Origin: an uncultured bacterium
Lineage (GTDB): Bacteria; Babelota; Babeliae; Babelales; Babelaceae
DNA length: 64,000 nt
Assembly: GCA_963819815.1 (NCBI GenBank)
Contig: CAWFXL010000001.1
Coordinates: 224,001-288,000, forward strand
Reading direction: 5' to 3'
How positions within the stretch are numbered: position 1 is the stretch's first letter; each line of letters starts with the position of its first letter. This document shows, in pieces, positions 1 to 64,000 of this stretch. The notes beneath the pieces were generated by a model. That model searched no databases. It was not told where the DNA came from and saw only the letters and a program-made list of their open reading frames with translations. Made by a program: the position numbers and the translations under genes.

Positions 1-308
1 ACCTTTACTTCAAAATAATGCAACGATTTTAAGCTCAACAAAACCTATGAATGAGTGCTACAGTGAGCTCTATGCATTAAAAAACTGCTCTGAAATGATT
101 GAAGTACACCCAAACTGTAAAAATGAGACCCAGGCTGTTCATCTATGTATCATTGCCAAAAGTCCTTCGTCACTGAAAGTGTTTGACTTCGGGCAAGAAG
201 GGGCTGCTCTTGGGCTGTTTGTTATTATTTTGTTTTATCTCTGCTGTAGATAAATACAAGGTATCCTTTGCATGGGTGCATGTTGCTATCTATGGTAGCA
301 TTCGCAAC

Positions 309-632
309 CTAGGATTTTTTATCTTGCAAAAGCTTTGATTCCGACCAGAGAATGGTTGCAAAGTAGGAGGTAGCAGCCATACTGAATCCTGCTCCTGTAT
401 ATCCAAGCGCAAGCATAAAAAGCTTCCCATGAGATAGGGAAGGTGAATCTTGTGCTTGCCAATATAAATAGGCATACGTTCCCATAAGACAGCATCCTGC
501 ATAGGTGGTGAGAAACTTTTGAAAGGAACTGTTTTGTTGTGGCGACGGGGTAGTGCGTTCAGATTGAGCTGCCTGGAGTGATAGTGCAATGGTACTTACT
601 AAAAGGGTACTTACTAAAAAAATACGTTTCAT
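309..632 (-). CDS. Small exported/membrane hypothetical protein
   Basis: 107-aa ORF with signal-peptide-like N-terminus (MKRIFLVSTLLVSTIALSLQA) and two hydrophobic segments; ATGA overlap with the upstream ORF. Confidence 0.6.
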   Translation of the reverse strand: MKRIFLVSTLLVSTIALSLQAAQSERTTPSPQQNSSFQKFLTTYAGCCLMGTYAYLYWQAQDSPSLSHGKLFMLALGYTGAGFSMAATSYFATILWSESKLLQDKKS

Positions 633-955
633 ACATGCCCCTTTATCAAGTGATTAGTGAGGAAAATGGTTTTACTCGAAAGAGTACTCCAAAATACATT
701 CCCAAGCCCAAAAGAGAGGGTAGCCCCAGTGAGTAAGCAAGTAATCTTTTCTTGGAAATTTGCTCTCCTGAGGTGTATGAAATCAAGTATAGAAAGCCGT
801 AAGTACTTGCTGAGCTCAACCCGAAATATTTCATGTGCTGTAGTTGTTTTGGAGTTAGAATTTTTTTCGTAGGTTGTTTTTGTAGACTCAGGTAGGGGAT
901 TGACTGCCCATAGAGGAGTCATACATATAACAAGGAGAAAAAGAACTGCTTTCAC
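629..955 (-). CDS. Small exported hypothetical protein
   Basis: GTG start with AAGGA upstream, signal-peptide-like MKAVLFLLVICMTPLWA; coupled to 309..632. Confidence 0.55.
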   Translation of the reverse strand: MKAVLFLLVICMTPLWAVNPLPESTKTTYEKNSNSKTTTAHEIFRVELSKYLRLSILDFIHLRRANFQEKITCLLTGATLSFGLGNVFWSTLSSKTIFLTNHLIKGHV

Positions 956-1343
956 GAAGATCCTTGGTAAGTCTATTAAACTAGGTAATGCCTATTAGTA
1001 TGCCGCTCCCCAATCAGTTAGTCAATGCCATTCTATTCACATTGTTAACACCTTCAGAAGCTGAGTTCGGGCATGCGGAAGTACTGCATACGTAGATTTG
1101 CTGGGTGAGCATCATGTTCGTTTGCTCGGTAACTGTGTGTGATCGTAGGTAGTCTTTGAACGGACCTGATTTTTCAGCTTGCACTATTTAGAACACCCGC
1201 CACACTAGTAGCCAAACAAAGAATCTAACATCAATTCGATGACTGAATGATTTTTTTGTAAAATTTATCTCCAAAGCTAACTTATAGTGCATTAATCAAC
1301 AAATATTTACAAAAATATCAACAAATTTTGTAAATTGTGCTCG

Positions 1344-1394
1344 TGTCCGTTATGGAGGTACAAAAAATCAATTTTTAGACTTGCATAACGGACA
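1344..1394. promoter_or_regulatory. 11-bp inverted repeat upstream of AAA+ ATPase gene (candidate operator)
   Basis: TGTCCGTTATG (1344-1354) and CATAACGGACA (1384-1394). Confidence 0.45.
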
Positions 1395-1533
1395 AAAAAC
1401 CAATAATGAATGATGGTCTTAGGTATATATACTCGGCAGATAGAGGTCAAAACTATTATTCATAAGGTCTTTTTATGACAAAGCAAGCTGTCCTTTACAA
1501 AGTGCTAAAAATCATATAAAGTAGACTAACGTA

Positions 1534-2874
1534 ATGGACAGTTTTTTTAGAAGGGGGGCTGATGCTATGGTTAAGTTGTTTGAAGAGATGATCAGAGAGT
1601 TTCACGCATCCCATATACCAACGCCTAGCAGAAGAGATATCTTTATTCCTAGCTTTCCTGAGCATGTGCGTAAGGCTTTAGTATTTATAGGCATGAGAAG
1701 AAGCGGGAAGACGTGGATGCTCTACCAAGTCATGAAAGATCTCATGGCGCAAGGTGTAGACATAACCAAAATAGTCTACATTAATTTTGAGGATGAGCGC
1801 CTGAGTGATATGCAAAAAAATAATTTTCAGGACATTCTCAAGGCTTATTTTCAGCTTTTTCCAGAGTATACGCACAGAAGAGATATACACTTCTTTTTTG
1901 ACGAAATACATGAAATTCCATTGTGGGAAAAGTTCATTCGGCGTCTGCTGGACCAGGGACATATGAACCTCTACATAACAGGCTCATCATCTAAGATGCT
2001 CAGTAAAGAGATAGCCACATCTTTACGGGATAGAACGTATTCACTCGAGGTCTATCCTTTCAGCTTTGGCGAAGTACTACGGCAAAAAAATATTGCAACA
2101 ACAGAGCCAATCGTGGGTCGCACTAAGAACCAGGTAATACATCAATTAAGAATTTTTCTAGAGAGAGGTGGTTTTCCCGAGGTACTGGATCGCTCTTCGC
2201 AGGAACATCGAAATCTTTTACAAGAGTACACCTCAACTGTTCTTTATCGCGATATAGTCGATAGATATGGGGTTCGAAGCATTCTTGTTCTTAAGCACCT
2301 ATTAACGCATAGCTTAAGAAATAGTGCAACACAGTTTAGTATCACAAAAATGCATAACTCTCTTAAGTCTATGGGCATCGATGCAAGCAGAACTGCGATG
2401 TATGAATTTATGGGTTATTTCGAGGATGCTTACTGCGTTTTTTCGCTCGATAAATACACTATCTCTTTCCGCAAATCATCTCAGAGTGTTAAAAAAATTT
2501 TTGCGGTAGATCAAGGACTGATAACATCAGTAACCATGGCAAGCAAACTTGATGAATCGGCACAACTTGAAACAGCGGTTTTTGCGCATCTTCGTCGCCA
2601 AACATCTCAGTTATTCTACTATCGTTCTTCTGATAATAAAGAGGTAGATTTTATAAGCATTTTAGATGACCAAACAATGCATCTTTATCAAGTTTCGTTA
2701 TCAATAGCAGATGAGGAAACAAGAAAAAGAGAAGTCAGTGCTTTAGAGACAGCTATGAAAGAGCTTCAGATTCAAAGTGGAACGATCATAACACTGGATG
2801 AAAATGAAATAATTACTACTTCATACGGAACGATCTACGTTGTTCCTGCTTGGAAGCTTTTTTTGGGTCTCTAA
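1534..2874 (+). CDS. AAA+ ATPase, AAA_14 + DUF4143 type
   Basis: Walker A GMRRSGKT, YINFEDER, Walker B FFFDEIH, ITGSSSKML, GGFPE, C-terminal YYR...EVDF; start may be ATG 1567. Confidence 0.9.
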   Translation: MDSFFRRGADAMVKLFEEMIREFHASHIPTPSRRDIFIPSFPEHVRKALVFIGMRRSGKTWMLYQVMKDLMAQGVDITKIVYINFEDERLSDMQKNNFQDILKAYFQLFPEYTHRRDIHFFFDEIHEIPLWEKFIRRLLDQGHMNLYITGSSSKMLSKEIATSLRDRTYSLEVYPFSFGEVLRQKNIATTEPIVGRTKNQVIHQLRIFLERGGFPEVLDRSSQEHRNLLQEYTSTVLYRDIVDRYGVRSILVLKHLLTHSLRNSATQFSITKMHNSLKSMGIDASRTAMYEFMGYFEDAYCVFSLDKYTISFRKSSQSVKKIFAVDQGLITSVTMASKLDESAQLETAVFAHLRRQTSQLFYYRSSDNKEVDFISILDDQTMHLYQVSLSIADEETRKREVSALETAMKELQIQSGTIITLDENEIITTSYGTIYVVPAWKLFLGL

Positions 2875-2896
2875 AGTCCTCTCAAAATTTTAGTTC

Positions 2897-2950
2897 ATAG
2901 CCAGAAAACCCCATGGCTTTTTAAGCCTGGGGATGAATGGCAATCCTTAC
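2897..2950 (+). repeat. 54-bp dispersed hairpin repeat, copy 1 (IS200/IS605-end-like)
   Basis: 51/54 identical to 44131-44184; hairpin CCCCA-T-GGCTT-TTT-AAGCC-TGGGG followed by ATGAATGGCAA. Confidence 0.75.
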
Positions 2951-3009
2951 TATTTGCCTAAATAGCAGCTATCAGACTAGGCTCATTTAAACGTGCCCGA
3001 CTTTTCAGC

Positions 3010-3037
3010 TTGCAATTTCTAGAGCTCCCGCTATACT
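3010..3037 (+). promoter_or_regulatory. Sigma70-like promoter
   Basis: TTGCAA-16 nt-TATACT ending 55 nt before ATG 3093; RBS AGAGGA. Confidence 0.55.
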
Positions 3038-3092
3038 AATAATCAAATAGTAATTTAATCAAGAATTGATAATTTCACGTAGAAGAGGATTT

Positions 3093-3740
3093 ATGAATCG
3101 TGTATTTCTCTATGTAGCTCTTATGAGCAGCTTTTCAACATCTGTGCATCTTATGAATGGCTCAAGCATAGCTACTCTTGAGGTGCAGGCATTAGAAGAA
3201 CAAGAAGCTCAAGCTGATATCTGTTCTACCTGCCGTGAATCCCTTGGGCCAGTATTAGAAGTCCTCGTTAAAGAACATAATCAATATATCAAGCTGTCTC
3301 CAGAAGTATTAAAAGCTACTCCTGAAGAGCGTAAAGCTTCTTTGCTGAGGCTCTCAGCCGATCCTGCTATGCCAGCAGCACAGAAACGATTAATTCAAAA
3401 TACAATCCTTCAAGAGCAGGAGCTCTTTGATAAAGTCACGAAAAAATATACGGCAGCTCAAACTCGTTTAAAAAAGATTAAGGAACAGTTACTGAGTGCA
3501 GAGTTTCTGGAGGGTGTGCAAGATGGATTCACTAAAGAGATCACAAAAGCGAGGCAACAGTTGAACTCTCCGGGTATTACTGATGAAGAAAAGGTACCTC
3601 TTAAGGACGATATAGCTAGATGGGAATCGATCAAGAGTGACATTATGAAGTTTAGTGCACTTGTGACAAGCATACGCTCTGCTTCTGAGCAAGAGGATAT
3701 TACTGGAGCACTTGAGCGACGAAATGCTCAAGTTGCCTAG
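3093..3740 (+). CDS. N-terminal part of a frameshifted RING-H2 protein (signal peptide, first CxxC, coiled coil)
   Basis: DICSTCRESL then a long charged helical region; continues in the +1 frame into 3712..4950. Confidence 0.7.
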   Translation: MNRVFLYVALMSSFSTSVHLMNGSSIATLEVQALEEQEAQADICSTCRESLGPVLEVLVKEHNQYIKLSPEVLKATPEERKASLLRLSADPAMPAAQKRLIQNTILQEQELFDKVTKKYTAAQTRLKKIKEQLLSAEFLEGVQDGFTKEITKARQQLNSPGITDEEKVPLKDDIARWESIKSDIMKFSALVTSIRSASEQEDITGALERRNAQVA

Positions 3741-4950
3741 CGTAGAAGCACGGTATAACAAGACTATTGATAGTATGCTTGAAATAGAATTATTAAGAGA
3801 AGCAAAAGAAACCCACTTACATTGTGCACATAGATTCCATAAAGACTGCCTTGATTCCCATTTCAAATCACAAAGCATCACCTTGCCTTCTGTTTCCATG
3901 CAATGTCCTACCTGTAGGGCCGATTTAGATGAGAGTGATCTTCATAGCATTTCAATAGAGCTTACCCTTGATGATTATATTGGCTTTATAAACAATAAGC
4001 TTTGCGATCTTCTCCCTATGACGAACCGCACTCATCTTACTAGGTTTTTAGCAGATCCTCTGCTAGTCGGGGAACTAGAAACCATGCTAGGACTCTCGCG
4101 GGCTGAGGTAGAACAAATCATATCTAAGCTGAAAGAGCTGCTTGCGAGTCTTACTGTTGAGAATCTTATGCAAAAGGGATTTCATGGTCTCATACAAGAA
4201 AAATTTCCGAGCTACTCAAAGGAACACGTAGCTTATGACATCAATCGTCTTGTAAAAACCATTGTCGCCTTACTTAACATACTAACATTCCTGGATGATG
4301 AGTTGTTGTCTGATACCGAGGCTGGGCCAGTTCTTAAGAGTCTTATGCTATTGTTATTAAAGGTACCAGAGCCTCAGCTGCAAGCGGATAGTCCCGCCCT
4401 TTTTCAGAGCATCGTAAATTCTGATGCATTGATACGATGCGGTGTCAACTTAGCGCTGCCTTTCGTTGTGGACGGGATTAATGCTTTTTTGAGCATGCCT
4501 GTAAGGCGTAGCCGCACGGCAATAGTCACTCTGCAAATTATTCATTTCCTTGAATGTCAAGCGAGACAAGATAATCAAATCTTTGTTGAACGTTTACATC
4601 GTTCTTTGTATCCCATAAGGTTAAACGAAGGATCTGCTGCTATTGTTGCAGATCTACTTCTATCTCAAGCTACAGGTGACACATTGCATGAAGCTCTGAG
4701 AAATCTTATCAATCATAATCCGGCTCTTCGTTCCCAAATACGAAGTGCTGCAGCTCTTCACATAGAGCATCAAGAACAAACCCATGCCCAAATTCGAAGA
4801 AGGTTTTGCATGTGTAATCACCAGATTAAGTTTTTTCTTGGAGCTTCACTTTATACATTCATCGTTATTGTGGCGACCCATTTTCTTCGAGACTACATGG
4901 AACAAGCGCATGCATTAAGAACTACTACACAAAACGTGCCATTCTTATAA
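3712..4950 (+). CDS. C-terminal part of the RING-H2 protein (putative E3 ligase-like effector) with C-terminal TM helix
   Basis: LHCAHRFHKDC...QCPTCR (C-x-H-x2-H-x2-C...C-x2-C); hydrophobic FFLGASLYTFIVIVATHFL near the end. Confidence 0.75.
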   Translation: MSDEMLKLPSVEARYNKTIDSMLEIELLREAKETHLHCAHRFHKDCLDSHFKSQSITLPSVSMQCPTCRADLDESDLHSISIELTLDDYIGFINNKLCDLLPMTNRTHLTRFLADPLLVGELETMLGLSRAEVEQIISKLKELLASLTVENLMQKGFHGLIQEKFPSYSKEHVAYDINRLVKTIVALLNILTFLDDELLSDTEAGPVLKSLMLLLLKVPEPQLQADSPALFQSIVNSDALIRCGVNLALPFVVDGINAFLSMPVRRSRTAIVTLQIIHFLECQARQDNQIFVERLHRSLYPIRLNEGSAAIVADLLLSQATGDTLHEALRNLINHNPALRSQIRSAAALHIEHQEQTHAQIRRRFCMCNHQIKFFLGASLYTFIVIVATHFLRDYMEQAHALRTTTQNVPFL

Positions 4951-5856
4951 AAGGGTTGTCCGATCTTTGCGTTTCTGCGTATTGATATGTTGAACATGCT
5001 TCATTCCATTGCCGACTTCAACATAGTCTAGGCAGAGGAAGGTTGGCAGATGCGATGGTTGAGATTGAGTATCAAGGCCCCGTGAGAGGGCTCTTTTAAG
5101 AAATGCATCTAAGCTTTCAGTATTAATCCGCTCATAAGCATTATTAGTATTTAAATCAAAAAAGGGAAAATAATTTAAGAGGTATAAGGATCGACGCTCC
5201 TTTTTATGGGCCTTTGATTCAGGGCGTTCTCTGCATGCTCGTGCAGGATGGAGAGCTCCCCATTGATTTTCAACAACATGGCGCCATTGATCAAAGCAAT
5301 ATTTTGTTTCACCCGTCGCATTAAAAATAATTAACCGTTTATTAGTCGTCCGCATCCATTCAAAGGTAGGCCAATTTGGTGTGGCTGGATTGGTACGTAG
5401 GATGTAGGTATCAAGGCCCGCCTTTAAAAAGCAGCTGTCGAGAAGGGAAGAGTCTTTTACGTAATTCTCAAGAAATATCGTAAGTACTTCTAAGGGATTA
5501 TCCTCAAGAAACTGACGAATCATTTCAAGTGCCCGCAAAAAGGGCATAGGCTCTTTACCTCGGCAAATAAGCCTTGTGAGAAAGGACGTTTTATGTATAA
5601 GTACGACATCGTTTTTTGACTCACCTATATCGAGCATGAGACCTCGCACACCATACGCAAGCTGCTTTTCGATGCTTAAGCTTTGCTGAGCATAGAGATA
5701 ACCATGCTCAAGTGCTGCATAAGAATTATGTGAGGTGAAATGACACACTTCATCATACCGCAGTTTCCCCTCAAATGGCTCCCAACTGCCGTATACAAAA
5801 TGACAAAAAAAAGCACAAAAAAAGGCCCTCGAAAGGGCTGTAAACAAACTGTTCAT
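4945..5856 (-). CDS. PI-PLC X-domain / PLC-like phosphodiesterase, exported
   Basis: TSHNSY, Q..SIEKQL..GVRGLMLD, LIH and EVLTIFLENY motifs; signal peptide; RBS GGAGG before ATG 5856. Confidence 0.85.
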   Translation of the reverse strand: MNSLFTALSRAFFCAFFCHFVYGSWEPFEGKLRYDEVCHFTSHNSYAALEHGYLYAQQSLSIEKQLAYGVRGLMLDIGESKNDVVLIHKTSFLTRLICRGKEPMPFLRALEMIRQFLEDNPLEVLTIFLENYVKDSSLLDSCFLKAGLDTYILRTNPATPNWPTFEWMRTTNKRLIIFNATGETKYCFDQWRHVVENQWGALHPARACRERPESKAHKKERRSLYLLNYFPFFDLNTNNAYERINTESLDAFLKRALSRGLDTQSQPSHLPTFLCLDYVEVGNGMKHVQHINTQKRKDRTTLL

Positions 5857-5917
5857 AGTCCCTCCCCCTAGCACTTAGTATAGGCAATAGGGATGAGGAA
5901 ACACAAGAAAAGAATGG

Positions 5918-6595
5918 CTAATCAGAGATATAGTGATAAATCGCTTGCTTGGCAATCCAATCAGCAATAAATGGGAGGCGACACGCAGTGATCAATGAAC
6001 CTGCGATAAGCGTCTTCTGATTAATCTTTTCATCCATGAGGCCACTATAGGTTAAATTAACCGCATAACTGACGGTAGCATCCTCGACGAACCTGCGACC
6101 TATCTCGTATCCTTCATTTATTTTTTCTCCCTCTTTTGGTTCTGAATAGAATCCTATTTTAAAGGGGATTCGATAAATAGCATCAAGTATAGAGGGAATA
6201 CGTAGAGCATCGATTAAGGCACTTTTAATGAGAGCTTTGTGATTAGGCTTTTCGTCCTGCACATACGTCATTGCATAGCCCAGAGCATAACTGGTACCGG
6301 CATCTTCGACATAGGTAGAAGCCAAAGAAAAGAGATTACTTTTCCAGGTGGGCTTTTCTATAAGCTTTGCTGTAGTCTTTTCTGTTGGTTTCTTTGACCT
6401 TGCATCCTCTGATTCCTCCTTTTGAATGGGCCTTCTTTGTTGAAGATAGGCTTTTCTTAGCCGTTTAATGGGGTCGAGCTCTTCTTCAGTCTTTGAAGAA
6501 ATACCCTGTGAGATTTGTACTGGCTCATCTACAGCGTAGAGCTGATGGGCTCCAACGCATGCACCGATGAACAGAACTAGAACTAATTTTTTCAT
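5918..6595 (-). CDS. Exported hypothetical protein with two internal ~46-aa repeats
   Basis: Signal peptide; VEDAGTSYA...DEK.N.K.LI...LR.P occurs twice. Confidence 0.75.
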   Translation of the reverse strand: MKKLVLVLFIGACVGAHQLYAVDEPVQISQGISSKTEEELDPIKRLRKAYLQQRRPIQKEESEDARSKKPTEKTTAKLIEKPTWKSNLFSLASTYVEDAGTSYALGYAMTYVQDEKPNHKALIKSALIDALRIPSILDAIYRIPFKIGFYSEPKEGEKINEGYEIGRRFVEDATVSYAVNLTYSGLMDEKINQKTLIAGSLITACRLPFIADWIAKQAIYHYISD

Positions 6596-6839
6596 AAGTA
6601 TTTGACCTTCTTAGTAGGGCGAGCCTCTGCGCTTGCCTATATCTCAAGGATACGACAAGCATTTCTTAACGTCAAAAGGCCCATGAATTCTTCTATGGAA
6701 GATGAAAATGGTGGGAAGTTCTATTATTATCATAATCTGGTAGTGCTTTAAAGAGTTGAATCGTTGAAAAATACTTCTCATTGACCATATTCGGATTTGT
6801 CGAAAGTGGGTGGCGGGTGACTCCATACAGTCAGGCATA

Positions 6840-7341
6840 GGGTTCTGTCAATTGCCCAATACTACTATCTAATAAAGGTTTTGACAGTTGCTCAAAGGGT
6901 GTAATTATTAATTTCAGGAAAGGAATTGAGTGGCTTTTGTCTACGATCTTCTTTACTGGCGGCATGATTTGGGAGGAGGTTTTTATGCAAGAAAGAAGGA
7001 GTATTGTGGACTATTGCCCCTCTTAAACCGGGAAGAGGCTGGTTCTATAGGGGGTGGTTTTACCTTCTTGTGCAAATCGGTCTAATCTGTGGGGAAAAGA
7101 TAGGTTTTCGAGGGTCTATGAACCTATTCTTAGGGATGAACGTACTTGGGAAAAGGGGGAGAAAACCCTCGTGGTCCTTGGTAGAAAAATGTTGTGAAAG
7201 GGATAGGTCACCTAGATCAGAAAATCCCTTGAAATCGAATTATTCATGAAAAAAAGTCCTTCCTAAACCCTAAGAATATGATAGAGTAGTGAGTGTTCTT
7301 AACAGGGGTGTTAACAAAACAATTTTTAAGCTAGGTGTACC
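6840..7341. other. Possible replication origin region upstream of dnaA
   Basis: Long gene-free stretch before dnaA; only degenerate co-oriented DnaA-box-like 9-mers (TGTGGACTA 7005, TGTGCAAAT 7069, TGGGGAAAA 7090, TGTGAAAGG 7193). Confidence 0.3.
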
Positions 7342-8700
7342 ATGGTGAACAGAGCCACATTATGGCAGGATCTCCTATTAATGCTTACTGACGAAGTGGG
7401 TAGCAGGGTAGTAGAAACCTGGTTTAAAGCAATATCATTTTCTCGATGGGATGCAGATACTAAGACGGCCTACGTGAGCGCTCCAAATGCCTTTGTACGC
7501 GATTGGGTCTCATCACAATACCAAGGTCTTTTAAAAACCCATCTAAGTAGGCTTCTTAATACGAATGTTTCGCTTACTTTTATAGATGAGAGTAAAACTG
7601 GCGTACAAAAGGTCGAAAAAGATAAACCTTCGATGTCTCGAATGCCTAAAGCTCCAGATGCTCAAAGTTCACGTAATCAAATAAGTGCTCGGTACGGATT
7701 TGATAGTTATATCATAGGTGAGCATAATTCAGTTGCTGTCGCAGCTGCTCAGGCAGTTGCTGAAAAGCCGGGGGTTCTGTATAATCCTTTTTTTATTACC
7801 GGCGGCTCTGGGATGGGAAAAACCCATCTTTTGCAGGCGATCGGTAATCAGATAAAGCATACGCATCCTCAGGCAAAAGTGGTTTACCAGTCTGGTGATA
7901 GATTTGTGCATGAATTTGTGAATGCGATTCGGTACGGTAAGATCAAAAACTTTGAGGAGCGCTATAAGGATGCTGATGTACTCTTGGTTGATGATATTCA
8001 GCTGCTATCTCATAAGGAGCAGACCCAAGAAGCGTTCTTCCATATTTTTTCGACACTATATGAAAAAGGAAAACAGATCATCTTTGCCTCTGATGTCCTT
8101 CCTGACCAAATTGAAGGACTGTCAGAGCGCCTTAAATCCCGGCTAAATGGCTCATTGATAGCAGATATCCAGCCACCTTCAGTGGCAACAAAAATAGCTA
8201 TCGTTCAAAATAAAGCGCTTCTTCAAAAGACTCCTATCAGGGATGATGTCGCTTCCTTTATTGCTACACGTTCTTCCTCAAACGTACGTGAACTTGAAGG
8301 GCTGCTGATTCGTGTCCTTGCTTTTGCTGCCTTGACTCACCAAGTACTTACGGTTGATCTTGCTCACAAGGTGCTTGCGAGAACGACCATTGAGACAAGA
8401 CAACAGGCGCTGCTCGATTTACCTCAGGTGGCATCCTGTGTGGCGAAGCACTTTAGTACCAGTATTGCTGAACTGCGGTCCACAAAGCGGCAAAAGAATC
8501 TTGTAGATGCGCGGCACGTTGCTATGTATTTTATGAAGAAGCACACAGAAAATTCATTACGTGACATTGCTGCTTATTGGTGTCGTAAGGATCATACGAC
8601 CGTTATCCATGCGATTGCTAAGGTAGAAAAACTACGACTTCTCGATACGATACTCGATCAGAAGATGGCTGCTATTGAGCGGGAGCTTCTTCATCGGTAG
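7342..8700 (+). CDS. dnaA: Chromosomal replication initiator DnaA
   Basis: ETWF...APNAFVRDW domain I; YNPFFITGGSGMGKTHLL; LLVDDIQ; NVRELEG; domain IV ARHVAMY...RKDHTTV. Confidence 0.97.
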   Translation: MVNRATLWQDLLLMLTDEVGSRVVETWFKAISFSRWDADTKTAYVSAPNAFVRDWVSSQYQGLLKTHLSRLLNTNVSLTFIDESKTGVQKVEKDKPSMSRMPKAPDAQSSRNQISARYGFDSYIIGEHNSVAVAAAQAVAEKPGVLYNPFFITGGSGMGKTHLLQAIGNQIKHTHPQAKVVYQSGDRFVHEFVNAIRYGKIKNFEERYKDADVLLVDDIQLLSHKEQTQEAFFHIFSTLYEKGKQIIFASDVLPDQIEGLSERLKSRLNGSLIADIQPPSVATKIAIVQNKALLQKTPIRDDVASFIATRSSSNVRELEGLLIRVLAFAALTHQVLTVDLAHKVLARTTIETRQQALLDLPQVASCVAKHFSTSIAELRSTKRQKNLVDARHVAMYFMKKHTENSLRDIAAYWCRKDHTTVIHAIAKVEKLRLLDTILDQKMAAIERELLHR

Positions 8701-9772
8701 CATCTCTCTCTTCTTCATATAACGTGAAGAGTTCAGGTGTTGGATTAGTTTGCATGTCATGACGGTATTTTTTGTTGCGCATAAAATTATCTTGGACGCA
8801 TTTTCCGGTGAGTTGTAAATACCACGAGGAGTAGTTCTTGAAGGTCATCGGTTTTTTGAGACCGACCATCGTGGGGAAATGCTCGGTATCGATAATTACG
8901 ATTTTGCCCGTTCCTTTCTCTAAAAAAAAGTTATCGACGTGAGCATCCATACGATTCCCAATGTATGATGAGAAGGTAATTCCAAATCGCGTATCTCCTG
9001 TGTTTGAAATACTGAATTGTCTTTCGGCTTCTATAGCATCTACAACAACCCCATAAATGGAGGGGATACTAGTTTTACAGGGGCCATTGTTGCCAATATT
9101 ATTTCCTTCGATCGTGATATAGCGAACATTCTTAGGGGCCCAGTACCATTTGCGTGGGGTATCTACTAGTGAGCTCCAGTAGGGACTCTCATCGATTCGC
9201 TCTTGAATTTTTTCTAAGTTAGTTATGCGAGTAAAACCTGATAAATGCCTATTGGTGCCACCGCCCATACGGAAAAAGAACTTTGGAATAAGACCTTCAG
9301 AGAGTTTTACAAAGCTTTCTGGAGTTTTAAGAAAGAGTTTGAGTACAAATGGGTACTTCTTATATTTGAGGATAATGAGTCCTGAAGCGATTCGGGGATT
9401 AAAGTCGGATTTTTTGAGTACCGTAAAATCGGTATAGGTCTTCTTCTGTGCCTGAATCTCGAGTACTACATTTTCAGCAAGGCGCCCAAGTTCTTCAGTA
9501 TCTACGGTTTGTCCAGGATTTCTTCTATAGGGCAGGGGTTCTTGGGGAAGGAGATGCTCTTCAAAGTTTTTCTTATTGAATTTACAAAAGATGGCATGGT
9601 ACTCAAGGCAATGGTCCCGAAGGATATGCCTTGTAGAATCATCAGCCCAGTGAACCTGGATTTCGGGTGTCTGAGGATCTTCAGCCCGCCAGGGACTGCG
9701 ACCGGATTCGAGTGACATAGTTAGGCATATGAGCGCACAAAACGCCATATGCTGTGTACTGAGTTTGCTCAT
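8672..9772 (-). CDS. Exported hypothetical protein with possible atypical kinase-like fold
   Basis: FVLKL, DAHVDN and IIDTE resemble the kinase Lys, DxHxxN loop and DFG equivalent; signal-like N-terminus; 29-nt convergent overlap with dnaA. Confidence 0.55.
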   Translation of the reverse strand: MSKLSTQHMAFCALICLTMSLESGRSPWRAEDPQTPEIQVHWADDSTRHILRDHCLEYHAIFCKFNKKNFEEHLLPQEPLPYRRNPGQTVDTEELGRLAENVVLEIQAQKKTYTDFTVLKKSDFNPRIASGLIILKYKKYPFVLKLFLKTPESFVKLSEGLIPKFFFRMGGGTNRHLSGFTRITNLEKIQERIDESPYWSSLVDTPRKWYWAPKNVRYITIEGNNIGNNGPCKTSIPSIYGVVVDAIEAERQFSISNTGDTRFGITFSSYIGNRMDAHVDNFFLEKGTGKIVIIDTEHFPTMVGLKKPMTFKNYSSWYLQLTGKCVQDNFMRNKKYRHDMQTNPTPELFTLYEEERDATDEEAPAQ

Positions 9773-9917
9773 GTACTTCTCCCCCTAAGTTTCAGGGTAC
9801 CAAATTCTGTCTTCCTCACACAAGAGTTCAAAAATGGTTGATTTTTCAAATAATTGTCTGCTACTATGAGGTCAGTAGTAGTAAGTATCAATCACGTACA
9901 AAGAAGAAGGGGTACGT

Positions 9918-10451
9918 ATGAAGTTAGACGAGATGAATCCTCGTTATGAAGGTTTGTTGCGCTGTTTTACCCATCTACCGCGGCAAATATTAAGTCTCCA
10001 CGAACTGGATAATGCAACAGAATATGTCTTACATTCCTTATGTGATGAGGGATGTTTAAACCTTTTAAAGGCAGCCTATTTTGTTGATAATCCTGACTTT
10101 AATTGTCTTAAGGGGATTGCAGGCTTTAACAAGGAAGAAGAGATATATACCTGTGATAAGGTATTAAATGATCCTGCTCATTTTAAGAATCATATGGATG
10201 AATGTGCCTATAACCAAAAAATTCGCACCATAACCGTGCCAAGTGCTCGCAGAAACGGCGAATCATCAGAGCATCTCATTGCTCGCTTAGCCGATCTTCT
10301 TGATATGGAGAATCCTTCGGTTCATACCTGGAATATTAAGCATGATAACTTTGGGATGCTCATTTATGAACATCCTTCTAGTTCAGATAGAAGCTTCCAT
10401 CAGGAGCTCCTACATGGTCTTTCAATTCTTGGATTCTGTCCAATAAGCTAA
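9918..10451 (+). CDS. Hypothetical protein (possibly GAF-like)
   Basis: 177-aa ORF with AAGGGG RBS and upstream TTGATT-18-TACTAT; fold guess is weak. Confidence 0.7.
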   Translation: MKLDEMNPRYEGLLRCFTHLPRQILSLHELDNATEYVLHSLCDEGCLNLLKAAYFVDNPDFNCLKGIAGFNKEEEIYTCDKVLNDPAHFKNHMDECAYNQKIRTITVPSARRNGESSEHLIARLADLLDMENPSVHTWNIKHDNFGMLIYEHPSSSDRSFHQELLHGLSILGFCPIS

Positions 10452-10457
10452 CTATAC

Positions 10458-10491
10458 AGGGAATGCGCTGATATACTAAAGCGCATTCCCT
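10458..10491. terminator. Hairpin terminator between convergent genes
   Basis: AGGGAATGCGCT-10 nt-AGCGCATTCCCT perfect 12-bp stem. Confidence 0.7.
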
Positions 10492-10669
10492 TATTAGCTA
10501 ACGAGATGCGGTTTTAATCGAAGAACTGTTTGGCTCAGTATATCTTTCACTATTGAATCATGTTTCATAGTTTTATACGGAAGCCAATAATAAGAATTTT
10601 TCTTATGTGCAGCTTTTATATGAAAATTCCTCAGAATTAACTTTCAGCCTATGAAGCTATGCAACAAGG

Positions 10670-12793
10670 CTATTTCGAGCCGCCGTTATCATCATCATTT
10701 TCTGAAACTTTTCTTCTTTTGTTGCTTCGATCAGCTTCAGCTTCCTGTTGTGTATCTTCACCTGCTAGATTAACTGCACGGTGATAATCTTCCAAACTGC
10801 AGATATTTTTGTTGGCTTTATGAAGCTCAACAATTTTCAAAGCTACAACCTTGAGAGCTGCCATTCCTTCAAAGCTTGGATTCTTAAGAAGTGTTAGAAA
10901 GAGAGGCCGTGCCAGAGAATTCTGGTCGATTAACAATGTATTTGAGTAACCAGCAAGAAAATTGTCCACATAGTCATGTGCCCCCTTAATCTTACCTGCT
11001 TCGTTGTAGATGCGAACAACCTTCTCAAGGACTTTCGACATATATAGTGCATCGTTCAACTTAATAGCTGCTATATCAGCATTACCCATGAATATTCTCG
11101 ATGGAGCTAATGCAAGGGCCACATTATAGTTCAACATGGCTTTATTTCTTTTATCTCGGTCAGTTGCTGGATAGGCCGCCATGAGATGGTCACCCAATAC
11201 TTCATGCAGCTTTCCTCTTGGTTGCTCTGCAATGGTCATTCTGATACATCGTTTAAGCTCTTTAACAATGTCGATGTCTTGAGGCTTTTGATCGGGATGA
11301 TAGACATAATGTTGCATCAACATGCTAGAAAGCATCAAATCATTTTGAACGAATGCCTCATATTTGTTATTTCTGTCGAACTTGATAAGGTAATATTGAT
11401 TATCAAGTGGTTCTAGCCTGCGCGCATATTCGCGACGCACAAGCGCTAAGCATTCATTGTTAGTTATGAAAGCAATATCGTTGAGATAAGCTATGCGTAT
11501 AGCACATAATCTGGCGGCTCGCTTGAGATCTTCACTTACAGCAGTACGATGGGCAAAAAGGAACTCAGCGATTGCTTCTTGAAACTTACCTTGCCTCTGC
11601 AAGCCATGCCCTATTTGTATGGCGCATGCCGCTCTTACCTCAGCTGGTAATTGCATACAATTCTTAAAAAAGGTAAGCCATTGACCTGCCTTATTTACCT
11701 GATATTGGGCGATAAGAGGATCGGGGTTTGGCAGTGCTACATCTGGATTATTTAGTTTTGCAAAAAAGAGTGTAGCGGAAGCACGATCTTCTAACGGAAG
11801 TGCCTCGTCGGTGATACTTGCTTCGAAATATTTTCGCGCCTGTGCGAAGGTCCAATTACCATTAAGATTTGGAATAGACAATGCAAGATTTTCTGCCTCC
11901 TCAGAAGTGCTTGGCTCCTGAAGCAACGGTAGAGCTGGAAAGGCCAATGGGATTTCTTGAGCAGGCAGTATTGCCTTTAATTCTGCCAATACATTCTTCG
12001 AGCATGCAGTTTGTAAGTGTTTTGCCATACTATACTGTAACTTGCCCAGTTCAAACCTTGATCTGGCCATTCGTTTTTTAACGATTTTGACGTGCGGATC
12101 GGTAGGGAAATGTATATTATTGCGTAAAAACTGAGCATAACCTGGTTCACATCGCATGTTCTCCCAATGCTCGAGAAACAGACGTCTATACGATTCTCTA
12201 TTTTCCGGAGTATCTTCTAGATTAAATCCTTCATTGTCATGTAAATTTGCTTCCGCAGCGTTTTCCCAGTCACGATTGAACCGTTCTGATTCCTCTATTA
12301 CATCCCAAGCTTCTTGACCTTCAGGGCAGGTAATACCCCCCAAATAAAAGATCGTGTTTATCCCATTAAGGAGCACAGAATAGTGTATTGCTTCACCGAT
12401 ATTTGCGTCAGACCTCTGCAAAAGCAGCCGAATTTTTTTTACATACAAAGCTTTTATATGGCCTAGAAGTTGGTTCTGCAGATTCCCGAAATCTGAATAA
12501 CCAGAATAGGTCGGATTTGCGGCGATAAGAGAATTATATATTTCCACCGGGGCAGTGTCGAAAAAGCGTCCTTTGATAAAGGGTCTGAGCCCGTGGATAA
12601 GTTCATCCACAATGTCCTCACCTATAGTTGGTGCAGTTAATGCTCGTTTGACATGAACCGATAAATTATGTGCTCCTGCCAGGGCTGAAGCTTTGTCTAC
12701 TAGAGCAAAGTGTGCAGCATGTACCTCGATAGTGACCTGTAATGCGAGACCTAGAAGAAGGAGGGTAAGGAAGCTCGAGAAATGCTTGATCAT
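10670..12793 (-). CDS. Large exported alpha-helical (TPR-like) protein with C-terminal NLS-like tail
   Basis: Signal peptide ending EVHA; TPR-like segments (IGHGLQRQGKFQEAIAEF, LGDHL...AMLNYNVAL); ends NKRRKVSENDDDNGGSK. Confidence 0.75.
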   Translation of the reverse strand: MIKHFSSFLTLLLLGLALQVTIEVHAAHFALVDKASALAGAHNLSVHVKRALTAPTIGEDIVDELIHGLRPFIKGRFFDTAPVEIYNSLIAANPTYSGYSDFGNLQNQLLGHIKALYVKKIRLLLQRSDANIGEAIHYSVLLNGINTIFYLGGITCPEGQEAWDVIEESERFNRDWENAAEANLHDNEGFNLEDTPENRESYRRLFLEHWENMRCEPGYAQFLRNNIHFPTDPHVKIVKKRMARSRFELGKLQYSMAKHLQTACSKNVLAELKAILPAQEIPLAFPALPLLQEPSTSEEAENLALSIPNLNGNWTFAQARKYFEASITDEALPLEDRASATLFFAKLNNPDVALPNPDPLIAQYQVNKAGQWLTFFKNCMQLPAEVRAACAIQIGHGLQRQGKFQEAIAEFLFAHRTAVSEDLKRAARLCAIRIAYLNDIAFITNNECLALVRREYARRLEPLDNQYYLIKFDRNNKYEAFVQNDLMLSSMLMQHYVYHPDQKPQDIDIVKELKRCIRMTIAEQPRGKLHEVLGDHLMAAYPATDRDKRNKAMLNYNVALALAPSRIFMGNADIAAIKLNDALYMSKVLEKVVRIYNEAGKIKGAHDYVDNFLAGYSNTLLIDQNSLARPLFLTLLKNPSFEGMAALKVVALKIVELHKANKNICSLEDYHRAVNLAGEDTQQEAEADRSNKRRKVSENDDDNGGSK

Positions 12794-12968
12794 GGGATAT
12801 CCTTGGTATGTATATTGCTATGGTATGATGGTTAATTTTATTTCATAATTATATAATAAAATTTTATATTAGTCAAATTGGGGGTATGGGGCCCTCCTTG
12901 ATAATTCTCATAGAAAATGATATACTGGATAAAAATTAAAATAATGTATATAAAAAGGTTGAAAAAAT

Positions 12969-13679
12969 ATGAAAAAATTCATCTACCTAGTTATCACAAG
13001 TGGCTCTCTTATGAGTAGTGCCTATGGTATGCAACCGCCAGCCTTAGGCTCTTTTGACCATTCTGCAGCATTCGTTGCTCCAATCACGAAGTATGGAGTT
13101 GAAGAGCATATTATTCTGGGCCGTGAATTACATGGCGCTGATAAAGGACTCTATGACGCCTTTGGTGGAAAGCGAGATGCAGCTGATGGTAATCAGCCGG
13201 GAGCAACGGCTGCTCGAGAGCTTTTTGAAGAAGGAATTACTGCCAGAACCCTAGGAATGTCACTTTCTGAAGTTCGTGAGTACATTGCTCTGCGGACAGG
13301 TAACACACGAAATATTTTTGCCGTTCAAGGACGGAATGGATCACGGAATGTTCTGTATCTTACCAGATTTAGCAACAGTGCTATTCGAAGGTTTAAGAAT
13401 AGTTTTGGTAGAGCATTGAGAAGAGCCCCTCGAGGTGGTGGATTTCATGAGAAAGATAAAATTGCATCAGTTCGTCTTACCGATGTCCTGCAAGCCATAG
13501 CTGCTTCACCTTCTAACAGAGGTGTTCAGGTCATTGCACAGGTAACTGATCTTAAGGGTAATCGATCAACGCGACAAATAACACTTCGTCCCGTTCTTGT
13601 AAGTTTGCTTAGGGGCTACGCTGAAAATCGCACCTACGTGCAGGGTACACGGCCTCAGATAAGGTTTTATGGGCTCTAA
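12969..13679 (+). CDS. Nudix hydrolase-like protein with signal peptide
   Basis: FGGKRD...TAARELFEEG Nudix-box-like motif; MKKFIYLVITSGSLMSSAYG leader. Confidence 0.75.
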   Translation: MKKFIYLVITSGSLMSSAYGMQPPALGSFDHSAAFVAPITKYGVEEHIILGRELHGADKGLYDAFGGKRDAADGNQPGATAARELFEEGITARTLGMSLSEVREYIALRTGNTRNIFAVQGRNGSRNVLYLTRFSNSAIRRFKNSFGRALRRAPRGGGFHEKDKIASVRLTDVLQAIAASPSNRGVQVIAQVTDLKGNRSTRQITLRPVLVSLLRGYAENRTYVQGTRPQIRFYGL

Positions 13680-13782
13680 AGTTCCTGCATCTCATGATAA
13701 TCTCTATTGTAAACCAATCTTGACCCATAATGCGGCTGAATGCTCTATGGGTCTCATCTGAGTTCTCTACCAAGATAGATAG

Positions 13783-14484
13783 TTATTGAACTTCTTGTGT
13801 TGATGAGTTAGTCGCTTCTGTGGCGTCTTTTTTTGTGCCACGCATTTTTTCTCGAAGCCACTCATAGAGGGATTTTCCATTTTGTCCATCATGCATCCCA
13901 TCTAGTTTGGCCAACAAAGGTGGGAGGGCAAGACTTGTAGCAATACTGGCGACTACTTTTGCAGTACCTGGGTTTTGGCCTAAGAAACTTGAAGTTGCAT
14001 TAGCCAATCCGTAGGCAGTCAGAAGAAATACGCCCGATCCACTTGCATAGGTGCGAAGGTTCTTCTTTGAGAGTGGAAGAAGCCAATATTCATCTGAAGC
14101 ATAGTCAGGATCTTTCGCTTCGAAAGCCGTGAGTATGGCTGGAAAGAGGAGCTGAGTTCCCAATGTTGAACAGAGAGCGCTCCATGCAATATCTTTTTTG
14201 GCGTCCTGGGGTATTTTAAATAGATAGTTTGTAAGATAGTTTACCCCCAAGAGAGTTGTGAATACACCGAGGTTCACGAGCGCCATTTCTTTAATGCCTT
14301 TTTTCTTAGTCGTCTGTGGCTGCTCATCATCAGTAGTTTGTGTCTCTTTATTTGCCTGCTTTTCATTGGGGATGAAGGTACTTGGGGAAGCCTTCTTAGG
14401 CATGGCTTTTTTAGGGGCTTCGCTACCCATGAGTGCAGCTGATGATGCAAGTAATAGGGTAGTAATGAGATAGGTTTGTTTCAT
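13783..14484 (-). CDS. Exported/membrane hypothetical protein, tandem paralog 1 of 3
   Basis: Leader MKQTYLITTLLLASSAA; hydrophobic helices; GQNP..AKVVASIATSLALP..LAKLD shared with neighbours. Confidence 0.8.
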   Translation of the reverse strand: MKQTYLITTLLLASSAALMGSEAPKKAMPKKASPSTFIPNEKQANKETQTTDDEQPQTTKKKGIKEMALVNLGVFTTLLGVNYLTNYLFKIPQDAKKDIAWSALCSTLGTQLLFPAILTAFEAKDPDYASDEYWLLPLSKKNLRTYASGSGVFLLTAYGLANATSSFLGQNPGTAKVVASIATSLALPPLLAKLDGMHDGQNGKSLYEWLREKMRGTKKDATEATNSSTQEVQ

Positions 14485-14686
14485 GGTATTCCTCTATAGT
14501 GCAATTACTAGTACGTTATATATCTTATATTCACTCTACTAGATGATCTGCTTGAGGTAAACTGGGTACCCATGTATAAAAGATCCCGCTAGGTCTGTGA
14601 GACCTCGCTGGATACCTTCAATGCAGAGCCTCGCTACTCATTAGTAGTGAAAGTTCTTTCAAAAATTATATGAATTATGGATCATC

Positions 14687-15382
14687 TTAATTATTGTTGA
14701 GCCTATCAGATGCCTGAGTTGGTTCATTCATTGCCGACTTTTCAGCATCCTTTTTTTTCTTTGTCTGCTCAGCTTCAAAGTCATGTAAGACTGCTGCCAT
14801 TGCGTTATAAGGTAACACTTTACGAAGACCAAGCTCATCCGTTTTGGCTAAAAAGACTTGGATTGCAACACTTGCAGCAATACAACCTATTACTTTTTTA
14901 TTGCTAGGGTTTTCGCCAGGTATTACTACCGATAGAAGACCTGCTGCAAGGCCGCACAAAGCAACGCTGCTCAATTCACAGATATGGGTTCGTAGGTTCT
15001 TTGGAGAAAGTGAGAGCTGCTTATATTCATCTACACCATCATCTTGATGATCATTCACTTGAGAGATTGCTTTAAATCCTGGAAAGATGATCTGTGCCAG
15101 CAGGGTTGAGAATAGGGCACTTGAAGCAATATTGTGTTTAAAATCATGTGGTGTATTAGTTACTTTGTCTAAAAGATACCGCCCCCCCAATGCGCTGACA
15201 AACATATATACATTTTCTAAAGCCAATTCTGTAATGCCTTTTTTCCAAAAAGACTTGATCTTCTCCTCTTTGAGTTTCAAGGCATGGAGCAATGTGCCAG
15301 GAGTTTTTTTAGTAGTATCGTTACCCATGACCGCAGCTGATGATGCAAGCACTAGGGTAATAATGAGATAGCTTTTTTTCAT
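14687..15382 (-). CDS. Exported/membrane hypothetical protein, tandem paralog 2 of 3
   Basis: Leader MKKSYLIITLVLASSAA; LSLSPKNLRT and GENPSNKKVIGCIAAS. Confidence 0.8.
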   Translation of the reverse strand: MKKSYLIITLVLASSAAVMGNDTTKKTPGTLLHALKLKEEKIKSFWKKGITELALENVYMFVSALGGRYLLDKVTNTPHDFKHNIASSALFSTLLAQIIFPGFKAISQVNDHQDDGVDEYKQLSLSPKNLRTHICELSSVALCGLAAGLLSVVIPGENPSNKKVIGCIAASVAIQVFLAKTDELGLRKVLPYNAMAAVLHDFEAEQTKKKKDAEKSAMNEPTQASDRLNNN

Positions 15383-15578
15383 AACGTTCCTCTATAGTTC
15401 AATGAATGCTATTTTATGTTACTATTAACCCTACTAGATGATTTTTCGTAAGTAAAATGGTATCCAATTGGTATAAAGCTGCCCTAGTATGCTTAATGAA
15501 GTCTTGGGAGTGAATTTGCTAATGGAGAGGAGAGACTGCATTTGTTTGAGTCTTACCTTGTATAGATGCAGTAGCGTG

Positions 15579-16229
15579 TTATTGAACCTGTGGTGTAGGT
15601 GCAGTGTGAACTTCTGTACCATCTTTCTGTACAGCCATTCTATTCTTTTTTCTCTGTTCGAGCCATTCGTCTACCTTGACTAAGAGAGCTGGGAGCACGA
15701 GGCTTGCAGCAATACAGGCAGCAGTTTTACTATTGCTTGGATTATCGCCAACGATTTTCTGTGCTACATAGCCGATTCCAAACAGGGGGAAAGTGGAGAG
15801 CCCACAAATTGTGTATCCCTCATCAAACCTCATATTAAAGAGGGAATCGTCGGCCCTGTCTTTGCCAAGGACTAGAGATGTTACGAATCTGAAGCAACGC
15901 ATCCCCAAAACTGAAGCCAAGCAACTTGAAGCGAGCAGACTTTTATTGCTCATGGGTTCAGGGCGGGTCCTATGAAGTATGACCGCAACGGGGTCAGGAG
16001 TGCTCCTGCGAAAGTTCTCTCCAGCAAATCCTTGTATATAGCCAAAAACAAAGGGTATATTTTGCCAAAGTTCTTCCTTTACCTTTTGCATAAAAGATGG
16101 TACGACCTCTTGAGGAGTAGTACAACTAGGAGAGGTTGAATCTAGTACGGGGCTTTGAGGAGCATCGTTTCCTATGATTGCCCCTGATGATGCAAGAAAC
16201 AGGGTAGCGGTAAGATACTGTATTTTCAT
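15579..16229 (-). CDS. Exported/membrane hypothetical protein, tandem paralog 3 of 3
   Basis: Leader MKIQYLTATLFLASSGA; GDNPSNSKTAACIAASLVLP. Confidence 0.8.
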   Translation of the reverse strand: MKIQYLTATLFLASSGAIIGNDAPQSPVLDSTSPSCTTPQEVVPSFMQKVKEELWQNIPFVFGYIQGFAGENFRRSTPDPVAVILHRTRPEPMSNKSLLASSCLASVLGMRCFRFVTSLVLGKDRADDSLFNMRFDEGYTICGLSTFPLFGIGYVAQKIVGDNPSNSKTAACIAASLVLPALLVKVDEWLEQRKKNRMAVQKDGTEVHTAPTPQVQ

Positions 16230-16447
16230 AGGCTCCTTTTTTAGGTACTAGCATATCATTAACTTCTCATTACACTCTACCAGATGATGAAAATATGTAA
16301 AATGGCTTTCCTGTTATGAAGTATAGATCTGTATAGGCTATCTTATTCAATGTATTCATATTAAAATAATTTCTTTAAAAATTATTGCAACTTGTCAATG
16401 TAATGTGGTACGATGAAAGTGTATGAAAATAAAGAAAAGAGGTATGT

Positions 16448-16600
16448 ATGAACCCAAATAATATTAAACCCAAGAAGAAGCATCGTAGAACGGTCTTTTC
16501 GTCAAAAAAGATCCATATGACCCCAAAAGAGCATATGGATACTCAAAAGTTGACGAAGGGGAGCTTTGATGGGAAGCGTTGGGTTCCTTACGACAAATAA
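16448..16600 (+). CDS. Small basic 50-aa protein (below ORF-track cutoff)
   Basis: MNPNNIKPKKKHRRTVFSSKKIHMTPKEHMDTQKLTKGSFDGKRWVPYDK; RBS AGAGGT; promoter TTGCAA-18-TACGAT with extended -10 TG. Confidence 0.55.
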   Translation: MNPNNIKPKKKHRRTVFSSKKIHMTPKEHMDTQKLTKGSFDGKRWVPYDK

Positions 16601-17757
16601 CGGAGCCCGGGAAGGGTTCCTGAAAGAATATAGTGGAGTGTGGTTCCACCACCGGTTGAACAGAAGGTAAAGTGCTGTTCAAGGCCGAACAACTTAACTG
16701 CTGCAACTGATTCCCCCCCGCCAACAACACTTACGGTGTTCGATTGGACGATCGCTTGCAGCAGTTTCTTTAATGGCTCTAACGTATCTGGTCTTTCAAA
16801 AAAACCCATCGGTCCATTAAAAAATAGCGAAGCTGCCGTGGCAATCTCGCGAATGCTGTGCTCTAATGACTCAGGTCCTAGTGCGATACACATCTGACCA
16901 TCAGCAATCTTTGAGGTGACCGATAAAGGTCCCGATAGATCTTTCGATCCGACCATGAAGTCGGTAGGCATAAGGAGCTTTCCCCTGCTATGGGAGGACT
17001 TTGCAAGGATCTCCCGTGCAAGGGGTAGCAGGTGATCATCTACAAGAGAAGTTCCTACTGAAATACCTTGAGCTTTCATAAAGGTACAAGCAAGTGGTGG
17101 AAGTAGTAGTACCGTGTCTGCAAGGTCGAGCGCTTTATCTACTGCGGGAAGTTTTTCCTGTATCTTTGCTCCACCCATAATCATAATAAAAGGCCTTTTA
17201 GGAGGACGCAGTTGACTTAGGGCTTGTAGCTCTTGCTCAACAAGTAGACCGATAGTCTTATCTTCTTGTGAATAGAGTTCAGGTAACAGCGTAATTGAGG
17301 TATCTTCATTTTCAAGAGCGCCCCAGGCATCATTAACATAGTACTCACCAAGTTGGCGAAGCTCTTGAGCAAATACCGGACTTCTTTCTTTCTCTCCTTG
17401 AGAAAAGCGTAAGTTCTCAAGAAGAAGCAGTGTACCAGGTGTAAGCTGAGAGACTTCCTTTTGTGCATCACTCAACGTAGGTGTCCACGTTATTGAGTAC
17501 CCCTGTTCTTTGAACCAGCCAACCAGATATTTTGTGGAGAGCTGCTCTTCATAGCCTTTTGGACGTCCTCTATGAGTGCCGATAGAGATGCAGCTTTTTT
17601 TTTTGATAAGGAGATCAAGAGTTGGTCGTAGCTTTTCAAGACGAAACGTATCTATGATCGTAGTGCCCACACAGGGTACATTAAGATCAGCGCGGAGAAA
17701 TACTTTTCTGTTGGTAAGATCAACTTCAGTAAGTGCTGAATGAAGAACTGGGGTCAT
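16588..17757 (-). CDS. pgk: Phosphoglycerate kinase (divergent)
   Basis: RADLNVP, THRGRPKG, LLENLRF, GGAK, NGPMGFFE, STGGG; ATG overlaps the upstream stop (ATGA). Confidence 0.92.
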   Translation of the reverse strand: MTPVLHSALTEVDLTNRKVFLRADLNVPCVGTTIIDTFRLEKLRPTLDLLIKKKSCISIGTHRGRPKGYEEQLSTKYLVGWFKEQGYSITWTPTLSDAQKEVSQLTPGTLLLLENLRFSQGEKERSPVFAQELRQLGEYYVNDAWGALENEDTSITLLPELYSQEDKTIGLLVEQELQALSQLRPPKRPFIMIMGGAKIQEKLPAVDKALDLADTVLLLPPLACTFMKAQGISVGTSLVDDHLLPLAREILAKSSHSRGKLLMPTDFMVGSKDLSGPLSVTSKIADGQMCIALGPESLEHSIREIATAASLFFNGPMGFFERPDTLEPLKKLLQAIVQSNTVSVVGGGESVAAVKLFGLEQHFTFCSTGGGTTLHYILSGTLPGLRYLS

Positions 17758-18998
17758 ACGCCAAGCCCTTTTAATATGCGTAAGACGCGCATCGTTTGTA
17801 AAGAACTGTTTGGAAAGAGTCCTGCACACAGGCTCACAAAAAGAGCAAAGAGAGCTACCGCGGCGATTATGGTCATATCAAGAGTGGCTGGTACGTGGCT
17901 GACATAGTACACATCAGGAAGTTTAATCAGGGGATAGGTATTTAAGAGCCAGGTACAAAACGCTGCAAGTAGGATTCCACAGAAGGTGGCTGAGCAGGTA
18001 ATAAGTGTTGCTATCCATAGAAATACTTCTCTGATAGCTCTATCAGCCATGCCCATAGCTTTTAGAAGTGCAATGTCGACGATCTTATGCTTCGTATACA
18101 TATAAAGAAGAGCAATGATGGTGAGGCTCGCAACTAAGGTAACGAGCATTAAAATAATCCACATAGCATAACGCTCGAGTGTCAATGCAGAGATGAGAGG
18201 TGGGTAGAGGTCCTTCCAGGACAGCACCTCAAGAGAGAGCCTCTTCTGAAGTGATTGCTGTATCTCAATGAGACGTGATTCATCCTTGAGTGCCAATGCT
18301 ACTTGGGTAACCTGTTCAGGATAGAGCTGATTTACCAGTGCAAAGGATGCAACGATGACCTGCTCATCAAAGTCATGGATACCAGTTTTAAAGAGGGCGC
18401 CAATAGTTACCTGCTTGCGTTCAAGGGTAAACGTATCAGAAGATTGATCGGTATCGGCTTGAAATACGAGTGCAACCTGTGAACCAAGCTTTACACCAAG
18501 TCGTTGTGCTAGAGACTCTCCTATCGCTATTGAACTGTCCGTCAAACTGCCCCATGAAGAAGAGAGATTCTCTGTGATCATATCATGGAGGGTACTTACC
18601 TGCGCTTCGCTTGTCGGATCGATTGCCTTGAGTAAGCAAATTGAACTTTCGAGCGAGTTTGATTCCTGGCCCTTTGTGCTCGATGCTTGGATCATCACAT
18701 GATGAAGACTTGTAGGACTTGATGCGGCAATCGTATCATTATATTCGGTTTTAAGTACTTCACGAAGCTTTGCATACATAAGAGGTTTTCCTGAAGCATC
18801 GATGATCAGGTCAGAATGTACGCCCTTGAGCTTCTTATGGGTAGCTGCTTCAAATCCTTTCATGATAGCGGCCACTAAGGTTAGAGATCCTGTGCCCAGT
18901 ACGATGCTGATAAAGCAGATGCTGAGCATTGTGGAGATAGCATGCTCTTGCGAAGAACTTTTTAGAAATCGAAATGCAAGTAATAAAGGTAGGCGCAT
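17754..18998 (-). CDS. LolC/E-family (FtsX-like) lipoprotein-releasing ABC permease
   Basis: AFRFL...AIMKGFE, SWKDLY..L..AL.LER, DIALLKAMG, DVYYVSHVP. Confidence 0.9.
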   Translation of the reverse strand: MRLPLLLAFRFLKSSSQEHAISTMLSICFISIVLGTGSLTLVAAIMKGFEAATHKKLKGVHSDLIIDASGKPLMYAKLREVLKTEYNDTIAASSPTSLHHVMIQASSTKGQESNSLESSICLLKAIDPTSEAQVSTLHDMITENLSSSWGSLTDSSIAIGESLAQRLGVKLGSQVALVFQADTDQSSDTFTLERKQVTIGALFKTGIHDFDEQVIVASFALVNQLYPEQVTQVALALKDESRLIEIQQSLQKRLSLEVLSWKDLYPPLISALTLERYAMWIILMLVTLVASLTIIALLYMYTKHKIVDIALLKAMGMADRAIREVFLWIATLITCSATFCGILLAAFCTWLLNTYPLIKLPDVYYVSHVPATLDMTIIAAVALFALFVSLCAGLFPNSSLQTMRVLRILKGLGV

Positions 18999-19078
18999 AA
19001 ACTTTTCCTTAAGAGTATTGCAATTTGGGTATAGTATACGACAAACTACCTGATGTAGGAACTGTAGAAAGGAAAACT

Positions 19079-19558
19079 ATGCAGTATCGTATAGCTCTTG
19101 GTGCTGACCATCGTGGATTTGCATTAAAAGAGCTGCTCCGTCAAAAAACAGCCTTTGGCCAACATACGATCGTCTGGCTCGATGAAGGAACCTATTCTCC
19201 TGAGCGGACCGATTATCCGCTATTTGCTCATAAAGTTATTGAGCGTCTTTTGAATAACGAAGTAGACTTAGCAATTCTGACTTGTGGATCTGGTATAGGA
19301 GAAAGTATTGCAGCAAACCGGTTTGCCAAGGTCTATGCCGGCCTTGTATGGCAGCCTGAGGTAGCTCGTATGGCTAAAGAAGATGATAATGTGAACGTCC
19401 TTATTTTACCCGCCGACTATATCTCTTCAGACACTGCCATTGCCTGTATTGAGGCATGGCTCTCAGCTACATTCAAAGGGGGGCGCTATCAGGAGCGTCT
19501 TGCTATGATTGAGGCCTATCATGAACAAAAACATGAACAAAAAAAGAAGGAGCGTTAA
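19079..19558 (+). CDS. rpiB: Ribose-5-phosphate isomerase B
   Basis: IALGADHRG, DYP, CGSGIG.SIAANR, DDNVNVL, FKGGRY..R. Confidence 0.93.
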   Translation: MQYRIALGADHRGFALKELLRQKTAFGQHTIVWLDEGTYSPERTDYPLFAHKVIERLLNNEVDLAILTCGSGIGESIAANRFAKVYAGLVWQPEVARMAKEDDNVNVLILPADYISSDTAIACIEAWLSATFKGGRYQERLAMIEAYHEQKHEQKKKER

Positions 19559-19584
19559 GCTCCTCCTTAAAAGTTCTCTGAAAA

Positions 19585-20130
19585 TTATGCGCCTCGTACA
19601 AACCTTGGGTTTTCAGTGTTTACAACTGCCCTTGGGTTCTCATTGACGGACAATTCATTAACTGCTTCTGCAATTTTCTCTGCAGTTTCGATGGCCTTCT
19701 TAGACTTGGCATCTTCTTTATTGCTATCATTGTAGAGCTTATTGGCAGTATCTGAGAGTTTTGTGAGGGTGATGATAAATAATGGCCATGATTTCCATCC
19801 TTTACCTGTAGGGACATCGTAATACTCATCATAAGCAGCGAACATTGAAGCGACTACAGCTACCGCTGTTGTGGCAAGTGATACAGCATTAGAAGTGAGA
19901 ACCGCTGAACCGTTACCGCCTTGTTCACTTTTTCTTTTTTCAATCATCTGTTTGGCAAGCTGCGCGTAACTTTGCTGGACGTTTCTATTGACCGAATAGT
20001 CAGTATTATTGAGCGTTTTGAGTACATCAAGCTTTCCTTCTTCAATAGCATCCTTAATAAAGTCAGCTTTTGCTGACATTGAGCCGATAGAAAGGAGCGC
20101 AAGAGTTGCTGCACACAGTGTTTTCTTCAT
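19585..20130 (-). CDS. Exported/membrane hypothetical protein
   Basis: MKKTLCAATLALLSIGSMSAKA leader with AAGGA RBS; central hydrophobic segments. Confidence 0.75.
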   Translation of the reverse strand: MKKTLCAATLALLSIGSMSAKADFIKDAIEEGKLDVLKTLNNTDYSVNRNVQQSYAQLAKQMIEKRKSEQGGNGSAVLTSNAVSLATTAVAVVASMFAAYDEYYDVPTGKGWKSWPLFIITLTKLSDTANKLYNDSNKEDAKSKKAIETAEKIAEAVNELSVNENPRAVVNTENPRFVRGA

Positions 20131-20464
20131 GGTTTTCCTTAGATTGGAGTTGTACATATACTTATTATAAAAGTGTACCAGGTTCATTTTTTTTTTCACC
20201 AGGTCACCACATTTCGAGCCTTAGTGTAACGCAAATTTATTGATTTTCCAGTCTTTTTTTTTCGGTTATGAGGTTTTAGATTTTTCCCGTACTTTTGAGT
20301 CGATTTTTCACCTAGCTCATAAGCGAGTGCAATGGCGTACATTCTCATAAAAGCCCCCTGGTGATTCATTTTACTCTTTGCCGCACTCTGAGTATACTAC
20401 CCTCTATGGTTAGAACCATACATGTGCCTTATGGTACGCGTACAAATTTTTGTTAAAGGAATTT

Positions 20465-21928
20465 ATGAATACACTGAGAAAATCGATCTTTATCATAGGC
20501 CTCCTAGCTGCCAGTATTGCAGGCGCCTTATGGTATAAGTCCTCTTTTCAAAAGGCAGTTATTTCACTGGAAGCTCTTAAGAATAAGAGGAATATTGTGC
20601 CCATTGCCATTATAGGATCTGGGCCTGCCGGTCTCAATGCTGCTCTATATGGTGCACGAGCTGGGTTGTATACCGTTGTTTTTGAAGGGAAGGCTCCAGG
20701 AGGGCAGCTTGTAGGTACCTCCTATGTTGAGAACTGGCCTGGTATTCCTAAAATGCTCGGGGCTCAGCTTGTTGAACAGAATAAGCTGCAAGCAGCTACC
20801 TTTGGCGCTCTTATGGTTCCTGAAACGATTGCAGAGGTTGATTTCTCGGTATGGCCTTATATTCTAAGGACCGAAGATGGTCAAGAAGTTGGGGCTTTAA
20901 CGGTTATAATTGCGACGGGCTCTAATCCTCGCAGGCTTAGTGAAACAGGTGTTGTGAAGGGCGAATCAGAGTATTGGGGCTATGGCGTATCGAGTTGTGC
21001 CATCTGTGACGCACCTTTTTATAAAGGGAAGAACGTTGTTATTATAGGGGGTGGTGACTCTGCTATTGAAGAAGCGACTTTATTAACTGCCTATGCAGAT
21101 AAGGTGACCATACTCGTTCGTGGAACGCAGCTGCGTGCTGCAGCTGTTATGCAAGCACGGCTTAAGGACAATCCTAAAATTAACGTACTCTTCCATACTA
21201 AAGTGTCTGAAGTTCTTGGAGATGGTAAGGTGGTAACCGGTGTTCGCCTTACAGATACCCAAGAGAACAAGAGCTATGATCTTGAAACCGACGGTGTATT
21301 CCTTGCCATAGGGCATTTACCCAATACAGCACTCTTTAAAAAATCTATAACGCTTGATAAACTTGGCTATATTACGTTAAAAGATCGATCTCAAAGAACG
21401 AATCTGCCCGGCGTTTTTGCAGCAGGTGATGTGGCCGATCCTCGTTACCGCCAAGCAGGAGTCGCAGCAGGTGATGGTATTAAGGCAGCGCTTGAAGCGA
21501 TAGAGTTTCTTCAGGAACATGGCTTTACGGGTACGGTAGCTCAGAAGTTTGAAAAAAGCTATTATGATTCAACTCCTGAGGCGAATCTTATCGATCTTAC
21601 CCCAGTAACCTCGGGCCGACAGTTTGATGATCTAGCCTCAAAAAACAGCTGGGTTGTCGCCGAGATAGGTGCTGAAAACTGTGCAAGTTGCAGTACCTTG
21701 CTTCCTATAGTACGCTCCGTAGGCACAAAACTTGCTGATAAGGCAAAGTTTATCTATATCGACTTGACCGAGCAACCTACAGATCTTATTGAACGTTTTA
21801 AACTGACCTCTGTTCCCGCAATTCTCATCTTCAAGCAGGGTACACTCATAGCGCGTTACGATCAGCAGCTCTTTTCAAAACGTGAACTCTATACTATTCT
21901 TACCGCGCTGATTGCAGAAAAGGTTTAA
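20465..21928 (+). CDS. trxB: Thioredoxin reductase fused to C-terminal thioredoxin domain, with N-terminal membrane anchor
   Basis: IIGSGPAG, GGQL, ENWPG, CAICD, GGGDSA.EEA, GVFAAGDV; C-terminal AENCASC...SVPAIL thioredoxin fold. Confidence 0.92.
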   Translation: MNTLRKSIFIIGLLAASIAGALWYKSSFQKAVISLEALKNKRNIVPIAIIGSGPAGLNAALYGARAGLYTVVFEGKAPGGQLVGTSYVENWPGIPKMLGAQLVEQNKLQAATFGALMVPETIAEVDFSVWPYILRTEDGQEVGALTVIIATGSNPRRLSETGVVKGESEYWGYGVSSCAICDAPFYKGKNVVIIGGGDSAIEEATLLTAYADKVTILVRGTQLRAAAVMQARLKDNPKINVLFHTKVSEVLGDGKVVTGVRLTDTQENKSYDLETDGVFLAIGHLPNTALFKKSITLDKLGYITLKDRSQRTNLPGVFAAGDVADPRYRQAGVAAGDGIKAALEAIEFLQEHGFTGTVAQKFEKSYYDSTPEANLIDLTPVTSGRQFDDLASKNSWVVAEIGAENCASCSTLLPIVRSVGTKLADKAKFIYIDLTEQPTDLIERFKLTSVPAILIFKQGTLIARYDQQLFSKRELYTILTALIAEKV

Positions 21929-22191
21929 AAGAACTTTCAGATTGAAAGAGTTCGTTAAACGGCTTGGATATACCTATGGGTACATCAGCTCTGAGTTCGA
22001 GCTTGTGTTCCTTGTATCTCTAACACTGAAATGCATTGTTGTGCTCTTTCTTCTTAAAAACTCTCACCGTGACGTGTTTTGCACCCCATTTAGAAACCTT
22101 CAAAAAATCAATCGCTTAGTATTGCAATCTGCAATTTAAAAGTGATAATCTTAATCATGCATATGGTTTTGAATGGGGTGAAGGAGCATCG

Positions 22192-23283
22192 ATGTTTGGC
22201 AAAATGATGCTTATGTTTAGCATAACTGGCCTGGTAATGGCGGCATCTGGTAAAGGGCCAATGGTTCATGTGTGTGATAGTAAGCTGAAGGGTAGTAAAT
22301 TACTTGATGGGGTTACCGAAGAGTGTGTTACGTTCTTTTCTCGTGAAAGTCTCGATTCAGATAAGGAGTTGGCAAGAAAAGGTGTGGTGATTAAGCGACC
22401 AGACGCGAAGGCGACCGTGTTAATTTGTCATGGCTTTAAGTGTGATAAGTATGATGTAAGCTTTTTGCATATGCTTTTTAATGAGTATAATAGCATGGCG
22501 TTCGATTTTAGGGCACATGGTGAAGATAAGGAGGGGCAGTGCTGCACCTTTGGAAGGGATGAGTCCTACGATGTCATTGCAGCAGCTGAGTATATAAAAA
22601 ATGATCCCGAGCTTAAAAAAGTACCTCTTATCGCCTATGGATTTTCAATGGGAGCTTCTTCAGCAATTATAGCTCAGGCTCGTGAGCGAGATCTTTTTGA
22701 TGCGATGATTCTCGATTGTCCCTTCGATTCAAGTGATAAGCTGTTAGATCGGGGACTTGCCCAACTGAAAGTTACTGTGTTTGGGTATGAAATGCCGATG
22801 CCCGGCTCTGGCTGGTTAAAAAGCTACGGCTATAGTCCCTATGTCCAGACCGCTCTTAAAAACATCTTAAAGACTTTTACAAACTTCGGGGCAGAAGACA
22901 TTGTCGTTAACTTCGTGCCAGTCTATCCTGAAGAGGCGATTAAATATGTTGATATTCCCTGCTTTTTTATTGGGTGTATCAATGATTCAAAAGCTCCTGA
23001 AGAGGCAGTACTAAAGGTGTATGAAGGAGCGAAAGGATTTAAGCGTTGCTGGATAGATACTGATGGCAGAAAGCATTACGATACTATCTTTAGACAGATG
23101 CACCAATACTTTTATAAGGTTGACCATTTTATTAAGATCATTTTAGATGGCTCCTATAAGAAAAAGGTACCGGCTAAGATCAGAAAAGATAAACCGGAGT
23201 GTATTCTGACTCCAGGTACCACTACGACACCTACTTTTTCAAAAGGGAATCCTAAGAAAAATCCTTTAGGCAAACGTTTGTAA
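22192..23283 (+). CDS. Alpha/beta hydrolase, exported
   Basis: LICHGF, FDFRAHGE, nucleophile GFSMG, LDCPF, later D and H. Confidence 0.88.
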   Translation: MFGKMMLMFSITGLVMAASGKGPMVHVCDSKLKGSKLLDGVTEECVTFFSRESLDSDKELARKGVVIKRPDAKATVLICHGFKCDKYDVSFLHMLFNEYNSMAFDFRAHGEDKEGQCCTFGRDESYDVIAAAEYIKNDPELKKVPLIAYGFSMGASSAIIAQARERDLFDAMILDCPFDSSDKLLDRGLAQLKVTVFGYEMPMPGSGWLKSYGYSPYVQTALKNILKTFTNFGAEDIVVNFVPVYPEEAIKYVDIPCFFIGCINDSKAPEEAVLKVYEGAKGFKRCWIDTDGRKHYDTIFRQMHQYFYKVDHFIKIILDGSYKKKVPAKIRKDKPECILTPGTTTTPTFSKGNPKKNPLGKRL

Positions 23284-23544
23284 GTATGTCTCACAGCATT
23301 GATGGGAAGTGGTGAGCATCAGCAAAAAGAGTTGCTTACCTCATGAGTATGAGAATTGTTAAGCAGAGATTCTCGTAAAGACATACTCTTGAAAATCAAA
23401 AATTTCCATTTCTTTGCAACATTCGCAAGTTAGCATGCGTCTTTTTAGGTTGCTTGAAAAAGTTTCATCTCCCACCAAAAAAATCCTCCCATCAGAGTAC
23501 TCTTGTGATATACTTTAAAAAAAGATACCGATGAAAGGCCCTCT

Positions 23545-25071
23545 ATGATACAGATTTCTCTTGTTACCAATGACATTATCGATCGTTACTCTGATGCATA
23601 TGTATTTTTCTGTCGCCATGATTTTGACTTCGCACGTCTGTCTGCGACCGCTGGACACCTGTATGCTCCCTACGAGCAAGCGGTGAAGGAGCGGGGCTTT
23701 ACCGGTAAGGCAGGAAGTTCTCTGCTATTAAATGGTGTCTATAAAGGAAAGCCGGTCTACCTTGTTTTTCTCGGGCTTGGCGATATGCCTCATAAAAAGC
23801 CCGGCGGAAGTATCGAAGTATACCGTCGAGCTCTTGGAAGGCTGATACGCTTTGCTGAAGGCCATAAATTTTCTAGTTTTACCTTTGATTTACCAGATCC
23901 TGCAGTCCTTAATCTTTCGTATCGCCACCTTGCTGAAGAGACCTCTACCTTTCTTCATAAAGCTTCCTACCATTTTGATCAGTTCATTACCAATAAAGAG
24001 CGCACCTATCATTGGTCAATGAATGCAGTCATAGGAGCTCCTAAAAACTATGAAGCTGAAGTACAAGAAGGTCTTAACCGAGGTCTCTGCTTTGCGGATG
24101 CGCTCACGTTAGCACGGACCTGGTGTGATATGCCTCCTTCACATCTTCCTCCGGTGACCCTTGCAAAAGAAGCTGTCGCAAAGGCAAAAGAGTATGGCTT
24201 GACGACTACTATTCTTGATAAGAAGCAGATTGACAAGTTGGGAATGGGTGGTATTGAAGGGGTTTGCCGTGGATCGGTCAATGAACCGTGCATGGTAATT
24301 ATCGAATATAAAGCGGCTAAAAAAGATGCCCCCACTATTGCTCTTGTAGGTAAAGGAGTAACATTCGATACCGGTGGGCTCTGTATTAAACCTGCTGCAA
24401 GTATGCTTACTATGAAAGATGACATGGCTGGTGCTGCGGTGGTTCTTGCAACCATGAACGTGATAGCACAGTTAAAGCCTGATGTGAATGTAGTTGCCAT
24501 AGCGCCTCTCGTTGAAAACATGCCAAGCGGGTCTGCCATAAAGCCAGGCGATGTTCTCAAGACGTACAATGGAAAAACGATTGAAGTAATCGATACCGAT
24601 GCAGAAGGGCGTCTTATTTTAGCAGATGCACTGGCGTATGCTGCTGATGTCTATAAGCCTGTAGCTATGATCGACTTAGCAACGCTTACAGGAGCGATAG
24701 GTGTTGCACTTGGTGTGTTTTATGCTGGACTTTTTACCCAGCATGATGAACTCGCTGAGCGGGTTATTGATTCTTCCATACGAACGGGAGATCAAGTATG
24801 GCGTTTGCCTCTTGATGATGACTATATTCCTGCTATCATCTCAGATATTGCCGATGTAAAAAACATTGGCGATAGAAAGTATTTAGGATCTTCAATTACT
24901 GCAGCACTCTTTCTCAAAGAGTTCACTGGTGAGGTCCCTTGGGTGCATCTTGATATTGCCTCAGTAGCCTTTGGAGTACCCGATCTTTCGTACCTTCGAT
25001 CAGGTGCAACAGGATTTGGAATTAGGCTGTTAACAGACCTCGTTATGCAGTGGAAACCTTTTAAAGGATGA
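23545..25071 (+). CDS. pepA: Leucyl aminopeptidase (M17)
   Basis: LVGKGVTFDTGG..IKP, MKDDMAG, DTDAEGRLILADAL, DLATLTGA, WVHLDIA. Confidence 0.96.
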   Translation: MIQISLVTNDIIDRYSDAYVFFCRHDFDFARLSATAGHLYAPYEQAVKERGFTGKAGSSLLLNGVYKGKPVYLVFLGLGDMPHKKPGGSIEVYRRALGRLIRFAEGHKFSSFTFDLPDPAVLNLSYRHLAEETSTFLHKASYHFDQFITNKERTYHWSMNAVIGAPKNYEAEVQEGLNRGLCFADALTLARTWCDMPPSHLPPVTLAKEAVAKAKEYGLTTTILDKKQIDKLGMGGIEGVCRGSVNEPCMVIIEYKAAKKDAPTIALVGKGVTFDTGGLCIKPAASMLTMKDDMAGAAVVLATMNVIAQLKPDVNVVAIAPLVENMPSGSAIKPGDVLKTYNGKTIEVIDTDAEGRLILADALAYAADVYKPVAMIDLATLTGAIGVALGVFYAGLFTQHDELAERVIDSSIRTGDQVWRLPLDDDYIPAIISDIADVKNIGDRKYLGSSITAALFLKEFTGEVPWVHLDIASVAFGVPDLSYLRSGATGFGIRLLTDLVMQWKPFKG

Positions 25072-25142
25072 TTTTTTTTTGAGAACTCTTGCAGGTTGGA
25101 ACGAAGATAGCGTAGAGTTACCTTATGCAAGGGGGCTCTTTC

Positions 25143-25844
25143 ATGCAAAAGTATTTCGTGGTTCTTTTAACATTTCTTGTTATGTGTTCTTCAATCCAAG
25201 CCAAGCATATGGATGGAGTAACTTTTACTAGTCCCCGTAAGGTTCTTGCCTTATATCAGCTGATGAAAGATGTGCATGAACTTTTTGAGGCAAAGAAGAT
25301 CAGTTATTGGATAGATAGCGGTACTCTCCTAGGTGCCGTACGTCACAAGGGTATTATACCGTGGGACACAGATCTTGACCTCTGTATTGACAAGCATGAT
25401 GAGGAAAGGCTTCTTGATCTCAAACCACTTCTTGGGAAACTAGGGTTAACATTGGTATCGAAGACCTTTGGCTGGACGATCAAAGCAAAGGGAGGTTTCT
25501 GTGATATCTTTCTGGTGAGCAAGAGAAAAGGGACGTATATCTATGCTGATAAGCCAACCTCGACCTACTTTGCAAAACGGGATGATGGTCCTATTTATTA
25601 TACACAGGATGAACTATTTCCTCTTAAGCAGTATCCTTTTGGGGATCTGGTGGTCTGGGGTCCGCAGGATCCCTATCCGTATCTTGATAATTACTACAAA
25701 GGGTGGCGAACGACAGCCAAGTTTCTTGAGAGTCATAGGACCTACAGTTACTCGCCAAAAACGGTTGTGCTTACTGAGGATGATACAGTGCCTGCCCAGC
25801 CGCTGGGGCCTTTAGAAAATCGCGTAAGCAAGATTGTGAAATAA
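25143..25844 (+). CDS. LicD-family phosphotransferase, exported
   Basis: YWIDSGTLLGAVRHKGIIPWDTDLD, DIF, FPLK...FG...P; signal peptide. Confidence 0.9.
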   Translation: MQKYFVVLLTFLVMCSSIQAKHMDGVTFTSPRKVLALYQLMKDVHELFEAKKISYWIDSGTLLGAVRHKGIIPWDTDLDLCIDKHDEERLLDLKPLLGKLGLTLVSKTFGWTIKAKGGFCDIFLVSKRKGTYIYADKPTSTYFAKRDDGPIYYTQDELFPLKQYPFGDLVVWGPQDPYPYLDNYYKGWRTTAKFLESHRTYSYSPKTVVLTEDDTVPAQPLGPLENRVSKIVK

Positions 25845-25856
25845 ACGACTAAGTAG

Positions 25857-26987
25857 TTAAATATGTATATGAGCCTTGTAAGGCTCTTCATGATTGTGAG
25901 CAACAAAGTTCATAATCAATCCAAGCATCGCTACATTACAAAGAAGCGCTGACATTCCGTAGCTGATAAAGGGGAGCCCTAATCCTTTGGTGGGCATGAG
26001 CCCCGTGGCTACAAAAAGATTGATAAGTGCCTGGAGACTTGTGAGAAGTACAAACCCGATGGTGGTGTAATAGCAAAAGGGGTCATGAAGGCTGCGAGCA
26101 ATCTTTAAACCGGTATACAAAAAAAGAATATACAATCCTATTAATGCTGAAGCTCCAATGAATCCCGTTTCTTCTGCGATAATCGAAAAGATGAAGTCAG
26201 TATGCTGCATCGGTAGATAGAAAAACTTCTGCTTCGATTGAGCGATACCAACTCCAGTAACCTTCCCCGATCCGATAGCAATAAGTGACTGAATTATCTG
26301 AAACCCAGCTCCCTGAGGGTCATCCCAGGGGTTGAGAAAAGCAAGTACCCTCTGAAGTCTGTAGGGCTTAAGCCAGACGAGTAATCCTGCAACAGGTATC
26401 AGTGGCCCAATAGTTAGTGCTAAATGGAGTAACCGACACTGAGCGATATACAGAAGTAAAAATGAGGTAAGCGAGAGCGTAACTGCCTGTCCAAAATCGG
26501 GCTGTTTTAATAAAAGTAGGGCGGTTGCACCAAGGACGCAGAGAATCGGTAAATAGCCTCGTGTAAACGATGTGAGTCGGTACTGTTTTTTTGCAAGCAG
26601 GTAACCAAGGTAGACGATGAAAGACATTTTAAGGGCCTCGCTCGGTTGAAACCCAAATCCCGCGATATAGATCCAGCGCTGTGATCCGTGAATCGATTGA
26701 CCCATGCCAGGCATGAAGGTCATCAGAGTAAGCATCACGGTTCCTAAGAACACCCAAGGTACCCACATCTTAATTATGTAGAGGGGAATCAGGCGTATGA
26801 TAATGATGGCGATAAATCCGAGAACAAGACCAGTTAACTGCTTACGAAGATAATAGTCAGCAGATCCAAGCCGTTCAAGTGCATAGACGGAGCTTGAAGA
26901 ATAGATAAAGACCATGCCAATGATGATGCAGATCATGGTGATGCACATAAAGGAAAATAGAGTCGAACTATTTTTTGCGGTTATCAT
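25857..26987 (-). CDS. ftsW: SEDS peptidoglycan polymerase FtsW
   Basis: YSSSS, GSQRWI...FQPSE..K, QPDFG, GFQIIQSLIAIGSG, SKQKFFYLP..HTDFIF, PTKGLGLPFISYG. Confidence 0.93.
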   Translation of the reverse strand: MITAKNSSTLFSFMCITMICIIIGMVFIYSSSSVYALERLGSADYYLRKQLTGLVLGFIAIIIIRLIPLYIIKMWVPWVFLGTVMLTLMTFMPGMGQSIHGSQRWIYIAGFGFQPSEALKMSFIVYLGYLLAKKQYRLTSFTRGYLPILCVLGATALLLLKQPDFGQAVTLSLTSFLLLYIAQCRLLHLALTIGPLIPVAGLLVWLKPYRLQRVLAFLNPWDDPQGAGFQIIQSLIAIGSGKVTGVGIAQSKQKFFYLPMQHTDFIFSIIAEETGFIGASALIGLYILFLYTGLKIARSLHDPFCYYTTIGFVLLTSLQALINLFVATGLMPTKGLGLPFISYGMSALLCNVAMLGLIMNFVAHNHEEPYKAHIHI

Positions 26988-27350
26988 CGTAGGTCCTTTC
27001 CTTTCACCACTGTACATTGAAATGAGTACAAGTGGAAGATCTTTTTTTGCAAGATGTTCCGATAGCGATAAAGATACGTTCGTACAAAAATCGTTCTCTC
27101 TTTCTGTTCCCCATGATTTTTTTTCAAGCAGTAGTTGTGCAGTTTTGCTTTGAACGAACTTTTTTATTAACGTACGATCTTCTTGCTTAACGAAGTTGCA
27201 CTGCATGCTTACAAAAAAATGCAAAACTCTTGCAATTCAATTTTTGAATGTGATACCGTGTGTGAAATTGATGTGGAAGCAAACCAGTTTTCATCAAATG
27301 GTACCCAAGAGTGCATTTTGAAAACACATACTAATAAAAGGAGTAGTTGT

Positions 27351-30300
27351 ATGAAGAAACAGCTTTTATTATCGCTCAGTGCGATATGCTATATGATGAG
27401 TAGTTTTGCGCAGGGTCCCTTGCGTATTTCGCAGATTGATGTGAACCCGGCGATTTGTGCTGCAGGCGGCAGCAGTCCAACGAACACACAGATTCTCGTC
27501 GTTGCCGATGGTGGTGTGCCTTTCGCCGACGGTACGTATCACTATTTTCTGAATGGGTCACCTGTGTTTAATACGAGTGGGGTTTTTAGTGTGCCACTCG
27601 GAACAAGCATTAATATCTCAGTTGCGGACTCATTGACGACCCTATCTGGTATTTCTCTTAATAATCTAGGATCAGATTTTACCTTTTATAGTGTGAGTAT
27701 AGACCCGGTAACTAATTGTCTGGTAAATAATGGGGCCGTTACGGTGGTAACCGAAGGTACATCGAGGCCGGTCTTTACTCTCGCATCTCCTGCCACGGGT
27801 CATGTAAACCAGCCTACTGGCGTGTTTACCGGATTACCTGCAGAAGGCGTCACTATTACCTTTTTTGATGAACTAGGTAAATGTACCAACCCAGCACTTG
27901 GTGGTAACCCAAACTCCGTTACCGTGCCGATTGCTGACTTTCCTGTAGAAATAGTTAACCCATCAGCTACAGGGGCACCTCTAGAAGGCGTAGCACCTGT
28001 ATGCAGTGGCACCAGCGACGGATTCTTAGAATTTACGATCATAGGTGGAAATCCTCCCTATTTAGCATGTCTTACTCCAACTATTGCTGAAGAGACTCAG
28101 CCGAGCGATCCTTCAAGAGTATGCACATTAACTGATTGTGGAACTTGTGGAACAGGTTTTATAGGCGGCCTTTCCAGTGGTACCTACACACTTAGTGTCT
28201 CAGATGCAAATGGGTGTGCAGCTACTAACAACCAATTACCGGTTGTTATTCCATCGGGTAAAATAACTATTGATACTACTACAAGTACTACAACAGTAAC
28301 CCCTTGTTTTAATCAAGCTAACGGTACTTTAGAGGTAAACGTAGATACTATTCAAGCTCCTACAACGGTGACAATCACTGGCCCGGTAACAAGGACTTCA
28401 TCTCCTCAGTCCACAAATCCATTTATATTTGCTAACATTCCGGGCGGCACCTATCAAGTTTCGGCAACAGATGGAACCAATTGTGCGATAGCATCATTAA
28501 CAGTTCCTGTTTCAGGTCCTATCTCATTTACCTATTCTACTATTGATGCTGATAAGGTAGTTATTGCAGCTACGAGAGCTAATGTGGGACAGCCTACATG
28601 TTCAAACAAACAGGGGCTCATAATTATTGATAGCGTATTTCCAAACGACGGTTCTGTGAAGTTTTTTTCATTAGATGGTCATCCATTTGAAGAGTTTCAA
28701 GGTACGTCAACCTTTCAGCCTCCACTTGAAATCTGTGCAGATCCAGGATTTCATACGCTTACGTTAGCATTTGATGATTTGGGAGTATGTACTTCTCAAA
28801 CAGTAACCGTATTTGTCGGCACATCGCAGATTACCTTTACTCCAGTGGTGACAAATGCGCCCTGTTTTAATGGTAGTGCGACGACTGACTCTAATTTTGA
28901 TGGTAATGGAACAATTAAAGTCACAGGTATAAGTGGTGGTACTCCTGATCCTATTACTGACCTTTATTCCTTCTCAATAGGAACAGCAGCCGGATTTATA
29001 ACAACCGATAAGACGTTTACCGTCCCTGCGGGTACCTATGAGGTGACCATAAAAGACCATAACGGGTTTTTCTCAGATCCGCAAATTGTTACGGTTGAGC
29101 CGCAAAGTGAAATTATTCTCTCATTTGATGTATTAACCCCGATTAGCTGTCCAGGCAGTGCTACCGGTGTGATAACCGTGACAGCAACTGGCGGTAGTGG
29201 TTCGTATTTCTTTTCTCTAGATGGGACCCAGGGTACCTTTACTACTACTCCAGGAACCACATTTACTTCTCTACCTACAGCGGCTGGAACTTATTCTCTG
29301 GTTGCAAAGGATGCGGTGAATGGTTGTTTCTCAAGAACCCAACAGCTGGTGTTACAAGATGCGGCTCCAATGCTTATTACATATACGACCTCACAATCTG
29401 CGTGTAATAGTACCACTAGTACAGGAGATATAAGTATATCAAATATTTCGGGCGGCTTACCCCCATATACTGCTATAATTGATGGTCTTAGTTTCACTAC
29501 CAAATTTGGTCCCGGGACCACAAACCCATTTCCGACTGTAATTACTTCAAATCTTGCTCCCGGTTTCCATACGCTTACTATCCAAGATAGTAACAATCCA
29601 GCCTGTTCATCTCCAACGATTGAATTTGAGATACAGCCGGTCGTTATTTCGATAATTAATCCACCTAAGACTACCAACCTGACCTGCTTTAATTCTAATG
29701 ACGGAACTATAACGGTGAATACCGAAGATGTAACTGGTGGTACTTTATTCCCGCCAAATAGTGTTACACCATTTCCGCATTACGAGTATTCTATTGGGCT
29801 TGGAGATTTTATAGATACGGGTAATGCAACAGCGCCGGATTCATTTACAGACCTGCCTGCAGGCATCTATCCTGTTACAGTAATGGATGCTAATGGCTGT
29901 ACTTCAGAGCAAGAATTTGTTGTACTTACTCAACCAGCTCCAGTAACCTTCTCATTTGATGTAACTACCCCAATTCTATGTCCAGGGGGTACCGGTACCG
30001 TAACTATCTTTAACCCTCAGGGTGGTAGTGGAACCGGCTTTCAGTTTTCTATAGATGGTGGTACAGTCTTCGCTTCATTCTCGAACGATCCTGTCACTGG
30101 AAAACCGACAGGAAAGGCGACCCTTGCTGCCGGTACGTACACCCTCGTGGTGACGGACAGTAATGCCTGTCTTTCAACCATCCAAGAGCTTGTATTACAA
30201 GATCCTCAACAAATGGGAGTTGCGTTCACAACAACTCCAGCAACCTGCAAAACTGGTAATGCAGGTACTATAAAAATAACAGGGGTCCTTGATGGAAACG

Positions 30301-31430
30301 TGGGCCTTACTGATAAGACAACACCACCGGCGAACTTTACCTTTACTACGGTTGGGGTAAATCAAACCTTTACCGATAAAGGTATTCCGCCAGTTGTGAT
30401 AAATAGTGCTAACGGCGGTCCGGGGACCGTTCCTCCTGGTACCTATACGATTACCGTAACAGATGCTAATGGTTGCGTATCTCCTTCTGTTACCGCAGAG
30501 GTTGAACAATTTGGGCCACCTATTGTTGATTTTGAAGTAGGTGAAGTGACTGCTAACGCTGGATCTGATGGTTCAATAACGATACATGCGGTGACCAACT
30601 TTGGTCCAGTTGTTGCGCCGGGCAAAATTACATTTAATGTTGGAAACGGGGCGACAACAGATACCGATGTACCTGGTACTGTTTCCATGCTTGATGCTGG
30701 CGTCTATGAAGTGACGGTAACAAACACTACAACAGGATGTCAATCTACCTTTGAAGTGGAAGTAACAGAACCAACACGAACAAGGATTGTCGGAACCATT
30801 TCAGTGGCTGCAACGACGGGCAGTAGCAATGGATGCTTGACGGTTCTTACCGAGTCAACTGCACCACTTCTTTACTCACTTATCTCAATTGAGGGAGAAA
30901 TAGACATAGAGGATCAGATTTCACCGCTCTTCTCAGGCTTGAAAAAAGGCTTCTATACCCTTAAGGTAAAACCAAGGTTTACAGGGACTACTCCTCCGCT
31001 TGGAGACACATTGCGTACTCCGCCTGCCATTGAACCGGATGGACAAGGTAATGAGGCTTTCGGTATTGGGGTTGTCGATGAAGCCTCTGCGATTACGGCA
31101 ACAGCGATAGTAACTCCTATCGATTGCAGTACCGGGCTCGGAGGCTCTATAACGGTAGTTGCCTCTGGTGGAGGTGCACCGTCAACGTGCAATTGTGCAG
31201 TAGGCTTATCGTTCTCGCTCAATGGAGGTGAATTCCAGTCATCTCCCGTGTTTAACAATGTTACTACGACAAATAATATAGTTACGATACAGGATGCTGA
31301 CTGTCATACCACCAGCATAGCTGTTACTGTTCCTATAGTACGGGTACCAAATAACAATCCGATATTTAATTTCTTGGCTAAATATTGCAAAAGTACAGGA
31401 AGTTGTGCTGTTGCTACTACTAAGCCATAA
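27351..31430 (+). CDS. Large exported Thr/Gly/Cys-rich beta-repeat protein (SprB-repeat-like adhesin) with KYC tail
   Basis: Signal peptide after AAGGAG; repeated C..GTITV...GG...Y.FS.DG...L.AGTY.V.V.D.NGC units; ends NNPIFNFLAKYCKSTGSC. Confidence 0.85.
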   Translation: MKKQLLLSLSAICYMMSSFAQGPLRISQIDVNPAICAAGGSSPTNTQILVVADGGVPFADGTYHYFLNGSPVFNTSGVFSVPLGTSINISVADSLTTLSGISLNNLGSDFTFYSVSIDPVTNCLVNNGAVTVVTEGTSRPVFTLASPATGHVNQPTGVFTGLPAEGVTITFFDELGKCTNPALGGNPNSVTVPIADFPVEIVNPSATGAPLEGVAPVCSGTSDGFLEFTIIGGNPPYLACLTPTIAEETQPSDPSRVCTLTDCGTCGTGFIGGLSSGTYTLSVSDANGCAATNNQLPVVIPSGKITIDTTTSTTTVTPCFNQANGTLEVNVDTIQAPTTVTITGPVTRTSSPQSTNPFIFANIPGGTYQVSATDGTNCAIASLTVPVSGPISFTYSTIDADKVVIAATRANVGQPTCSNKQGLIIIDSVFPNDGSVKFFSLDGHPFEEFQGTSTFQPPLEICADPGFHTLTLAFDDLGVCTSQTVTVFVGTSQITFTPVVTNAPCFNGSATTDSNFDGNGTIKVTGISGGTPDPITDLYSFSIGTAAGFITTDKTFTVPAGTYEVTIKDHNGFFSDPQIVTVEPQSEIILSFDVLTPISCPGSATGVITVTATGGSGSYFFSLDGTQGTFTTTPGTTFTSLPTAAGTYSLVAKDAVNGCFSRTQQLVLQDAAPMLITYTTSQSACNSTTSTGDISISNISGGLPPYTAIIDGLSFTTKFGPGTTNPFPTVITSNLAPGFHTLTIQDSNNPACSSPTIEFEIQPVVISIINPPKTTNLTCFNSNDGTITVNTEDVTGGTLFPPNSVTPFPHYEYSIGLGDFIDTGNATAPDSFTDLPAGIYPVTVMDANGCTSEQEFVVLTQPAPVTFSFDVTTPILCPGGTGTVTIFNPQGGSGTGFQFSIDGGTVFASFSNDPVTGKPTGKATLAAGTYTLVVTDSNACLSTIQELVLQDPQQMGVAFTTTPATCKTGNAGTIKITGVLDGNVGLTDKTTPPANFTFTTVGVNQTFTDKGIPPVVINSANGGPGTVPPGTYTITVTDANGCVSPSVTAEVEQFGPPIVDFEVGEVTANAGSDGSITIHAVTNFGPVVAPGKITFNVGNGATTDTDVPGTVSMLDAGVYEVTVTNTTTGCQSTFEVEVTEPTRTRIVGTISVAATTGSSNGCLTVLTESTAPLLYSLISIEGEIDIEDQISPLFSGLKKGFYTLKVKPRFTGTTPPLGDTLRTPPAIEPDGQGNEAFGIGVVDEASAITATAIVTPIDCSTGLGGSITVVASGGGAPSTCNCAVGLSFSLNGGEFQSSPVFNNVTTTNNIVTIQDADCHTTSIAVTVPIVRVPNNNPIFNFLAKYCKSTGSCAVATTKP

Positions 31431-31453
31431 TAGAATAAGAATATCATGAGAGC

Positions 31454-31486
31454 TGAGGGTCCGCATAGTCGGGCCCTCAACCTTTT
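31454..31486 (+). terminator. Rho-independent terminator
   Basis: TGAGGGTCCG-catagt-CGGGCCCTCA then short T run. Confidence 0.6.
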
Positions 31487-31544
31487 CTTGATTAGAATAT
31501 ACTAATGGCATATGCTTAGGGCTACGAATAGTGAGGATACCTCT

Positions 31545-32450
31545 ATGGATCTAACATTTAGTAGTAGTCAACATTTGAAGAACTTTCTTGCATCGCTTGA
31601 TATACGGCAGTCTTCTAAGCTTACGTATCAACGCCAATTAAAGGAGTTCTTTGGCTGGTGTAAGAGGAATACTATTCTTGCTTATGACCGTGAAGCACTG
31701 CTTGCCTATAAGCTTCATCTTTCTAAAGATCGCTCATTAGCAGCCTTTACGATATCGGGATACCTAACTGCTGTACGAAGATATTTTGAATGGCTTGAGG
31801 TCTACCACCAGCAACCTAATGTAGCGCGAGGTATAAAAGGTCCCAGTCGAAAAAGGGGCTTTAAAAAAGATTGCCTTACTATTGATCAAGTTAAAAAGAT
31901 GCTTACCTCTATCGATAGATCTTCATTGACTGGTAAACGTGACTTTGCGATGGTGAATCTGATGGTACGAACTGGATTGCGGACTATTGAGATTGCTCGT
32001 GCTCAGAGGGAAGATATTGCTCAGCAGGGTGGCGAGATTGTTCTCTTTATTCATGGAAAAGGTCGTGATTCAAAAGATGAGCTTGTTTTACTCACCCCTT
32101 TTACCTATGAACCGATTATGGAATATCTTACCGAGCGTGGCAGTATAAAACAGGAAGATCCTCTCTTTGCATCTCATAGCACCAAGAACTTTGGAAAAGC
32201 GCTGACCACACGTTCTGTATCACGAATCTGTAAGCATCATTTAAAGTGTAATAACCTCGATGATGCTCGTCTCACCGCTCATAGCTTGCGCCATACTGCA
32301 GTTACGTTGAGTCTCTTAGCAGGAGCAACACCCCAGGAAGCAAAGCTTATGGCGCGCCATGCTGATATAAACACGACACTTATTTATGCGCATAATATTA
32401 ACCGGATTAAGCAAGCACCAGAAAAGAAGATCGACGAAATTCTTGAGTGA
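31545..32450 (+). CDS. Tyrosine recombinase/integrase (Xer-like)
   Basis: RD.AM..LM.RTGLR..E, GKG..K, HSLRHT, ARHADINTT.IY catalytic set R-K-H-R-H-Y. Confidence 0.93.
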   Translation: MDLTFSSSQHLKNFLASLDIRQSSKLTYQRQLKEFFGWCKRNTILAYDREALLAYKLHLSKDRSLAAFTISGYLTAVRRYFEWLEVYHQQPNVARGIKGPSRKRGFKKDCLTIDQVKKMLTSIDRSSLTGKRDFAMVNLMVRTGLRTIEIARAQREDIAQQGGEIVLFIHGKGRDSKDELVLLTPFTYEPIMEYLTERGSIKQEDPLFASHSTKNFGKALTTRSVSRICKHHLKCNNLDDARLTAHSLRHTAVTLSLLAGATPQEAKLMARHADINTTLIYAHNINRIKQAPEKKIDEILE

Positions 32451-32457
32451 TCTTATG

Positions 32458-32479
32458 ATGTGTGAGCATGCTCACACAT
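32458..32479. repeat. Perfect 22-bp palindrome just after the integrase stop
   Basis: ATGTGTGAGCA TGCTCACACAT. Confidence 0.8.
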
Positions 32480-32641
32480 GACTCAGTTTTCCCAATGTTA
32501 GAGAGATGATTAATAGGGTCGATATCGATCTAGACGATGAACGAGGGACTCACTGGTAAAAGTTTGGCAGTATGATAATTTCTGTCAGTTTGGTACTCAC
32601 GATGTCTCGTATGTACTCTTCTTCGGAGTGTCTAGATAGGG

Positions 32642-33454
32642 TCACCAATTTAAATCTTTCTCGTAGCCAAGCTTAATTAATAGTTGTCCCGCAGCTTTCT
32701 TAAATACTTCTTTATCTTGTTTAGTAAAATAGTCTCTCCAAGATCCTATCTTGCCACTTCTAAAAGTGTTTGCATATGCACCTTTCTTGCCAAAAAGATT
32801 CTGTGCAATCTTCTGAGCTCTGTCTAATGAAATTGGATGATCTAGATGGTGAGCAATATTCATAATTTCTTGAATTTGTGCCTCTTTACTACCTCCGCCA
32901 TCAGGTCCAACCAACTTTTCAAATGTTGTGGTATAAAATAGGGGGTGATCAATCCAGCCCAGATATCTATCATAAAAATCAACGACCCCCATGAAAGGCT
33001 TTACTTTCTTGTCGAGCCACTTCATAGGAACTGAAGCGATTGAGGAAGTATCTAAAACCCAGGATTGAATAGCTTGACTAAACTCCATATGAGCTAGTTT
33101 GGGCCATTCGTGTGGATAGCGTCTTGCGTAATGTATCATTGAAATACATTGATCGCGAGGGTCTCTCAAAATAAAGACTCCTTTAAAGCCATTTTTTTCG
33201 ATGAGTCTTATGTTTGCTTCTGTACATACTGCATGCCCAACGAGAGATTCCGCCTGTACATCCTGATCACAGAGAATCGTATACGTCTTATGATGACCGA
33301 TCATTCCGATACCGGTAATTTCATAAATGCATTTCATAAGAAGGTGGGTTCCACATTTTGGTATGGAAGTTACAATGATCTTTGGAGAAGCAGTAGATGT
33401 CGAAAAAAGAACTATACCGAGCAAAAACACTCGTATTTGATTTTTAATGCCCAT
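32642..33454 (-). CDS. PAPS-dependent sulfotransferase-domain protein, exported
   Basis: SIPKCGTH (5'-PSB), LRDPRD..IS (3'-PB), FRSGKIGSWR..F; signal peptide. Confidence 0.88.
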   Translation of the reverse strand: MGIKNQIRVFLLGIVLFSTSTASPKIIVTSIPKCGTHLLMKCIYEITGIGMIGHHKTYTILCDQDVQAESLVGHAVCTEANIRLIEKNGFKGVFILRDPRDQCISMIHYARRYPHEWPKLAHMEFSQAIQSWVLDTSSIASVPMKWLDKKVKPFMGVVDFYDRYLGWIDHPLFYTTTFEKLVGPDGGGSKEAQIQEIMNIAHHLDHPISLDRAQKIAQNLFGKKGAYANTFRSGKIGSWRDYFTKQDKEVFKKAAGQLLIKLGYEKDLNW

Positions 33455-33623
33455 AAAAACCCTCTCTGTATTGATAATTTCTTCTGCATAGGTTAGCAAA
33501 ACAAAAAGATTACAGCGAACAAAATTGCCTGCAAATTAAAGTTGATCCGACGGTTAAAAACAAGCACCAATTAAGTTAGTGAAAGTCTTGGGAAAGGATA
33601 TCTTGAATGTCCTTCTTCCAGCC

Positions 33624-34823
33624 CTAGAGCTGTCTAAAGAGGGCATTATTTCCACGGGCAAGAATCTGCATCGGATTTTGGGTTGCTAAGAGTAGTGGTA
33701 GTTCTTTCAAAGCATCAGCAAAAGAGAGCGTGGTATGAGTGCCCGTAGTTTCACGTTGTTTACCTGCGTAAAGTAGATAGGTATGAGCTTCGGGGTAATC
33801 TTTAGAAAAAGCACGTAAGGGCTTAGTCAGCTTTGTTGTTTCTATAGGTGATGTCGTGAGAGAAAATGCATGGATACCTCGTGGTCCATGCAGAATAAAA
33901 GGTACTTCAGTACCGGCAAACGTTTGCCAGAAATGGAAGGTATAGCCAAGTGAATAATAGTCATTTATGGCACGCGCGGACTGCAAAAACAAAGTCTGCA
34001 ATGCCGCGCCTGCCATCTCTCCCTCACGATTATCAGATCCCATATAACGCAGGGCGTTATAGACACCTGTATCAAAAAAATAGAACTTATTGTGCGCTAT
34101 GATTTTCCTTTTTACGTTATGCGTAAAGGGGGTAATGCGGACTGCTAACAGGAGATCTTCAAGAAGATCAAAGTACCGTGATACCATAAGTCTATTTAAC
34201 GAAAGCTCTCGTGCTAACTCAGAAACGTTTAATACTGATCCTTGTGAAAAGCTTGCTCTCTCAAGAAAGCGGGTAAAGCCGCTTATATTTCTGGTAAGTC
34301 CTTGCTGAAGAACTTCTTCATAACTTCCTTGTTGTAGATAACTTGCCAAGTATGACGCAGCGTCAGGGTTGCCTATCGCTTCAGGGAGCAGCCCAGACTT
34401 TAGGAGCTGCGGTATTGCAATGGAGGTAGTAATTTCTTGGATAGTTAAGGGGTGCATTTGATAGGTAAGCACTTTTGCAAGAAGAGTATTTATTCCTTGC
34501 TTGCGAAGGCTTTGTGCACTAGATGCAGTAAGCAAAAAACGAATTTGCCGTTCTTTAATTAGACGCTCCACTTCATCAAGAAGTTGCGGAACCCGCTGTA
34601 CTTCATCTATGACAACCCAACCTTTAAAGTCTGGAGGGATGAGCGTCTCAAGGCGACTTGGTTGCGCCAAAAGAGGTCCATAAATACCAAACCCTTCAAG
34701 ATCAATATATAAACAATCGGGGAGCTTCTCTTTTACCCAGGTTGTTTTTCCTGTTCCACGAGGACCAAGTAAGAAGATACTATGGGGTCCTGCGAGGGGC
34801 AACGATAGAATTCTGTTGTACAT
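33624..34823 (-). CDS. AAA_14 + DUF4143 type ATPase (degenerate C-terminus)
   Basis: GPRGTGKT, VIDEVQRVP, KFYFFDTG. Confidence 0.87.
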   Translation of the reverse strand: MYNRILSLPLAGPHSIFLLGPRGTGKTTWVKEKLPDCLYIDLEGFGIYGPLLAQPSRLETLIPPDFKGWVVIDEVQRVPQLLDEVERLIKERQIRFLLTASSAQSLRKQGINTLLAKVLTYQMHPLTIQEITTSIAIPQLLKSGLLPEAIGNPDAASYLASYLQQGSYEEVLQQGLTRNISGFTRFLERASFSQGSVLNVSELARELSLNRLMVSRYFDLLEDLLLAVRITPFTHNVKRKIIAHNKFYFFDTGVYNALRYMGSDNREGEMAGAALQTLFLQSARAINDYYSLGYTFHFWQTFAGTEVPFILHGPRGIHAFSLTTSPIETTKLTKPLRAFSKDYPEAHTYLLYAGKQRETTGTHTTLSFADALKELPLLLATQNPMQILARGNNALFRQL

Positions 34824-35215
34824 ATAATCGTTTTTCCATAAAATTTGATCATCTTATGATCATAATTACATATTTTTAACAAGATGGCAAATTATAGCGT
34901 AGAGAGGGAAGTTTTGTACGTTACCTTTGAGTGAAGATCGAAATGCTTCGATTGTCTATACGAAGAAAGGGTAGTGAAATGAAAAGGAGCCGGGTGTGTT
35001 TGAGACAAATATGTGGCCAAAAAAATAAGGCTTACGCTACGTCAGGGTTCTCTTTGAGTGACATAAAAAAGTTTGTCTACAGTGAGGTGAGGGTGATGCT
35101 CGAAGGTACATGGTCAAGGAGCCTATAGATGATCTGTAGCGAAGGTGATACATGACAAAGAGACCGAGATCTGGCACGCTCATAAATGGCAGTATTTATG
35201 TTGTTGAGGTAAAAT

Positions 35216-36280
35216 ATGCAAATTCAGCTTATTCTCTCTTTTTCAGTATTGTGTGCATTGCTGAGTACTATTTCTGAGCTTCGAGCTGAGTTGACGAAAA
35301 GTCCCATCTATACGACGCAACCACGGTGGACTCAGGAGCTTGATCTTCCCTCCATAGAACAAGAATTACAAGAGGGTGATGTGGCATCTATGAAGCCGAT
35401 GTCGATCGTCCTTAGTGAGATGGGCAAAAAAGTAGATTTTGATAATGAGGTATTCTTGGTGGAGCTCAGGTCTGGTCTCAAGGGTGTCTTCAAGTCAGGA
35501 GATGATCGCTTTGCTGAAGTAGCTGCATATAGAGCCGATCAGTATCTTGGACAGCGCTTGGTCCCGCCGACGGTTTTTAGAACATTAGCGGGAAAAGAGG
35601 GCAGTCTTCAACTGTTCATCGAAACCGATATAGATCTTCTTGAAGATCCTTCACCTTTGTCTTGCGTTTCTGAACGTGAGCTGCTCCAGATGAAACTCTT
35701 CTCGTTTGTCTTTGGCCAATGGGATATTAATCTAGGAAACCGTCTTATTCAGAAGACCGAGGGTCGTTATTACCTTGTACTTATAGATAATGCCGGTATG
35801 TATAATCGACTACAGGTACGTTATGGTGAATATCCCTTTGTCCTCCGAGCATGGCGCTTAAGTGACTATCAGGAGGAGAAGCGCGCATTTCCCTTTGATG
35901 AGCCTCAAGAACTTCGTAATGCTTCCTGTGAAGATGCCAAGAAGCTGTTTAGAGATTTTTTTGAGCCTGAGGAGCTTGAACGCTTTTGCAAGAGAAATTG
36001 TCGGAGACTGAGGTATTGTATTTGGAATAATGCACTCTGGATCCAATATTTTGCTGATAATCCTGAATATACACCATCATACGTATCTGAGTATCCTCAA
36101 TACGATTTACAGGTCTATAAAAATCTTACAAGCGAGCACCTCATAGGCTTTTGGAATGAGCCATATGAGAGTTCCCAGCGTATTCATATTGAAAAGCTCA
36201 TAGCGGATACTCTTGAGCGTCGGGACCAACTTCTTGCAGCGCAGGAAATTCACGAAAAAGCCCATCTGATCATTTCTTAG
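35216..36280 (+). CDS. PI3/PI4-kinase-like (atypical kinase) protein, exported
   Basis: GVFK, EVAAY..D..LG..LVPPTV.R, GSLQLF, GQWDINLGN, LIDN; signal peptide. Confidence 0.75.
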   Translation: MQIQLILSFSVLCALLSTISELRAELTKSPIYTTQPRWTQELDLPSIEQELQEGDVASMKPMSIVLSEMGKKVDFDNEVFLVELRSGLKGVFKSGDDRFAEVAAYRADQYLGQRLVPPTVFRTLAGKEGSLQLFIETDIDLLEDPSPLSCVSERELLQMKLFSFVFGQWDINLGNRLIQKTEGRYYLVLIDNAGMYNRLQVRYGEYPFVLRAWRLSDYQEEKRAFPFDEPQELRNASCEDAKKLFRDFFEPEELERFCKRNCRRLRYCIWNNALWIQYFADNPEYTPSYVSEYPQYDLQVYKNLTSEHLIGFWNEPYESSQRIHIEKLIADTLERRDQLLAAQEIHEKAHLIIS

Positions 36281-36400
36281 ACCACTTCCTAGATCTCTTG
36301 CAAGAATTCAATTAGAAAAACTATTGAAAATAGTATTGCTTTTTTATTACAATGAAGGAGATAGAACTATAATATTCCTCTAAACTAAAAGGAGATTTCT

Positions 36401-36799
36401 ATGAACATCAAAAACACCCTAGTGGGTATGTTAATGATTATGTTGAGTACTGCAGCTGTTACACAATGCAGTGAAGGGAAAAAACAAGAGCAACGTGCTG
36501 AAGAAGCTAAAGCCCTGAAGCCAGGTAGAGGCTTAGGTATGGGACCTCTAGGTTTGAGAGCTCGAGCAATGGCTGCTGAAGCTGCCGCCAAAGGTAAAGA
36601 AGTAGAAGAAGAAGCAGTTGAAAAAGGAAAAGTAGCACTGTCAAAAGTAAAACAAGCTCCACCTCTTCCTCCAAAACGTGCAAAAAGAACAGCTGAAGCT
36701 CAAGCAGCTGCTGCAGCAGAAGAACCTGAACATGAAGAATCATGGGGCGAAATGTTAGCTCGTCATGGTGCAAGCGTTAATGAGCCATTTAGGTGCTGA
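36401..36799 (+). CDS. Array gene A1: small exported Ala/Glu/Lys-rich protein with PPLPPKR
   Basis: AAGGAG RBS; MNIKNTL leader; APPLPPKRAKR; ESWGEMLARH. Confidence 0.85.
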   Translation: MNIKNTLVGMLMIMLSTAAVTQCSEGKKQEQRAEEAKALKPGRGLGMGPLGLRARAMAAEAAAKGKEVEEEAVEKGKVALSKVKQAPPLPPKRAKRTAEAQAAAAAEEPEHEESWGEMLARHGASVNEPFRC

Positions 36800-36905
36800 T
36801 TAATCTGACTAACTGGATAGCTAAGTGAAAGTAAAGACTCAATAAGAAGGTCTAGGAATGCTAAAAAATATCCCTATCTTATTGATAACATTAAAGGAGA
36901 ATTCT

Positions 36906-37307
36906 ATGAACATCAAAAATACCCTCGTTGGTATGTTACTCATTATGTTAAGTACTGCAGTTGTTACGCAATGCAGTGAAGGAAAAATGCAAGAGAAAAA
37001 AGCTGAAGAAGCTAAAGCTCTCAAGCCAGGTAGAGGTTTAGGTATGGGACCTCTAGGCTTAAAAGCTAGAGCAATGGCAGCTGAAGCTGCTGCGAAAGAG
37101 GAAGAAGAAGCAGCACCTGAAAAAGGAAAAGTAGCTCCTTCAAAAGTAAAACAAGCTCCACCTCTTCCACCTAAACGTGCAAAAAGAACGGCTGAAGCTC
37201 AAGCGGCTCCTACAGCAGAAGAAGCTGAAGCTGAAGAATCATGGGGCGAAATGATGTCGCGTCATGCTGCAACGTTAGCGAGCCAATTTGGTCATTGGGT
37301 AGATTAA
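36906..37307 (+). CDS. Array gene A2: near-duplicate of A1
   Basis: Same leader, GRGLGMGPLGL, APPLPPKRAKR, ESWGEMMSRH. Confidence 0.85.
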   Translation: MNIKNTLVGMLLIMLSTAVVTQCSEGKMQEKKAEEAKALKPGRGLGMGPLGLKARAMAAEAAAKEEEEAAPEKGKVAPSKVKQAPPLPPKRAKRTAEAQAAPTAEEAEAEESWGEMMSRHAATLASQFGHWVD

Positions 37308-37407
37308 TCTGACCAACTGGACAGATACGTCAAAGTAAAGACTCAATAAGAAGGTCTACGAATGCTAAAAAATATCCCTATCTTATTGATTAATTAAAGG
37401 AGAATGT

Positions 37408-37971
37408 ATGAATATCAAAAATACCCTCATGGGTATGTTACTGATTATGTTGAGCACTGTAGCTCTTACCGAGTGTGGTAAAGGCGGGTGCAAAGGTGGT
37501 GTTTGTGCTCTAAAGCCTAACAAGCAGAAACAAGCCCAAATGATGCAGCGTGAACAAGCAGCAAAAGCCCAAGCACAAGCTCAAGCGCTACAAATGCAGG
37601 CAGCGCGTGCCAAGCAAGCTCAAATAAGGCAGGCAGCGCAAGCTCGTGGTGCTGAAGTTCGCGCAGGTATAAGGGCTAAAGCATTGGCTGCCAAAGAAGC
37701 GATGAAAGGTGCCGCTAAACCTACAGTAATGACTGCTACGCCCAAAGCGTCTGAATTAGCAAAAGCCAAAGGTATGATGGAAGCAAAAGCGGTGACTACC
37801 GAAGAGGCGAAAGCTGCGCTCGCTAGTGAAACTCCACCTCCACTTCCTCCAAAACGTGCAAGAAGAATAGCTGAAGCACCAGCAGCGCAAGAACAACCAG
37901 CTCCGCGTGGAGAAACGTGGGGAGAAATGTTTGCTCGTCATGGTGAAACGTTAATGGGTCATTCTGGGTAA
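37408..37971 (+). CDS. Array gene A3
   Basis: Same leader; CGKGGCKGGVC; Gln/Ala-rich; PPPLPPKRARR; ETWGEMFARH. Confidence 0.85.
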   Translation: MNIKNTLMGMLLIMLSTVALTECGKGGCKGGVCALKPNKQKQAQMMQREQAAKAQAQAQALQMQAARAKQAQIRQAAQARGAEVRAGIRAKALAAKEAMKGAAKPTVMTATPKASELAKAKGMMEAKAVTTEEAKAALASETPPPLPPKRARRIAEAPAAQEQPAPRGETWGEMFARHGETLMGHSG

Positions 37972-38073
37972 GAGTAATCTGACCAAACTGACAATTAAGT
38001 GAAATTAAAGACTCGAGGGTATATGAACTCAAAATACCCTCGTATCTTATTGATCCAGTAAAAGGAGAATGTT

Positions 38074-38574
38074 ATGAACATCAAAAATACCCTCATGGGC
38101 ATGTTGCTGATTATGCTGAGCAGTGCAGCTCTTACCGAATCTAGTCAAGGCAATGCCAGAGGTGCAAGCGCAGCTAGAATCACAGCCACTGCTTTGAGAG
38201 GCGCAACAATACGTGCTCGTACTGGGCAAGTTGCTGCTCCGCAAGAAGCCCAATCAGGGAGTGCCCAAGGTATGAAGGCTACAGCAGTCCCTGCTCAAGC
38301 AAGTGCTTCATCAACCATGGGATCTGAAAAGGCAGCATTAGGCAAGGCCGGAGAACCTATGATGCAAGCAAAAGTAGTAGTGCCAGAAGCTCAACAAGAA
38401 GCGATACCGGTGGCAAAAGAAAAACAGGCTCCACCTCTTCCTCCAAAACGTGCGAGAATGGTACCTGTAGCCCCTGCACCTGTGGTTGAACCACAAGCGG
38501 AACAACCAGCCCCGCGTGAAGACACCTCGGGAAGCTTGTTTGCGCGTCATATGAGTTATTTTTTTGGAGAATAA
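38074..38574 (+). CDS. Array gene A4
   Basis: Same leader; APPLPPKRARM; DTSGSLFARH. Confidence 0.85.
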   Translation: MNIKNTLMGMLLIMLSSAALTESSQGNARGASAARITATALRGATIRARTGQVAAPQEAQSGSAQGMKATAVPAQASASSTMGSEKAALGKAGEPMMQAKVVVPEAQQEAIPVAKEKQAPPLPPKRARMVPVAPAPVVEPQAEQPAPREDTSGSLFARHMSYFFGE

Positions 38575-38627
38575 TCTGAGCAAGCTGACAAATCAGTGAA
38601 AGTAAAACCTCAATAAAGGAGAAAATT

Positions 38628-39119
38628 ATGAACATTAAAAATACCCTAGGTATGTTATTAATTATGTTAAGTACTGTTGCTAGTACCCAGTGTGGTAAAG
38701 GCGGCTGTAAAGGCGGAAGTTGTCCGGCAAAGTCTGGTAAAAGCCAACATGCTCTCATGATGCAGCGTGTACAAGCGGCCAGAGCAATACAAGCTCAAGC
38801 GCAAGCTCGACAAATGCAAGTGGGTGGTAGTACCCAAGCTCAAACAAGGCAAGCAGAACCAACACGTGTAGGGGTACGTGCAGGTATGGGTGGTCGTGTA
38901 ATGCAAGTTCAAGCAAGGCCAGCATCAGCATCGACTTCAAGTTCTCGTTCAACCTATGGATCATTGCAATTAAGACCTGCAGGAACGGCGTCTGAACTAG
39001 GCAGAAGTACAAGTTCTAGTGCTACAACAGGAAGTACTCGAGGATCGTTAACTCAATCGAGAGAATCAACGGCATCTGAAGAGTCTGAATCAAGTGGTGC
39101 AGCTGAAAGCAAGGACTAA
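38628..39119 (+). CDS. Array gene A5
   Basis: Same leader; CGKGGCKGGSC as in A3; Ser-rich tail ending ESKD. Confidence 0.85.
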   Translation: MNIKNTLGMLLIMLSTVASTQCGKGGCKGGSCPAKSGKSQHALMMQRVQAARAIQAQAQARQMQVGGSTQAQTRQAEPTRVGVRAGMGGRVMQVQARPASASTSSSRSTYGSLQLRPAGTASELGRSTSSSATTGSTRGSLTQSRESTASEESESSGAAESKD

Positions 39120-39133
39120 GTTAGGAGTTTTTT

Positions 39134-39487
39134 ATGAATGTAAAACATATCTTAGTAGGTTTGTTACTGATCTTGATGAGCACGGAAGCTATTACGGAAT
39201 GTAATGGTGGTCGTTCAAGAAAAGCTCAACAACAGCAACAATGTACCGGAGAAAGCTGCTCATTAAAAGGTGGCAAGAAAGGGAAAGGTTATCGTGGCCG
39301 TCATATGAGACGCCATGGTAAGCGCCATGGAGGCTGGGGTATGAGAGGTCGTGGTACGCAAGGTCAAGGCATGAAAGTCCAAGCCGTGAAAGCCCAAGGC
39401 ACGAAAGCCAAAGCTACTGAGTCTACTGAGTCAGAAGAAGAAGAGTCTTCTACCGGCAACGAAGAAGCAGTTGAAAGTAAAGATTAA
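39134..39487 (+). CDS. Array gene A6
   Basis: Related leader ending ITEC; basic Arg/His/Gly middle; acidic tail ending ESKD. Confidence 0.8.
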   Translation: MNVKHILVGLLLILMSTEAITECNGGRSRKAQQQQQCTGESCSLKGGKKGKGYRGRHMRRHGKRHGGWGMRGRGTQGQGMKVQAVKAQGTKAKATESTESEEEESSTGNEEAVESKD

Positions 39488-39510
39488 TCATAATACTTAG
39501 GAGAATAACT

Positions 39511-40005
39511 ATGAATTCAAAATTAGCATTCGTAGGCCTCTTAGCACTTATGCTAGGGGCCACGGAACTTATCGATGCACGTGGTGGCGGTGGTGGACGT
39601 GGCGGTGGTGGACGTGGCGGTGGTGGCGGCGGCCGAGGCGGCGGCGGTATGCATGGTGGTGGAATGCGTGGCCATGGTGGTGTTAGCCATATGGGCGGAC
39701 GTCATGTAGGCGGAGGTCGCCATGTTAGCGGCGGACGTCATGTAGGTGGCGGTCGACATGTTGGCGGCGGACGTCATGTAGATGGTGGTCGTCATGTTGG
39801 CGGAGGTCGCCGTGATGGTGGACGTCACTTAGGCGGTCGTGGTATTCGCAGTGGCTCATACTGGGGCCCGTATCTGTTGGGTGGTCTTCTTGTAGGCATA
39901 CCCCTCCTAAACTATGAGCTAGGATCACCTTATGATGGTTGCTACTATGACTTCGATGGAGACTTAATCTGCCAAATGGGCGATGAATGGTACTATGCGT
40001 CATAG
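39511..40005 (+). CDS. Array gene A7: exported Gly/Arg/His-rich repeat protein
   Basis: Leader; RGGGG repeats; GGRHV(G/S/D) repeats; aromatic/acidic Cys-containing tail. Confidence 0.8.
   Translation: MNSKLAFVGLLALMLGATELIDARGGGGGRGGGGRGGGGGGRGGGGMHGGGMRGHGGVSHMGGRHVGGGRHVSGGRHVGGGRHVGGGRHVDGGRHVGGGRRDGGRHLGGRGIRSGSYWGPYLLGGLLVGIPLLNYELGSPYDGCYYDFDGDLICQMGDEWYYAS
39694..39831 (+). repeat. 18-nt coding tandem repeat (GGRHVG x ~7-8)
   Basis: Units such as ggcggacgtcatgta / ggtcgacatgtt with synonymous variation. Confidence 0.85.
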
Positions 40006-40020
40006 AAATGAATGAGACTT

Positions 40021-40051
40021 AAAGATGGAGGCTTCGGTCTCCATCTTTTTT
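40021..40051 (+). terminator. Rho-independent terminator closing A1-A7
   Basis: AAAGATGGAGGC-TTCG-GTCTCCATCTTT followed by T run. Confidence 0.85.
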
Positions 40052-40200
40052 GATGTAGAGCATTTATTTCTTCGTCCTTTTCTACCCATCTTGACCAAAC
40101 AAAAAAAATCTTATTCTATAAAATACTTGATTAATCATATTTGTACTTAATAAACTAAGAGAGATAGAGTATAATTACCAAATAAGTAAGGAGCATTAAT

Positions 40201-40512
40201 ATGAATGCAAAGTATTTACGAGCAGCTCTTTTGCTTGTTGTTTTAGGGATGGCAAGCATTACTGAATGCGGCCGTAGTTGCAGTCGGAGTTCAAGCCGTG
40301 GACATAGACATTCAAGTCATAGCCATGGGCGTAGGTGTTGCCGAGGTGGCGGCTATGGCTGGGGTCCAAGAGTTTATGGAGGCTTTGGGTACTATGATCC
40401 TTATTTTAACGGATACGGCTATGGATACGCCCCTTGGGGATATGGTTATGGGTATGGTCCTTATGCCTATGAGCCCGTTGGCTGCTCATTTGGGTTGAAT
40501 GTCTGTATTTGA
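40201..40512 (+). CDS. Array gene A8: exported Tyr/Gly-rich small protein
   Basis: AAGGAG RBS; leader ending ITEC; GYGYG repeats. Confidence 0.78.
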   Translation: MNAKYLRAALLLVVLGMASITECGRSCSRSSSRGHRHSSHSHGRRCCRGGGYGWGPRVYGGFGYYDPYFNGYGYGYAPWGYGYGYGPYAYEPVGCSFGLNVCI

Positions 40513-41868
40513 TGACAGCTCTTTTACGAGCTTTTTGAAGTGTCTTCCACGTTCTTGATAATCTTTATAAAGGTCATAGCTCGCACCTGAGGGTGAAAGG
40601 AGAATGACCTCATCCTTTTTGGCTTGCTGTAGGCAGGCTTTGACTGCCTCATGAAGAGTCTCATGAGCCGATGTGGGGATGCCGTATTTTTTGCAGCCAG
40701 CCTCGAGCTCTTTGGCCTCTTTTCCAAAACATACTGTTGCTGCAATATAGGGCTTAAGTAAACCGATGAGCGCTGCTCTATCAACCCCTTTACTGATACC
40801 ACCAAGGATAAGATGGATGGGGCGAGGTGCTAATGTTGCTACAGCAGCTCTTGTCGCTTCAACAATAGTGGACTTTGAATCATTATAAAAGAGTTTACCC
40901 TCATGAGATCCCACAAATTCAATGCGGTGTTCAAGTGGTGAAAACTCTGGTACTGCAAAAGCATGAGAGGACAGTATACCTAGCATATCTGATACCGTAA
41001 GAAGTATGAGCCAGGTTTCATGGAGCAGCGATTCTCCACGTTGGGCGAGGCTAGAACGAATGGGTAAGGTTGTTGTAGCAAGCTGACCATTCTTTAGACG
41101 TCTACGTGTGAGCGTGGTTCCTTCTAAGGTATACAAGTCATCACCTTCCTGCAGCAATTGAAGCGTCTCAGGTGATGGCTCATCTTGAGTAAAGTAGGTA
41201 CAAGGACGGTTAGTCAGAGCACGTACTTGTGGAGCAAGGTTAAGTGGTAGGAGCATCTTCTGTTCAGGGCGTTGATGCCTAAAGATGTGTGCTTTCGCTT
41301 CAAAATAAGCTTCCAGAGTACCATGCCGATCAAGATGATTGGCATAGAGATTCGTCATAATGGCAAGATCGGGCGCAAAGGTATGCGCAAACTCAAGTTG
41401 GAAGCTTGAGAGCTCCAAAAGGCCATAGTCAACGGTATCTTGGCTAGGAAGAAGATCAAGCATAGCGGTACCTATATTACCGCCTGTGGCGACCGAGAGA
41501 TCGTTTGCTTGAAGAAGTGAAGTAAGCAGGGTAACTAAGGTTGTTTTTCCTAAGGAGCCGGTAACGGCAATGAGCGGCTTGTGCCATCGTGGACCAAAGA
41601 GGGTAAGCTCGTGGACCATCTTGTGCTGGTACTCCTGTGCTTGGGTAAGAGCTATCCCAGGACTCGGGACAAGGAAGTCATTGTCTTTGAAGAATGCTTC
41701 TTGTTCATGAGGCGCATAAGAGCGGACCTGGTAGGTAGTAAGAAATGATTCTTCTTCAGCAGTTAAAGGACGCGCATCGTATACGGAAAGTGAATGCCCT
41801 TGCGCTTGCAGAAAGCGTATTGCCGATCTGCCAACAACTCCAAGACCCCAAATGCCATATCTTTTCAT
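40486..41868 (-). CDS. murD: UDP-MurNAc-L-Ala-D-Glu ligase
   Basis: GLGVVG, SPGI, AVTGSLGKTT, GGNIG, ELSSFQLE, NHLDRH, HRIE, YNDSKST, LLSPSGASYD.Y..Y.ERG. Confidence 0.95.
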   Translation of the reverse strand: MKRYGIWGLGVVGRSAIRFLQAQGHSLSVYDARPLTAEEESFLTTYQVRSYAPHEQEAFFKDNDFLVPSPGIALTQAQEYQHKMVHELTLFGPRWHKPLIAVTGSLGKTTLVTLLTSLLQANDLSVATGGNIGTAMLDLLPSQDTVDYGLLELSSFQLEFAHTFAPDLAIMTNLYANHLDRHGTLEAYFEAKAHIFRHQRPEQKMLLPLNLAPQVRALTNRPCTYFTQDEPSPETLQLLQEGDDLYTLEGTTLTRRRLKNGQLATTTLPIRSSLAQRGESLLHETWLILLTVSDMLGILSSHAFAVPEFSPLEHRIEFVGSHEGKLFYNDSKSTIVEATRAAVATLAPRPIHLILGGISKGVDRAALIGLLKPYIAATVCFGKEAKELEAGCKKYGIPTSAHETLHEAVKACLQQAKKDEVILLSPSGASYDLYKDYQERGRHFKKLVKELSSNTDIQPK

Positions 41869-42212
41869 AGAAGTACCTTTTTGTGGAGGAATGCTTTTCT
41901 TAAGTATACTAGCCTGCACAGAAAAGTGAATCGATAGATCCATTCATACGGGTATTCTTACATGGGCGAACCCATAGAGGAGTTTATAGGGTATACCATT
42001 AATGGCAGTATTTATGCAAACTGGTGAAATATATATTTTTCAGTAGAGTCTTCAAGTTGTATACAATAATGAGGAAAGGGGAGTATTTCAAAAAACTCTG
42101 ATTGCAAGATCGAGTTCTTTGGAGCTATGGTGGCTTGATGAGTTGTTTGGAAGCACAATAATTCAATGATTAAAAATATGCAGGATGAGATATCCCACCC
42201 TGCATCAGATTC

Positions 42213-42628
42213 TTAGCGACGAAAGCGTATCAAAGCGAGATACCCTGGACCAGCAAGGATAATGGAGAAAAGAATAACAAGTAGGCAGAGCACATATTCA
42301 AAGCCATTGTTTTGAATAAAGAATCCTTGTGATTTGTGAATAAGGATAAGTGCGCCAGCCATTACCGGTATGACCATAAGAGCACCAAGTTCTGCATAAA
42401 TCCCAAGAAGGAGCAGTACTCCGCCAATAAGCTCAGCAAAAGCCGCGAGATAGGCAAGATAGAAGGGGATACCATAGCCTGCCCAATCCATGTTACAAAT
42501 CCGCTTAGTCCTGGACCTCCAAAAAGACCTAGAACTTTTTGGCTTCCATGAGCAATAAAAACAACACCCATCGTTATCCGTAAGAGTGTTAAAGCCCATT
42601 GGGTGCGAGTGGCAGTATTCATCATCAT
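42213..42628 (-). pseudogene. DoxX-family membrane protein, frameshifted near 42485 (probably an indel error)
   Basis: N-half LLRITMGVVFIAHGSQKVLGLFGGPG in one frame; C-half AELIGG.LLLLG...H..GFF..NNGFEY...GPG in another; AGGAG RBS. Confidence 0.85.
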
Positions 42629-42915
42629 CGAAAGTCTCCTTAACGTAAATAGGGTGTATAACGTAGGGATACTACTTCGTTTAGAGAATTTTTTCAAATT
42701 GTGTTCATGTTTTTGGCATGGATTATTTCAGTCGAACGGTTGAAGATATATGGTGCTTTCATCGAGCTATTAGATGGGAAGTATTTTGCAAGGAGGGGAC
42801 TTTGCTGTAAAATGCGTGAAACTATTGTGTCCATAAAGAGAATTTTGATACTCTTCCGATGGATGCGAAAATGGCGTATCAGCTTATACATTTTATACAT
42901 TTAAAAGGAAGACGA

Positions 42916-43623
42916 ATGAAGAAACACTTCGTAATATTACTTATCATCTGGTCGGCTTCTATTATTGCACAGGTTGGTCCTCAACCATTGTATATCTCAA
43001 ATATTACGCTTATCCCTTCATGTGGGAATACTGCAACGATATCGGTGACTGCTGCTGGTGGTCAACCAACGCTGGATGGTTTCTATACTTACCAGATAGG
43101 TTCTCCGATAAATGAAATTCGGGTTGCAAAAACGGTCACCTTTACTGCTACCAGTGGCTCAATACCCATTTTGCTTATAAGCGATTCTTCATCGAACGCT
43201 CTTAATATAGATCAAGTAGCTTCTTTTACGCCATCTCAAACCACCTCAGTAAGCATGGATGTCAGTACATTACCGCTTGGTAATGGAAAAGGATGTATCC
43301 TTTTAAGTGTTACTAATCCTGGAGGATTAGCAACCAATCTGGTTACTTTTGGTTTGCGGGCTTTTACTCCTACTGATTTGGAGACTCCTTCCGATATCAA
43401 GCAGGTGAAAGAAGCCCCTTTCACGGCTACATTTCTTTCTTTGCCAAGCGCTTTACTTAATGCTTCTGTTGTTAATATCGATGATGGTTGTGCTGAAGGC
43501 TCCACTTTCAATTTCATATTTCCCTTTCCTCAGGGATTGGGAAATGCTCTGAAAGCGTATATATTTAACAAATATTGTAGCTGCCCTCTCAGTAGTTCTG
43601 CGATATCTGTTCCTATACCTTAG
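42916..43623 (+). CDS. Exported beta-rich protein with KYC tail (short paralog of the 27351 protein)
   Basis: AQVGPQPLYISNI...ISVTAAGGQP..DG.Y.Y; ends GNALKAYIFNKYCSCP. Confidence 0.85.
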   Translation: MKKHFVILLIIWSASIIAQVGPQPLYISNITLIPSCGNTATISVTAAGGQPTLDGFYTYQIGSPINEIRVAKTVTFTATSGSIPILLISDSSSNALNIDQVASFTPSQTTSVSMDVSTLPLGNGKGCILLSVTNPGGLATNLVTFGLRAFTPTDLETPSDIKQVKEAPFTATFLSLPSALLNASVVNIDDGCAEGSTFNFIFPFPQGLGNALKAYIFNKYCSCPLSSSAISVPIP

Positions 43624-43680
43624 CCTTAAGAATAATAAGCTTCTTGTCATAGGGAATACTGAAGTATCCTTGTAGATTAG

Positions 43681-44043
43681 TATCTCAATAAAACAGGTGC
43701 CTGTTTTATTGAGATATTCTATGTGTTTTGCAGGCTCAGGGAAAAACGTTATTGTCGAGATCATCAAATCCATAGCTTAATTTCGGCAGCATTCTTGCAA
43801 ATTTGACGTCTTAATCAGGATAATAAAAACATTTCCCACAATCACTATTAAATGGACTGATTAGAGCTGTCATTTCCTGGATATGTCACGCAAGATTATT
43901 TAATAGTAAAATGCTATGCTCAATTGTTTCATCAATTAATTACAATGGTAACAATCATTGCAAGAACTATAACTCAAACATCTCAATAAAACAGGTACCT
44001 GTTTTTATAGACAGATCATGAAAACAGGTACCTGTTTTATTGA
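43681..44043. repeat. Cluster of three AAAACAGGT(A/G)CCTGTTTT palindromes (REP-like)
   Basis: 36-bp inverted repeat 43681-43716; cores at 43988-44005 and 44021-44038. Confidence 0.85.
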
Positions 44044-44130
44044 CTTTATCCAAAGTCGTGAAATGTTTCTAGCATCAACCTTACCCCAGGAGTGATCTAT
44101 GGAACATACCAGCAAGGCTTTTCTTATTTT

Positions 44131-44184
44131 ATAGCCAGAAACCCCCATGGCCTGTTAAGCCTGGGGATGAATGGCAATCCTTAC
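44131..44184 (+). repeat. 54-bp dispersed hairpin repeat, copy 2
   Basis: 51/54 identical to 2897-2950. Confidence 0.75.
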
Positions 44185-44584
44185 CATTTTACCTTATGAG
44201 TGAGCTACATCGATTATGCGATTAGATTAAGAAATATGAAGACAGATACCTGTTCTCAACCCAAAGGGGACGATAGTATACTAATAGCTTGAGGTTCATC
44301 AGATATCCCCAAAAAAATTCATCAATGCCAAAAAAATCGCTAAGGCATGCGCGCTTCCTGGCCTCCAATAGAACCCCTACATGGCTCTTCACATTAGATC
44401 CATTTTCGGGAATCAAACGATAGATAAAAGCTCTAAAGTAGCTAATTGGATGCAAGGAATGAAAAGGTATAAAAAAGTTAAAGAAACCATTGCATGTATG
44501 CAAACAACTTTGGTATCTTTTCATGGATGCGAAAAATGATCCATCAAGGAAATGTAAATCTTAACTTTACTCAAAGGAAGACGA

Positions 44585-45325
44585 ATGAAGAAGCTTATCA
44601 TACTACTCGCGATTTATTCAGCATCGATGATTGCTCAGGTTGGTCCTCAGCCATTATATTTCTCAAATATTACCATTACTCCTACACCAGGATCATGCGA
44701 TGTAGCTGTAGGTAAAGCAACTGCAACTATATCGGTGACTGCCGCGGGTGGGCAGCCAGCAGCAGATGGTTCATATATCTATATAGTGAATGGTAATACC
44801 AATCAGGCCATAGTTGCAAAGACTGCTACATTCACCGCTCTTGAAAACGAAGCTGTTAGCGTGATAGTAGTCGATGCAGGGCAGAATACTTTATTCGTAT
44901 TTGGAGGCACACCAGTAGTTATGTTTAAACGAAGTGCGACAACATCGGTGAGCATGGATGTGGTTTCGTTACCTCTTGGTAATAATCCTGGTTGTTTCAG
45001 GTTAACCGTTATTAATCCTGCTGGTAAGGCAACCGGTACGGTAAACTTTACAGCCCAATCCGTAACTCAGAATGAATCATTAACTGAAACTATCCTTGAG
45101 CAAACACTCCAGGCACCGCCCTTTACTGTCACATTTCCTTCTTTGCCGGCTGCATTTATTATTGCCGAGGTTGCGGTTGCAGATGATTGCGGATCGGGCG
45201 GTTCATCCACCTTCAGCTTTAACTTTCCTTTTCCACAAGGATTTGGAAATGCTTTGAATGCATATATATTTAACAAATATTGTAGCTGCCCTCTGAGCAG
45301 TACAGCAATAGTGATACACCCATAA
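44585..45325 (+). CDS. Exported beta-rich protein with KYC tail, paralog of 42916..43623
   Basis: Same N-terminus and upstream AAAGGAAGACGA-ATG; ends GNALNAYIFNKYCSCP. Confidence 0.85.
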   Translation: MKKLIILLAIYSASMIAQVGPQPLYFSNITITPTPGSCDVAVGKATATISVTAAGGQPAADGSYIYIVNGNTNQAIVAKTATFTALENEAVSVIVVDAGQNTLFVFGGTPVVMFKRSATTSVSMDVVSLPLGNNPGCFRLTVINPAGKATGTVNFTAQSVTQNESLTETILEQTLQAPPFTVTFPSLPAAFIIAEVAVADDCGSGGSSTFSFNFPFPQGFGNALNAYIFNKYCSCPLSSTAIVIHP

Positions 45326-45458
45326 AGTTTCATAAGTTTGTTCGTATATCCAGGCATGCCTGATCACGCTTGGATATGGGCATGATTTCAAAATTGGTCC
45401 TATCATGATGTAGGTATTCCAACAAGTCTAGCACTAGGGTGTCTAGATTTTGAGCAGT

Positions 45459-46151
45459 TTATGACCTGAGCAAATTCTCAAAGGCACTCAGAAAATGGCT
45501 CATATACGCATTAACCTTGTCATCTTCTTGGTACTTCTTAAAAAGCGGTAATGCCTGAGCTAACTCATCATAGGGAATACTGAAATATCCTTTGTGCGAT
45601 GCTACTTTGTTCTCAAGTAGCATGAGGGGAGATTGTTTGAAGTAACTTCTCTGAACACGATGCCAGGCAATTCTTTTGATGAAGTTAACTCCGTAGTCTT
45701 GCTCTTCGGCATCATATCTAATGAGTGCATGGCGAATCTGAGCTCTATCAAGAAGATGGTAACACAACTCATCTTCAATCATCTTAAGAAAGAGGGCTTT
45801 TCTTTTTGGTATCTCAGATAAATGCTCATAGATCTTGTCGTGCCGCGCAATGATTTCACGCTGTTCATCAACATAGGCATGAAAAAGCATACCGGCATGA
45901 AAGGGGCTTGAAGCATTTTTTACTTGGTCAAGAGTTACGTCCTTTGCATGGGTCTTTTCACGAGAAATATGGCCTATGTACCGAATGTCAGGAAATAGAG
46001 TGCCGCGCATAAAAGCATCGCGCTCTGCAGGAGTATACGTAGGCTTTACGTGCTTGAAATACAGCTCTGCACAAAGCGCATGTACGACAGGACCGGCGGC
46101 ATGCAGGGTGACGCAGAGCATGAGAGAAAAAGTTAAGAAACGAATATTCAT
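45459..46151 (-). CDS. Exported protein, zinc-dependent phospholipase C / P1-nuclease-like superfamily
   Basis: GPVVH near mature N-terminus, GTLFPDIRY, TH, GMLFHAYVD metal-ligand pattern. Confidence 0.6.
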   Translation of the reverse strand: MNIRFLTFSLMLCVTLHAAGPVVHALCAELYFKHVKPTYTPAERDAFMRGTLFPDIRYIGHISREKTHAKDVTLDQVKNASSPFHAGMLFHAYVDEQREIIARHDKIYEHLSEIPKRKALFLKMIEDELCYHLLDRAQIRHALIRYDAEEQDYGVNFIKRIAWHRVQRSYFKQSPLMLLENKVASHKGYFSIPYDELAQALPLFKKYQEDDKVNAYMSHFLSAFENLLRS

Positions 46152-46280
46152 GAGTTTCTTTCGAGTTATAAGGCCATCTTAAGAATACGCTAAATGGCCA
46201 GCCTAATCTATCTGGATCTAAAACTTTTTGCAGAATATGGTATACTAGAGTATTGCAAATCGAATTTGAAAGGGGTTCTC

Positions 46281-49199
46281 ATGGCTCAAGATACGCAGGA
46301 TACCGTACGCAAAAGTTTTAAGGATACGCTCAATTTGCCGCAAACTGAGTTTCCTATTCGCGCGCAGCCAAAGGTTGAAGATGCTGAACTTCTGAGCCGC
46401 TGGCTCAAGGAAGATCTCTATCGTAAAACTTTTGAACTCAATGAAGGCAATACGTCCTATATTTTGCACGATGGGCCTCCCTATGCAAACGGCCATATCC
46501 ATCTTGGGCATGCCTATAATAAAGTTTTAAAAGATATTATGACCAAATCCCGCCGGATGATGGGTTATCATGTACCTATTACGCCAGGCTGGGACTGTCA
46601 TGGACTTCCTATCGAACTCAAAGTATTACAAGAGCATCCTGGCCTTAAAGCGCTTGAGCTTATGAAGGCCTGTAGGACCTATGCGCAGCATTGGATCGAT
46701 GTGCAAAAGTCTGAGTTTAGAAATCTCGGGGTCTGTATGGACTGGGAACGGCCGTACATCACTATGAGCCCCTCCTATGAAGCGGCTACAGTACGTGCGT
46801 TAGGAATCCTAGTAGAGCATGGCTTTGTTGAACGAAAAAACAAGACCGTTCCCTGGTGCTTTCATGATGAAACGGTGCTCGCTACTGCTGAAATAGAATA
46901 TAAAGATCGCAAAGATCCTTCAGTATATGTGGCTTTTGATCTTCATGAGAAAGATGCAAAGAAACTGTTTCCTTCAGTACAAGGCCAGGTGAGTGTGATT
47001 GTATGGACCACGACACCATGGACCTTGCCGCTCAACAGGGCAGTGCTTGCAAGGCCACAGGCTATCTATGTATTACTTGACCTTGGTGGCCGCTATGGCC
47101 TGGTGGGTAAACAGGCTGCTGAAGGGCTGTGTAAGCTTCTGGGTATCGAAGAAAAAATTGTCCAAGAAATTCCCGCTCAAACTTTAGAAGGGCTCTTAGT
47201 ACTCCATCCGATTACAAGGAGTGTTGTGCCTCTTATATTAGACGACTCAGTAGGCCTTACTGAAGGGACAGCCTTTGTGCATTGTGCGCCTGGCTGCGGT
47301 CCTTTGGACTATGAGATCGGCGTTAAAAATGCACTGGAGATTTATTCACCGATATCTTCAGATGGCTGCTATACCGACCTTATCCAACCTGAAGAGCTTG
47401 CCGGCATGAAAGTGACTGACGGTCAATGGTGGGTCATCAAAAAATTAACGGAGGATGGGAAGCTTATCTACAAAGGGTCGATCACGCACAGCTACCCGCA
47501 TTGTTGGCGCTGTCATAATGGACTCATATTCAGAGCAACTCCTCAATGGTTCTTTGACCTTGAACGAAAAAACATTAAACAGCAGGTGCTTGATGCAATC
47601 GATAATCTGATAGCATTTATACCACCTCAGGGGCGTCGATTTCTTCGTGCGACCGTTGAGAATCGTTGGGAATGGTGCCTTTCTCGGCAGCGCATGTGGG
47701 GAACGCCAATTCCCGCACTTATCTGCACTTCATGCGACAAAGCCTATCTTGACCAGGAACTTATTTTTAAGGTGGCGAAGGGCATAGAAAAAGAGGGGAT
47801 CGAATATTGGCACAAGGTGCCTTTGAAGGATCTTGTACCCCATATGACCTGTTCAATCTGCGGTAATACTGACTTCAAAAAAGAGTTTGATATCTTAGAT
47901 GTCTGGCTTGATGCGGGCGTGAGCAACTATGCTGTCCTCTGTAATAATCCCCGTCTTGGGTTTCCGGCAGATCTGTATCTTGAAGGAACTGATCAGTATC
48001 GTGGATGGTTCCAAAGTTCACTCATTATGAGTATGGTGATCAACCAAGAGCCCTGTACCAAAGCCTTTATGACGCATGGCTTTACGGTGGATGAAAAGGG
48101 CCATAAGATGTCGAAGTCTCTTGGTAATGTAGTTGCACCTCAAGAAATAATCGATTCCCTAGGTACCGATGGCTTGCGACTGTGGGTTGCCAGTATTGGC
48201 CATGAAAGTGATGCAGTCGTGTCTGATATGCTCATGAAGAACATCCAGGAAGTTAATAGAAAGATTCGCAATACGCTGCGCTTCTTGCTTTCAAATCTCT
48301 ATGACTTTGAACTTGAGCGGGATGCAGTGCCTGTTGACCTTCTTTTGCCGATAGATCATTATGCACTTGCGCGTCTGAATGACCTCAATGCTACGATTAT
48401 TCAGGCGTATAAGGATGGAGACTTTACAAGAGTATTTCATGAGCTGGCTCAGTATACTTCGGTAGAGCTGAGCTCCTACTATTTAGATATCGTAAAGGAC
48501 CGTCTTTACTGCGAAGGAGCAGATACACGCCCGCGCCGTTCGGTTCAGACAGCACTCGCTATCATCCTTGATACCTTGACGCGCCTTATTGCGCCGATTA
48601 TGTCATTTACGGCAGAGCATGTATCTGATTATTATCAGAAGAATAAGAAGGGGTCTATTCATCTGCAGCCTTTTGTTGATCCGCAGAAGTTGCATGACTT
48701 TGTATATGGCAAAAATGAGACGATGGGCTTTAGTGATGTGTGGGTAGGCTCCTTAGTAAACCTCATTCCAAAAGTTACTGAAGGCCAACGTGAACTTGGG
48801 TTCTTTACCCAATGGACAACGTTGAAAGATATCCGGAATGTTCTTTTGAAGGCTCTTGAAATTGAGCGGGAAAAGGGCATTATTAAGCATTCATTAGAAG
48901 CAGCGATGACGGTATATATTGATACCAAGAAACCGGAGTTTGAAAACCTTCCAGAGCTCTTTAAAGCTTTAGAGGCTCGTGGTACCACTCAAGAAGAGTT
49001 CTTCGCAGAGTTCCTCATCGTATCTCAGTTCCATTGCGCACAGACCAAAGAAGGTCTTGATGCTACGACTGATGATGGAATTTATGTTAAAGTAACTCCT
49101 GCAAAAGGCGATAAGTGCCCCCGCTGCTGGAAGTATGATGAGACGCGCAATATTGACAAGCTATGCCATCGCTGCGAAGAGGTTCTTGCCAACAATTAA
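46281..49199 (+). CDS. ileS: Isoleucine-tRNA ligase (type 1)
   Basis: HDGPPYANG.IHLGH, GWDCHGLPIE, WTTTPWT, SRQR.WG, KMSKS, C-terminal CPRCW...CHRC. Confidence 0.98.
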   Translation: MAQDTQDTVRKSFKDTLNLPQTEFPIRAQPKVEDAELLSRWLKEDLYRKTFELNEGNTSYILHDGPPYANGHIHLGHAYNKVLKDIMTKSRRMMGYHVPITPGWDCHGLPIELKVLQEHPGLKALELMKACRTYAQHWIDVQKSEFRNLGVCMDWERPYITMSPSYEAATVRALGILVEHGFVERKNKTVPWCFHDETVLATAEIEYKDRKDPSVYVAFDLHEKDAKKLFPSVQGQVSVIVWTTTPWTLPLNRAVLARPQAIYVLLDLGGRYGLVGKQAAEGLCKLLGIEEKIVQEIPAQTLEGLLVLHPITRSVVPLILDDSVGLTEGTAFVHCAPGCGPLDYEIGVKNALEIYSPISSDGCYTDLIQPEELAGMKVTDGQWWVIKKLTEDGKLIYKGSITHSYPHCWRCHNGLIFRATPQWFFDLERKNIKQQVLDAIDNLIAFIPPQGRRFLRATVENRWEWCLSRQRMWGTPIPALICTSCDKAYLDQELIFKVAKGIEKEGIEYWHKVPLKDLVPHMTCSICGNTDFKKEFDILDVWLDAGVSNYAVLCNNPRLGFPADLYLEGTDQYRGWFQSSLIMSMVINQEPCTKAFMTHGFTVDEKGHKMSKSLGNVVAPQEIIDSLGTDGLRLWVASIGHESDAVVSDMLMKNIQEVNRKIRNTLRFLLSNLYDFELERDAVPVDLLLPIDHYALARLNDLNATIIQAYKDGDFTRVFHELAQYTSVELSSYYLDIVKDRLYCEGADTRPRRSVQTALAIILDTLTRLIAPIMSFTAEHVSDYYQKNKKGSIHLQPFVDPQKLHDFVYGKNETMGFSDVWVGSLVNLIPKVTEGQRELGFFTQWTTLKDIRNVLLKALEIEREKGIIKHSLEAAMTVYIDTKKPEFENLPELFKALEARGTTQEEFFAEFLIVSQFHCAQTKEGLDATTDDGIYVKVTPAKGDKCPRCWKYDETRNIDKLCHRCEEVLANN

Positions 49200-49606
49200 C
49201 TCAATACTTCAATATAGGGGCGGATGAACGGTCGTTCTTCTGCGTGCTTTTCAAGGAGCTCTTTGCCAATGGGAGACTCAAGAAGGAGGGTGATGGCTCT
49301 TTTCTGTGCCTCTGCATAGATACGAGAACGATATGAACCGTCTCGATAGGCATACCGAGAAAACAGTTTTGATAGGATGCCTTCAAGTAAGTCGTTTTCG
49401 TCATCATCTGGCTGCTCTTTGGACAAAATATCTTGTAGTACCTGAAGATACAGTTCTAGTCCTTCAAGAGATTCATGAGGACCGTATCCTTCAAGGGCAT
49501 CTATCTGCTCAAGAGTATGATCAAGCTGTTTAAGGACCATCTTTGGCTCAGAGTGTGCGTGGAAAGAGATACTTGCACATACTAAGAGAAGTAATACAAT
49601 AGGCAT
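49196..49606 (-). CDS. Small exported hypothetical protein
   Basis: AAGGAG RBS, MPIVLLLLVCASISFHAHS leader. Confidence 0.65.
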   Translation of the reverse strand: MPIVLLLLVCASISFHAHSEPKMVLKQLDHTLEQIDALEGYGPHESLEGLELYLQVLQDILSKEQPDDDENDLLEGILSKLFSRYAYRDGSYRSRIYAEAQKRAITLLLESPIGKELLEKHAEERPFIRPYIEVLS

Positions 49607-49717
49607 ATACCTACTCCTTTGTGTGAGACGTCTTATAGAAAGCGTACAGTACATGGTTAGAAGACGCAACTGGCCCGGAATTTTCCGGACCAGTTAGTTG
49701 TTTATGATAAGAAACTC

Positions 49718-51847
49718 TTATTCTGTGCTTGTATCGTTGATATAGGTGCGAATAGCCTTAATGTTACCGCGTATTTTACCAAGGTCAATGTTATCCTCAG
49801 CTACGTCACGAGCAGGTGGCTTTTCCTTGCTCCAAACATCAATGTCTGGAATATCAAGTCCATGCTGTGTTCTTTTCGCTTGAGGGATTTTTCCCTTAAT
49901 AGATGCGTTATTTCGTTCTGTAGCGTCAAGAATCTTCACGACCTTGTTAAACCAATCTTCTACAAGGTCCTTATATTTCGCCACATTATCCTTCCAATAT
50001 TGAGCAGGTGCTCCTGAAAGCTTTTTACCTTTACCCGGCGCAGTTTTCTTCAATGCCGCTATGATGGCCGGGAGATTCATTTCAGCAAAGTAGAGATGTA
50101 GATGCATTGCAGCTTCTTGATTTTTAACATCTCCATTCAGGAGCTCGTTGTTTAAACGGGTCATAATGTCCTGTAAATCTACTTTAGCTGTCATAGGTTC
50201 TGCATCTGGAGTTCGAGGAGGATAGGTAACCTCGACGTCTTTCTGTTTTTTTGCAGTCTCAAAGAGTTTGCCGAGGCTTCCTATTTCGGCGAGTTTTGCA
50301 ACATCTTCTTTGCTTGGCTCTCCGCTTTTTTTGCCATCTTTTTTCTTATCGTCTTCCTTCTTCTTCTCTTCTTCTTTTTTCTTGTCCTCATCTTTTTTCT
50401 TATCGTCTTTTTTACCTTTGTCCGATTGCTCTGCTGCTGTGGCACCTTTTTCAGGTTTCTCTTTTCTCTCACCCTTAGGCTTAGGAGTACCTTCACCACG
50501 GGTTGGTTTCATTGGAGCAGGTGGTCTTTGCTGAGCCATTTTCTTGTAGAACGGATCAAACTGACCTCCGGTAGGTCTTTGAGAAGGGCGAGCCTGAGGA
50601 ACCGTTATACGCTTTTTAGAGCGTTCATAAACTTTTTTCTCAAGTTCTACTTGAGCTTTCATCTGGGCAAGCTCTTGGGGTTTATTCTTTTCGAGCAATT
50701 GATGAATCTGCGTAAGAAGCTGATCTTTCGTAAATGAAGCTGTCATTCCCGCAAAAAGGCTGTCAAAAGCACGACCAGAAGCGGCTTCTTTTCGAGCTTC
50801 TTTGGCCATCTTTGTACGAAGATAGTCATCAACAGAAGCTCTATTTTTTGTCAGCGAATCGTAAGCACCTTGAATAAGATCAAAGGTACGACGAGCCGCT
50901 TTTATCATTTTCTTACATATTTTTTCATCGCAACCTTCTTTCCTGAGCTGTTTTTCGACAACTTCAGGACTTCTTTGGGCTGCAAGTTCTGTATAGCGTG
51001 CTTTGATTTCTGCATCCGTTGCAGTATAAGGAAGCTCAAGTACTTCATATGGATCATCATAATTGATGACATCAGAACGTTTTCTTGCACTAATTGATGG
51101 CTCATAGGTCTTCAGTGTGTTATGCAGCTTTTCAAGCGTACTATGCAGATTCACCGATTCTTTGCTTCCTAAGAGTTTAACAAGATCGGGTGAACGCAGC
51201 ACATTAAGATAGAAGCTGAGCTGTGCAATCTCATTCTCAATTGAATCGAGCTTTTCAATCATAGATGGCATCGTAATTGCCTTTTGGCGCAAAGATGCAA
51301 GATGGTGACTTAATTCATTAATCATCGTTAAGGTGTCTGCCGGACTCGATACCGCAAAAACTTCAGGTTTTTCAGCCTTGGTTGGAGCTGGTCGCTCAGG
51401 TTGAGGACGAGCGGGTAGCGGTTTTTCCTTGACCTCTTTTTTCTCTGACGGCTTTTGACCATTAGGAGGTTGCTGCTCCATAAGGCCTTCAGTTTCCATG
51501 AACTTCATCACGTCATCGAGGTTATTAGGATCGAGATCCTGTTGACGCATACGCTCTTCAGTAGCTTTTCCTATTTCTTCAAGTTCCTGTTTTTGCGCAG
51601 GAGTAAGATTATTTAAAGCATCAAAGAACTGACGAAGCTCTTCAGCCTCTTTAGGATCGAGGTTGAGCGCTTTCAGTTCTTCATCACTTATCTGGAAATT
51701 TGGTGCATCTGGTGCTTTTATAGGTTCTGCAAGTTGTCCTTTTTGCATAGGTGCTTCAGGTTGTGGTCCTTTTTGCGCTGACCAGAGGTTTCCTGATCCT
51801 AGAAGGCCGATACATACGCTAAGTAAATAAATAAACTTTTTCATCAT
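49718..51847 (-). CDS. Large exported coiled-coil protein with J-domain-like segment
   Basis: Signal peptide; DPYEVLEL...AT..EIK.RY..LA...SPE...F..IQ.AY..L; Lys/Asp low-complexity block. Confidence 0.75.
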   Translation of the reverse strand: MMKKFIYLLSVCIGLLGSGNLWSAQKGPQPEAPMQKGQLAEPIKAPDAPNFQISDEELKALNLDPKEAEELRQFFDALNNLTPAQKQELEEIGKATEERMRQQDLDPNNLDDVMKFMETEGLMEQQPPNGQKPSEKKEVKEKPLPARPQPERPAPTKAEKPEVFAVSSPADTLTMINELSHHLASLRQKAITMPSMIEKLDSIENEIAQLSFYLNVLRSPDLVKLLGSKESVNLHSTLEKLHNTLKTYEPSISARKRSDVINYDDPYEVLELPYTATDAEIKARYTELAAQRSPEVVEKQLRKEGCDEKICKKMIKAARRTFDLIQGAYDSLTKNRASVDDYLRTKMAKEARKEAASGRAFDSLFAGMTASFTKDQLLTQIHQLLEKNKPQELAQMKAQVELEKKVYERSKKRITVPQARPSQRPTGGQFDPFYKKMAQQRPPAPMKPTRGEGTPKPKGERKEKPEKGATAAEQSDKGKKDDKKKDEDKKKEEEKKKEDDKKKDGKKSGEPSKEDVAKLAEIGSLGKLFETAKKQKDVEVTYPPRTPDAEPMTAKVDLQDIMTRLNNELLNGDVKNQEAAMHLHLYFAEMNLPAIIAALKKTAPGKGKKLSGAPAQYWKDNVAKYKDLVEDWFNKVVKILDATERNNASIKGKIPQAKRTQHGLDIPDIDVWSKEKPPARDVAEDNIDLGKIRGNIKAIRTYINDTSTE

Positions 51848-52069
51848 TAACTCCAAGGTAATTACTGAGATGCTCCTCATCTTCAAGTATATACTATCAA
51901 ATGTAGTTCTGTCTTGAGGTGGCATGTCGCTTCATATTGAATTATTTTTTAAAATTATATTTCTATTAAAATTCTACCAGATATGGACTTTAAAGTCAAT
52001 GGCTATCTTGGAGGGCTTAACGAACAGGTGTATACTAGAGGATGGCTCACCCCATAAAGGATTTTCTCC

Positions 52070-52471
52070 ATGACCAAAAGTAGGAGTATGACCGGTGGCG
52101 GTGGTTTTCTTCTCTTAGAAGCATTAGTGGGACTGGCTCTTCTTATGCTGGTAAGCTCTTTATTCTTTGCCTATCAGTCATACACAGTCCATCAGTACCA
52201 TACTATACGGGAACAAATTCAGGCGCTGTATATCGCATGCAGTATTTTAGAACAGTGCAAGCTCAGGCAAGCTCCCGTATATCCCCAGGCTGCATGGCAG
52301 GCTCATATTTTGGAGCAGAAGGATCCGGTGCTTCCATTGGTCTATCTATCAGTGTCCCTTTGTAAAAAATGTTCCCCTAAGAAAGACAAGAGACCATGTA
52401 AGGGGGGGGGGCGCCAGACCGTGCCCACTGAAAAACCACTAGTGACCCTCAAAACGGCTTATATCCTATGA
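52070..52471 (+). CDS. Type IV pilin / pseudopilin-like protein
   Basis: Prepilin cleavage motif G|FLLLEALV with Glu5 and hydrophobic helix. Confidence 0.75.
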   Translation: MTKSRSMTGGGGFLLLEALVGLALLMLVSSLFFAYQSYTVHQYHTIREQIQALYIACSILEQCKLRQAPVYPQAAWQAHILEQKDPVLPLVYLSVSLCKKCSPKKDKRPCKGGGRQTVPTEKPLVTLKTAYIL

Positions 52472-52944
52472 CAGAAGCTCCTGGAACAACCCTCATAGAA
52501 GTGCTCCTTTACCTCATGCTCAGCAGTATGGTACTGGTAGGTACGATGAGCATAGTCATGCATCTGTATAGCTTTATAACAGAGCATATACGACGCGAAG
52601 ATGAGCTTATGCAGCTCGCCAGTGGACTTGCCTGTTTACGGCATGATATTCATGAGTTTTCATCCTTGAAAGAGTATCGGGCACATCGACTTATAGGTAC
52701 TCTTAAGGGCAGAGATTGCATGTGGTGGGTCAAAAAGAAAAGACTCATACGGTCCTATGGTACGTATGATCAGCAGAAAAGAATGTTTTATCCCCACTCA
52801 CATAGTTTGATTGCTGCGTCAGTGAGCTCCCTTTCCTGCACCTATTCTGTGCACAATGGTGTGGTAGTCGGGGTAACCTGCACTCTTTTGAGTCCACACC
52901 ATGAACTGTCCCTCTCTGTAGCCCTGGAAAAGAGCCATGAATAG
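52468..52944 (+). CDS. Type IV pilin / pseudopilin-like protein
   Basis: G|TTLIEVLLYL; ATGA coupling. Confidence 0.75.
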   Translation: MTEAPGTTLIEVLLYLMLSSMVLVGTMSIVMHLYSFITEHIRREDELMQLASGLACLRHDIHEFSSLKEYRAHRLIGTLKGRDCMWWVKKKRLIRSYGTYDQQKRMFYPHSHSLIAASVSSLSCTYSVHNGVVVGVTCTLLSPHHELSLSVALEKSHE

Positions 52945-53230
52945 CTACGTACTACTAACTGCTCTTATGATATGCCTTACCTGGATGACTTCTGTGATGG
53001 AGCATCAGCAGTATCATAGATTAACAGCCTTTGCCTTACGTAAAACTACTGAGGATGAGTATCTGCGTGAAGGTCTTAGGGCATATGGCCTTGCCTACTA
53101 CCAGCGCTACCAGAAGTCTTTATCATTACCTATAACCATTTCAGCACCAGCATGTTTAACGAGGGGCGAAGATATAGGTATTCTCTTGAAAAAGGAATGG
53201 GGGGTAGTACTCATTGAGCTCTCTCTGTGA
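52937..53230 (+). CDS. Minor pilin-like protein (PilX/GspK-like position, no Glu5)
   Basis: S|YVLLTALM hydrophobic N-terminus; third gene of a coupled cluster. Confidence 0.5.
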   Translation: MNSYVLLTALMICLTWMTSVMEHQQYHRLTAFALRKTTEDEYLREGLRAYGLAYYQRYQKSLSLPITISAPACLTRGEDIGILLKKEWGVVLIELSL

Positions 53231-53450
53231 TCTTTTAGAAAGATGTAACCAGTCCTTAGGTGACTTTCGAGGGTACGCCTATAATTTGACACCATGTGAT
53301 CATCAAGGGTTTGATTGATTGCGGCTGAATTAATAACTTTTCTCGTTTTATAATTTTCAAATTGAAATTGACTTTCGGTGAGTTTTGCACTACCTTAAAT
53401 GTGCTACAACGTCACAAGAAAGAATAATATAACTCGCTATGAGGTTTGTC

Positions 53451-55694
53451 ATGATAAGAGTATTTATTAGTGGTCTGTGTGCGCTCAGTTTAGTAAGCAC
53501 CACGCTCGCAATGAACCTGCAAAAAGATTTGGATCAAAAGGTTGATTTATCATCGAGCGTGATTGATCTTCTTGCACCTAAGAAGGGCGACTATGGTCTG
53601 CTTGAACCAAATGAAGTGCATCGGAGCATACAAGCGCATAGGTTGCTTTTGGAAGCTGGTTTATGCTCAAAAGACTCTGTTACCTGGTACGCCATTGCAG
53701 ATGAATACCGCCAGCTTTATGACAATCATGAAGCACTTTCTTTTGCGCAAAATATATGTACCTTATTGGCTGAACAGGAAGGCCTTCCCCATGATATACG
53801 GGCATTGAGTGCATTAAGGCTTTCAAAAATGATGCATAAAAATGGCCTATCAGAAGAAGCTTTCAGATGGGCCGCGCGTGCAGAGGAATTGGGCCGAACA
53901 GTTTCATCATATGGTCAAATACTCTGCTTTCTTGGAGATCTTTGTTGTTATAGTGGCGATCAAATTCAGCAAGGATGGGAGTGGTATCTCAAGGCACGAA
54001 AGTGGGCCACTGATAGTAATAATAAAAGGATCCTTGCGCAAGCCCTTATTGGTCTTGGTAATGCGCACTATCCAATCGATCATCCGATCGAGCCCTCGTG
54101 TCTTTCACATTTGAAAGATCTTACATTACTTGGTGACGGATGCAGAAATCATGATGACCTTCTGAGATGTTATCGGTATGCAGAAGATCTCAAAGCGCGT
54201 GGTCATGGAGATACTGGATGGGATGATTATCGGCGCTATCGAAACGATTTAGAAATGGACCTTAAGAAACATGATGAAGTGCTTGTTTGGTACTGGTATG
54301 CAGAAGCTCTTAAAACTCTTGGTCATGGTGATAGCGGCGGTGATATATATCGGAAGTATCAACATGAGAAAGATGAGGCTTTGCGTCAAATGGCCGATGA
54401 AATGTTACGTGGTTCCCAACTATGTATAAGACTTGGTGAGAAAGATGAGGCTTTGCGCCGAATAGCCGATGGAATCTTGCGTGGTTCCCGTAATGAAATA
54501 GATGGTCAACTACATATAAGACAGGAGCAGCTCCGTGCGAGATATTCTGAAGATGACAGGCATGTTTATTATATGCTAGATAAAAACGAGAATAGTGATC
54601 TCCAAGCAGAAGCTCTTATCGGATGGGGTATTGCAAGAAATCCACTCGGTTATAATTGTTGCTGGTACTTTGAAAAGGCTCTCAGCATTTTGGGTACCAC
54701 AGGCAATAGAGAGCTACGCGCCCGAGCTCTTATAGGTCTTGCGGTAATGCCATCAACGTCTGCATCAAAAAGGATGAGCTGGTATGTCGAAGCATTCAAT
54801 GTATTAGGTATACATGGAGACAGAAACTTACGAGCTCAACTCTGTATTGCTCTTGGCAAGACCGGATATACCGATAATCTACATTCCTCAAAGATTGCAT
54901 GGTATCTTGAAGCATATACTCTTCTTGCTGCGTATGGTAATAAAAACCTTCGAGCCGAGGCGCGTATTCTCCTTGGAAATGAAGGGCATGCAGATGCCAC
55001 TCATATAACTAAGGTCGACTGGTACCGAGAAGCCGCTGGCCTACTTGGCAAGGATGGTGATGCAGAATTACAAGCGGAAGCTTTTGTTGGTCTTGGCGAT
55101 TCTCGCTATACCGATGCTACTCATCAAGACGCTGCTCAGTGGTATCTAGATGCTCTCTCTGTTAAAACTGGTGATAGCGATAACGAAAAAATTCTGAAAG
55201 CGCGAGCATGTCTTGGGCTTGGCAGAGCACACTACACCGATAGTCATGTTAAGTTGGTTGGCAATGCTTGCTGGTATCTTCGTGCACTTCACTATCTTGA
55301 AAGTATACCTAACGTCGCGTTATTGCTCGCAGAGGCCTTTATTGGTGTTGGTGATACTGGGTATACTGATTATAAAGCTTCATATTATTTCGACCCCATA
55401 CATAGAACTGTGGACTATTGGTATCTCCGTGCGCTTGATTTCAATTCTAGAAATGGCGATAGCACTCTACAAGCTCGAGCTCTTTTCGGACTTGGTAACT
55501 ATTATTGCTCTCAAAAAAATAATTCGCGAGGATTGGACTGTCTTCAGAAAGCATTAGCGGGTGCTCCAGAGGATATGAAAATGAGTATCCATGAAAAAAT
55601 AAAAGCTGTTCAGGATCTCATGAGAGCATCACATGAAGAAACCAGTAAGGCTACACGCAGTTTTGACAGGGAAGTACTCACGTATGAGGAATAA
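53451..55694 (+). CDS. Exported helical-repeat (TPR/Sel1-like) protein
   Basis: Signal peptide; ~41-aa repeats L.A.ALIGLG...Y.D..H.....WY..AL..LG. Confidence 0.85.
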   Translation: MIRVFISGLCALSLVSTTLAMNLQKDLDQKVDLSSSVIDLLAPKKGDYGLLEPNEVHRSIQAHRLLLEAGLCSKDSVTWYAIADEYRQLYDNHEALSFAQNICTLLAEQEGLPHDIRALSALRLSKMMHKNGLSEEAFRWAARAEELGRTVSSYGQILCFLGDLCCYSGDQIQQGWEWYLKARKWATDSNNKRILAQALIGLGNAHYPIDHPIEPSCLSHLKDLTLLGDGCRNHDDLLRCYRYAEDLKARGHGDTGWDDYRRYRNDLEMDLKKHDEVLVWYWYAEALKTLGHGDSGGDIYRKYQHEKDEALRQMADEMLRGSQLCIRLGEKDEALRRIADGILRGSRNEIDGQLHIRQEQLRARYSEDDRHVYYMLDKNENSDLQAEALIGWGIARNPLGYNCCWYFEKALSILGTTGNRELRARALIGLAVMPSTSASKRMSWYVEAFNVLGIHGDRNLRAQLCIALGKTGYTDNLHSSKIAWYLEAYTLLAAYGNKNLRAEARILLGNEGHADATHITKVDWYREAAGLLGKDGDAELQAEAFVGLGDSRYTDATHQDAAQWYLDALSVKTGDSDNEKILKARACLGLGRAHYTDSHVKLVGNACWYLRALHYLESIPNVALLLAEAFIGVGDTGYTDYKASYYFDPIHRTVDYWYLRALDFNSRNGDSTLQARALFGLGNYYCSQKNNSRGLDCLQKALAGAPEDMKMSIHEKIKAVQDLMRASHEETSKATRSFDREVLTYEE

Positions 55695-55719
55695 TGATAG
55701 GTAATGCACTATACAGGTG

Positions 55720-55757
55720 GTAGGTTTGGAATGCCCAGCAGAGCGCTCCAAACCTAC
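55720..55757. terminator. Hairpin between convergent genes
   Basis: GTAGGTTTGGA...TCCAAACCTAC 11-bp stem. Confidence 0.6.
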
Positions 55758-55775
55758 TCAATTCAACTATGCAGC

Positions 55776-56316
55776 TTATAGACAGTTTTGAAGGTATAAC
55801 GTTTGCACCGTAAATGTACCACTACTCGTCATATTTCCTGGTATGAAATTTGGGCTATTATAATCAACAAATTTCCCAACTCCCATGAGTGTGGCACTGC
55901 ATTGCGGGCCAAAGCAAATTGTTCCGGTAAGTACTTCGAATTTAAGTGTTGAGGCTCCCAGACTGCCAATAACGCAGAAGCTGAGGCAATCCTGACTTGC
56001 GGATCTCCAAGTTCCGAAGTAGGCGTACTTGCCAACATTCACAAATACCGTTCCATCTTCTTCAAATTGAAGTATAAATTCATATTGAGTGGTGTCAGTG
56101 CTACGAACAAATGCCCCAGTGTAAACTTTCCCAAAACATTCATCATCGCATCTACTGCATCTATAGTGCGCCTGAATCATCGCATCTACTATTGCAGCCT
56201 GAATCATCGCATCTACTGCAGCTTGTATAATCGTATTTACGTGAGCAATCTGTACTGGTAGGTAATGCTCCTAAAAGAAGAGCCAGAGTTACTAATTTAG
56301 TAAATGTATTCATCAT
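55776..56316 (-). pseudogene. Exported protein with Cys-rich SRCDD repeats, frameshifted near 56170
   Basis: AAGGA RBS; MMNTFTKLVTLALLLGALPTSTDC leader in one frame; continuation YRCSRCDDECFG... in another. Confidence 0.65.
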
Positions 56317-56539
56317 GAATTCCTTTTTTTAGCGAAATGCCTTATGGTAATGGCATTCGCACATTTGTGTTTAATAAATAATAATCATTTTTATAGGAAA
56401 AAGTGAGCGTATGAGTGCGTAACCTCCCCGTTTGTAGGTGAATAGTCTATTCTGCAGTAGCAAGCATACTAACAAGCATTTTCTAATTTCAAGAGTTTTA
56501 GGTGAATATGTCATACACCTATCTCACGCAGACAGAAAA

Positions 56540-56580
56540 GAGACTCATCAAAGCACCATTCAGGAGCTTTAATGAGTCTC
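56540..56580 (-). terminator. Terminator after nrdB
   Basis: GAGACTCAT...ATGAGTCTC stem with T run on the minus strand. Confidence 0.65.
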
Positions 56581-56597
56581 AATACTAGATTGACAGA

Positions 56598-57607
56598 TTA
56601 TTTGTCCCAATCAAGAGACCCTGCAGTTTGATATTCAGTAACACGCGTTTCAAAGAAGTTCTTTTCTTTGGTTAAATCGGTTGATTGTGACATCCAAGGG
56701 AATGGATTGTTTTTACCATATAGTTTTGGCAAATCGATTCGTTCAAGACGGCGATCAGCAATATATTCTACATAATCACAGAACTGTTGTGCATTAATAC
56801 CGAGCATCCCTTGAGGACAGGCATCAAATGCATAGGTCTTTTCAAGAATGACCGACTTTCTTATTAGCTCAACAATCTCATCTTTAAATTCTGGAGTCCA
56901 TACTTCTGGATTTTCTTCTTTGATCGTATTGATAAGATCGCAACCAAATGCTAAATGGAGGCTTTCGTCGCGCATGATATATTCAAATTGCTCACCAATG
57001 CCAATCATTTTATCTTGACGTTTAAGTGCAAGCATCATGGCAAAGCCAGCATAGAAGAATATTCCTTCCATGATCACATAAAACCCAATCAGATCATGCA
57101 AAAAGCGTTGAATGTTTTCTGGCCCAACGGTGCTAAAGTTCGGATCAAAAATAGATTTAGTAAGGTCAACTACAAAATCATCTTTTTCTTTGATGGATGG
57201 AATCGTATTATACATGTTAAAAATTTCATCAGGATTAAGTCCCAATGAATCACAACAATAGATAAACGTATCGGTATGTACTGCTTCTTCATATGCTTGA
57301 CGCAAGAGATACTGGCGACATTCAGGATTGGTCACATGTCGGTATACAGTAAGCACTAGATTATTTGCCGTTAGTGATTCTGCCGTTGCAAAAAATCCAA
57401 GATTCCAGAGAATCAGTCGTCGTTCAGTTTCTGATAAGACATGTGGTGATTTCCATTGCTCAACATCTTTCTGCATCGAGATTTCTTCAGGGGTCCAGTT
57501 ATTAGCAACTCCATCTTTATAATGCTGACGTGCCCACAGATAGCGCATGGGTAAAATTTTATTAGGATCTACCGTAGAATTATTAATAATTCCTTTATTT
57601 TTGCCAT
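56598..57607 (-). CDS. nrdB: Ribonucleotide reductase beta subunit, class Ic-type (one A apparently missing at 57598-57602)
   Basis: NLGFFATAES, EEAVHTDTF, MEGIFFY, RDESLH, KEKNFFETRV.EY; own RBS AAGGA and ATG at 57607. Confidence 0.93.
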
Positions 57608-57621
57608 GAGGTTCCTTTATA

Positions 57622-60219
57622 TTATTGACAGTTTCACATTCTGGATCGATGAGTGAGCATGCTTTTGGTAATTCAAAAGAAGTGTCACTTTCCATCGACG
57701 TTAATGAAGCACCCATGTAGGTATTTTTAGCAATTTCTTCAGTTGCACGCGCTTGCGCAGTAGCTTCTACAGCTTCTTGAGTGGCTCCGTATTCACGTTT
57801 TTGAGTAAACCCAAATTTCTTCGCATCAAGCGTTGATTTTTCAATCTGGCTTGCACCCAAGGTACGCAAGTAGTACGTAGTTTTTAGGCCAAGCTTCCAT
57901 GCTGTCATATAAATATCATGCAGCTTCTTACCCGAAACACCTTTCATAAAGACATTATGCGATTGACTTTGATCAATCCATTTACCACGCGCAGCGGTAA
58001 TCTTTAACAGCCACATAGGATCGATTTCAAATGCCTCTTTATATTTCGCCTTAATCTCGTCAGGGATAGAGCTAATCATATGCACTTGCCATCATAATAT
58101 TTAAGCTGTTCAAGCATATCTGAGTTCCACAAACCAAGCTTTTTTAGATCTTGAACTAAATAGCTATTAACCACGGTAAATTCACCGCTCATATTTGCTT
58201 TTACATAGATATTTTTGTAAATCGGCTCGATGCACGGAACAGTTCCAGCAATCGTTGAAATCGTTGCAGTTGGGGCAATTGCCATGAAATTAGAATTGCG
58301 CATGCCATACTGCTTAACCATAGTACGTACGGGAGTCCAATCAAGCACCCCATCTTGAGGAGCTGATGGATCAAGTTTCATGCCACGTTCTTGTTCAAGT
58401 AAAGCAACGGTATCTTGCGGAAATAATCCACGATCCCATTTAGAACCTTTATAGGACTCATAGGCTCCACGCTCTTTTGCTAACTCTGATGAAGTGCGAA
58501 TCGCATAATAGGCGATCTTTTCCATCGTTTGATCAGCAAACTCAAGTGCTTTTTCAGAACCGAATGCAATATCAACTTATAAAAAGCATCTTGCAATCCC
58601 ATAATGCCAAGCCCAACAGGGCGATGGCGTTTGTTGGCATTTTCTGCTTCTTTAATGGGATAGAAGTTAATATCAATCACATTATCAAGCATGCGAACAG
58701 CAGATTTTACCGTCTTTGCAAGTAGTTGTTCATTCAACTTCTTGTTGTCGATCATGCGTGAGAGGTTGATTGAACCTAAATTACAGACAGCCGTTTCTTC
58801 AGCAGAGGTATTGAGGGTAATTTCGGTGCAGAGGTTTGAGCTGTGAATCACCCCTACATGATCTTGCGGAGAACGAATATTACACGGATCTTTAAACGTA
58901 ATCCATGGATGGCCCGTTTCAAATAAACGACTTAACATTTTACGCCAAAGCTGTGTCGCGGGAACAACTTTAAAAATGTGTATTTGACCTTGTTGTGCTT
59001 TTTTCTCATAAGCGATATACCGAGCTTCGAAATCTTTTCCATACATATGATGCAATTCAGGCACTTCATCTGGTGAAAAGAAGGTCCAATCTTCATCTGC
59101 AAGCACACGCTTCATAAACAGATCAGGAATCCAATTTGCGGTATTAATATCATGCGTTCGGCGCCGTTCATCACCCGTATTTTTACGTAGATCAAGAAAA
59201 TCTTCGATATCCAAGTGCCATGTTTCAAGATACACTACCGTGGCTGCACGCCGTTTACCGCTACGATTAATAGCTGCAGTGACCGCATTATTGATTTTTA
59301 AGAATGGAATTACCCCTTGGCTTTCTGTTTTGATACTCTTAATAACTGACCCGACTGCACGAATATTGGTCCAGTCATTAGCAACACCACCAGACCATTT
59401 AGAAAGTTGTGCATTATCTCCTAAGCATTTAAAAATATGCGTTAAATCATCTTCTACCGTTGTTAAAAAGCATGAGCTTAATTGAGGACACCCAAGACCT
59501 GCATGGAGCAAGGTTGGTGTACTTGGTACATAGTGCAGCTGAGACATGACCTCATAAAATTCTAAAGCGCGCTCATTTTTATGGGGCTCATTATAGGCTA
59601 AGCCCATAGCTACGCGCATCCAAAAAGTCTGAGGAAGTTCTATACGGGTCGATTCCTGTTTCACAAAATAGCGTTCATAAAGTGTTTTGAGTCCCATATA
59701 GTCAAGAAGAAGATCGCGCTCAGGATGGATTTGCTGAGCAAGATACTCAAGATCAAATTCACTCATCCTTGCATCATAGATCTCTGCGGCAATACCCTGT
59801 TGGATGGCATGTACAAATGACTTTTGATAGATCGCTTCAAAGCCCGTAGCAAGCACCGATTGTTTGGTGACTTCTTTAAAGAGCTTTTTAAAGAGAAGTC
59901 GAGAGGCCGCTAAACCATAGGCTGGATCCTGCTCGATAAATGAGCTCGTTGACAGGATTAATGCTTCAGCAATTTCTTGGTGGTTTACCCCATCAAAAAT
60001 ATTCCGTAACGTTTCATCGAGTATACTTTGAGCATCAATGCTCTGCTCATACTGCGTTGAGGCCCAGGCAATAGTACGCATAATGCGCTCTTGCTCGAGT
60101 GGTTTTCTTGAGCCATCTGCTGCGGTAATCGTTAAAACTGGATCAAGTGATTCTTGATATGGTTGCTCATTAAATTCGTGAGCACCTGGGATGCGCATCG
60201 CGCCGCGTACTTGTTCCAT
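57622..60219 (-). CDS. nrdA: Ribonucleotide reductase alpha subunit with ATP cone (three apparent single-base deletions)
   Basis: [52 protein letters not shown]-terminal ACS..DPECE(T)CQ; frame breaks near 58574, 58085 and 57631. Confidence 0.93.
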
Positions 60220-60670
60220 AATATCCTTTCATTCTGCCATTCCACTAACTGTCCTCATACCGCACAAAAAAAGCAAATACTCCTCTCTCTACTCGTAGTT
60301 TTTTTATCCTCCAGATACTTTTCTTTTTTTTACTTGAATATAATGAATGGCACGGACTTTCATCACCACAGGAACAATTTATTAAGTCCCACAGTTTTGC
60401 CGACATCGTATTCCTAATGTACCCCTTTCATACCCCGTAAGCAACCAGTTTTTTAATCTTTTTTCCTTGAAAAAATAAGGAACTTGAACTTTCGTTTTCT
60501 TGCGTACACATGGAGGTTCTCGTGCTCTTTGGTGCGAGAGATTCTCCTTTTAGGCATGTATAAAAAGTCATCGGTCTCTTTAGGAAGATGAAGATAGCAT
60601 CACCTGAAGCTCAAGAGTACTCTGAGCATAGACATTGGACTTTGCTTGCTCTGATGCGATAGGAGGCGTG

Positions 60671-61792
60671 CTAGTATCCATTTTCAAGTAGGGCAATATA
60701 GGGATCGAAACGATAGAGCTTATCACGCTTTTGCTTCGTGACCTCTTGCAAGAAACCTAGGGCGACAAACTGGAGAATTATTTTGGAGGATGTATTGTAG
60801 GTCTTATTAAGATGCTTACTCAGTTCTCGAATGTTAACGATCGGCATCTGAAACATGAGATCTAAAGCCTGATAAGGAGCTTCACCCATTTTACCTAAGA
60901 TGCTATCATTTCGTATGAGCTGTTGGATTTCTTCTTCAAGTGCTTGAATCTGCTTTATGCGCTTAAAGGCATCAAGACTACTATCTCTTATTGCTTTGAG
61001 ATAATAGGCTAACCAGCCTTCAAAGTCTCCAACAGTACGCACTGCATTTAATCTCATATAATATTCAGAATGGTGCTTCTTAAAATAGTATGAGGGATAG
61101 AGGGCTGGAATAGATAAGAGTTCGTTCTTAATAAGCATAAGTACAATAAGCATTCTTCCAATCCTACCATTGCCATCAAGAAAGGGGTGTATCGTCTCAA
61201 ATTGTACGTGCGCAAGCCCCGATTTAATAAGTGGTGGATAGTCATCTGAGCGATTAATATAACTTTCAAACTCGCCCATGAGATCGGGTACCTGAGATGC
61301 GGGGGGAGGAACCAACTCTCCTACACGAACAGCCTGTTTTCTGAAATTCCCCGGGTTACTATGATCTTCTCCACAGAGCGTCATCAGTGCCTTATGGGCA
61401 CCCAAGATCACTCTATTTGCGATAGGCAATCCTTCCTTAGTGATCATAGCCAAAGAGATATCGAGTGCATTTGTATAATTTAAAACAAGCTCAGTTTCCT
61501 TATTAGGCTTAGAATCGACCAAGGTTTGTGAATAGACATCAAATAAGGTGGTATGTATCCCCTCAATCGCAGAAGATAAAAGGGCCTCTTTTATGACGTA
61601 TGCTTTGATAAAGCGCTGGGGATCGGGCAGCTGTGCAGCGAGTGCATTCAATTGCCCAAGCTGGAAGCTGGCTTCGCCATATAGCATCGTAAGTTCCTGA
61701 GTTAACTGTAAAGGAGGGTTCTGCGGTGGCAGTGGATGCGGAATAAAATGTTCAATGTCGCCAATCTTCAGATACGTGCCAGTAACGCGCAT
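60671..61792 (-). CDS. Fic-domain protein (class II, N-terminal inhibitory motif, C-terminal HTH-like)
   Basis: HPFLDGNGRIGR; SSAIEG inhibitory motif. Confidence 0.92.
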   Translation of the reverse strand: MRVTGTYLKIGDIEHFIPHPLPPQNPPLQLTQELTMLYGEASFQLGQLNALAAQLPDPQRFIKAYVIKEALLSSAIEGIHTTLFDVYSQTLVDSKPNKETELVLNYTNALDISLAMITKEGLPIANRVILGAHKALMTLCGEDHSNPGNFRKQAVRVGELVPPPASQVPDLMGEFESYINRSDDYPPLIKSGLAHVQFETIHPFLDGNGRIGRMLIVLMLIKNELLSIPALYPSYYFKKHHSEYYMRLNAVRTVGDFEGWLAYYLKAIRDSSLDAFKRIKQIQALEEEIQQLIRNDSILGKMGEAPYQALDLMFQMPIVNIRELSKHLNKTYNTSSKIILQFVALGFLQEVTKQKRDKLYRFDPYIALLENGY

Positions 61793-61983
61793 GGGATTCC
61801 TTGTAAGCTTTGTAAGTATCGGGGAAAGCATAGTGCAGATTTGCTTTAATTTCAAGGAAGGGTTGTTTTTTAAAATAATAATAGAATAGAGGGAAAAGCT
61901 AGAGCGCAAAGGCCAGAAAAGACAAAGGGAAGCTGATCCTGAGGGGCTATGTAGAATTTTGGGAAGAAAAAGTTATCGGCACC

Positions 61984-62146
61984 GTATTTCAAAAATTTGA
62001 TGATTGTTGAAATACTCTTGAGGGAGCATAGGCCTTATTTCAATCTTATGAAATAGCACCTTGAAGCAGTGTTGGTTATTTCAAAAAGTTGCCGGTCTTT
62101 GAAGTAACCAACACTGCGGCTTTCAGTTATTTCAGGATATGAAATA
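61984..62146. promoter_or_regulatory. Array of four TATTTCA...TGAA(A/G)TA inverted repeats
   Basis: Units at 61984-62015, 62036-62055, 62066-62117 (20-bp arms) and 62128-62146. Confidence 0.6.
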
Positions 62147-62444
62147 TACGAAATGCTCTCAAAAGTTTATTCTATCGCATAAATTAGACAAAAGATGGAA
62201 AAAACAAGAAGTACGATTACCTATGAAGTTGAAATTTTTGATCTTAGTGTCGCTATAATACTTTTTTAACAATTGGATGGGACACTAGGCGTTTTTAACA
62301 GCACAATGCTACTGTTTCTGAGCCCTATTAGATAATCGTTTAGGTAAATGGAGCAAAAGATGAAACGCTTTTTGTTTATTTTTTTGGCTATTTATTGTAT
62401 GCTAAATAAGGTATTGACAATCCCAAGCAAAAGAAAGGATAACA

Positions 62445-62690
62445 ATGGCAACTACAATCAGACTTGATGACGCTACAATCGAAATTTTGAGACAACTTGA
62501 GCAACAATTGGGAATGTCTAAGAAGAATATTCTAAGAGATGCACTTGATAAGTACCAAAGAGATAAGTATATAGATGACCTTAATGCTTATTATAAAGCG
62601 CTACAAGATGATCCTACTCTTTGGGCGAAAGAGCTTGCAGAACGTGAAATTTGGGAGAGCGCATCTAATGATGGTCTGGAGGATCTATGA
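62445..62690 (+). CDS. Ribbon-helix-helix antitoxin
   Basis: MATTIRLD...MSKKNILRDAL; ATGA overlap with toxin. Confidence 0.8.
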   Translation: MATTIRLDDATIEILRQLEQQLGMSKKNILRDALDKYQRDKYIDDLNAYYKALQDDPTLWAKELAEREIWESASNDGLEDL

Positions 62691-63031
62691 ATAGCAGGCC
62701 ACAACGTGGGGAAGTTTGGTTTGCAGATTTTGACCCATCTCATGGTCGCGAAGTGACAAAAACTCGACCATGTATTATTCTCTCCATCAATAAGTTTAAT
62801 AATGGGTACTCAAATCTTGTGATTGCTGTTCCTCTTACAAGTAAAGAGAAACATCAATCACCTATCGCCATAATGCCACCAGAAGGAGGCTTGTCCGTAC
62901 CATCTTATGTTTTATGCGAACAAATTAGAGCCTTATCACTGAGTCGTTTTTCAAGAAAGCCTCTGGGTAGTGTCAATGAAAACACGCTGTTTGCTATTGA
63001 AAAGGCCATAGCTAATCTTTTAGGGTTTTAA
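62687..63031 (+). CDS. mazF: MazF/PemK-family endoribonuclease toxin
   Basis: RGEVWFADFDP..G.E..K.RP.IILS...FN...VIAVPLTS...CEQIR.LS..R. Confidence 0.92.
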   Translation: MNSRPQRGEVWFADFDPSHGREVTKTRPCIILSINKFNNGYSNLVIAVPLTSKEKHQSPIAIMPPEGGLSVPSYVLCEQIRALSLSRFSRKPLGSVNENTLFAIEKAIANLLGF

Positions 63032-63137
63032 GCGTATTCAAAACAACTTTCTATTCAATTAAATTAGAATCGGAAGTTTTTACTTTGCCCATAAATCCAA
63101 AATCTATCATTGTTTTAGTGATAAGAATATGATAATC

Positions 63138-63156
63138 TATCACTCATTGAGTGATA
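63138..63156. promoter_or_regulatory. Palindromic operator-like site upstream of AAA+ gene
   Basis: TATCACTCA-T-TGAGTGATA; AGTGATAAGAATA direct repeat at 63117 and 63150. Confidence 0.55.
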
Positions 63157-63189
63157 AGAATAACTGGTTAAAAGAAAAGGCTTGTGGTA

Positions 63190-64000
63190 ATGACTTATTT
63201 ATCAATTCTACAACGCTTATTGAGTGAGTTTTATACGAAATTGGATCATCTTGACGATATGGTGATCCGAGATGCGGTATTTCCTGAAGCGCCCAACAAA
63301 ATTAAAGTTGCCATAGGCATGAGGCGCGTGGGGAAAACCTATTTTCTTTATCAACACATCAAGAAACTCTTAGATACAGGAGTTGACAGAAAGAGCATCC
63401 TCTTCATAAATTTCGAGGATGATCGACTCCTGCCCATGGATCATCAAAAATTGGCAGCGCTCATAGAGGCTTTCTATTCACTCTATCCTGAAAACCATGA
63501 ACGGAAATGTTATCTTTTCCTTGATGAAATCCAAAATGTGGATAATTGGCCACTAGTCATACGGCGTTTCCATGATACCCTCAAGGTGGAGATATTCTTA
63601 ACTGGTTCGTCAGCAAAACTTTTAAGTAAAGAAATAGCAACTAATTTGCGTGGGAGATCACTCGCTGTTGAAATTTGGCCGTATAGCTTTAACGAGTATA
63701 AGCGGTCAAAGAAATTCACAATAGATACAGACTTATATGATAAAAGAAGCGAAGACAAGCTCAAGCAGCTTTTTCATAGCTATTTATCTGAGGGTGGATT
63801 TCCTGAGGTTACCACCTATGCGCCTGATGTGCGCCAACAAACCCTTCAAGATTACCTGGATATAGTTATATACAGAGACATAATAGAGCGCCATAAGGTT
63901 GCAAATCCGAGTATTATTAAGCACATGATTCTGTCGATGATTCATAACGTAGGCAACCCGTTTACCATTAATAAGTTTTACCATGCGCTTCAAAGTCAAG
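63190..64000 (+). CDS. AAA_14/DUF4143-type ATPase, truncated by window end
   Basis: Read by hand: MTYLSIL...GMRRVGKT...INFEDDRL...FLDEIQ...LTGSSAKLLSKEIAT.LRGR...GGFPE; paralog of 1534..2874. Confidence 0.9.
   Translation, partial: MTYLSILQRLLSEFYTKLDHLDDMVIRDAVFPEAPNKIKVAIGMRRVGKTYFLYQHIKKLLDTGVDRKSILFINFEDDRLLPMDHQKLAALIEAFYSLYPENHERKCYLFLDEIQNVDNWPLVIRRFHDTLKVEIFLTGSSAKLLSKEIATNLRGRSLAVEIWPYSFNEYKRSKKFTIDTDLYDKRSEDKLKQLFHSYLSEGGFPEVTTYAPDVRQQTLQDYLDIVIYRDIIERHKVANPSIIKHMILSMIHNVGNPFTINKFYHALQSQ

Follow-up and report, generated by a model that had tools for sequence, protein, structure and literature searches.

Three genes of an uncultured bacterium of the family Babelaceae encode proteins of 1359, 235 and 246 residues with a similar short motif ending in Lys-Tyr-Cys near the C-terminus. 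Is this motif a portable address on exported proteins and, if so, what reads it? The genes lie in a stretch of 64,000 nucleotides, here called the window; coordinates are those of this stretch.

27351..31430, + strand: SprB-repeat protein of 1359 aa, tagged cargo (ORF reading, Pfam scan)
27351..27410, + strand: Sec-type signal peptide of the 1359-aa protein (by eye; the mature chain would begin with Gln)
31356..31388, + strand: tag NPIFNFLAKYC of the 1359-aa protein, one residue shorter than the consensus, 13 residues before the C-terminus
42916..43623, + strand: member of a small beta-sandwich family, 235 aa, tagged cargo (ORF reading, genome profile)
43543..43578, + strand: tag NALKAYIFNKYC of the 235-aa protein, 14 residues before the C-terminus
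44585..45325, + strand: 246-aa protein of the same small beta-sandwich family, tagged cargo
45248..45283, + strand: tag NALNAYIFNKYC of the 246-aa protein, 13 residues before the C-terminus

Each of the three ORFs has a signal-peptide-like start, as judged by eye, and the motif, as reported in an earlier note on this DNA. The C-terminal ends quoted there were wrong, since 13-14 residues follow KYC and the proteins finish in ...KYCKSTGSCAVATTKP, ...KYCSCPLSSSAISVPIP and ...KYCSCPLSSTAIVIHP. The N-terminal unit said to be common to them is present and weak (BLASTP E 3e-6 and 5e-4 over about 70 aa); Pfam SprB matches it at E 3e-11 in the 1359-aa protein, at 0.003 in the 235-aa protein and not in the 246-aa protein. 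Taken alone, the three window proteins could therefore be paralogs. A single-sequence fold of the 246-aa protein was uninformative (pLDDT 44).

The surroundings of these genes include a tyrosine recombinase gene (31512-32450, + strand; Phage_integrase, E 1.5e-20), which begins 82 bases past the stop codon of the 1359-aa gene. At 36401-38574 (+ strand), four tandem genes encode signal-peptide proteins with a PPLPPKRA motif and, downstream of it, a [ET]WGEM-x-x-RH-like motif that is degenerate in the fourth. No other ORF of the genome contains PPLPPK, and the four genes form part of a run of small signal-peptide genes reaching 40512. The proline motif resembles an SH3 ligand, so these four proteins may be host-directed. 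The first 600 bases of the contig (G000:C1:1-600) have, by eye, a G+C content much above that of the window, and are possibly foreign DNA or an assembly artefact.

The 12-residue consensus of the tag is [NS]-x-[IL]-x-x-[AYF]-I-x-x-K-Y-C. Among the 1007 ORFs of at least 200 aa in this genome, KYC occurs within the last 23 residues of 20, against 0.48 expected from the nine KYC occurrences elsewhere in the same ORFs; two of these 20 lack the helix and are unrelated proteins. A profile search found 23 tag copies in the genome (G000). The small beta-sandwich family accounts for 14 of them, two of which are broken. Other tagged cargo comprises the SprB giant of 1359 aa and four SBP_bac_3 proteins with one remnant. 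In a beta-helix protein the tag is inside a loop, 156 residues from the protein end. A 67-aa protein has the motif behind its signal peptide and ends in KYG, and a 41-aa protein is signal peptide plus tag and nothing else; both of these small ORFs are also kept in a close relative (G165). Frameshifted copies of the small family and a remnant SBP-type tail ending in KYR are found at G000:C1:211431-212155, C1:702771-703216 and C1:427356-427577, the last of these, the remnant tail, being present in G165 too.

The search through genome and phylum that the earlier note had advised was carried out in four profile rounds, the last three on all 261 genomes of Dependentiae (Babelota), the phylum of this bacterium, plus one family-level round, with each match judged individually. 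Matches in G005, G010, G015, G069, G195 and G221, which were off-frame or antisense to other genes, were dropped before counting, as were a 17-aa frame in G194 and an internal match in a protein without a clear signal peptide in G170. True tag copies occur in 22 of the 261 genomes, in three families. The cargo includes SprB/Ig repeats, SBP_bac_3, right-handed beta-helix, lactonase and DUF5122 propellers, DUF11, GMC oxidoreductase and FAD_binding_4/BBE proteins; it is Cys-rich and reaches frames of 2238 aa. At least eight unrelated cargo classes bear the tag, in addition to tag-only proteins, of which there is a further one in G141 and one of 88 aa in G135. The signal-peptide filter was passed by 73 of 78 tagged frames, which is weak evidence, because the filter is loose (600 of 1007 background frames pass).

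The proposal of a portable tag on exported proteins is thus borne out by many unrelated cargo classes and by tags standing alone behind a signal peptide, and the unrelated classes exclude the simple paralogy that had been left open. A strictly C-terminal tail, on the other hand, is contradicted by internal copies, named beforehand as a refuting observation, and by N-terminal ones in a GMC enzyme (G163), a beta-helix protein (G137) and a low-complexity protein (G141). One beta-helix family has the tag in a loop in four genomes (G000, G165, G141, G166) and at the N-terminus in another (G137). The motif as first written needs revision accordingly: the giant's copy is one residue short of the consensus, the tag may lie away from the terminus, and other residues can stand in place of the Cys. 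Cys is found in 55 of 69 distinct tag cores; its absence from the other 14 weakens lipidation or disulfide anchoring as the core mechanism. The Lys-Tyr and Ile positions are conserved as strongly as Cys, and many tagged frames stop 0-4 residues past it. Hydrophobic residues at -9, -6, -5 and -1 relative to Cys in the 69 cores have helical spacing, and an amphipathic helix is predicted for the tag on that ground. The motif is genuine and portable, and neither strictly terminal nor Cys-dependent.

Could the copies nevertheless lack any common function, as remnants of paralogy, as a mobile coding DNA repeat, or as the last helix of a folded domain? The SprB-like N-terminal unit of all three window proteins would fit such an origin. 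The cargo classes and tag-only proteins do not, nor does the beta-helix family with its tag in two places; synonymous positions differ freely in the eight copies inspected, and the tag is therefore conserved at the protein level. An absence of common function is largely refuted and scarcely credible. The mobile DNA repeat was rejected as a source of the tag from the same eight copies. A mitochondrial Mia40-type import signal was rejected by inspection: the hydrophobic positions do not match the spacing of such signals.

Within a cargo family the tag is optional, since 11 of the best 120 propeller homologs are tagged, five of these ending exactly in KYC. Four untagged propeller homologs (P0045, P0074, P0106, P0005) have a different motif at the C-terminus, [DE]-[RS]-[MT]-W-L, in most cases with a Cys after it, and many other untagged ones have a Cys within the last few residues. 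An exact DNA pattern of the tag, searched in 185,579 genomes, gave 65 loci, of which seven are tagged exported proteins (five titled Dependentiae, two overlapping in one uncultured bacterium). None of the 65 loci is a tagged exported protein titled as another phylum, the pattern being narrow enough for variants to escape. Among the remaining 58, 15 have a stop inside the motif and the others are short frames or internal matches, three of which look like valyl-tRNA synthetase. Short-motif searches of large protein libraries, which are blind to such motifs, returned the query itself and one unrelated repeat protein.

A search for a partner, also suggested in the earlier note, points to a clade of outer-membrane barrels as the candidate. 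When neighbouring genes were clustered, one barrel family was present in a tagged locus in 15 of the 22 genomes and directly adjacent to the tagged gene in 13, beside unrelated cargo. Its commonest direct neighbours are SBP_bac_3 proteins and GMC and BBE oxidases, and barrel and cargo genes alternate in arrays in G121 and G162. By a count from the match table, 60 of the 261 genomes have the barrel at E<=1e-100, including 22/22 of the tag-positive ones; all 10 tag-positive genomes outside the profile training alignment are among them. The p-value of this co-occurrence, 3e-8, overstates the case, because related genomes are not independent. Tag-adjacent barrels form one clade in the tree (21 of 31 rows, support 96/89). 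In the genome studied here the wider family is matched about ten times, and two clade genes are located outside the window.

G000:C1:153113-154594, - strand: clade barrel gene, outside the window, 1.45 kb from a tagged gene
G000:C1:1603552-1604637, + strand: clade barrel gene cut by the contig end, outside the window

The reverse end of contig C2 reads like a barrel C-terminus and is followed by two tagged SBP genes; together with the barrel at the end of C1 these probably represent the same operon across a gap.

The linkage was examined further in held-out genomes, namely 18 of the 38 barrel-positive genomes without an earlier tag, within a set of 40 regions around high-scoring barrels. The scoring matrix was fixed before the regions were examined, and the cut-off was the 99th percentile of the C-terminal scores of 989 untagged ORFs. 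Each barrel contributed about two scored neighbours; a single neighbour counts for two barrels in G162. An adjacent ORF scored above the cut-off for 14 of 22 clade barrels, in 12 of the 18 genomes, against 1 of 11 more distant paralogs, where the one scoring neighbour is shared with a clade barrel. The held-out matches add three families to the range of the tag, often as variants without Cys (...IATYGS, ...AEKYSL, ...IRNKYL, ...IAKYAS). A tagged neighbour is missing beside eight of the 22 clade barrels in held-out genomes and 13 of another 18 in known-positive genomes; of the five cases among those 18 that do have one, one is doubtful (G163 L314). Neither of two intermediate barrels in known-positive genomes has such a neighbour. 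In the genome studied here most tagged genes are far from any barrel gene, and the window genes are 97-114 kb from the nearest. Linkage of the tag to the barrel clade is well supported.

Two other observations concern genes beside the tagged ones. A 533-aa signal-peptide protein without a Pfam match (L002:3657-5255, G000:C1:200656-202257, and homologs) adjoins a tagged gene in six genomes, a beta-helix gene in five and a BBE oxidase gene in one. At L318:3208-6196 (G166) a clade barrel is followed by ORFs that look, by eye, like transposases, in the place taken by a tagged SBP gene in relatives.

The tag could also act without the barrel, by binding the membrane as a helix with an acylated Cys or with one cross-linked into a disulfide-bonded envelope; the barrel genes would then be no more than co-regulated envelope genes. 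Such a role would account for the Cys in 55 of 69 cores, for the higher Cys content of tagged proteins (2.1% vs 1.4%) and for the many tagged genes here that are unlinked to a barrel. It agrees poorly with Gly, Ser, Leu or Ala in place of Cys in barrel-adjacent variants, with linkage to a single barrel clade as opposed to its paralogs, and with Lys-Tyr and Ile positions as conserved as Cys, and is distinctly improbable.

Tags on unrelated cargo resemble each other more within a genome (likeness 36.8) than between genomes (28.2; permutation p 0.0002), and the effect holds in one genus alone (p 0.004). They are at least as alike as tags on same-class cargo in different genomes (33.4). The set comprised 26 tags, one per genome and cargo class, from 10 genomes, with G165 and the window giant left out. 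Such a pattern would be expected if tags co-evolve with a receptor specific to each genome, or if tag-coding segments were copied recently.

The barrel proteins are Cys-rich, about 500 aa long and mostly end in an aromatic residue; they are named only 'hypothetical'. The five barrels scanned gave no meaningful Pfam match and no DUF560 at E<=1, and a PDB sequence search with the barrel profile gave no match. An AlphaFold2 model from 12 sequences (pLDDT 74.5) has 12 long strands and N-terminal helices. Among solved structures it is nearest to the COG4313 channel (Z 22.0), FapF (Z 21.3) and autotransporter barrels (Z 17-18), with porins also matching; the rmsd to the COG4313 channel and FapF is 2.6-2.8 over about 257 residues at 11-13% identity. 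FapF, a polypeptide transporter, is the top Foldseek match (E 3.8e-9), and FhaC reaches only Z 9.9. The N-terminal helices sit where FapF has its plug. The model thus predicts 12-stranded outer-membrane barrels of the FapF/COG4313 fold with an N-terminal plug. The 31 invariant columns divide between the long loops L3-L5 (17) and the strands (14), with none in short turns or the N-terminal part. With sidedness taken from usual barrel topology, this distribution suggests a binding crown that faces outward. Neither a POTRA nor a coiled-coil-like conserved periplasmic part was seen in the barrel. The genome's two Omp85 matches are other genes than the barrels, and type II secretins are present.

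Related barrels may have signals of their own. Sister-clade barrels in L323:2040-6371 (G141) and L322:1448-5043 (G164) are followed by large repeat proteins ending in P-x-IALYD-x-x-I, which suggests a second barrel-tag pair; each sister clade might recognise a different tag of its own. In the tree, tight groups unite barrels of different families (L287 of G258 with L222 of G215 and L188 of G153; L290 of G191 with L223 of G156 and L219 of G244), and one such group has the same BBE-oxidase cargo. These tree groups suggest that barrel-cargo cassettes move between lineages.

The fold invites the view that the barrel is an export channel like FapF, with the tag as a recognition signal that opens the helical plug in a two-partner system with a portable signal. 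The Foldseek match, the position of the N-terminal helices and the tandem arrays with one barrel per cargo gene, which resemble two-partner and type XI loci, speak for it, and all evidence of tag-barrel linkage applies equally, so that linkage does not separate a channel from a dock. The tag, however, is found at either end or in a loop, tag-only proteins bring no cargo, and the barrel has its conservation on long loops rather than in a conserved periplasmic part. The cargo includes Cys-rich frames of up to 2238 aa, whereas FapF, as described in the available part of PMC5557850, passes unfolded chains. An export channel is on balance unlikely. An uptake channel of the COG4313 kind for small hydrophobic molecules, with the tag tethering binding proteins and oxidases to its periplasmic face, is improbable to a greater degree. 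It would explain why the COG4313 channel is the best VIA match (Z 22.0) and why SBP_bac_3 proteins and GMC and BBE oxidases are the commonest neighbours. A precomputed PF13557 match exists in 2 of 72 barrel homologs, and the nearest named Atlas cluster (score 0.92) has PF13557 in 21% of members; the profile itself matched neither this genome nor the five barrels scanned. Against it, much of the cargo is adhesin-like (SprB, Ig, DUF11, propellers, beta-helix), and the short turns and N-terminal region contain no invariant residue.

The reading preferred here is that the helical tag docks exported cargo on its cognate outer-membrane barrel at the cell surface, a mechanism whose chances fall only slightly short of even. 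Cargo carries a signal peptide, as read from the sequence, and a modular tag whose occurrences show it in use at the C-terminal end, just after the signal peptide or within a loop. Its partner would be the one clade of about 500-aa barrels of predicted 12-stranded fold, to which adjacency and co-occurrence point. The helix would bind the conserved outer loops, and the tag Cys, where present, might optionally secure the complex through a disulfide bond with the Cys-rich barrel. A type II system, the secretins of which are encoded in the genome, could bring folded cargo to the surface. Tag-only micro-proteins might cap or compete for empty docks, and the three window proteins would use a distant barrel in trans. 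Docking is favoured by the outward-facing conserved crown together with a position-independent tag without a transmembrane segment. A tag that works at either end or in a loop cannot be a sortase-type cleave-and-attach signal; its freedom of position and the existence of tag-only proteins would be easier to reconcile with docking than with cleavage or directional threading. Several points count against surface docking: the usual periplasmic location of solute-binding proteins and oxidases, the distance of most tagged genes here from a barrel, the many clade barrels without a tagged neighbour and the optional presence of the tag within the propeller family.

What is new is that tagged genes adjoin one clade of unannotated, predicted 12-stranded barrels; tag and barrel together likely form an undescribed surface-display system. 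A broader proposal, somewhat more tentative than docking itself, is a system of the Dependentiae's own in which a FapF-fold barrel reads a 12-residue helix anywhere in a protein and exports or anchors adhesins, enzymes and binding proteins, with tag-only micro-proteins as gates and cassettes moving between families. No description of the tag or the tag-barrel system was found in the main texts of the freely available papers searched, and the available parts of PMC6561590, PMC4776705 and PMC12172432 mention neither. As far as the accessible portions of PMC6561590, PMC4378268 and PMC4776705 go, the secretion routes reported for Dependentiae are type II (and Sec) only, and about 44% of the proteins of one isolate have signal peptides. 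Pagnier et al. listed seven secreted Cys-rich beta-barrel proteins in Babela with no function assigned (PMC4378268, in the part available). By architecture these probably belong to the wider barrel family. For a phylum of protist parasites, a tag with a named candidate partner would be a first handle on how surface proteins are placed. It would let surface proteomes be predicted from sequence and would give a widespread family of unannotated barrels a role. Among bacterial sorting signals, an address of 12 residues that is independent of position would be unusual.

Among known systems, autotransporters (type Va) fuse passenger and barrel, and two-partner systems (type Vb, TpsA/TpsB) have a 16-stranded, Omp85-family TpsB with POTRA domains. 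The present system resembles type Vb in its separate barrel and cargo genes lying side by side, but the barrel is 12-stranded in the model and not of the Omp85/TpsB kind, and the cargo has no N-terminal TPS domain. Type IX secretion serves the same kinds of cargo domain (SprB, Ig, PKD, DUF11, DUF5122) with a portable export or anchoring module. That module is a folded C-terminal domain of about 80 residues, whereas the tag has about 12. As the earlier note had observed, no such domain is seen in the three window proteins (Pfam and NCBIfam scans); a SprA search gave no match in this genome (88% complete), with control genomes equally blank. Type Va is similar in having a 12-stranded barrel with an associated helix (Z 17-18; for Va, PMC5557850 in its available part), and different in that cargo and barrel are fused there and are separate ORFs here.

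The MYXO-, JDVT-, Synerg- and CGP-CTERM signals are Cys-containing C-terminal sorting signals, according to the accessible part of 10.1101/2023.06.07.544157. Like them, the tag is short, has a conserved Cys and is portable between unrelated exported proteins. As far as that part describes them, the tag differs in having no transmembrane segment (a hydrophobic segment near the tag in 3 of 84 tagged frames, by a crude hydrophobicity window) and no Arg-rich end, in keeping its Cys in 55 of 69 cores only, in its N-terminal and internal copies, and in a barrel as partner instead of an intramembrane protease.

Type XI/Slam, in the portion of PMC8406197 available, likewise links one outer-membrane protein to diverse surface or secreted cargo; here, in contrast, DUF560 is absent from the five barrels scanned and the cargo signal is a position-independent 12-residue motif. 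FapF is the functional amyloid transporter of Pseudomonas (PMC5557850, available part), and the COG4313 channel is Pput2725 (PMC4493636, available part). With both the barrels have in common the plugged 12-stranded outer-membrane fold and Sec-exported partner genes nearby. They differ from them in their length of about 500 aa, very long conserved loops and Cys-rich N-terminus, and the cargo differs from that of Fap in consisting of folded-domain proteins with a common short tag instead of amyloid repeats. No FapD-like protease recurs among the neighbours of tagged genes in the short flanks covered. Although it fails their defining tests wherever those could be run, the tag-barrel system works like Fap, type XI and type Vb.

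Follow-up and report, generated by a model that had tools for sequence, protein, structure and literature searches.

A fixed PPLPPK motif in tandem, predicted exported paralogues of a Babelota genome as a candidate mimic of host SH3 ligands

The manipulation of protist hosts by Babelota is almost unknown beyond counts of ankyrin proteins, the cultured members of the phylum being protist parasites (accessible parts of PMC6561590, PMC4378268 and PMC4776705). Within a window of 64,000 nucleotides (the whole stretch of DNA analysed here), four adjacent genes (A1–A4) each encode the peptide PPLPPKRA, which an earlier note on this DNA had read as a candidate mimic of a host SH3 ligand overlapping a patch like a nuclear localization signal (NLS). 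The question raised by the locus is whether this short motif is under selection as protein sequence and, if so, what it is kept for. A selected short motif that recurs in unrelated exported proteins would be a cheap handle on a host pathway, and the location of A1–A4 bears on whether the Sec/type II cargo of Babelota gets to the host cytosol; SH3-ligand mimicry as such is already well known, which limits the surprise.

The A1–A7 gene array and its range

PPLPPKRA was found in frame on the forward strand in all four ORFs, as the earlier note had it (Table 1). The four proteins, which that note calls otherwise divergent, are tandem paralogues that have in common the leader MNIKNTLxGMLLIMLS, the intergenic DNA and a C-terminal tail, with 82% identity between A1 and A2, and the motif was therefore inherited once rather than originating four times independently. 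An upstream ATG of A2 at 36858 is probably not its start. The leader passes our home-made signal-peptide heuristic and, the motif apart, no other region is as well conserved; a lipoprotein assignment was rejected, since several members have Ser or Ala in place of the Cys that follows the signal. Pfam gave no family for any of A1–A8 (among 16 window proteins searched), and the ESM Atlas gave nothing usable for A2. The claim that the proteins are disordered was borne out by composition, the residues A/E/K/Q/P/S/T/G/R making up 79–82% of the mature parts and the motif site itself being disordered on the same basis, and by an AlphaFold model of low overall confidence (10-row alignment, mean pLDDT 56.7), which has helices at 3–36, 50–61 and 115–126 and coil around the motif.

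Table 1 Features of the A1–A7 array (window coordinates)
Feature	Position	Strand	Remarks
A1	36401..36799	+	132 aa; predicted signal peptide (Sec), then disordered body, PPLPPK and tail; last codons off the family frame
A1 PPLPPK	36659..36676	+	residues 87–92
A1 tail WGEMLARH...	36743..36799	+	family end LMSHLGAD here in another frame
A2	36906..37307	+	133 aa; start after AAAGGAG ribosome site
A2 PPLPPK	37158..37175	+	
A2 conserved helical tail WGEMMSRHAATLASQFG	37242..37307	+	helix predicted
A3	37408..37971	+	187 aa; CKGGxC module and Q/A-rich stretch in common with A5
A3 PPLPPK	37837..37854	+	
A3 conserved helical tail WGEMFARHGETLMGHSG	37918..37971	+	helix predicted
A4	38074..38574	+	166 aa; intact motif, tail decayed relative to its orthologues
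A4 PPLPPK	38431..38448	+	
A5	38628..39119	+	163 aa; same signal peptide family, without PPLPPK, without tail
A6	39134..39487	+	117 aa; same signal peptide family, without PPLPPK, without tail
A7	39511..40005	+	Gly/Arg-rich, predicted exported, C-terminal CYYD motif
Terminator-like hairpin	40021..40048	+	end of the A1–A7 run

The family has real matches in two of 261 Babelota genomes, namely the genome of the window (G000) and a relative genome with a syntenic array (G001), and phylum-wide family searches added two and one further weak matches. Four more family proteins (P0002, P0003, P0008 and P0010) appear to lie on one 3826-base contig of a third assembly; no others were found in a search of genome contigs beyond the three assemblies, and among metagenome contigs the G001 contig was the sole match. 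From this narrow range (two of 261 genomes plus one contig), the family is young and local and its PPLPPK motif has a single origin. In seven other members of the genus, the stretch on the murD side is without the A1–A4 family, and six of the seven have there a Gly-rich exported protein like A7, a gene that was probably the ancestral anchor of the array. The array as a whole looks like a product of module shuffling: a CGKGGCKGGxC module directly follows the signal peptide in A3 (37408–37520) and A5 (38628–38730), and P0002 holds a second copy of it.

The A7-like proteins end in a CYYD..G.LVC-type motif (loci L309–L314), the copy at L310 (9218–9811) carrying PERPIR/PERPNR/PERPGR repeats. A XerC-like integrase at 31512–32450 (+) of the window has a close relative within ~9 kb of murD in five of the seven genus members, and the variable set of exported-protein genes between integrase and murD may mark an insertion hotspot. 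Directly upstream of A1 (35216–36280, +) lies a gene with a hydrophobic leader and kinase-like motifs, possibly an exported atypical kinase; its ESM Atlas neighbours score 0.95–0.96 (one cluster with PI3_PI4_kinase in 38% of members), a single-sequence model of it has a low pLDDT (33.5), a paralogue is found at G000:C1:1110084-1111085, and in G001 the orthologous sequence is divided between two frames. SprB-repeat-like exported proteins with the common end motif N..F/YI..KYC are encoded at 27219–31430, 42916–43623 and 44585–45325 of the window.

The C-terminal tail comprises 20 residues, 32–42 residues downstream of PPLPPK, with the consensus E[ST]WxEMxxRH[GA]xxLxxHLG (WxEMxxRH in 11 of the 12 family members), and is predicted to form a moderately amphipathic helix (moment 0.40–0.53, charge 0 or −1). 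The earlier note had described it as an acidic-WGEM element, which fits three of the four window genes, A4 reading DTSGSLFARH instead. Its suggestion of an AIM/LIR-like motif found no backing, since [WFY]xx[LIV] occurs in none of the 12 members and the region is predicted helical and is conserved on through RH and L..HLG. Two other ideas on the tail were dropped, namely a portable tag, as profile matches among ~2,600 proteins were confined to family members, and a GBD C-helix mimic, as the pattern [ILV][VA]xx[LI]xxx[LM], taken from the accessible part of PMC11253601, occurs in none of the 12 tails. In G000 the tails are eroding, the end of A1 being out of frame (36743–36799) and that of A4 decayed and shortened (38527–38574), while they are intact in G001 and PPLPPK is kept; the A1 frame offset and the A4 tail change reflect either real decay or assembly error.

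Protein-level selection on PPLPPK

PPLPPK is invariant in all 12 family members from the three assemblies and occurs in no other ORF of G000 (2945 ORFs). The wider PPLPPKRA is not invariant, position +6 being R in ten members and P in two, and position −1 takes four residues. After residue 26 the family has eight invariant columns, of which PPLPPK makes up six and the R and H of the tail the other two, on a tree of 12 members with a total of ~3.5 substitutions per column. For the other prolines, 66 site comparisons between pairs of members showed 33 changes (the pairs being partly non-independent). The earlier note had raised the case of a motif no better conserved than its flanks in orthologues; in the four G000/G001 orthologue pairs, which that note had not seen, it proved far better conserved: none of the 28 motif codons had an amino-acid change, against 103 among the remaining 494 codons of the mature parts.

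In a parsimony test on the eight genes with DNA (G000 and G001), the seven PPLPPKR codons were compared with seven flanking codons on each side. The motif had no amino-acid and seven synonymous changes, whereas the flanks had 15 (before) and ten (after) amino-acid changes. A run of seven synonymous changes out of seven has p = 2e-4 at 30% synonymous sites, or 3e-3 if two of the changes are counted as one indel, and the synonymous rate of the motif is the same as in the signal peptide, where ten columns took 11 synonymous changes. Since the synonymous rate is normal and amino-acid changes are absent, there is no constraint at the DNA level: A1–A4 are fast-changing except for a fixed PPLPPK, and exactly these six residues are under purifying selection at the protein level. 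Over the seven motif codons, no DNA difference separates A1, A4 and the orthologues of both in G001, which leaves room for local gene conversion at the motif among these copies.

Readings of the motif

In all 12 members PPLPPK fits the class II SH3 consensus PxxPx[KR], with a hydrophobic residue before the second proline, and its conservation stops precisely at the lysine of that class. This much of the proposed host-motif mimicry stood, together with the conserved island against its flanks. Pfam searches of G000 with SH3_1, SH3_3 and SH3_4 gave no match, and any SH3 partner would thus be the host's; in the phylum, SH3_1 matched in one of 261 genomes, in a bacterial membrane protein. The SH3 domains of Amoebozoa read PxxP-plus-basic (Arg) motifs, according to the accessible part of PMC3708727. 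Judging from sequence comparison, we see about an even chance that selection retains PPLPPK for its binding, as a class II ligand, to an SH3 domain of the host, i.e., SH3-ligand mimicry. The signal peptide would then be cleaved after Sec export, the outer membrane would be crossed by way of a type II system or outer-membrane vesicles, and the protein would end up in the host cytosol or on the side of the vacuole that faces it. There PPLPPK would lie as a polyproline II helix in the SH3 groove with its lysine in the acidic pocket, and could recruit or block an adaptor with an SH3 domain from the actin/endocytic machinery (Abp1, myosin I or BAR-SH3 types). The tail helix may bind a second partner or membrane, so that each protein would be an adaptor with two heads, and variation in the N-terminal modules would diversify the copies.

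Delivery across the vacuole membrane is the weak link of SH3-ligand mimicry. In G000 (88% complete), four secretin matches were over the cut-off, and neither FHIPEP (the gate of type III systems) nor VirB4 was matched. Type II systems normally carry folded proteins. The accessible accounts describe Babela as growing in a vacuole with only a type II system (PMC4378268); for Chromulinavorax they give a signal-peptide share of 44% of the proteins and an apparent release of outer-membrane vesicles within the food vacuole (PMC6561590).

Outside the family, the SH3-type pattern was assessed at two levels. In the 402 signal-peptide proteins of G000, PxxPx[KR] occurred 52 times vs 33.3 ± 5.1 in local shuffles, with no enrichment in 797 cytoplasmic proteins (43 vs 45.2). 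After dereplication the ratios were 1.65-fold and 0.89-fold, respectively, the off-register PxxPxx[KR] also reaching 1.6-fold. Four other Babelota genomes, sampled over 400 kb apiece with 479 signal-peptide proteins in all, lacked the enrichment (22 vs 27.6), and class I SH3 motifs were not enriched in G000 or in these four. An exact scan for PP[LF]PP found it followed by AAR/AGR in 65 of 261 genomes and by GAN in 52. Matches were assigned to likely genes where they fell in the longest frame and this had 100 codons or more (this filter and the signal-peptide calls being home-made heuristics), which retained 21 of 77 K/R and 6 of 55 D/E matches, the remainder being mostly shadows of Gly-rich genes. 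Six of the 21 belong to the A1–A4 family and 15 are non-family proteins; with the family counted once and L199 (a probable shadow) and L186 (a fragment) dropped, K/R stood against D/E at 14 vs 6 (p = 0.0065, from only 20 proteins), where 0.40 is the share of K/R to be expected. The signal-peptide heuristic was passed by nine of the 15 non-family K/R proteins and also by four of the six D/E controls, and the non-family K/R proteins had no BLAST match to one another. A third pattern (CGN arginine), which has no paired control, occurred in 57 of 261 genomes, and at the 30 loci examined seven of 31 matches lay in likely genes, five with a signal peptide. Class I/II matches are stacked in L196 (G234:C5), with six as three PPVPTR/PPLPPR pairs, and in L181 (G164:C5), with eight. 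Further unrelated Babelota proteins with stacked SH3-type motifs are L117, L165, L354 and L351. Strict ligand-like motifs that look strong thus recur in unrelated proteins with predicted export, and bulk enrichment is absent.

SH3-ligand mimicry has to be weighed against a role of A1–A4 in the bacterial envelope or the vacuole lumen, where PPLPPK might act as a rigid spacer, mark the protein for sorting or modification, or be read by a bacterial protein, its SH3 likeness being coincidental. This is a serious possibility that we nonetheless consider rather unlikely. Sec export alone leads to the periplasm and no injection system was found in G000; the array adjoins murD and grew beside the Gly-rich exported protein of most genus relatives examined; and general PxxPx[KR] enrichment is lacking in the four other genomes. 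A spacer would, however, allow substitutions, yet all six residues including Leu and Lys are fixed, and as a bacterial binding site or tag the motif is disfavoured by the negative SH3_1, SH3_3 and SH3_4 searches of G000 and by the confinement of motif and tail to the family. The fixed lysine also weighs on the proposal that PPLPPK mimics the ligand of another host proline reader, such as group II WW domains, which strikes us as improbable. The sequence PPLP/PPxPP fits these domains and the first five motif residues are all invariant, but group II WW domains have no need of a lysine at +5, which is as invariant as the prolines, and the same K/R preference is seen in unrelated Babelota proteins.

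Among the readings that turn on the basic residues, nuclear import, advanced in the earlier note, was not sustained. The K[KR]x[KR] patch overlapping the motif is indeed present in all four window genes, but in only nine of the 12 family members; the core is broken in three that keep PPLPPK (KRAT in A1 of G001, KPAR in P0008 and P0010), residues +6 to +9 are variable, and the pattern is not enriched in G000 signal-peptide proteins (122 vs 125.3). The hexapeptide of influenza NS1 likewise overlaps a basic stretch, which has an NLS role there; proteins as small as A1–A4 would need no NLS. That the patch is functional, as an NLS or as a dibasic protease site releasing a C-terminal peptide, therefore has only a very slim chance in our estimation; a furin-type RxxR site, also considered, is present in some members only. 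Also highly improbable is the account by which the motif has no function in the protein and its sharing reflects only recent duplication, gene conversion or a constraint on DNA/RNA (an anti-SD-like CCTCC lies inside it). The DNA identity of A1, A4 and the G001 orthologues over seven codons would agree with it, and part of the A3 difference could be a single indel. It is largely refuted by the seven synonymous and zero amino-acid changes over eight genes at a signal-peptide-like rate, which likewise led us to reject gene conversion as the whole account of the motif; an overlapping antisense ORF and an mRNA structure were discarded because opposite-strand ORFs are not conserved and A1, A3 and A4 have no common fold.

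A bolder extension of SH3-ligand mimicry, which we regard as unlikely, is that Babelota, in which no injection needle is seen, bring disordered proteins exported by Sec into the host cytosol, that SH3-ligand mimicry evolved many times independently among them, and that the array is a recently expanded set of two-headed adaptors linking a host SH3 protein to a second target by way of an undescribed helical motif, WxEMxxRHxxxLxxHLG. If true, this multi-origin reading would amount to a new linear motif and a new translocation route.

Comparison with known SH3-ligand mimics and effectors

In the freely accessible literature covered, we found no report of linear-motif mimicry in Dependentiae/Babelota; the Dependentiae papers found made no mention of SH3, and papers on PPLPPK with SH3 were, by title, mostly on influenza. 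Residues 212–217 of influenza A NS1 are the same hexapeptide, in a disordered region with basic residues after it, and bind, as solved structures show, the N-SH3 domain of Crk/CrkL; in the accessible part of PMC10612106 the hexapeptide counts as a perfect SH3 motif of class II that depends critically on P212, P215 and K217 and is bound by CrkII N-SH3 with a Kd of 6 nM. The conservation boundary in A1–A4 coincides with this SH3-ligand footprint (P, P and K at 0, +3 and +5). A PDB sequence search with a profile of motif and tail returned eight matches (best E 0.053), with NS1 at E ~1 through the hexapeptide alone. Unlike A1–A4, NS1 is viral, serves an animal host and has no homology to them, and the ligand class alone carries over; Crk is an adaptor of the animal lineage, and its specificity is therefore not transferable to a protist host.

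Within the phylum, Babela massiliensis and Chromulinavorax destructans have, like A1–A4, putative effectors with Sec signals (ankyrin, Ulp1-like) in lineage-specific expansions that are presumed host-directed; these are folded domains, for which the accessible parts of the sources name no linear-motif mimicry (PMC6561590, PMC4378268), whereas A1–A4 are disordered. Disordered effectors with short motifs are known from E. coli (EspF(U)/EspF), Chlamydia (TmeA) and Brucella (NpeA), and the LxxHL of the tail recalls EspF(U). A1–A4 differ from these in having no repeats, no GBD C-helix pattern and no type III or type IV system match. NpeA shares with them both a signal peptide and disorder (PMC11253601, accessible part).

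The intracellular bacterium Chlamydia pneumoniae has, in SemC (CPn0678) and SemD (CPn0677), effectors in which proline-rich SH3 ligands (for SNX9) occur together with an amphipathic helix (accessible part of PMC10182996), much as motif and tail do in A1–A4. Profile searches gave members of the A1–A4 family only, and no homology to SemC or SemD was found. SemC and SemD are type III secreted, have an N-terminal membrane-binding helix and have demonstrated binding, whereas A1–A4 have a Sec signal, a single motif and a C-terminal helix without net positive charge. Although homologous to none of the proteins found, A1–A4 appear, from their sequences, to resemble the SH3-ligand mimics of viruses and intracellular bacteria.

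Follow-up and report, generated by a model that had tools for sequence, protein, structure and literature searches.

Eight consecutive genes (A1-A8) of a Dependentiae (Babelota) genome, situated in a window of 64,000 nucleotides that represents the whole stretch of DNA analysed, code for small proteins with related Sec-type leaders. We tentatively read them, at a probability of about 40%, as exported disordered adaptors acting on a protist host, similar in build and unrelated in sequence to the chlamydial SemC and SemD proteins, with a two-handed mode of action for A1-A4. A proline motif and a short helix in these four proteins may enable them to capture host-cell proteins, and six of the array genes appear to be of recent origin, their export signal having been copied from an older gene rich in glycine. 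The array itself, described in an earlier sequence-only reading, was confirmed as eight intact ORFs on the forward strand. The genome is designated G000 (88% complete and indel-prone) and that of the sister species, Candidatus Dependentiae, G001. The features are as follows:

35216..36280, + strand: exported atypical kinase (PI4KII/Fam20/CtkA fold), neighbour of A1, probably not part of the array unit
36324..36373, + strand: promoter-like site of the A1-A7 unit, TTGAAA-18-TACAAT, second TATAAT at 36368-36373
36401-36799, + strand: A1, 132 aa; leader, Ala/Glu/Lys body, PPLPPK (from 36659), WGEM..RH helix
36839..36885, + strand: stem-loop between genes, with further copies at approximately 37343-37389 and 38008-38047 (z -2.4, -3.2 and -5.0), without T-run
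36906-37307, + strand: A2, 133 aa; close A1 paralogue (82% identical), PPLPPK from 37158
37408-37971, + strand: A3, 187 aa; CxxGxC, long Gln/Ala helix (39-102), disordered linker, PPLPPK (from 37837), tail helix 171-184
38074-38574, + strand: A4, 166 aa; PPLPPK intact (from 38431), tail motif decayed in G000 only
38628-39119, + strand: A5, 163 aa; A3-type N-terminal part, Ser/Thr-rich basic body, acidic ESKD end
39134-39487, + strand: A6, 117 aa; basic Gly/Arg/Lys/His block, then acidic ESKD end
39511-40005, + strand: A7, 164 aa; RGG/GGRHV repeats, C-terminal CYYD-x-x-G-x-x-x-C segment; ancestral, genus-wide member
40021..40054, + strand: intrinsic terminator-like hairpin closing A1-A7, stem identical in G001
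40127..40175, + strand: A8 promoter-like site, TTGATT-18-TAAACT, then TATAAT
40201-40512, + strand: A8, 103 aa; Ser/His/Arg block, Gly/Tyr-rich block, C-terminal Cys pair

For A2, the ORF list used an upstream ATG at 36858, while the leader and the Shine-Dalgarno (SD) sequence point to 36906. The final ca. 10 codons of A1 are out of frame in relation to the family tail, which may be an assembly error in this indel-prone genome.

The repetition of the leaders was borne out at the DNA level, where six copies of a 70-nt segment showed 69-89% identity to the reference copy. An HMM built from the eight leaders and run against 16,105 stop-to-stop frames recovered all eight, as its construction implies (E<=3e-12), and brought up no credible ninth, the next match (E 0.0075) being located mid-frame. 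Export via Sec and signal peptidase I was called heuristically from a basic n-region, a hydrophobic h-region and small residues at -3/-1; all eight leaders have Lys at position 4, an 11-residue hydropathy of 2.2-3.0 and T-x-C/S or I-x-A, and 439 of the 1420 called genes in G000 passed the same heuristic. Signal peptidase I would cut after T-E/Q-C/S or I-D-A. Lipoprotein processing by signal peptidase II was rejected, as Q or E precedes the Cys, and A4, G001 A6, P0005 and P0009 have Ser or Ala in its place. The modules of the mature parts were present as previously described, apart from three corrections. The first Cys of “CGKGG”, formerly considered a mature motif, is most likely the final signal-peptide residue, and PPLPPKR, thought to be degenerate in A4, is intact there, the decay being limited to the WGEM part that is lost in A4 of G000 and intact in A4 of the sister species.

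A1-A7 look like one operon. The predicted terminator after A7 was found as a 12-bp stem at 40021-40048 followed by a T-run (z -3.7, equal stability in 1/200 shuffles). As the third correction, A8, which does bear the related leader attributed to it, has a promoter-like site of its own. The A1 promoter-like site is nearly identical in G001. None of 1417 upstream regions of its own genome comes as near to it as that of a murD-adjacent RGG-type gene in G003. The string GAGATAGA-N1-2-TATAAT is common to the A8 and A1 sites and had two exact matches in the upstream regions of 1420 called genes. A special promoter class or regulon was considered and dropped, since spacers of 18 bp occur widely in the genome (136, against 163 of 17 bp, among 1006 upstream regions). 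The intergenic stem-loops might act in mRNA stability or processing.

The view of the array as a “diversifying” cassette did not survive the comparison with G001, a single genome pair, in which the same eight genes occur in identical order. The dN/dS values were 0.44 (A1), 0.28 (A2), 0.19 (A3), 0.23 (A5), 0.25 (A6), 0.29 (A7) and 0.13 (A8), all significantly below 1, and 0.68 in A4, where the difference from 1 was not significant (p=0.06). The conserved copy number and order, together with these values, therefore point to a conserved set under purifying selection and not to a fast-diversifying one. The origin of exported paralogues through tandem duplication was supported, and of the proposed module swapping, the exchange of the C-terminal tail between paralogues stood and its diversification part did not: body and tail gave opposite groupings in three quartets involving a third lineage, represented by a 3826-bp contig (p 3e-4 to 3e-3), and a fourth quartet showed no conflict.

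A7 and A8, previously counted among the mosaics, are no late additions and are the ancestral members: exported RGG/Gly-Tyr-rich genes of their type are fixed beside murD across the genus (7/9 murD loci fetched) and have a conserved C-terminal Cys pair. A1-A6 were found in only three lineages and, as the comparisons suggest, are a recent expansion that reused the A7/A8-type leader and promoter. A8, whose ORF overlaps the murD stop by 27 nt, is a derived RGG-type paralogue with the leader closest to those of A1-A6, and its homologue P0016 is an intermediate form. With the A7-type profile, matches were confined to one genus; a search with the A7 C-terminal segment gave two matches, both family members, which is weak evidence on range outside the phylum.

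Apart from leader positions, invariance across the 12/12 A1-A4-type proteins from three lineages is limited to G26, PPLPPK and RH, the RH pair being located in the C-terminal amphipathic helix. The chance of the motif was 0.001-0.006 per shuffled protein, and among eight DNA copies, synonymous variation affected 6/8 motif codons without a change of residue; purifying selection preserves the tail module, with occasional exchange between paralogues. The motif is short and present in copies of single ancestry; gene conversion, too, can maintain its uniformity, and PPLPPKR codons are identical among A1, A4 and G001 A1. The motif matches the Crk-type SH3-ligand consensus, PxLPxK being given for the CrkII N-SH3 domain in the accessible text of PMC10279719, and PxLPxK was otherwise present in only 3 of ~1412 called proteins. 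The tail is predicted to be helical (AlphaFold model of A3, pTM 0.26), with a hydrophobic moment of 0.28-0.49. It should be added that PxxPx[KR] is present too in linkers of the secretins of G000 itself, and that the PPLPPK module is missing from A5-A8, i.e. half of the array, including its ancestral part. An enrichment of SH3 motifs across the secretome (58 vs 35 shuffled) was dropped as support, as orientation specificity was lost with one protein per family, where both orientations were equally and mildly enriched (about 32 vs 22 shuffled). Nuclear localisation or furin cleavage at KRAK/KRAR was rejected, since this pattern fails in G001 A1, P0007 and P0008, where PPLPPK persists.

In agreement with the statement that the family could not be named, none of the known families matched. 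Pfam scans gave nothing above cut-off for A1-A8 (16 proteins) or for 12 A7-type proteins, nor did NCBIfam for A1-A8 (14 proteins); ESM Atlas had no usable match for A3, and a PDB sequence search with the PPLPPK module at E<=10 returned two chance matches only. A profile of this module had five matches among 1.84 billion representatives, all of them members of the array family.

The closest resemblance in build is to SemC and SemD (CPn0678 and CPn0677) of Chlamydia pneumoniae, entry effectors described in the accessible text of PMC7007526 as species-specific tandem paralogues with a proline-rich region and an amphipathic helix. A1-A4 are likewise species-restricted tandem paralogues of an intracellular bacterium, and carry, by sequence pattern and prediction only, a proline-rich SH3-ligand motif and an amphipathic helix. 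SemC and SemD are type III-secreted, have an N-terminal membrane helix and were shown to bind SNX9, whereas A1-A4 possess a Sec-type leader and a C-terminal helix, and showed no sequence homology to them in the profile and PDB searches. The secretomes of Babela massiliensis and Chromulinavorax destructans are similar to the array in having Sec leaders on lineage-specific, expanded ORFans thought to act on the host, with type II-like secretion; the families named in the available parts of these papers are, however, folded proteins, either repeat-bearing or enzymatic (ankyrin, WD40, peptidases), and the array family is disordered and motif-based (PMC4378268, PMC6561590).

Sequence comparison supports an origin in which an older RGG/Gly-Tyr-rich pair beside murD (A7, A8) supplied promoter and leader, and tandem duplication within one small clade yielded A1-A6. 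If the adaptor reading is correct, the products of this jointly transcribed array are Sec-exported, largely disordered and made by a parasite living inside protists. These would leave the periplasm via type II-like secretin machinery or membrane vesicles; in the host, PPLPPK of A1-A4 would bind an SH3 domain and the C-terminal helix a membrane or second host protein, while the differing bodies might fix spacing, charge or location. G000 encodes three ATP/ADP translocases, a cluster of three secretins and GspE- and GspF-type proteins; a marker of type III secretion (FlhA/SctV) gave no FHIPEP family match in this 88% complete genome. A point against the adaptor reading is that the cargo usually ascribed to type II systems consists of folded proteins, which the array products are not. 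As far as the accessible texts go, type II is the sole secretion system detected in Babela, with signal peptides in 79/126 ankyrin proteins (PMC4378268), and 44% signal peptides and apparent outer-membrane vesicles were reported for Chromulinavorax (PMC6561590).

The earlier claim of effectors is plausible, a structural role being nearly as likely. In this close rival, the proteins would be periplasmic or surface components that build a matrix in infectious particles: A7/A8 (basic, RGG/Tyr-rich), A5/A6 (block-charged) and A3 (helical) would condense mutually and with anionic envelope polymers, disulfides would pin them, and PPLPPK and the tail helix would serve as assembly or processing signals. 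The genus-wide location of A7/A8-type genes beside murD with their Cys pair fits, as do the basic mature A3-A8 (pI 9.2-11.1), the 2-5 Cys in A3 and A5-A8, the AGGAG SD before 8/8 array genes (14% of called genes) and a separate Cys-rich exported protein conserved in 9/9 other genus members. Sulfur globule proteins SgpA/B and the GRP family are glycine/tyrosine-rich exported coat proteins, which A7/A8 resemble in signal peptide and Gly/Tyr/Arg-rich low-complexity chain and from which they differ in the conserved C-terminal Cys pair and one-genus range; no SGP match was obtained, and GRP reached only E 0.054, below cut-off, in 2/12 A7-type members. Free Chromulinavorax particles have an electron-dense periplasm, which the accessible text of PMC6561590 nevertheless ascribes to peptidoglycan. 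The occurrence of A1-A6 in three lineages is a poor fit with a core structural role, the codon usage of the array, an uninformative proxy for its expression, bears no high-expression signature (ranks 86-893 of 1420 called genes), and the invariance of an exact SH3-ligand consensus is left unexplained.

Stress-protective hydrophilins or chaperones of the periplasm, buffering the envelope in an acidic food vacuole or outside the host, are an improbable reading. E. coli Asr and LEA-type hydrophilins are small, basic, Ala/Lys/Gln-rich, exported and disordered, as are the array proteins; A1-A6 are among the lowest in hydrophobic content of 245 small leader-bearing proteins (A6, A5, A3, A2, A1, A4 at ranks 1, 2, 3, 5, 7, 9), and the Ala/Lys/Gln/Glu-rich composition and long A3 helix agree. 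On the other hand, Pfam and NCBIfam gave no match to Asr/LEA-type families, and compositional chaperones would need no invariant PPLPPK or WGEM..RH; the array also differs from Asr and the LEA-type hydrophilins in its invariant linear motifs and its paralogous arrangement. Even less probable is a cassette in which the upstream Fam20/CotH-like kinase phosphorylates Ser-rich array products. Its “kinase-like” nature was upheld: the best Foldseek matches were PI4KII, Fam20C/Fam20A and CtkA (E 4e-6 to 3e-5, TM about 0.4), with which it shares the fold and catalytic residues at only 10-15% identity, and 11/11 homologues retain the catalytic Lys, Glu, Asp/Asn and DN; A5 and A6 have two S-x-E sites each. 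As a conserved partner of the array it fails, being frameshifted in G001, in reality or through an assembly error, next to an intact array and placed in other gene contexts in the genus, with no such array in the 1.5-kb flanks of homologues at eight loci in other genomes; A1 has its own promoter-like site, and S-x-E is missing from A1-A4, A7 and A8. Least probable is a role as precursors from which peptides are cut or matured (RiPP-like, bufferin-like or protease-released): the constant leader with variable body, the CKGGxC motif of A3/A5 and basic sites after PPLPPK would suit them, but the leader is of plain Sec type, the basic site varies (KRAK, KRAT, KPAR, KRPR) and the array is flanked by murD, an ATPase gene and the kinase gene. 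A bufferin/captophorin RiPP was rejected, as MNIO/DUF692 (PF05114) had no matches in the 88% complete G000 and the positive control was found in Caulobacter.

A more far-reaching version of the adaptor reading, that effectors are being born here by reuse of the RGG-protein promoter and signal peptide as an export cassette for new bodies and a swapped SH3-ligand and amphipathic-helix module, we regard as doubtful. If true, it would give a motif-level handle on how a Dependentiae bacterium engages the SH3 (actin or endocytosis) machinery of the host without type III or IV secretion. The Dependentiae, protist parasites of wide occurrence, have large predicted secretomes, mostly ORFans, with no host target named in the literature covered, in the parts accessible. 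The array provides candidates that are small, simple to express and marked by one sharply delimited, peptide-testable motif, and it allows the rise of new exported proteins out of a leader-plus-promoter cassette to be traced; should the products instead be particle components, A7/A8 would be markers for the infectious form of the genus. The reach is limited, A1-A6 being known from three lineages, and we know of no culture of these. The literature search, limited to accessible journals, found no paper describing the array; the expanded-family table of Babela could list related small exported proteins. Further copies of array genes exist: a protein identical to A6 (P0012) is encoded on a separate 2124-bp contig, and an A7 paralogue is located at G000:C1:408127-408846.

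All eight open reading frames with related leaders (A1-A8) that the sequence-only reading had described were found at their position, each preceded by a Shine-Dalgarno AGGAG, a site present in 14% of the 1420 genes crudely called in the source genome (G000). The array and its exported neighbours in the window are:

27183-31430, SprB-like repeat protein, exported, 1415 aa, flanking the array
35216..36280, exported kinase-like gene upstream of A1
36401..40512, + strand, tandem array A1-A8
42859-43623, shorter exported protein, related-looking to the SprB-like protein, flanking the array
44585-45325, second such shorter protein, likewise flanking

The layout is operon-like: a promoter-like site lies upstream of A1, the first three spacers form stem-loops without T-runs, the terminator claimed to close A1-A7 is present as an intrinsic terminator 3' of A7, and A8 is preceded by a separate promoter-like site of its own. 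From this layout, A1-A7 would be a single transcript. Across the whole 1.64-Mb genome (16,105 frames), a leader HMM returned no ninth member. The spacers before A2-A4 (window 36858-36905, 37360-37407 and 38020-38073) carry, within the stem-loop, a decayed stretch that resembles the first codons of the leader.

The sister species G001 (same genus, 89% nucleotide identity across 14 kb) keeps all eight genes, in unchanged order. The dN/dS values for A1-A8 between the two genomes were 0.44, 0.28, 0.19, 0.68, 0.23, 0.25, 0.29 and 0.13 (Nei-Gojobori type method; p<0.01 for all but A4, p=0.06), with flanking control genes at 0.01 to 0.29. These values mark the genes as real and under constraint, and the earlier proposal of a diversifying cassette is not supported, given unchanged gene number and order and purifying selection in this single genome comparison. 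Module swapping, proposed alongside it, is visible at greater depth, in a third lineage known from four proteins only (P0005, P0007-P0009), each on a 3826-bp contig. P0009 joins an A3-type body (54-57% to A3) to a tail 90% identical to that of G001 A1, and P0007 joins an A1/A2-type body (74-79%) to a tail nearer A3 (74%). In three quartets, 14-17 sites of the body backed one grouping and 3-4 sites of the tail a different one (p 3e-4 to 3e-3, the quartets being non-independent, short in the tail and picked after the body/tail identity table was seen); in a fourth, body and tail did not conflict. Judged from these alignments, tails have been exchanged between paralogues. The odd A1 tail in G000 could reflect an assembly error: EF-G and EF-Tu are both broken over several frames (G000:C1:696300-700500), which marks this assembly as indel-prone.

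Pfam and NCBIfam scans gave no family above cut-off, and the array proteins match no known family. They are an undescribed family of a known kind, that of disordered exported proteins encoded in a lineage-specific tandem array by an intracellular bacterium. Their range is narrow. An all-eight profile matched 3 of 41 genomes (relatives plus G000 itself), namely G000, G001 and G009, the last with one weak A7-type start. The A1-A4 module, PPLPPK with a WGEM..RH tail helix, occurred in 2 of 261 phylum genomes, in five matches among 1.84 billion representatives, and at one locus among 83 candidate stretches from JGI metagenomes and one of 45 from GTDB contigs, both the G001 contig.

The RGG and Gly-Tyr-rich members A7 and A8, adjoining murD, have wider connections. 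In seven of nine murD loci examined, an exported RGG/Gly-rich ORF followed murD at a distance of no more than about 1 kb; it was not seen in the other two, G006 and G011; G007 gave no murD match. Its C-terminal Cys segment was detected in 7/261 genomes, all of the same genus, by a profile built from its positives, so that these are partly circular and the absence elsewhere is the informative part. The region upstream of A1 matched that of the RGG-type gene beside murD in G003 with a score of 75, above all 1417 own upstream regions. The A8 leader scored 42-58 with A1-A4 and A6 and 31 with A5 (best of 546 unrelated leaders, 28-33), and the homologue P0016 bridges A7 and A8. The array descends from the genus-wide RGG gene, and from these three lines we infer that A1-A6 probably owe their origin to an A8-like promoter-plus-leader duplicated in tandem ahead of A7. 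In G002, two unrelated low-complexity exported genes stand directly upstream of the murD-side RGG gene (L047:9038-10732), which suggests that genes accreted there independently. In G005 (L045:9038-9600) and G004 (L046:3710-3940), small Cys-rich exported proteins that share the motif C-P-N/D-G/K-x-E/N-Y/F lie near this murD site.

T-E/Q-C/S or I-D-A closes each leader, and homologues carry Ser or Ala in place of the terminal Cys, an exchange that favours signal peptidase I over lipidation. The cleavage site is a predicted one; how the proteins would leave the periplasm, and what they would act on, is likewise a matter of prediction. Since 439/1420 genes look exported by the leader heuristic, export alone is unremarkable. 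G000 encodes three ATP/ADP translocases, a cluster of three secretins plus a PilM-like gene, and GspE-type and GspF-type genes; this 88% complete genome gave no match to FlhA/SctV and none of VirB4 type. Accounts of the phylum, the Dependentiae, portray parasites of protists that have a type II-like system, numerous ORFans with signal peptides, vesicles and a dense periplasm (PMC4378268, PMC4776705, PMC6561590); PMC12172432, as far as consulted, treats hosts and lacks the words "secret", "signal peptide" and "effector".

For function, our tentative reading is that the array proteins would act as host-directed adaptors (probability roughly 0.4). Outside the leader, one Gly, PPLPPK and RH are invariant in 12 A1-A4-type proteins, tail residues E, W, E and M are kept in 11 of them, and the PPLPPK codons vary only synonymously in eight DNA copies. 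PPLPPK fits the CrkII N-SH3 consensus, given as PxLPxK in PMC10279719, and the A1-A4 tail is moderately amphipathic; a similar pairing of proline-rich motif and amphipathic helix is described for chlamydial CPn0678/CPn0677 (PMC7007526), although the array has neither sequence homology to these proteins nor type III secretion. PxxPx[KR] also occurs in linkers of the bacterium's own secretins, and the secretome showed no orientation-specific enrichment of the SH3-type motif once paralogues were removed, hence caution against over-reading the module.

A particle or envelope matrix is nearly as likely as the adaptor reading, and a stress chaperone unlikely; mature A1-A6 stand near the bottom for hydrophobicity among 245 small proteins with a leader, and in the predicted A3 model (pTM 0.26) a disordered linker separates a long helix (39-102) from a short C-terminal one (171-184). 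The adaptor and matrix readings may divide the array between A1-A4 and A5-A8. A kinase-substrate cassette appears improbable. The upstream gene is kinase-like, as had been claimed, keeping the catalytic residues in 11/11 aligned homologues, with a predicted fold resembling PI4KII, Fam20 and CtkA. Homologues occur in 12/41 genomes; because the gene contexts at eight loci inspected differ from the one here and the G001 copy is frameshifted, we treat it as a neighbour, probably not a partner. Peptide precursors are very improbable. The adaptor reading stays our tentative preference.

Several other genes were recorded. The tyrosine recombinase at window 31512-32450 (dN/dS 0.02) sits close to ftsW/murD in the majority of relatives inspected and has the look of a fixed XerC-type gene of the chromosome, not of a mobile element. 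An exported 239-aa protein (G000:C1:890247-890966, - strand) with CxxGxC motifs, a basic Lys/Pro body and an acidic tail beat 500/500 shuffles against each of A3, A5 and A6, block composition being uncontrolled, and is a possible dispersed relative of the array. An exported Cys-rich 145-aa protein starting RFGRNGGGCC (G000:C1:836637-837074; L073:638-1075) is 99% identical in G001, present in 9/9 other genus members and 12/40 family members, and absent outside the family among 261 genomes; it could be a clue to a particle envelope linked by disulfides. G000 commonly encodes exported families in tandem, and six larger exported paralogues stand in such an array at G000:C1:982391-991301 with repeated promoter-like sites.
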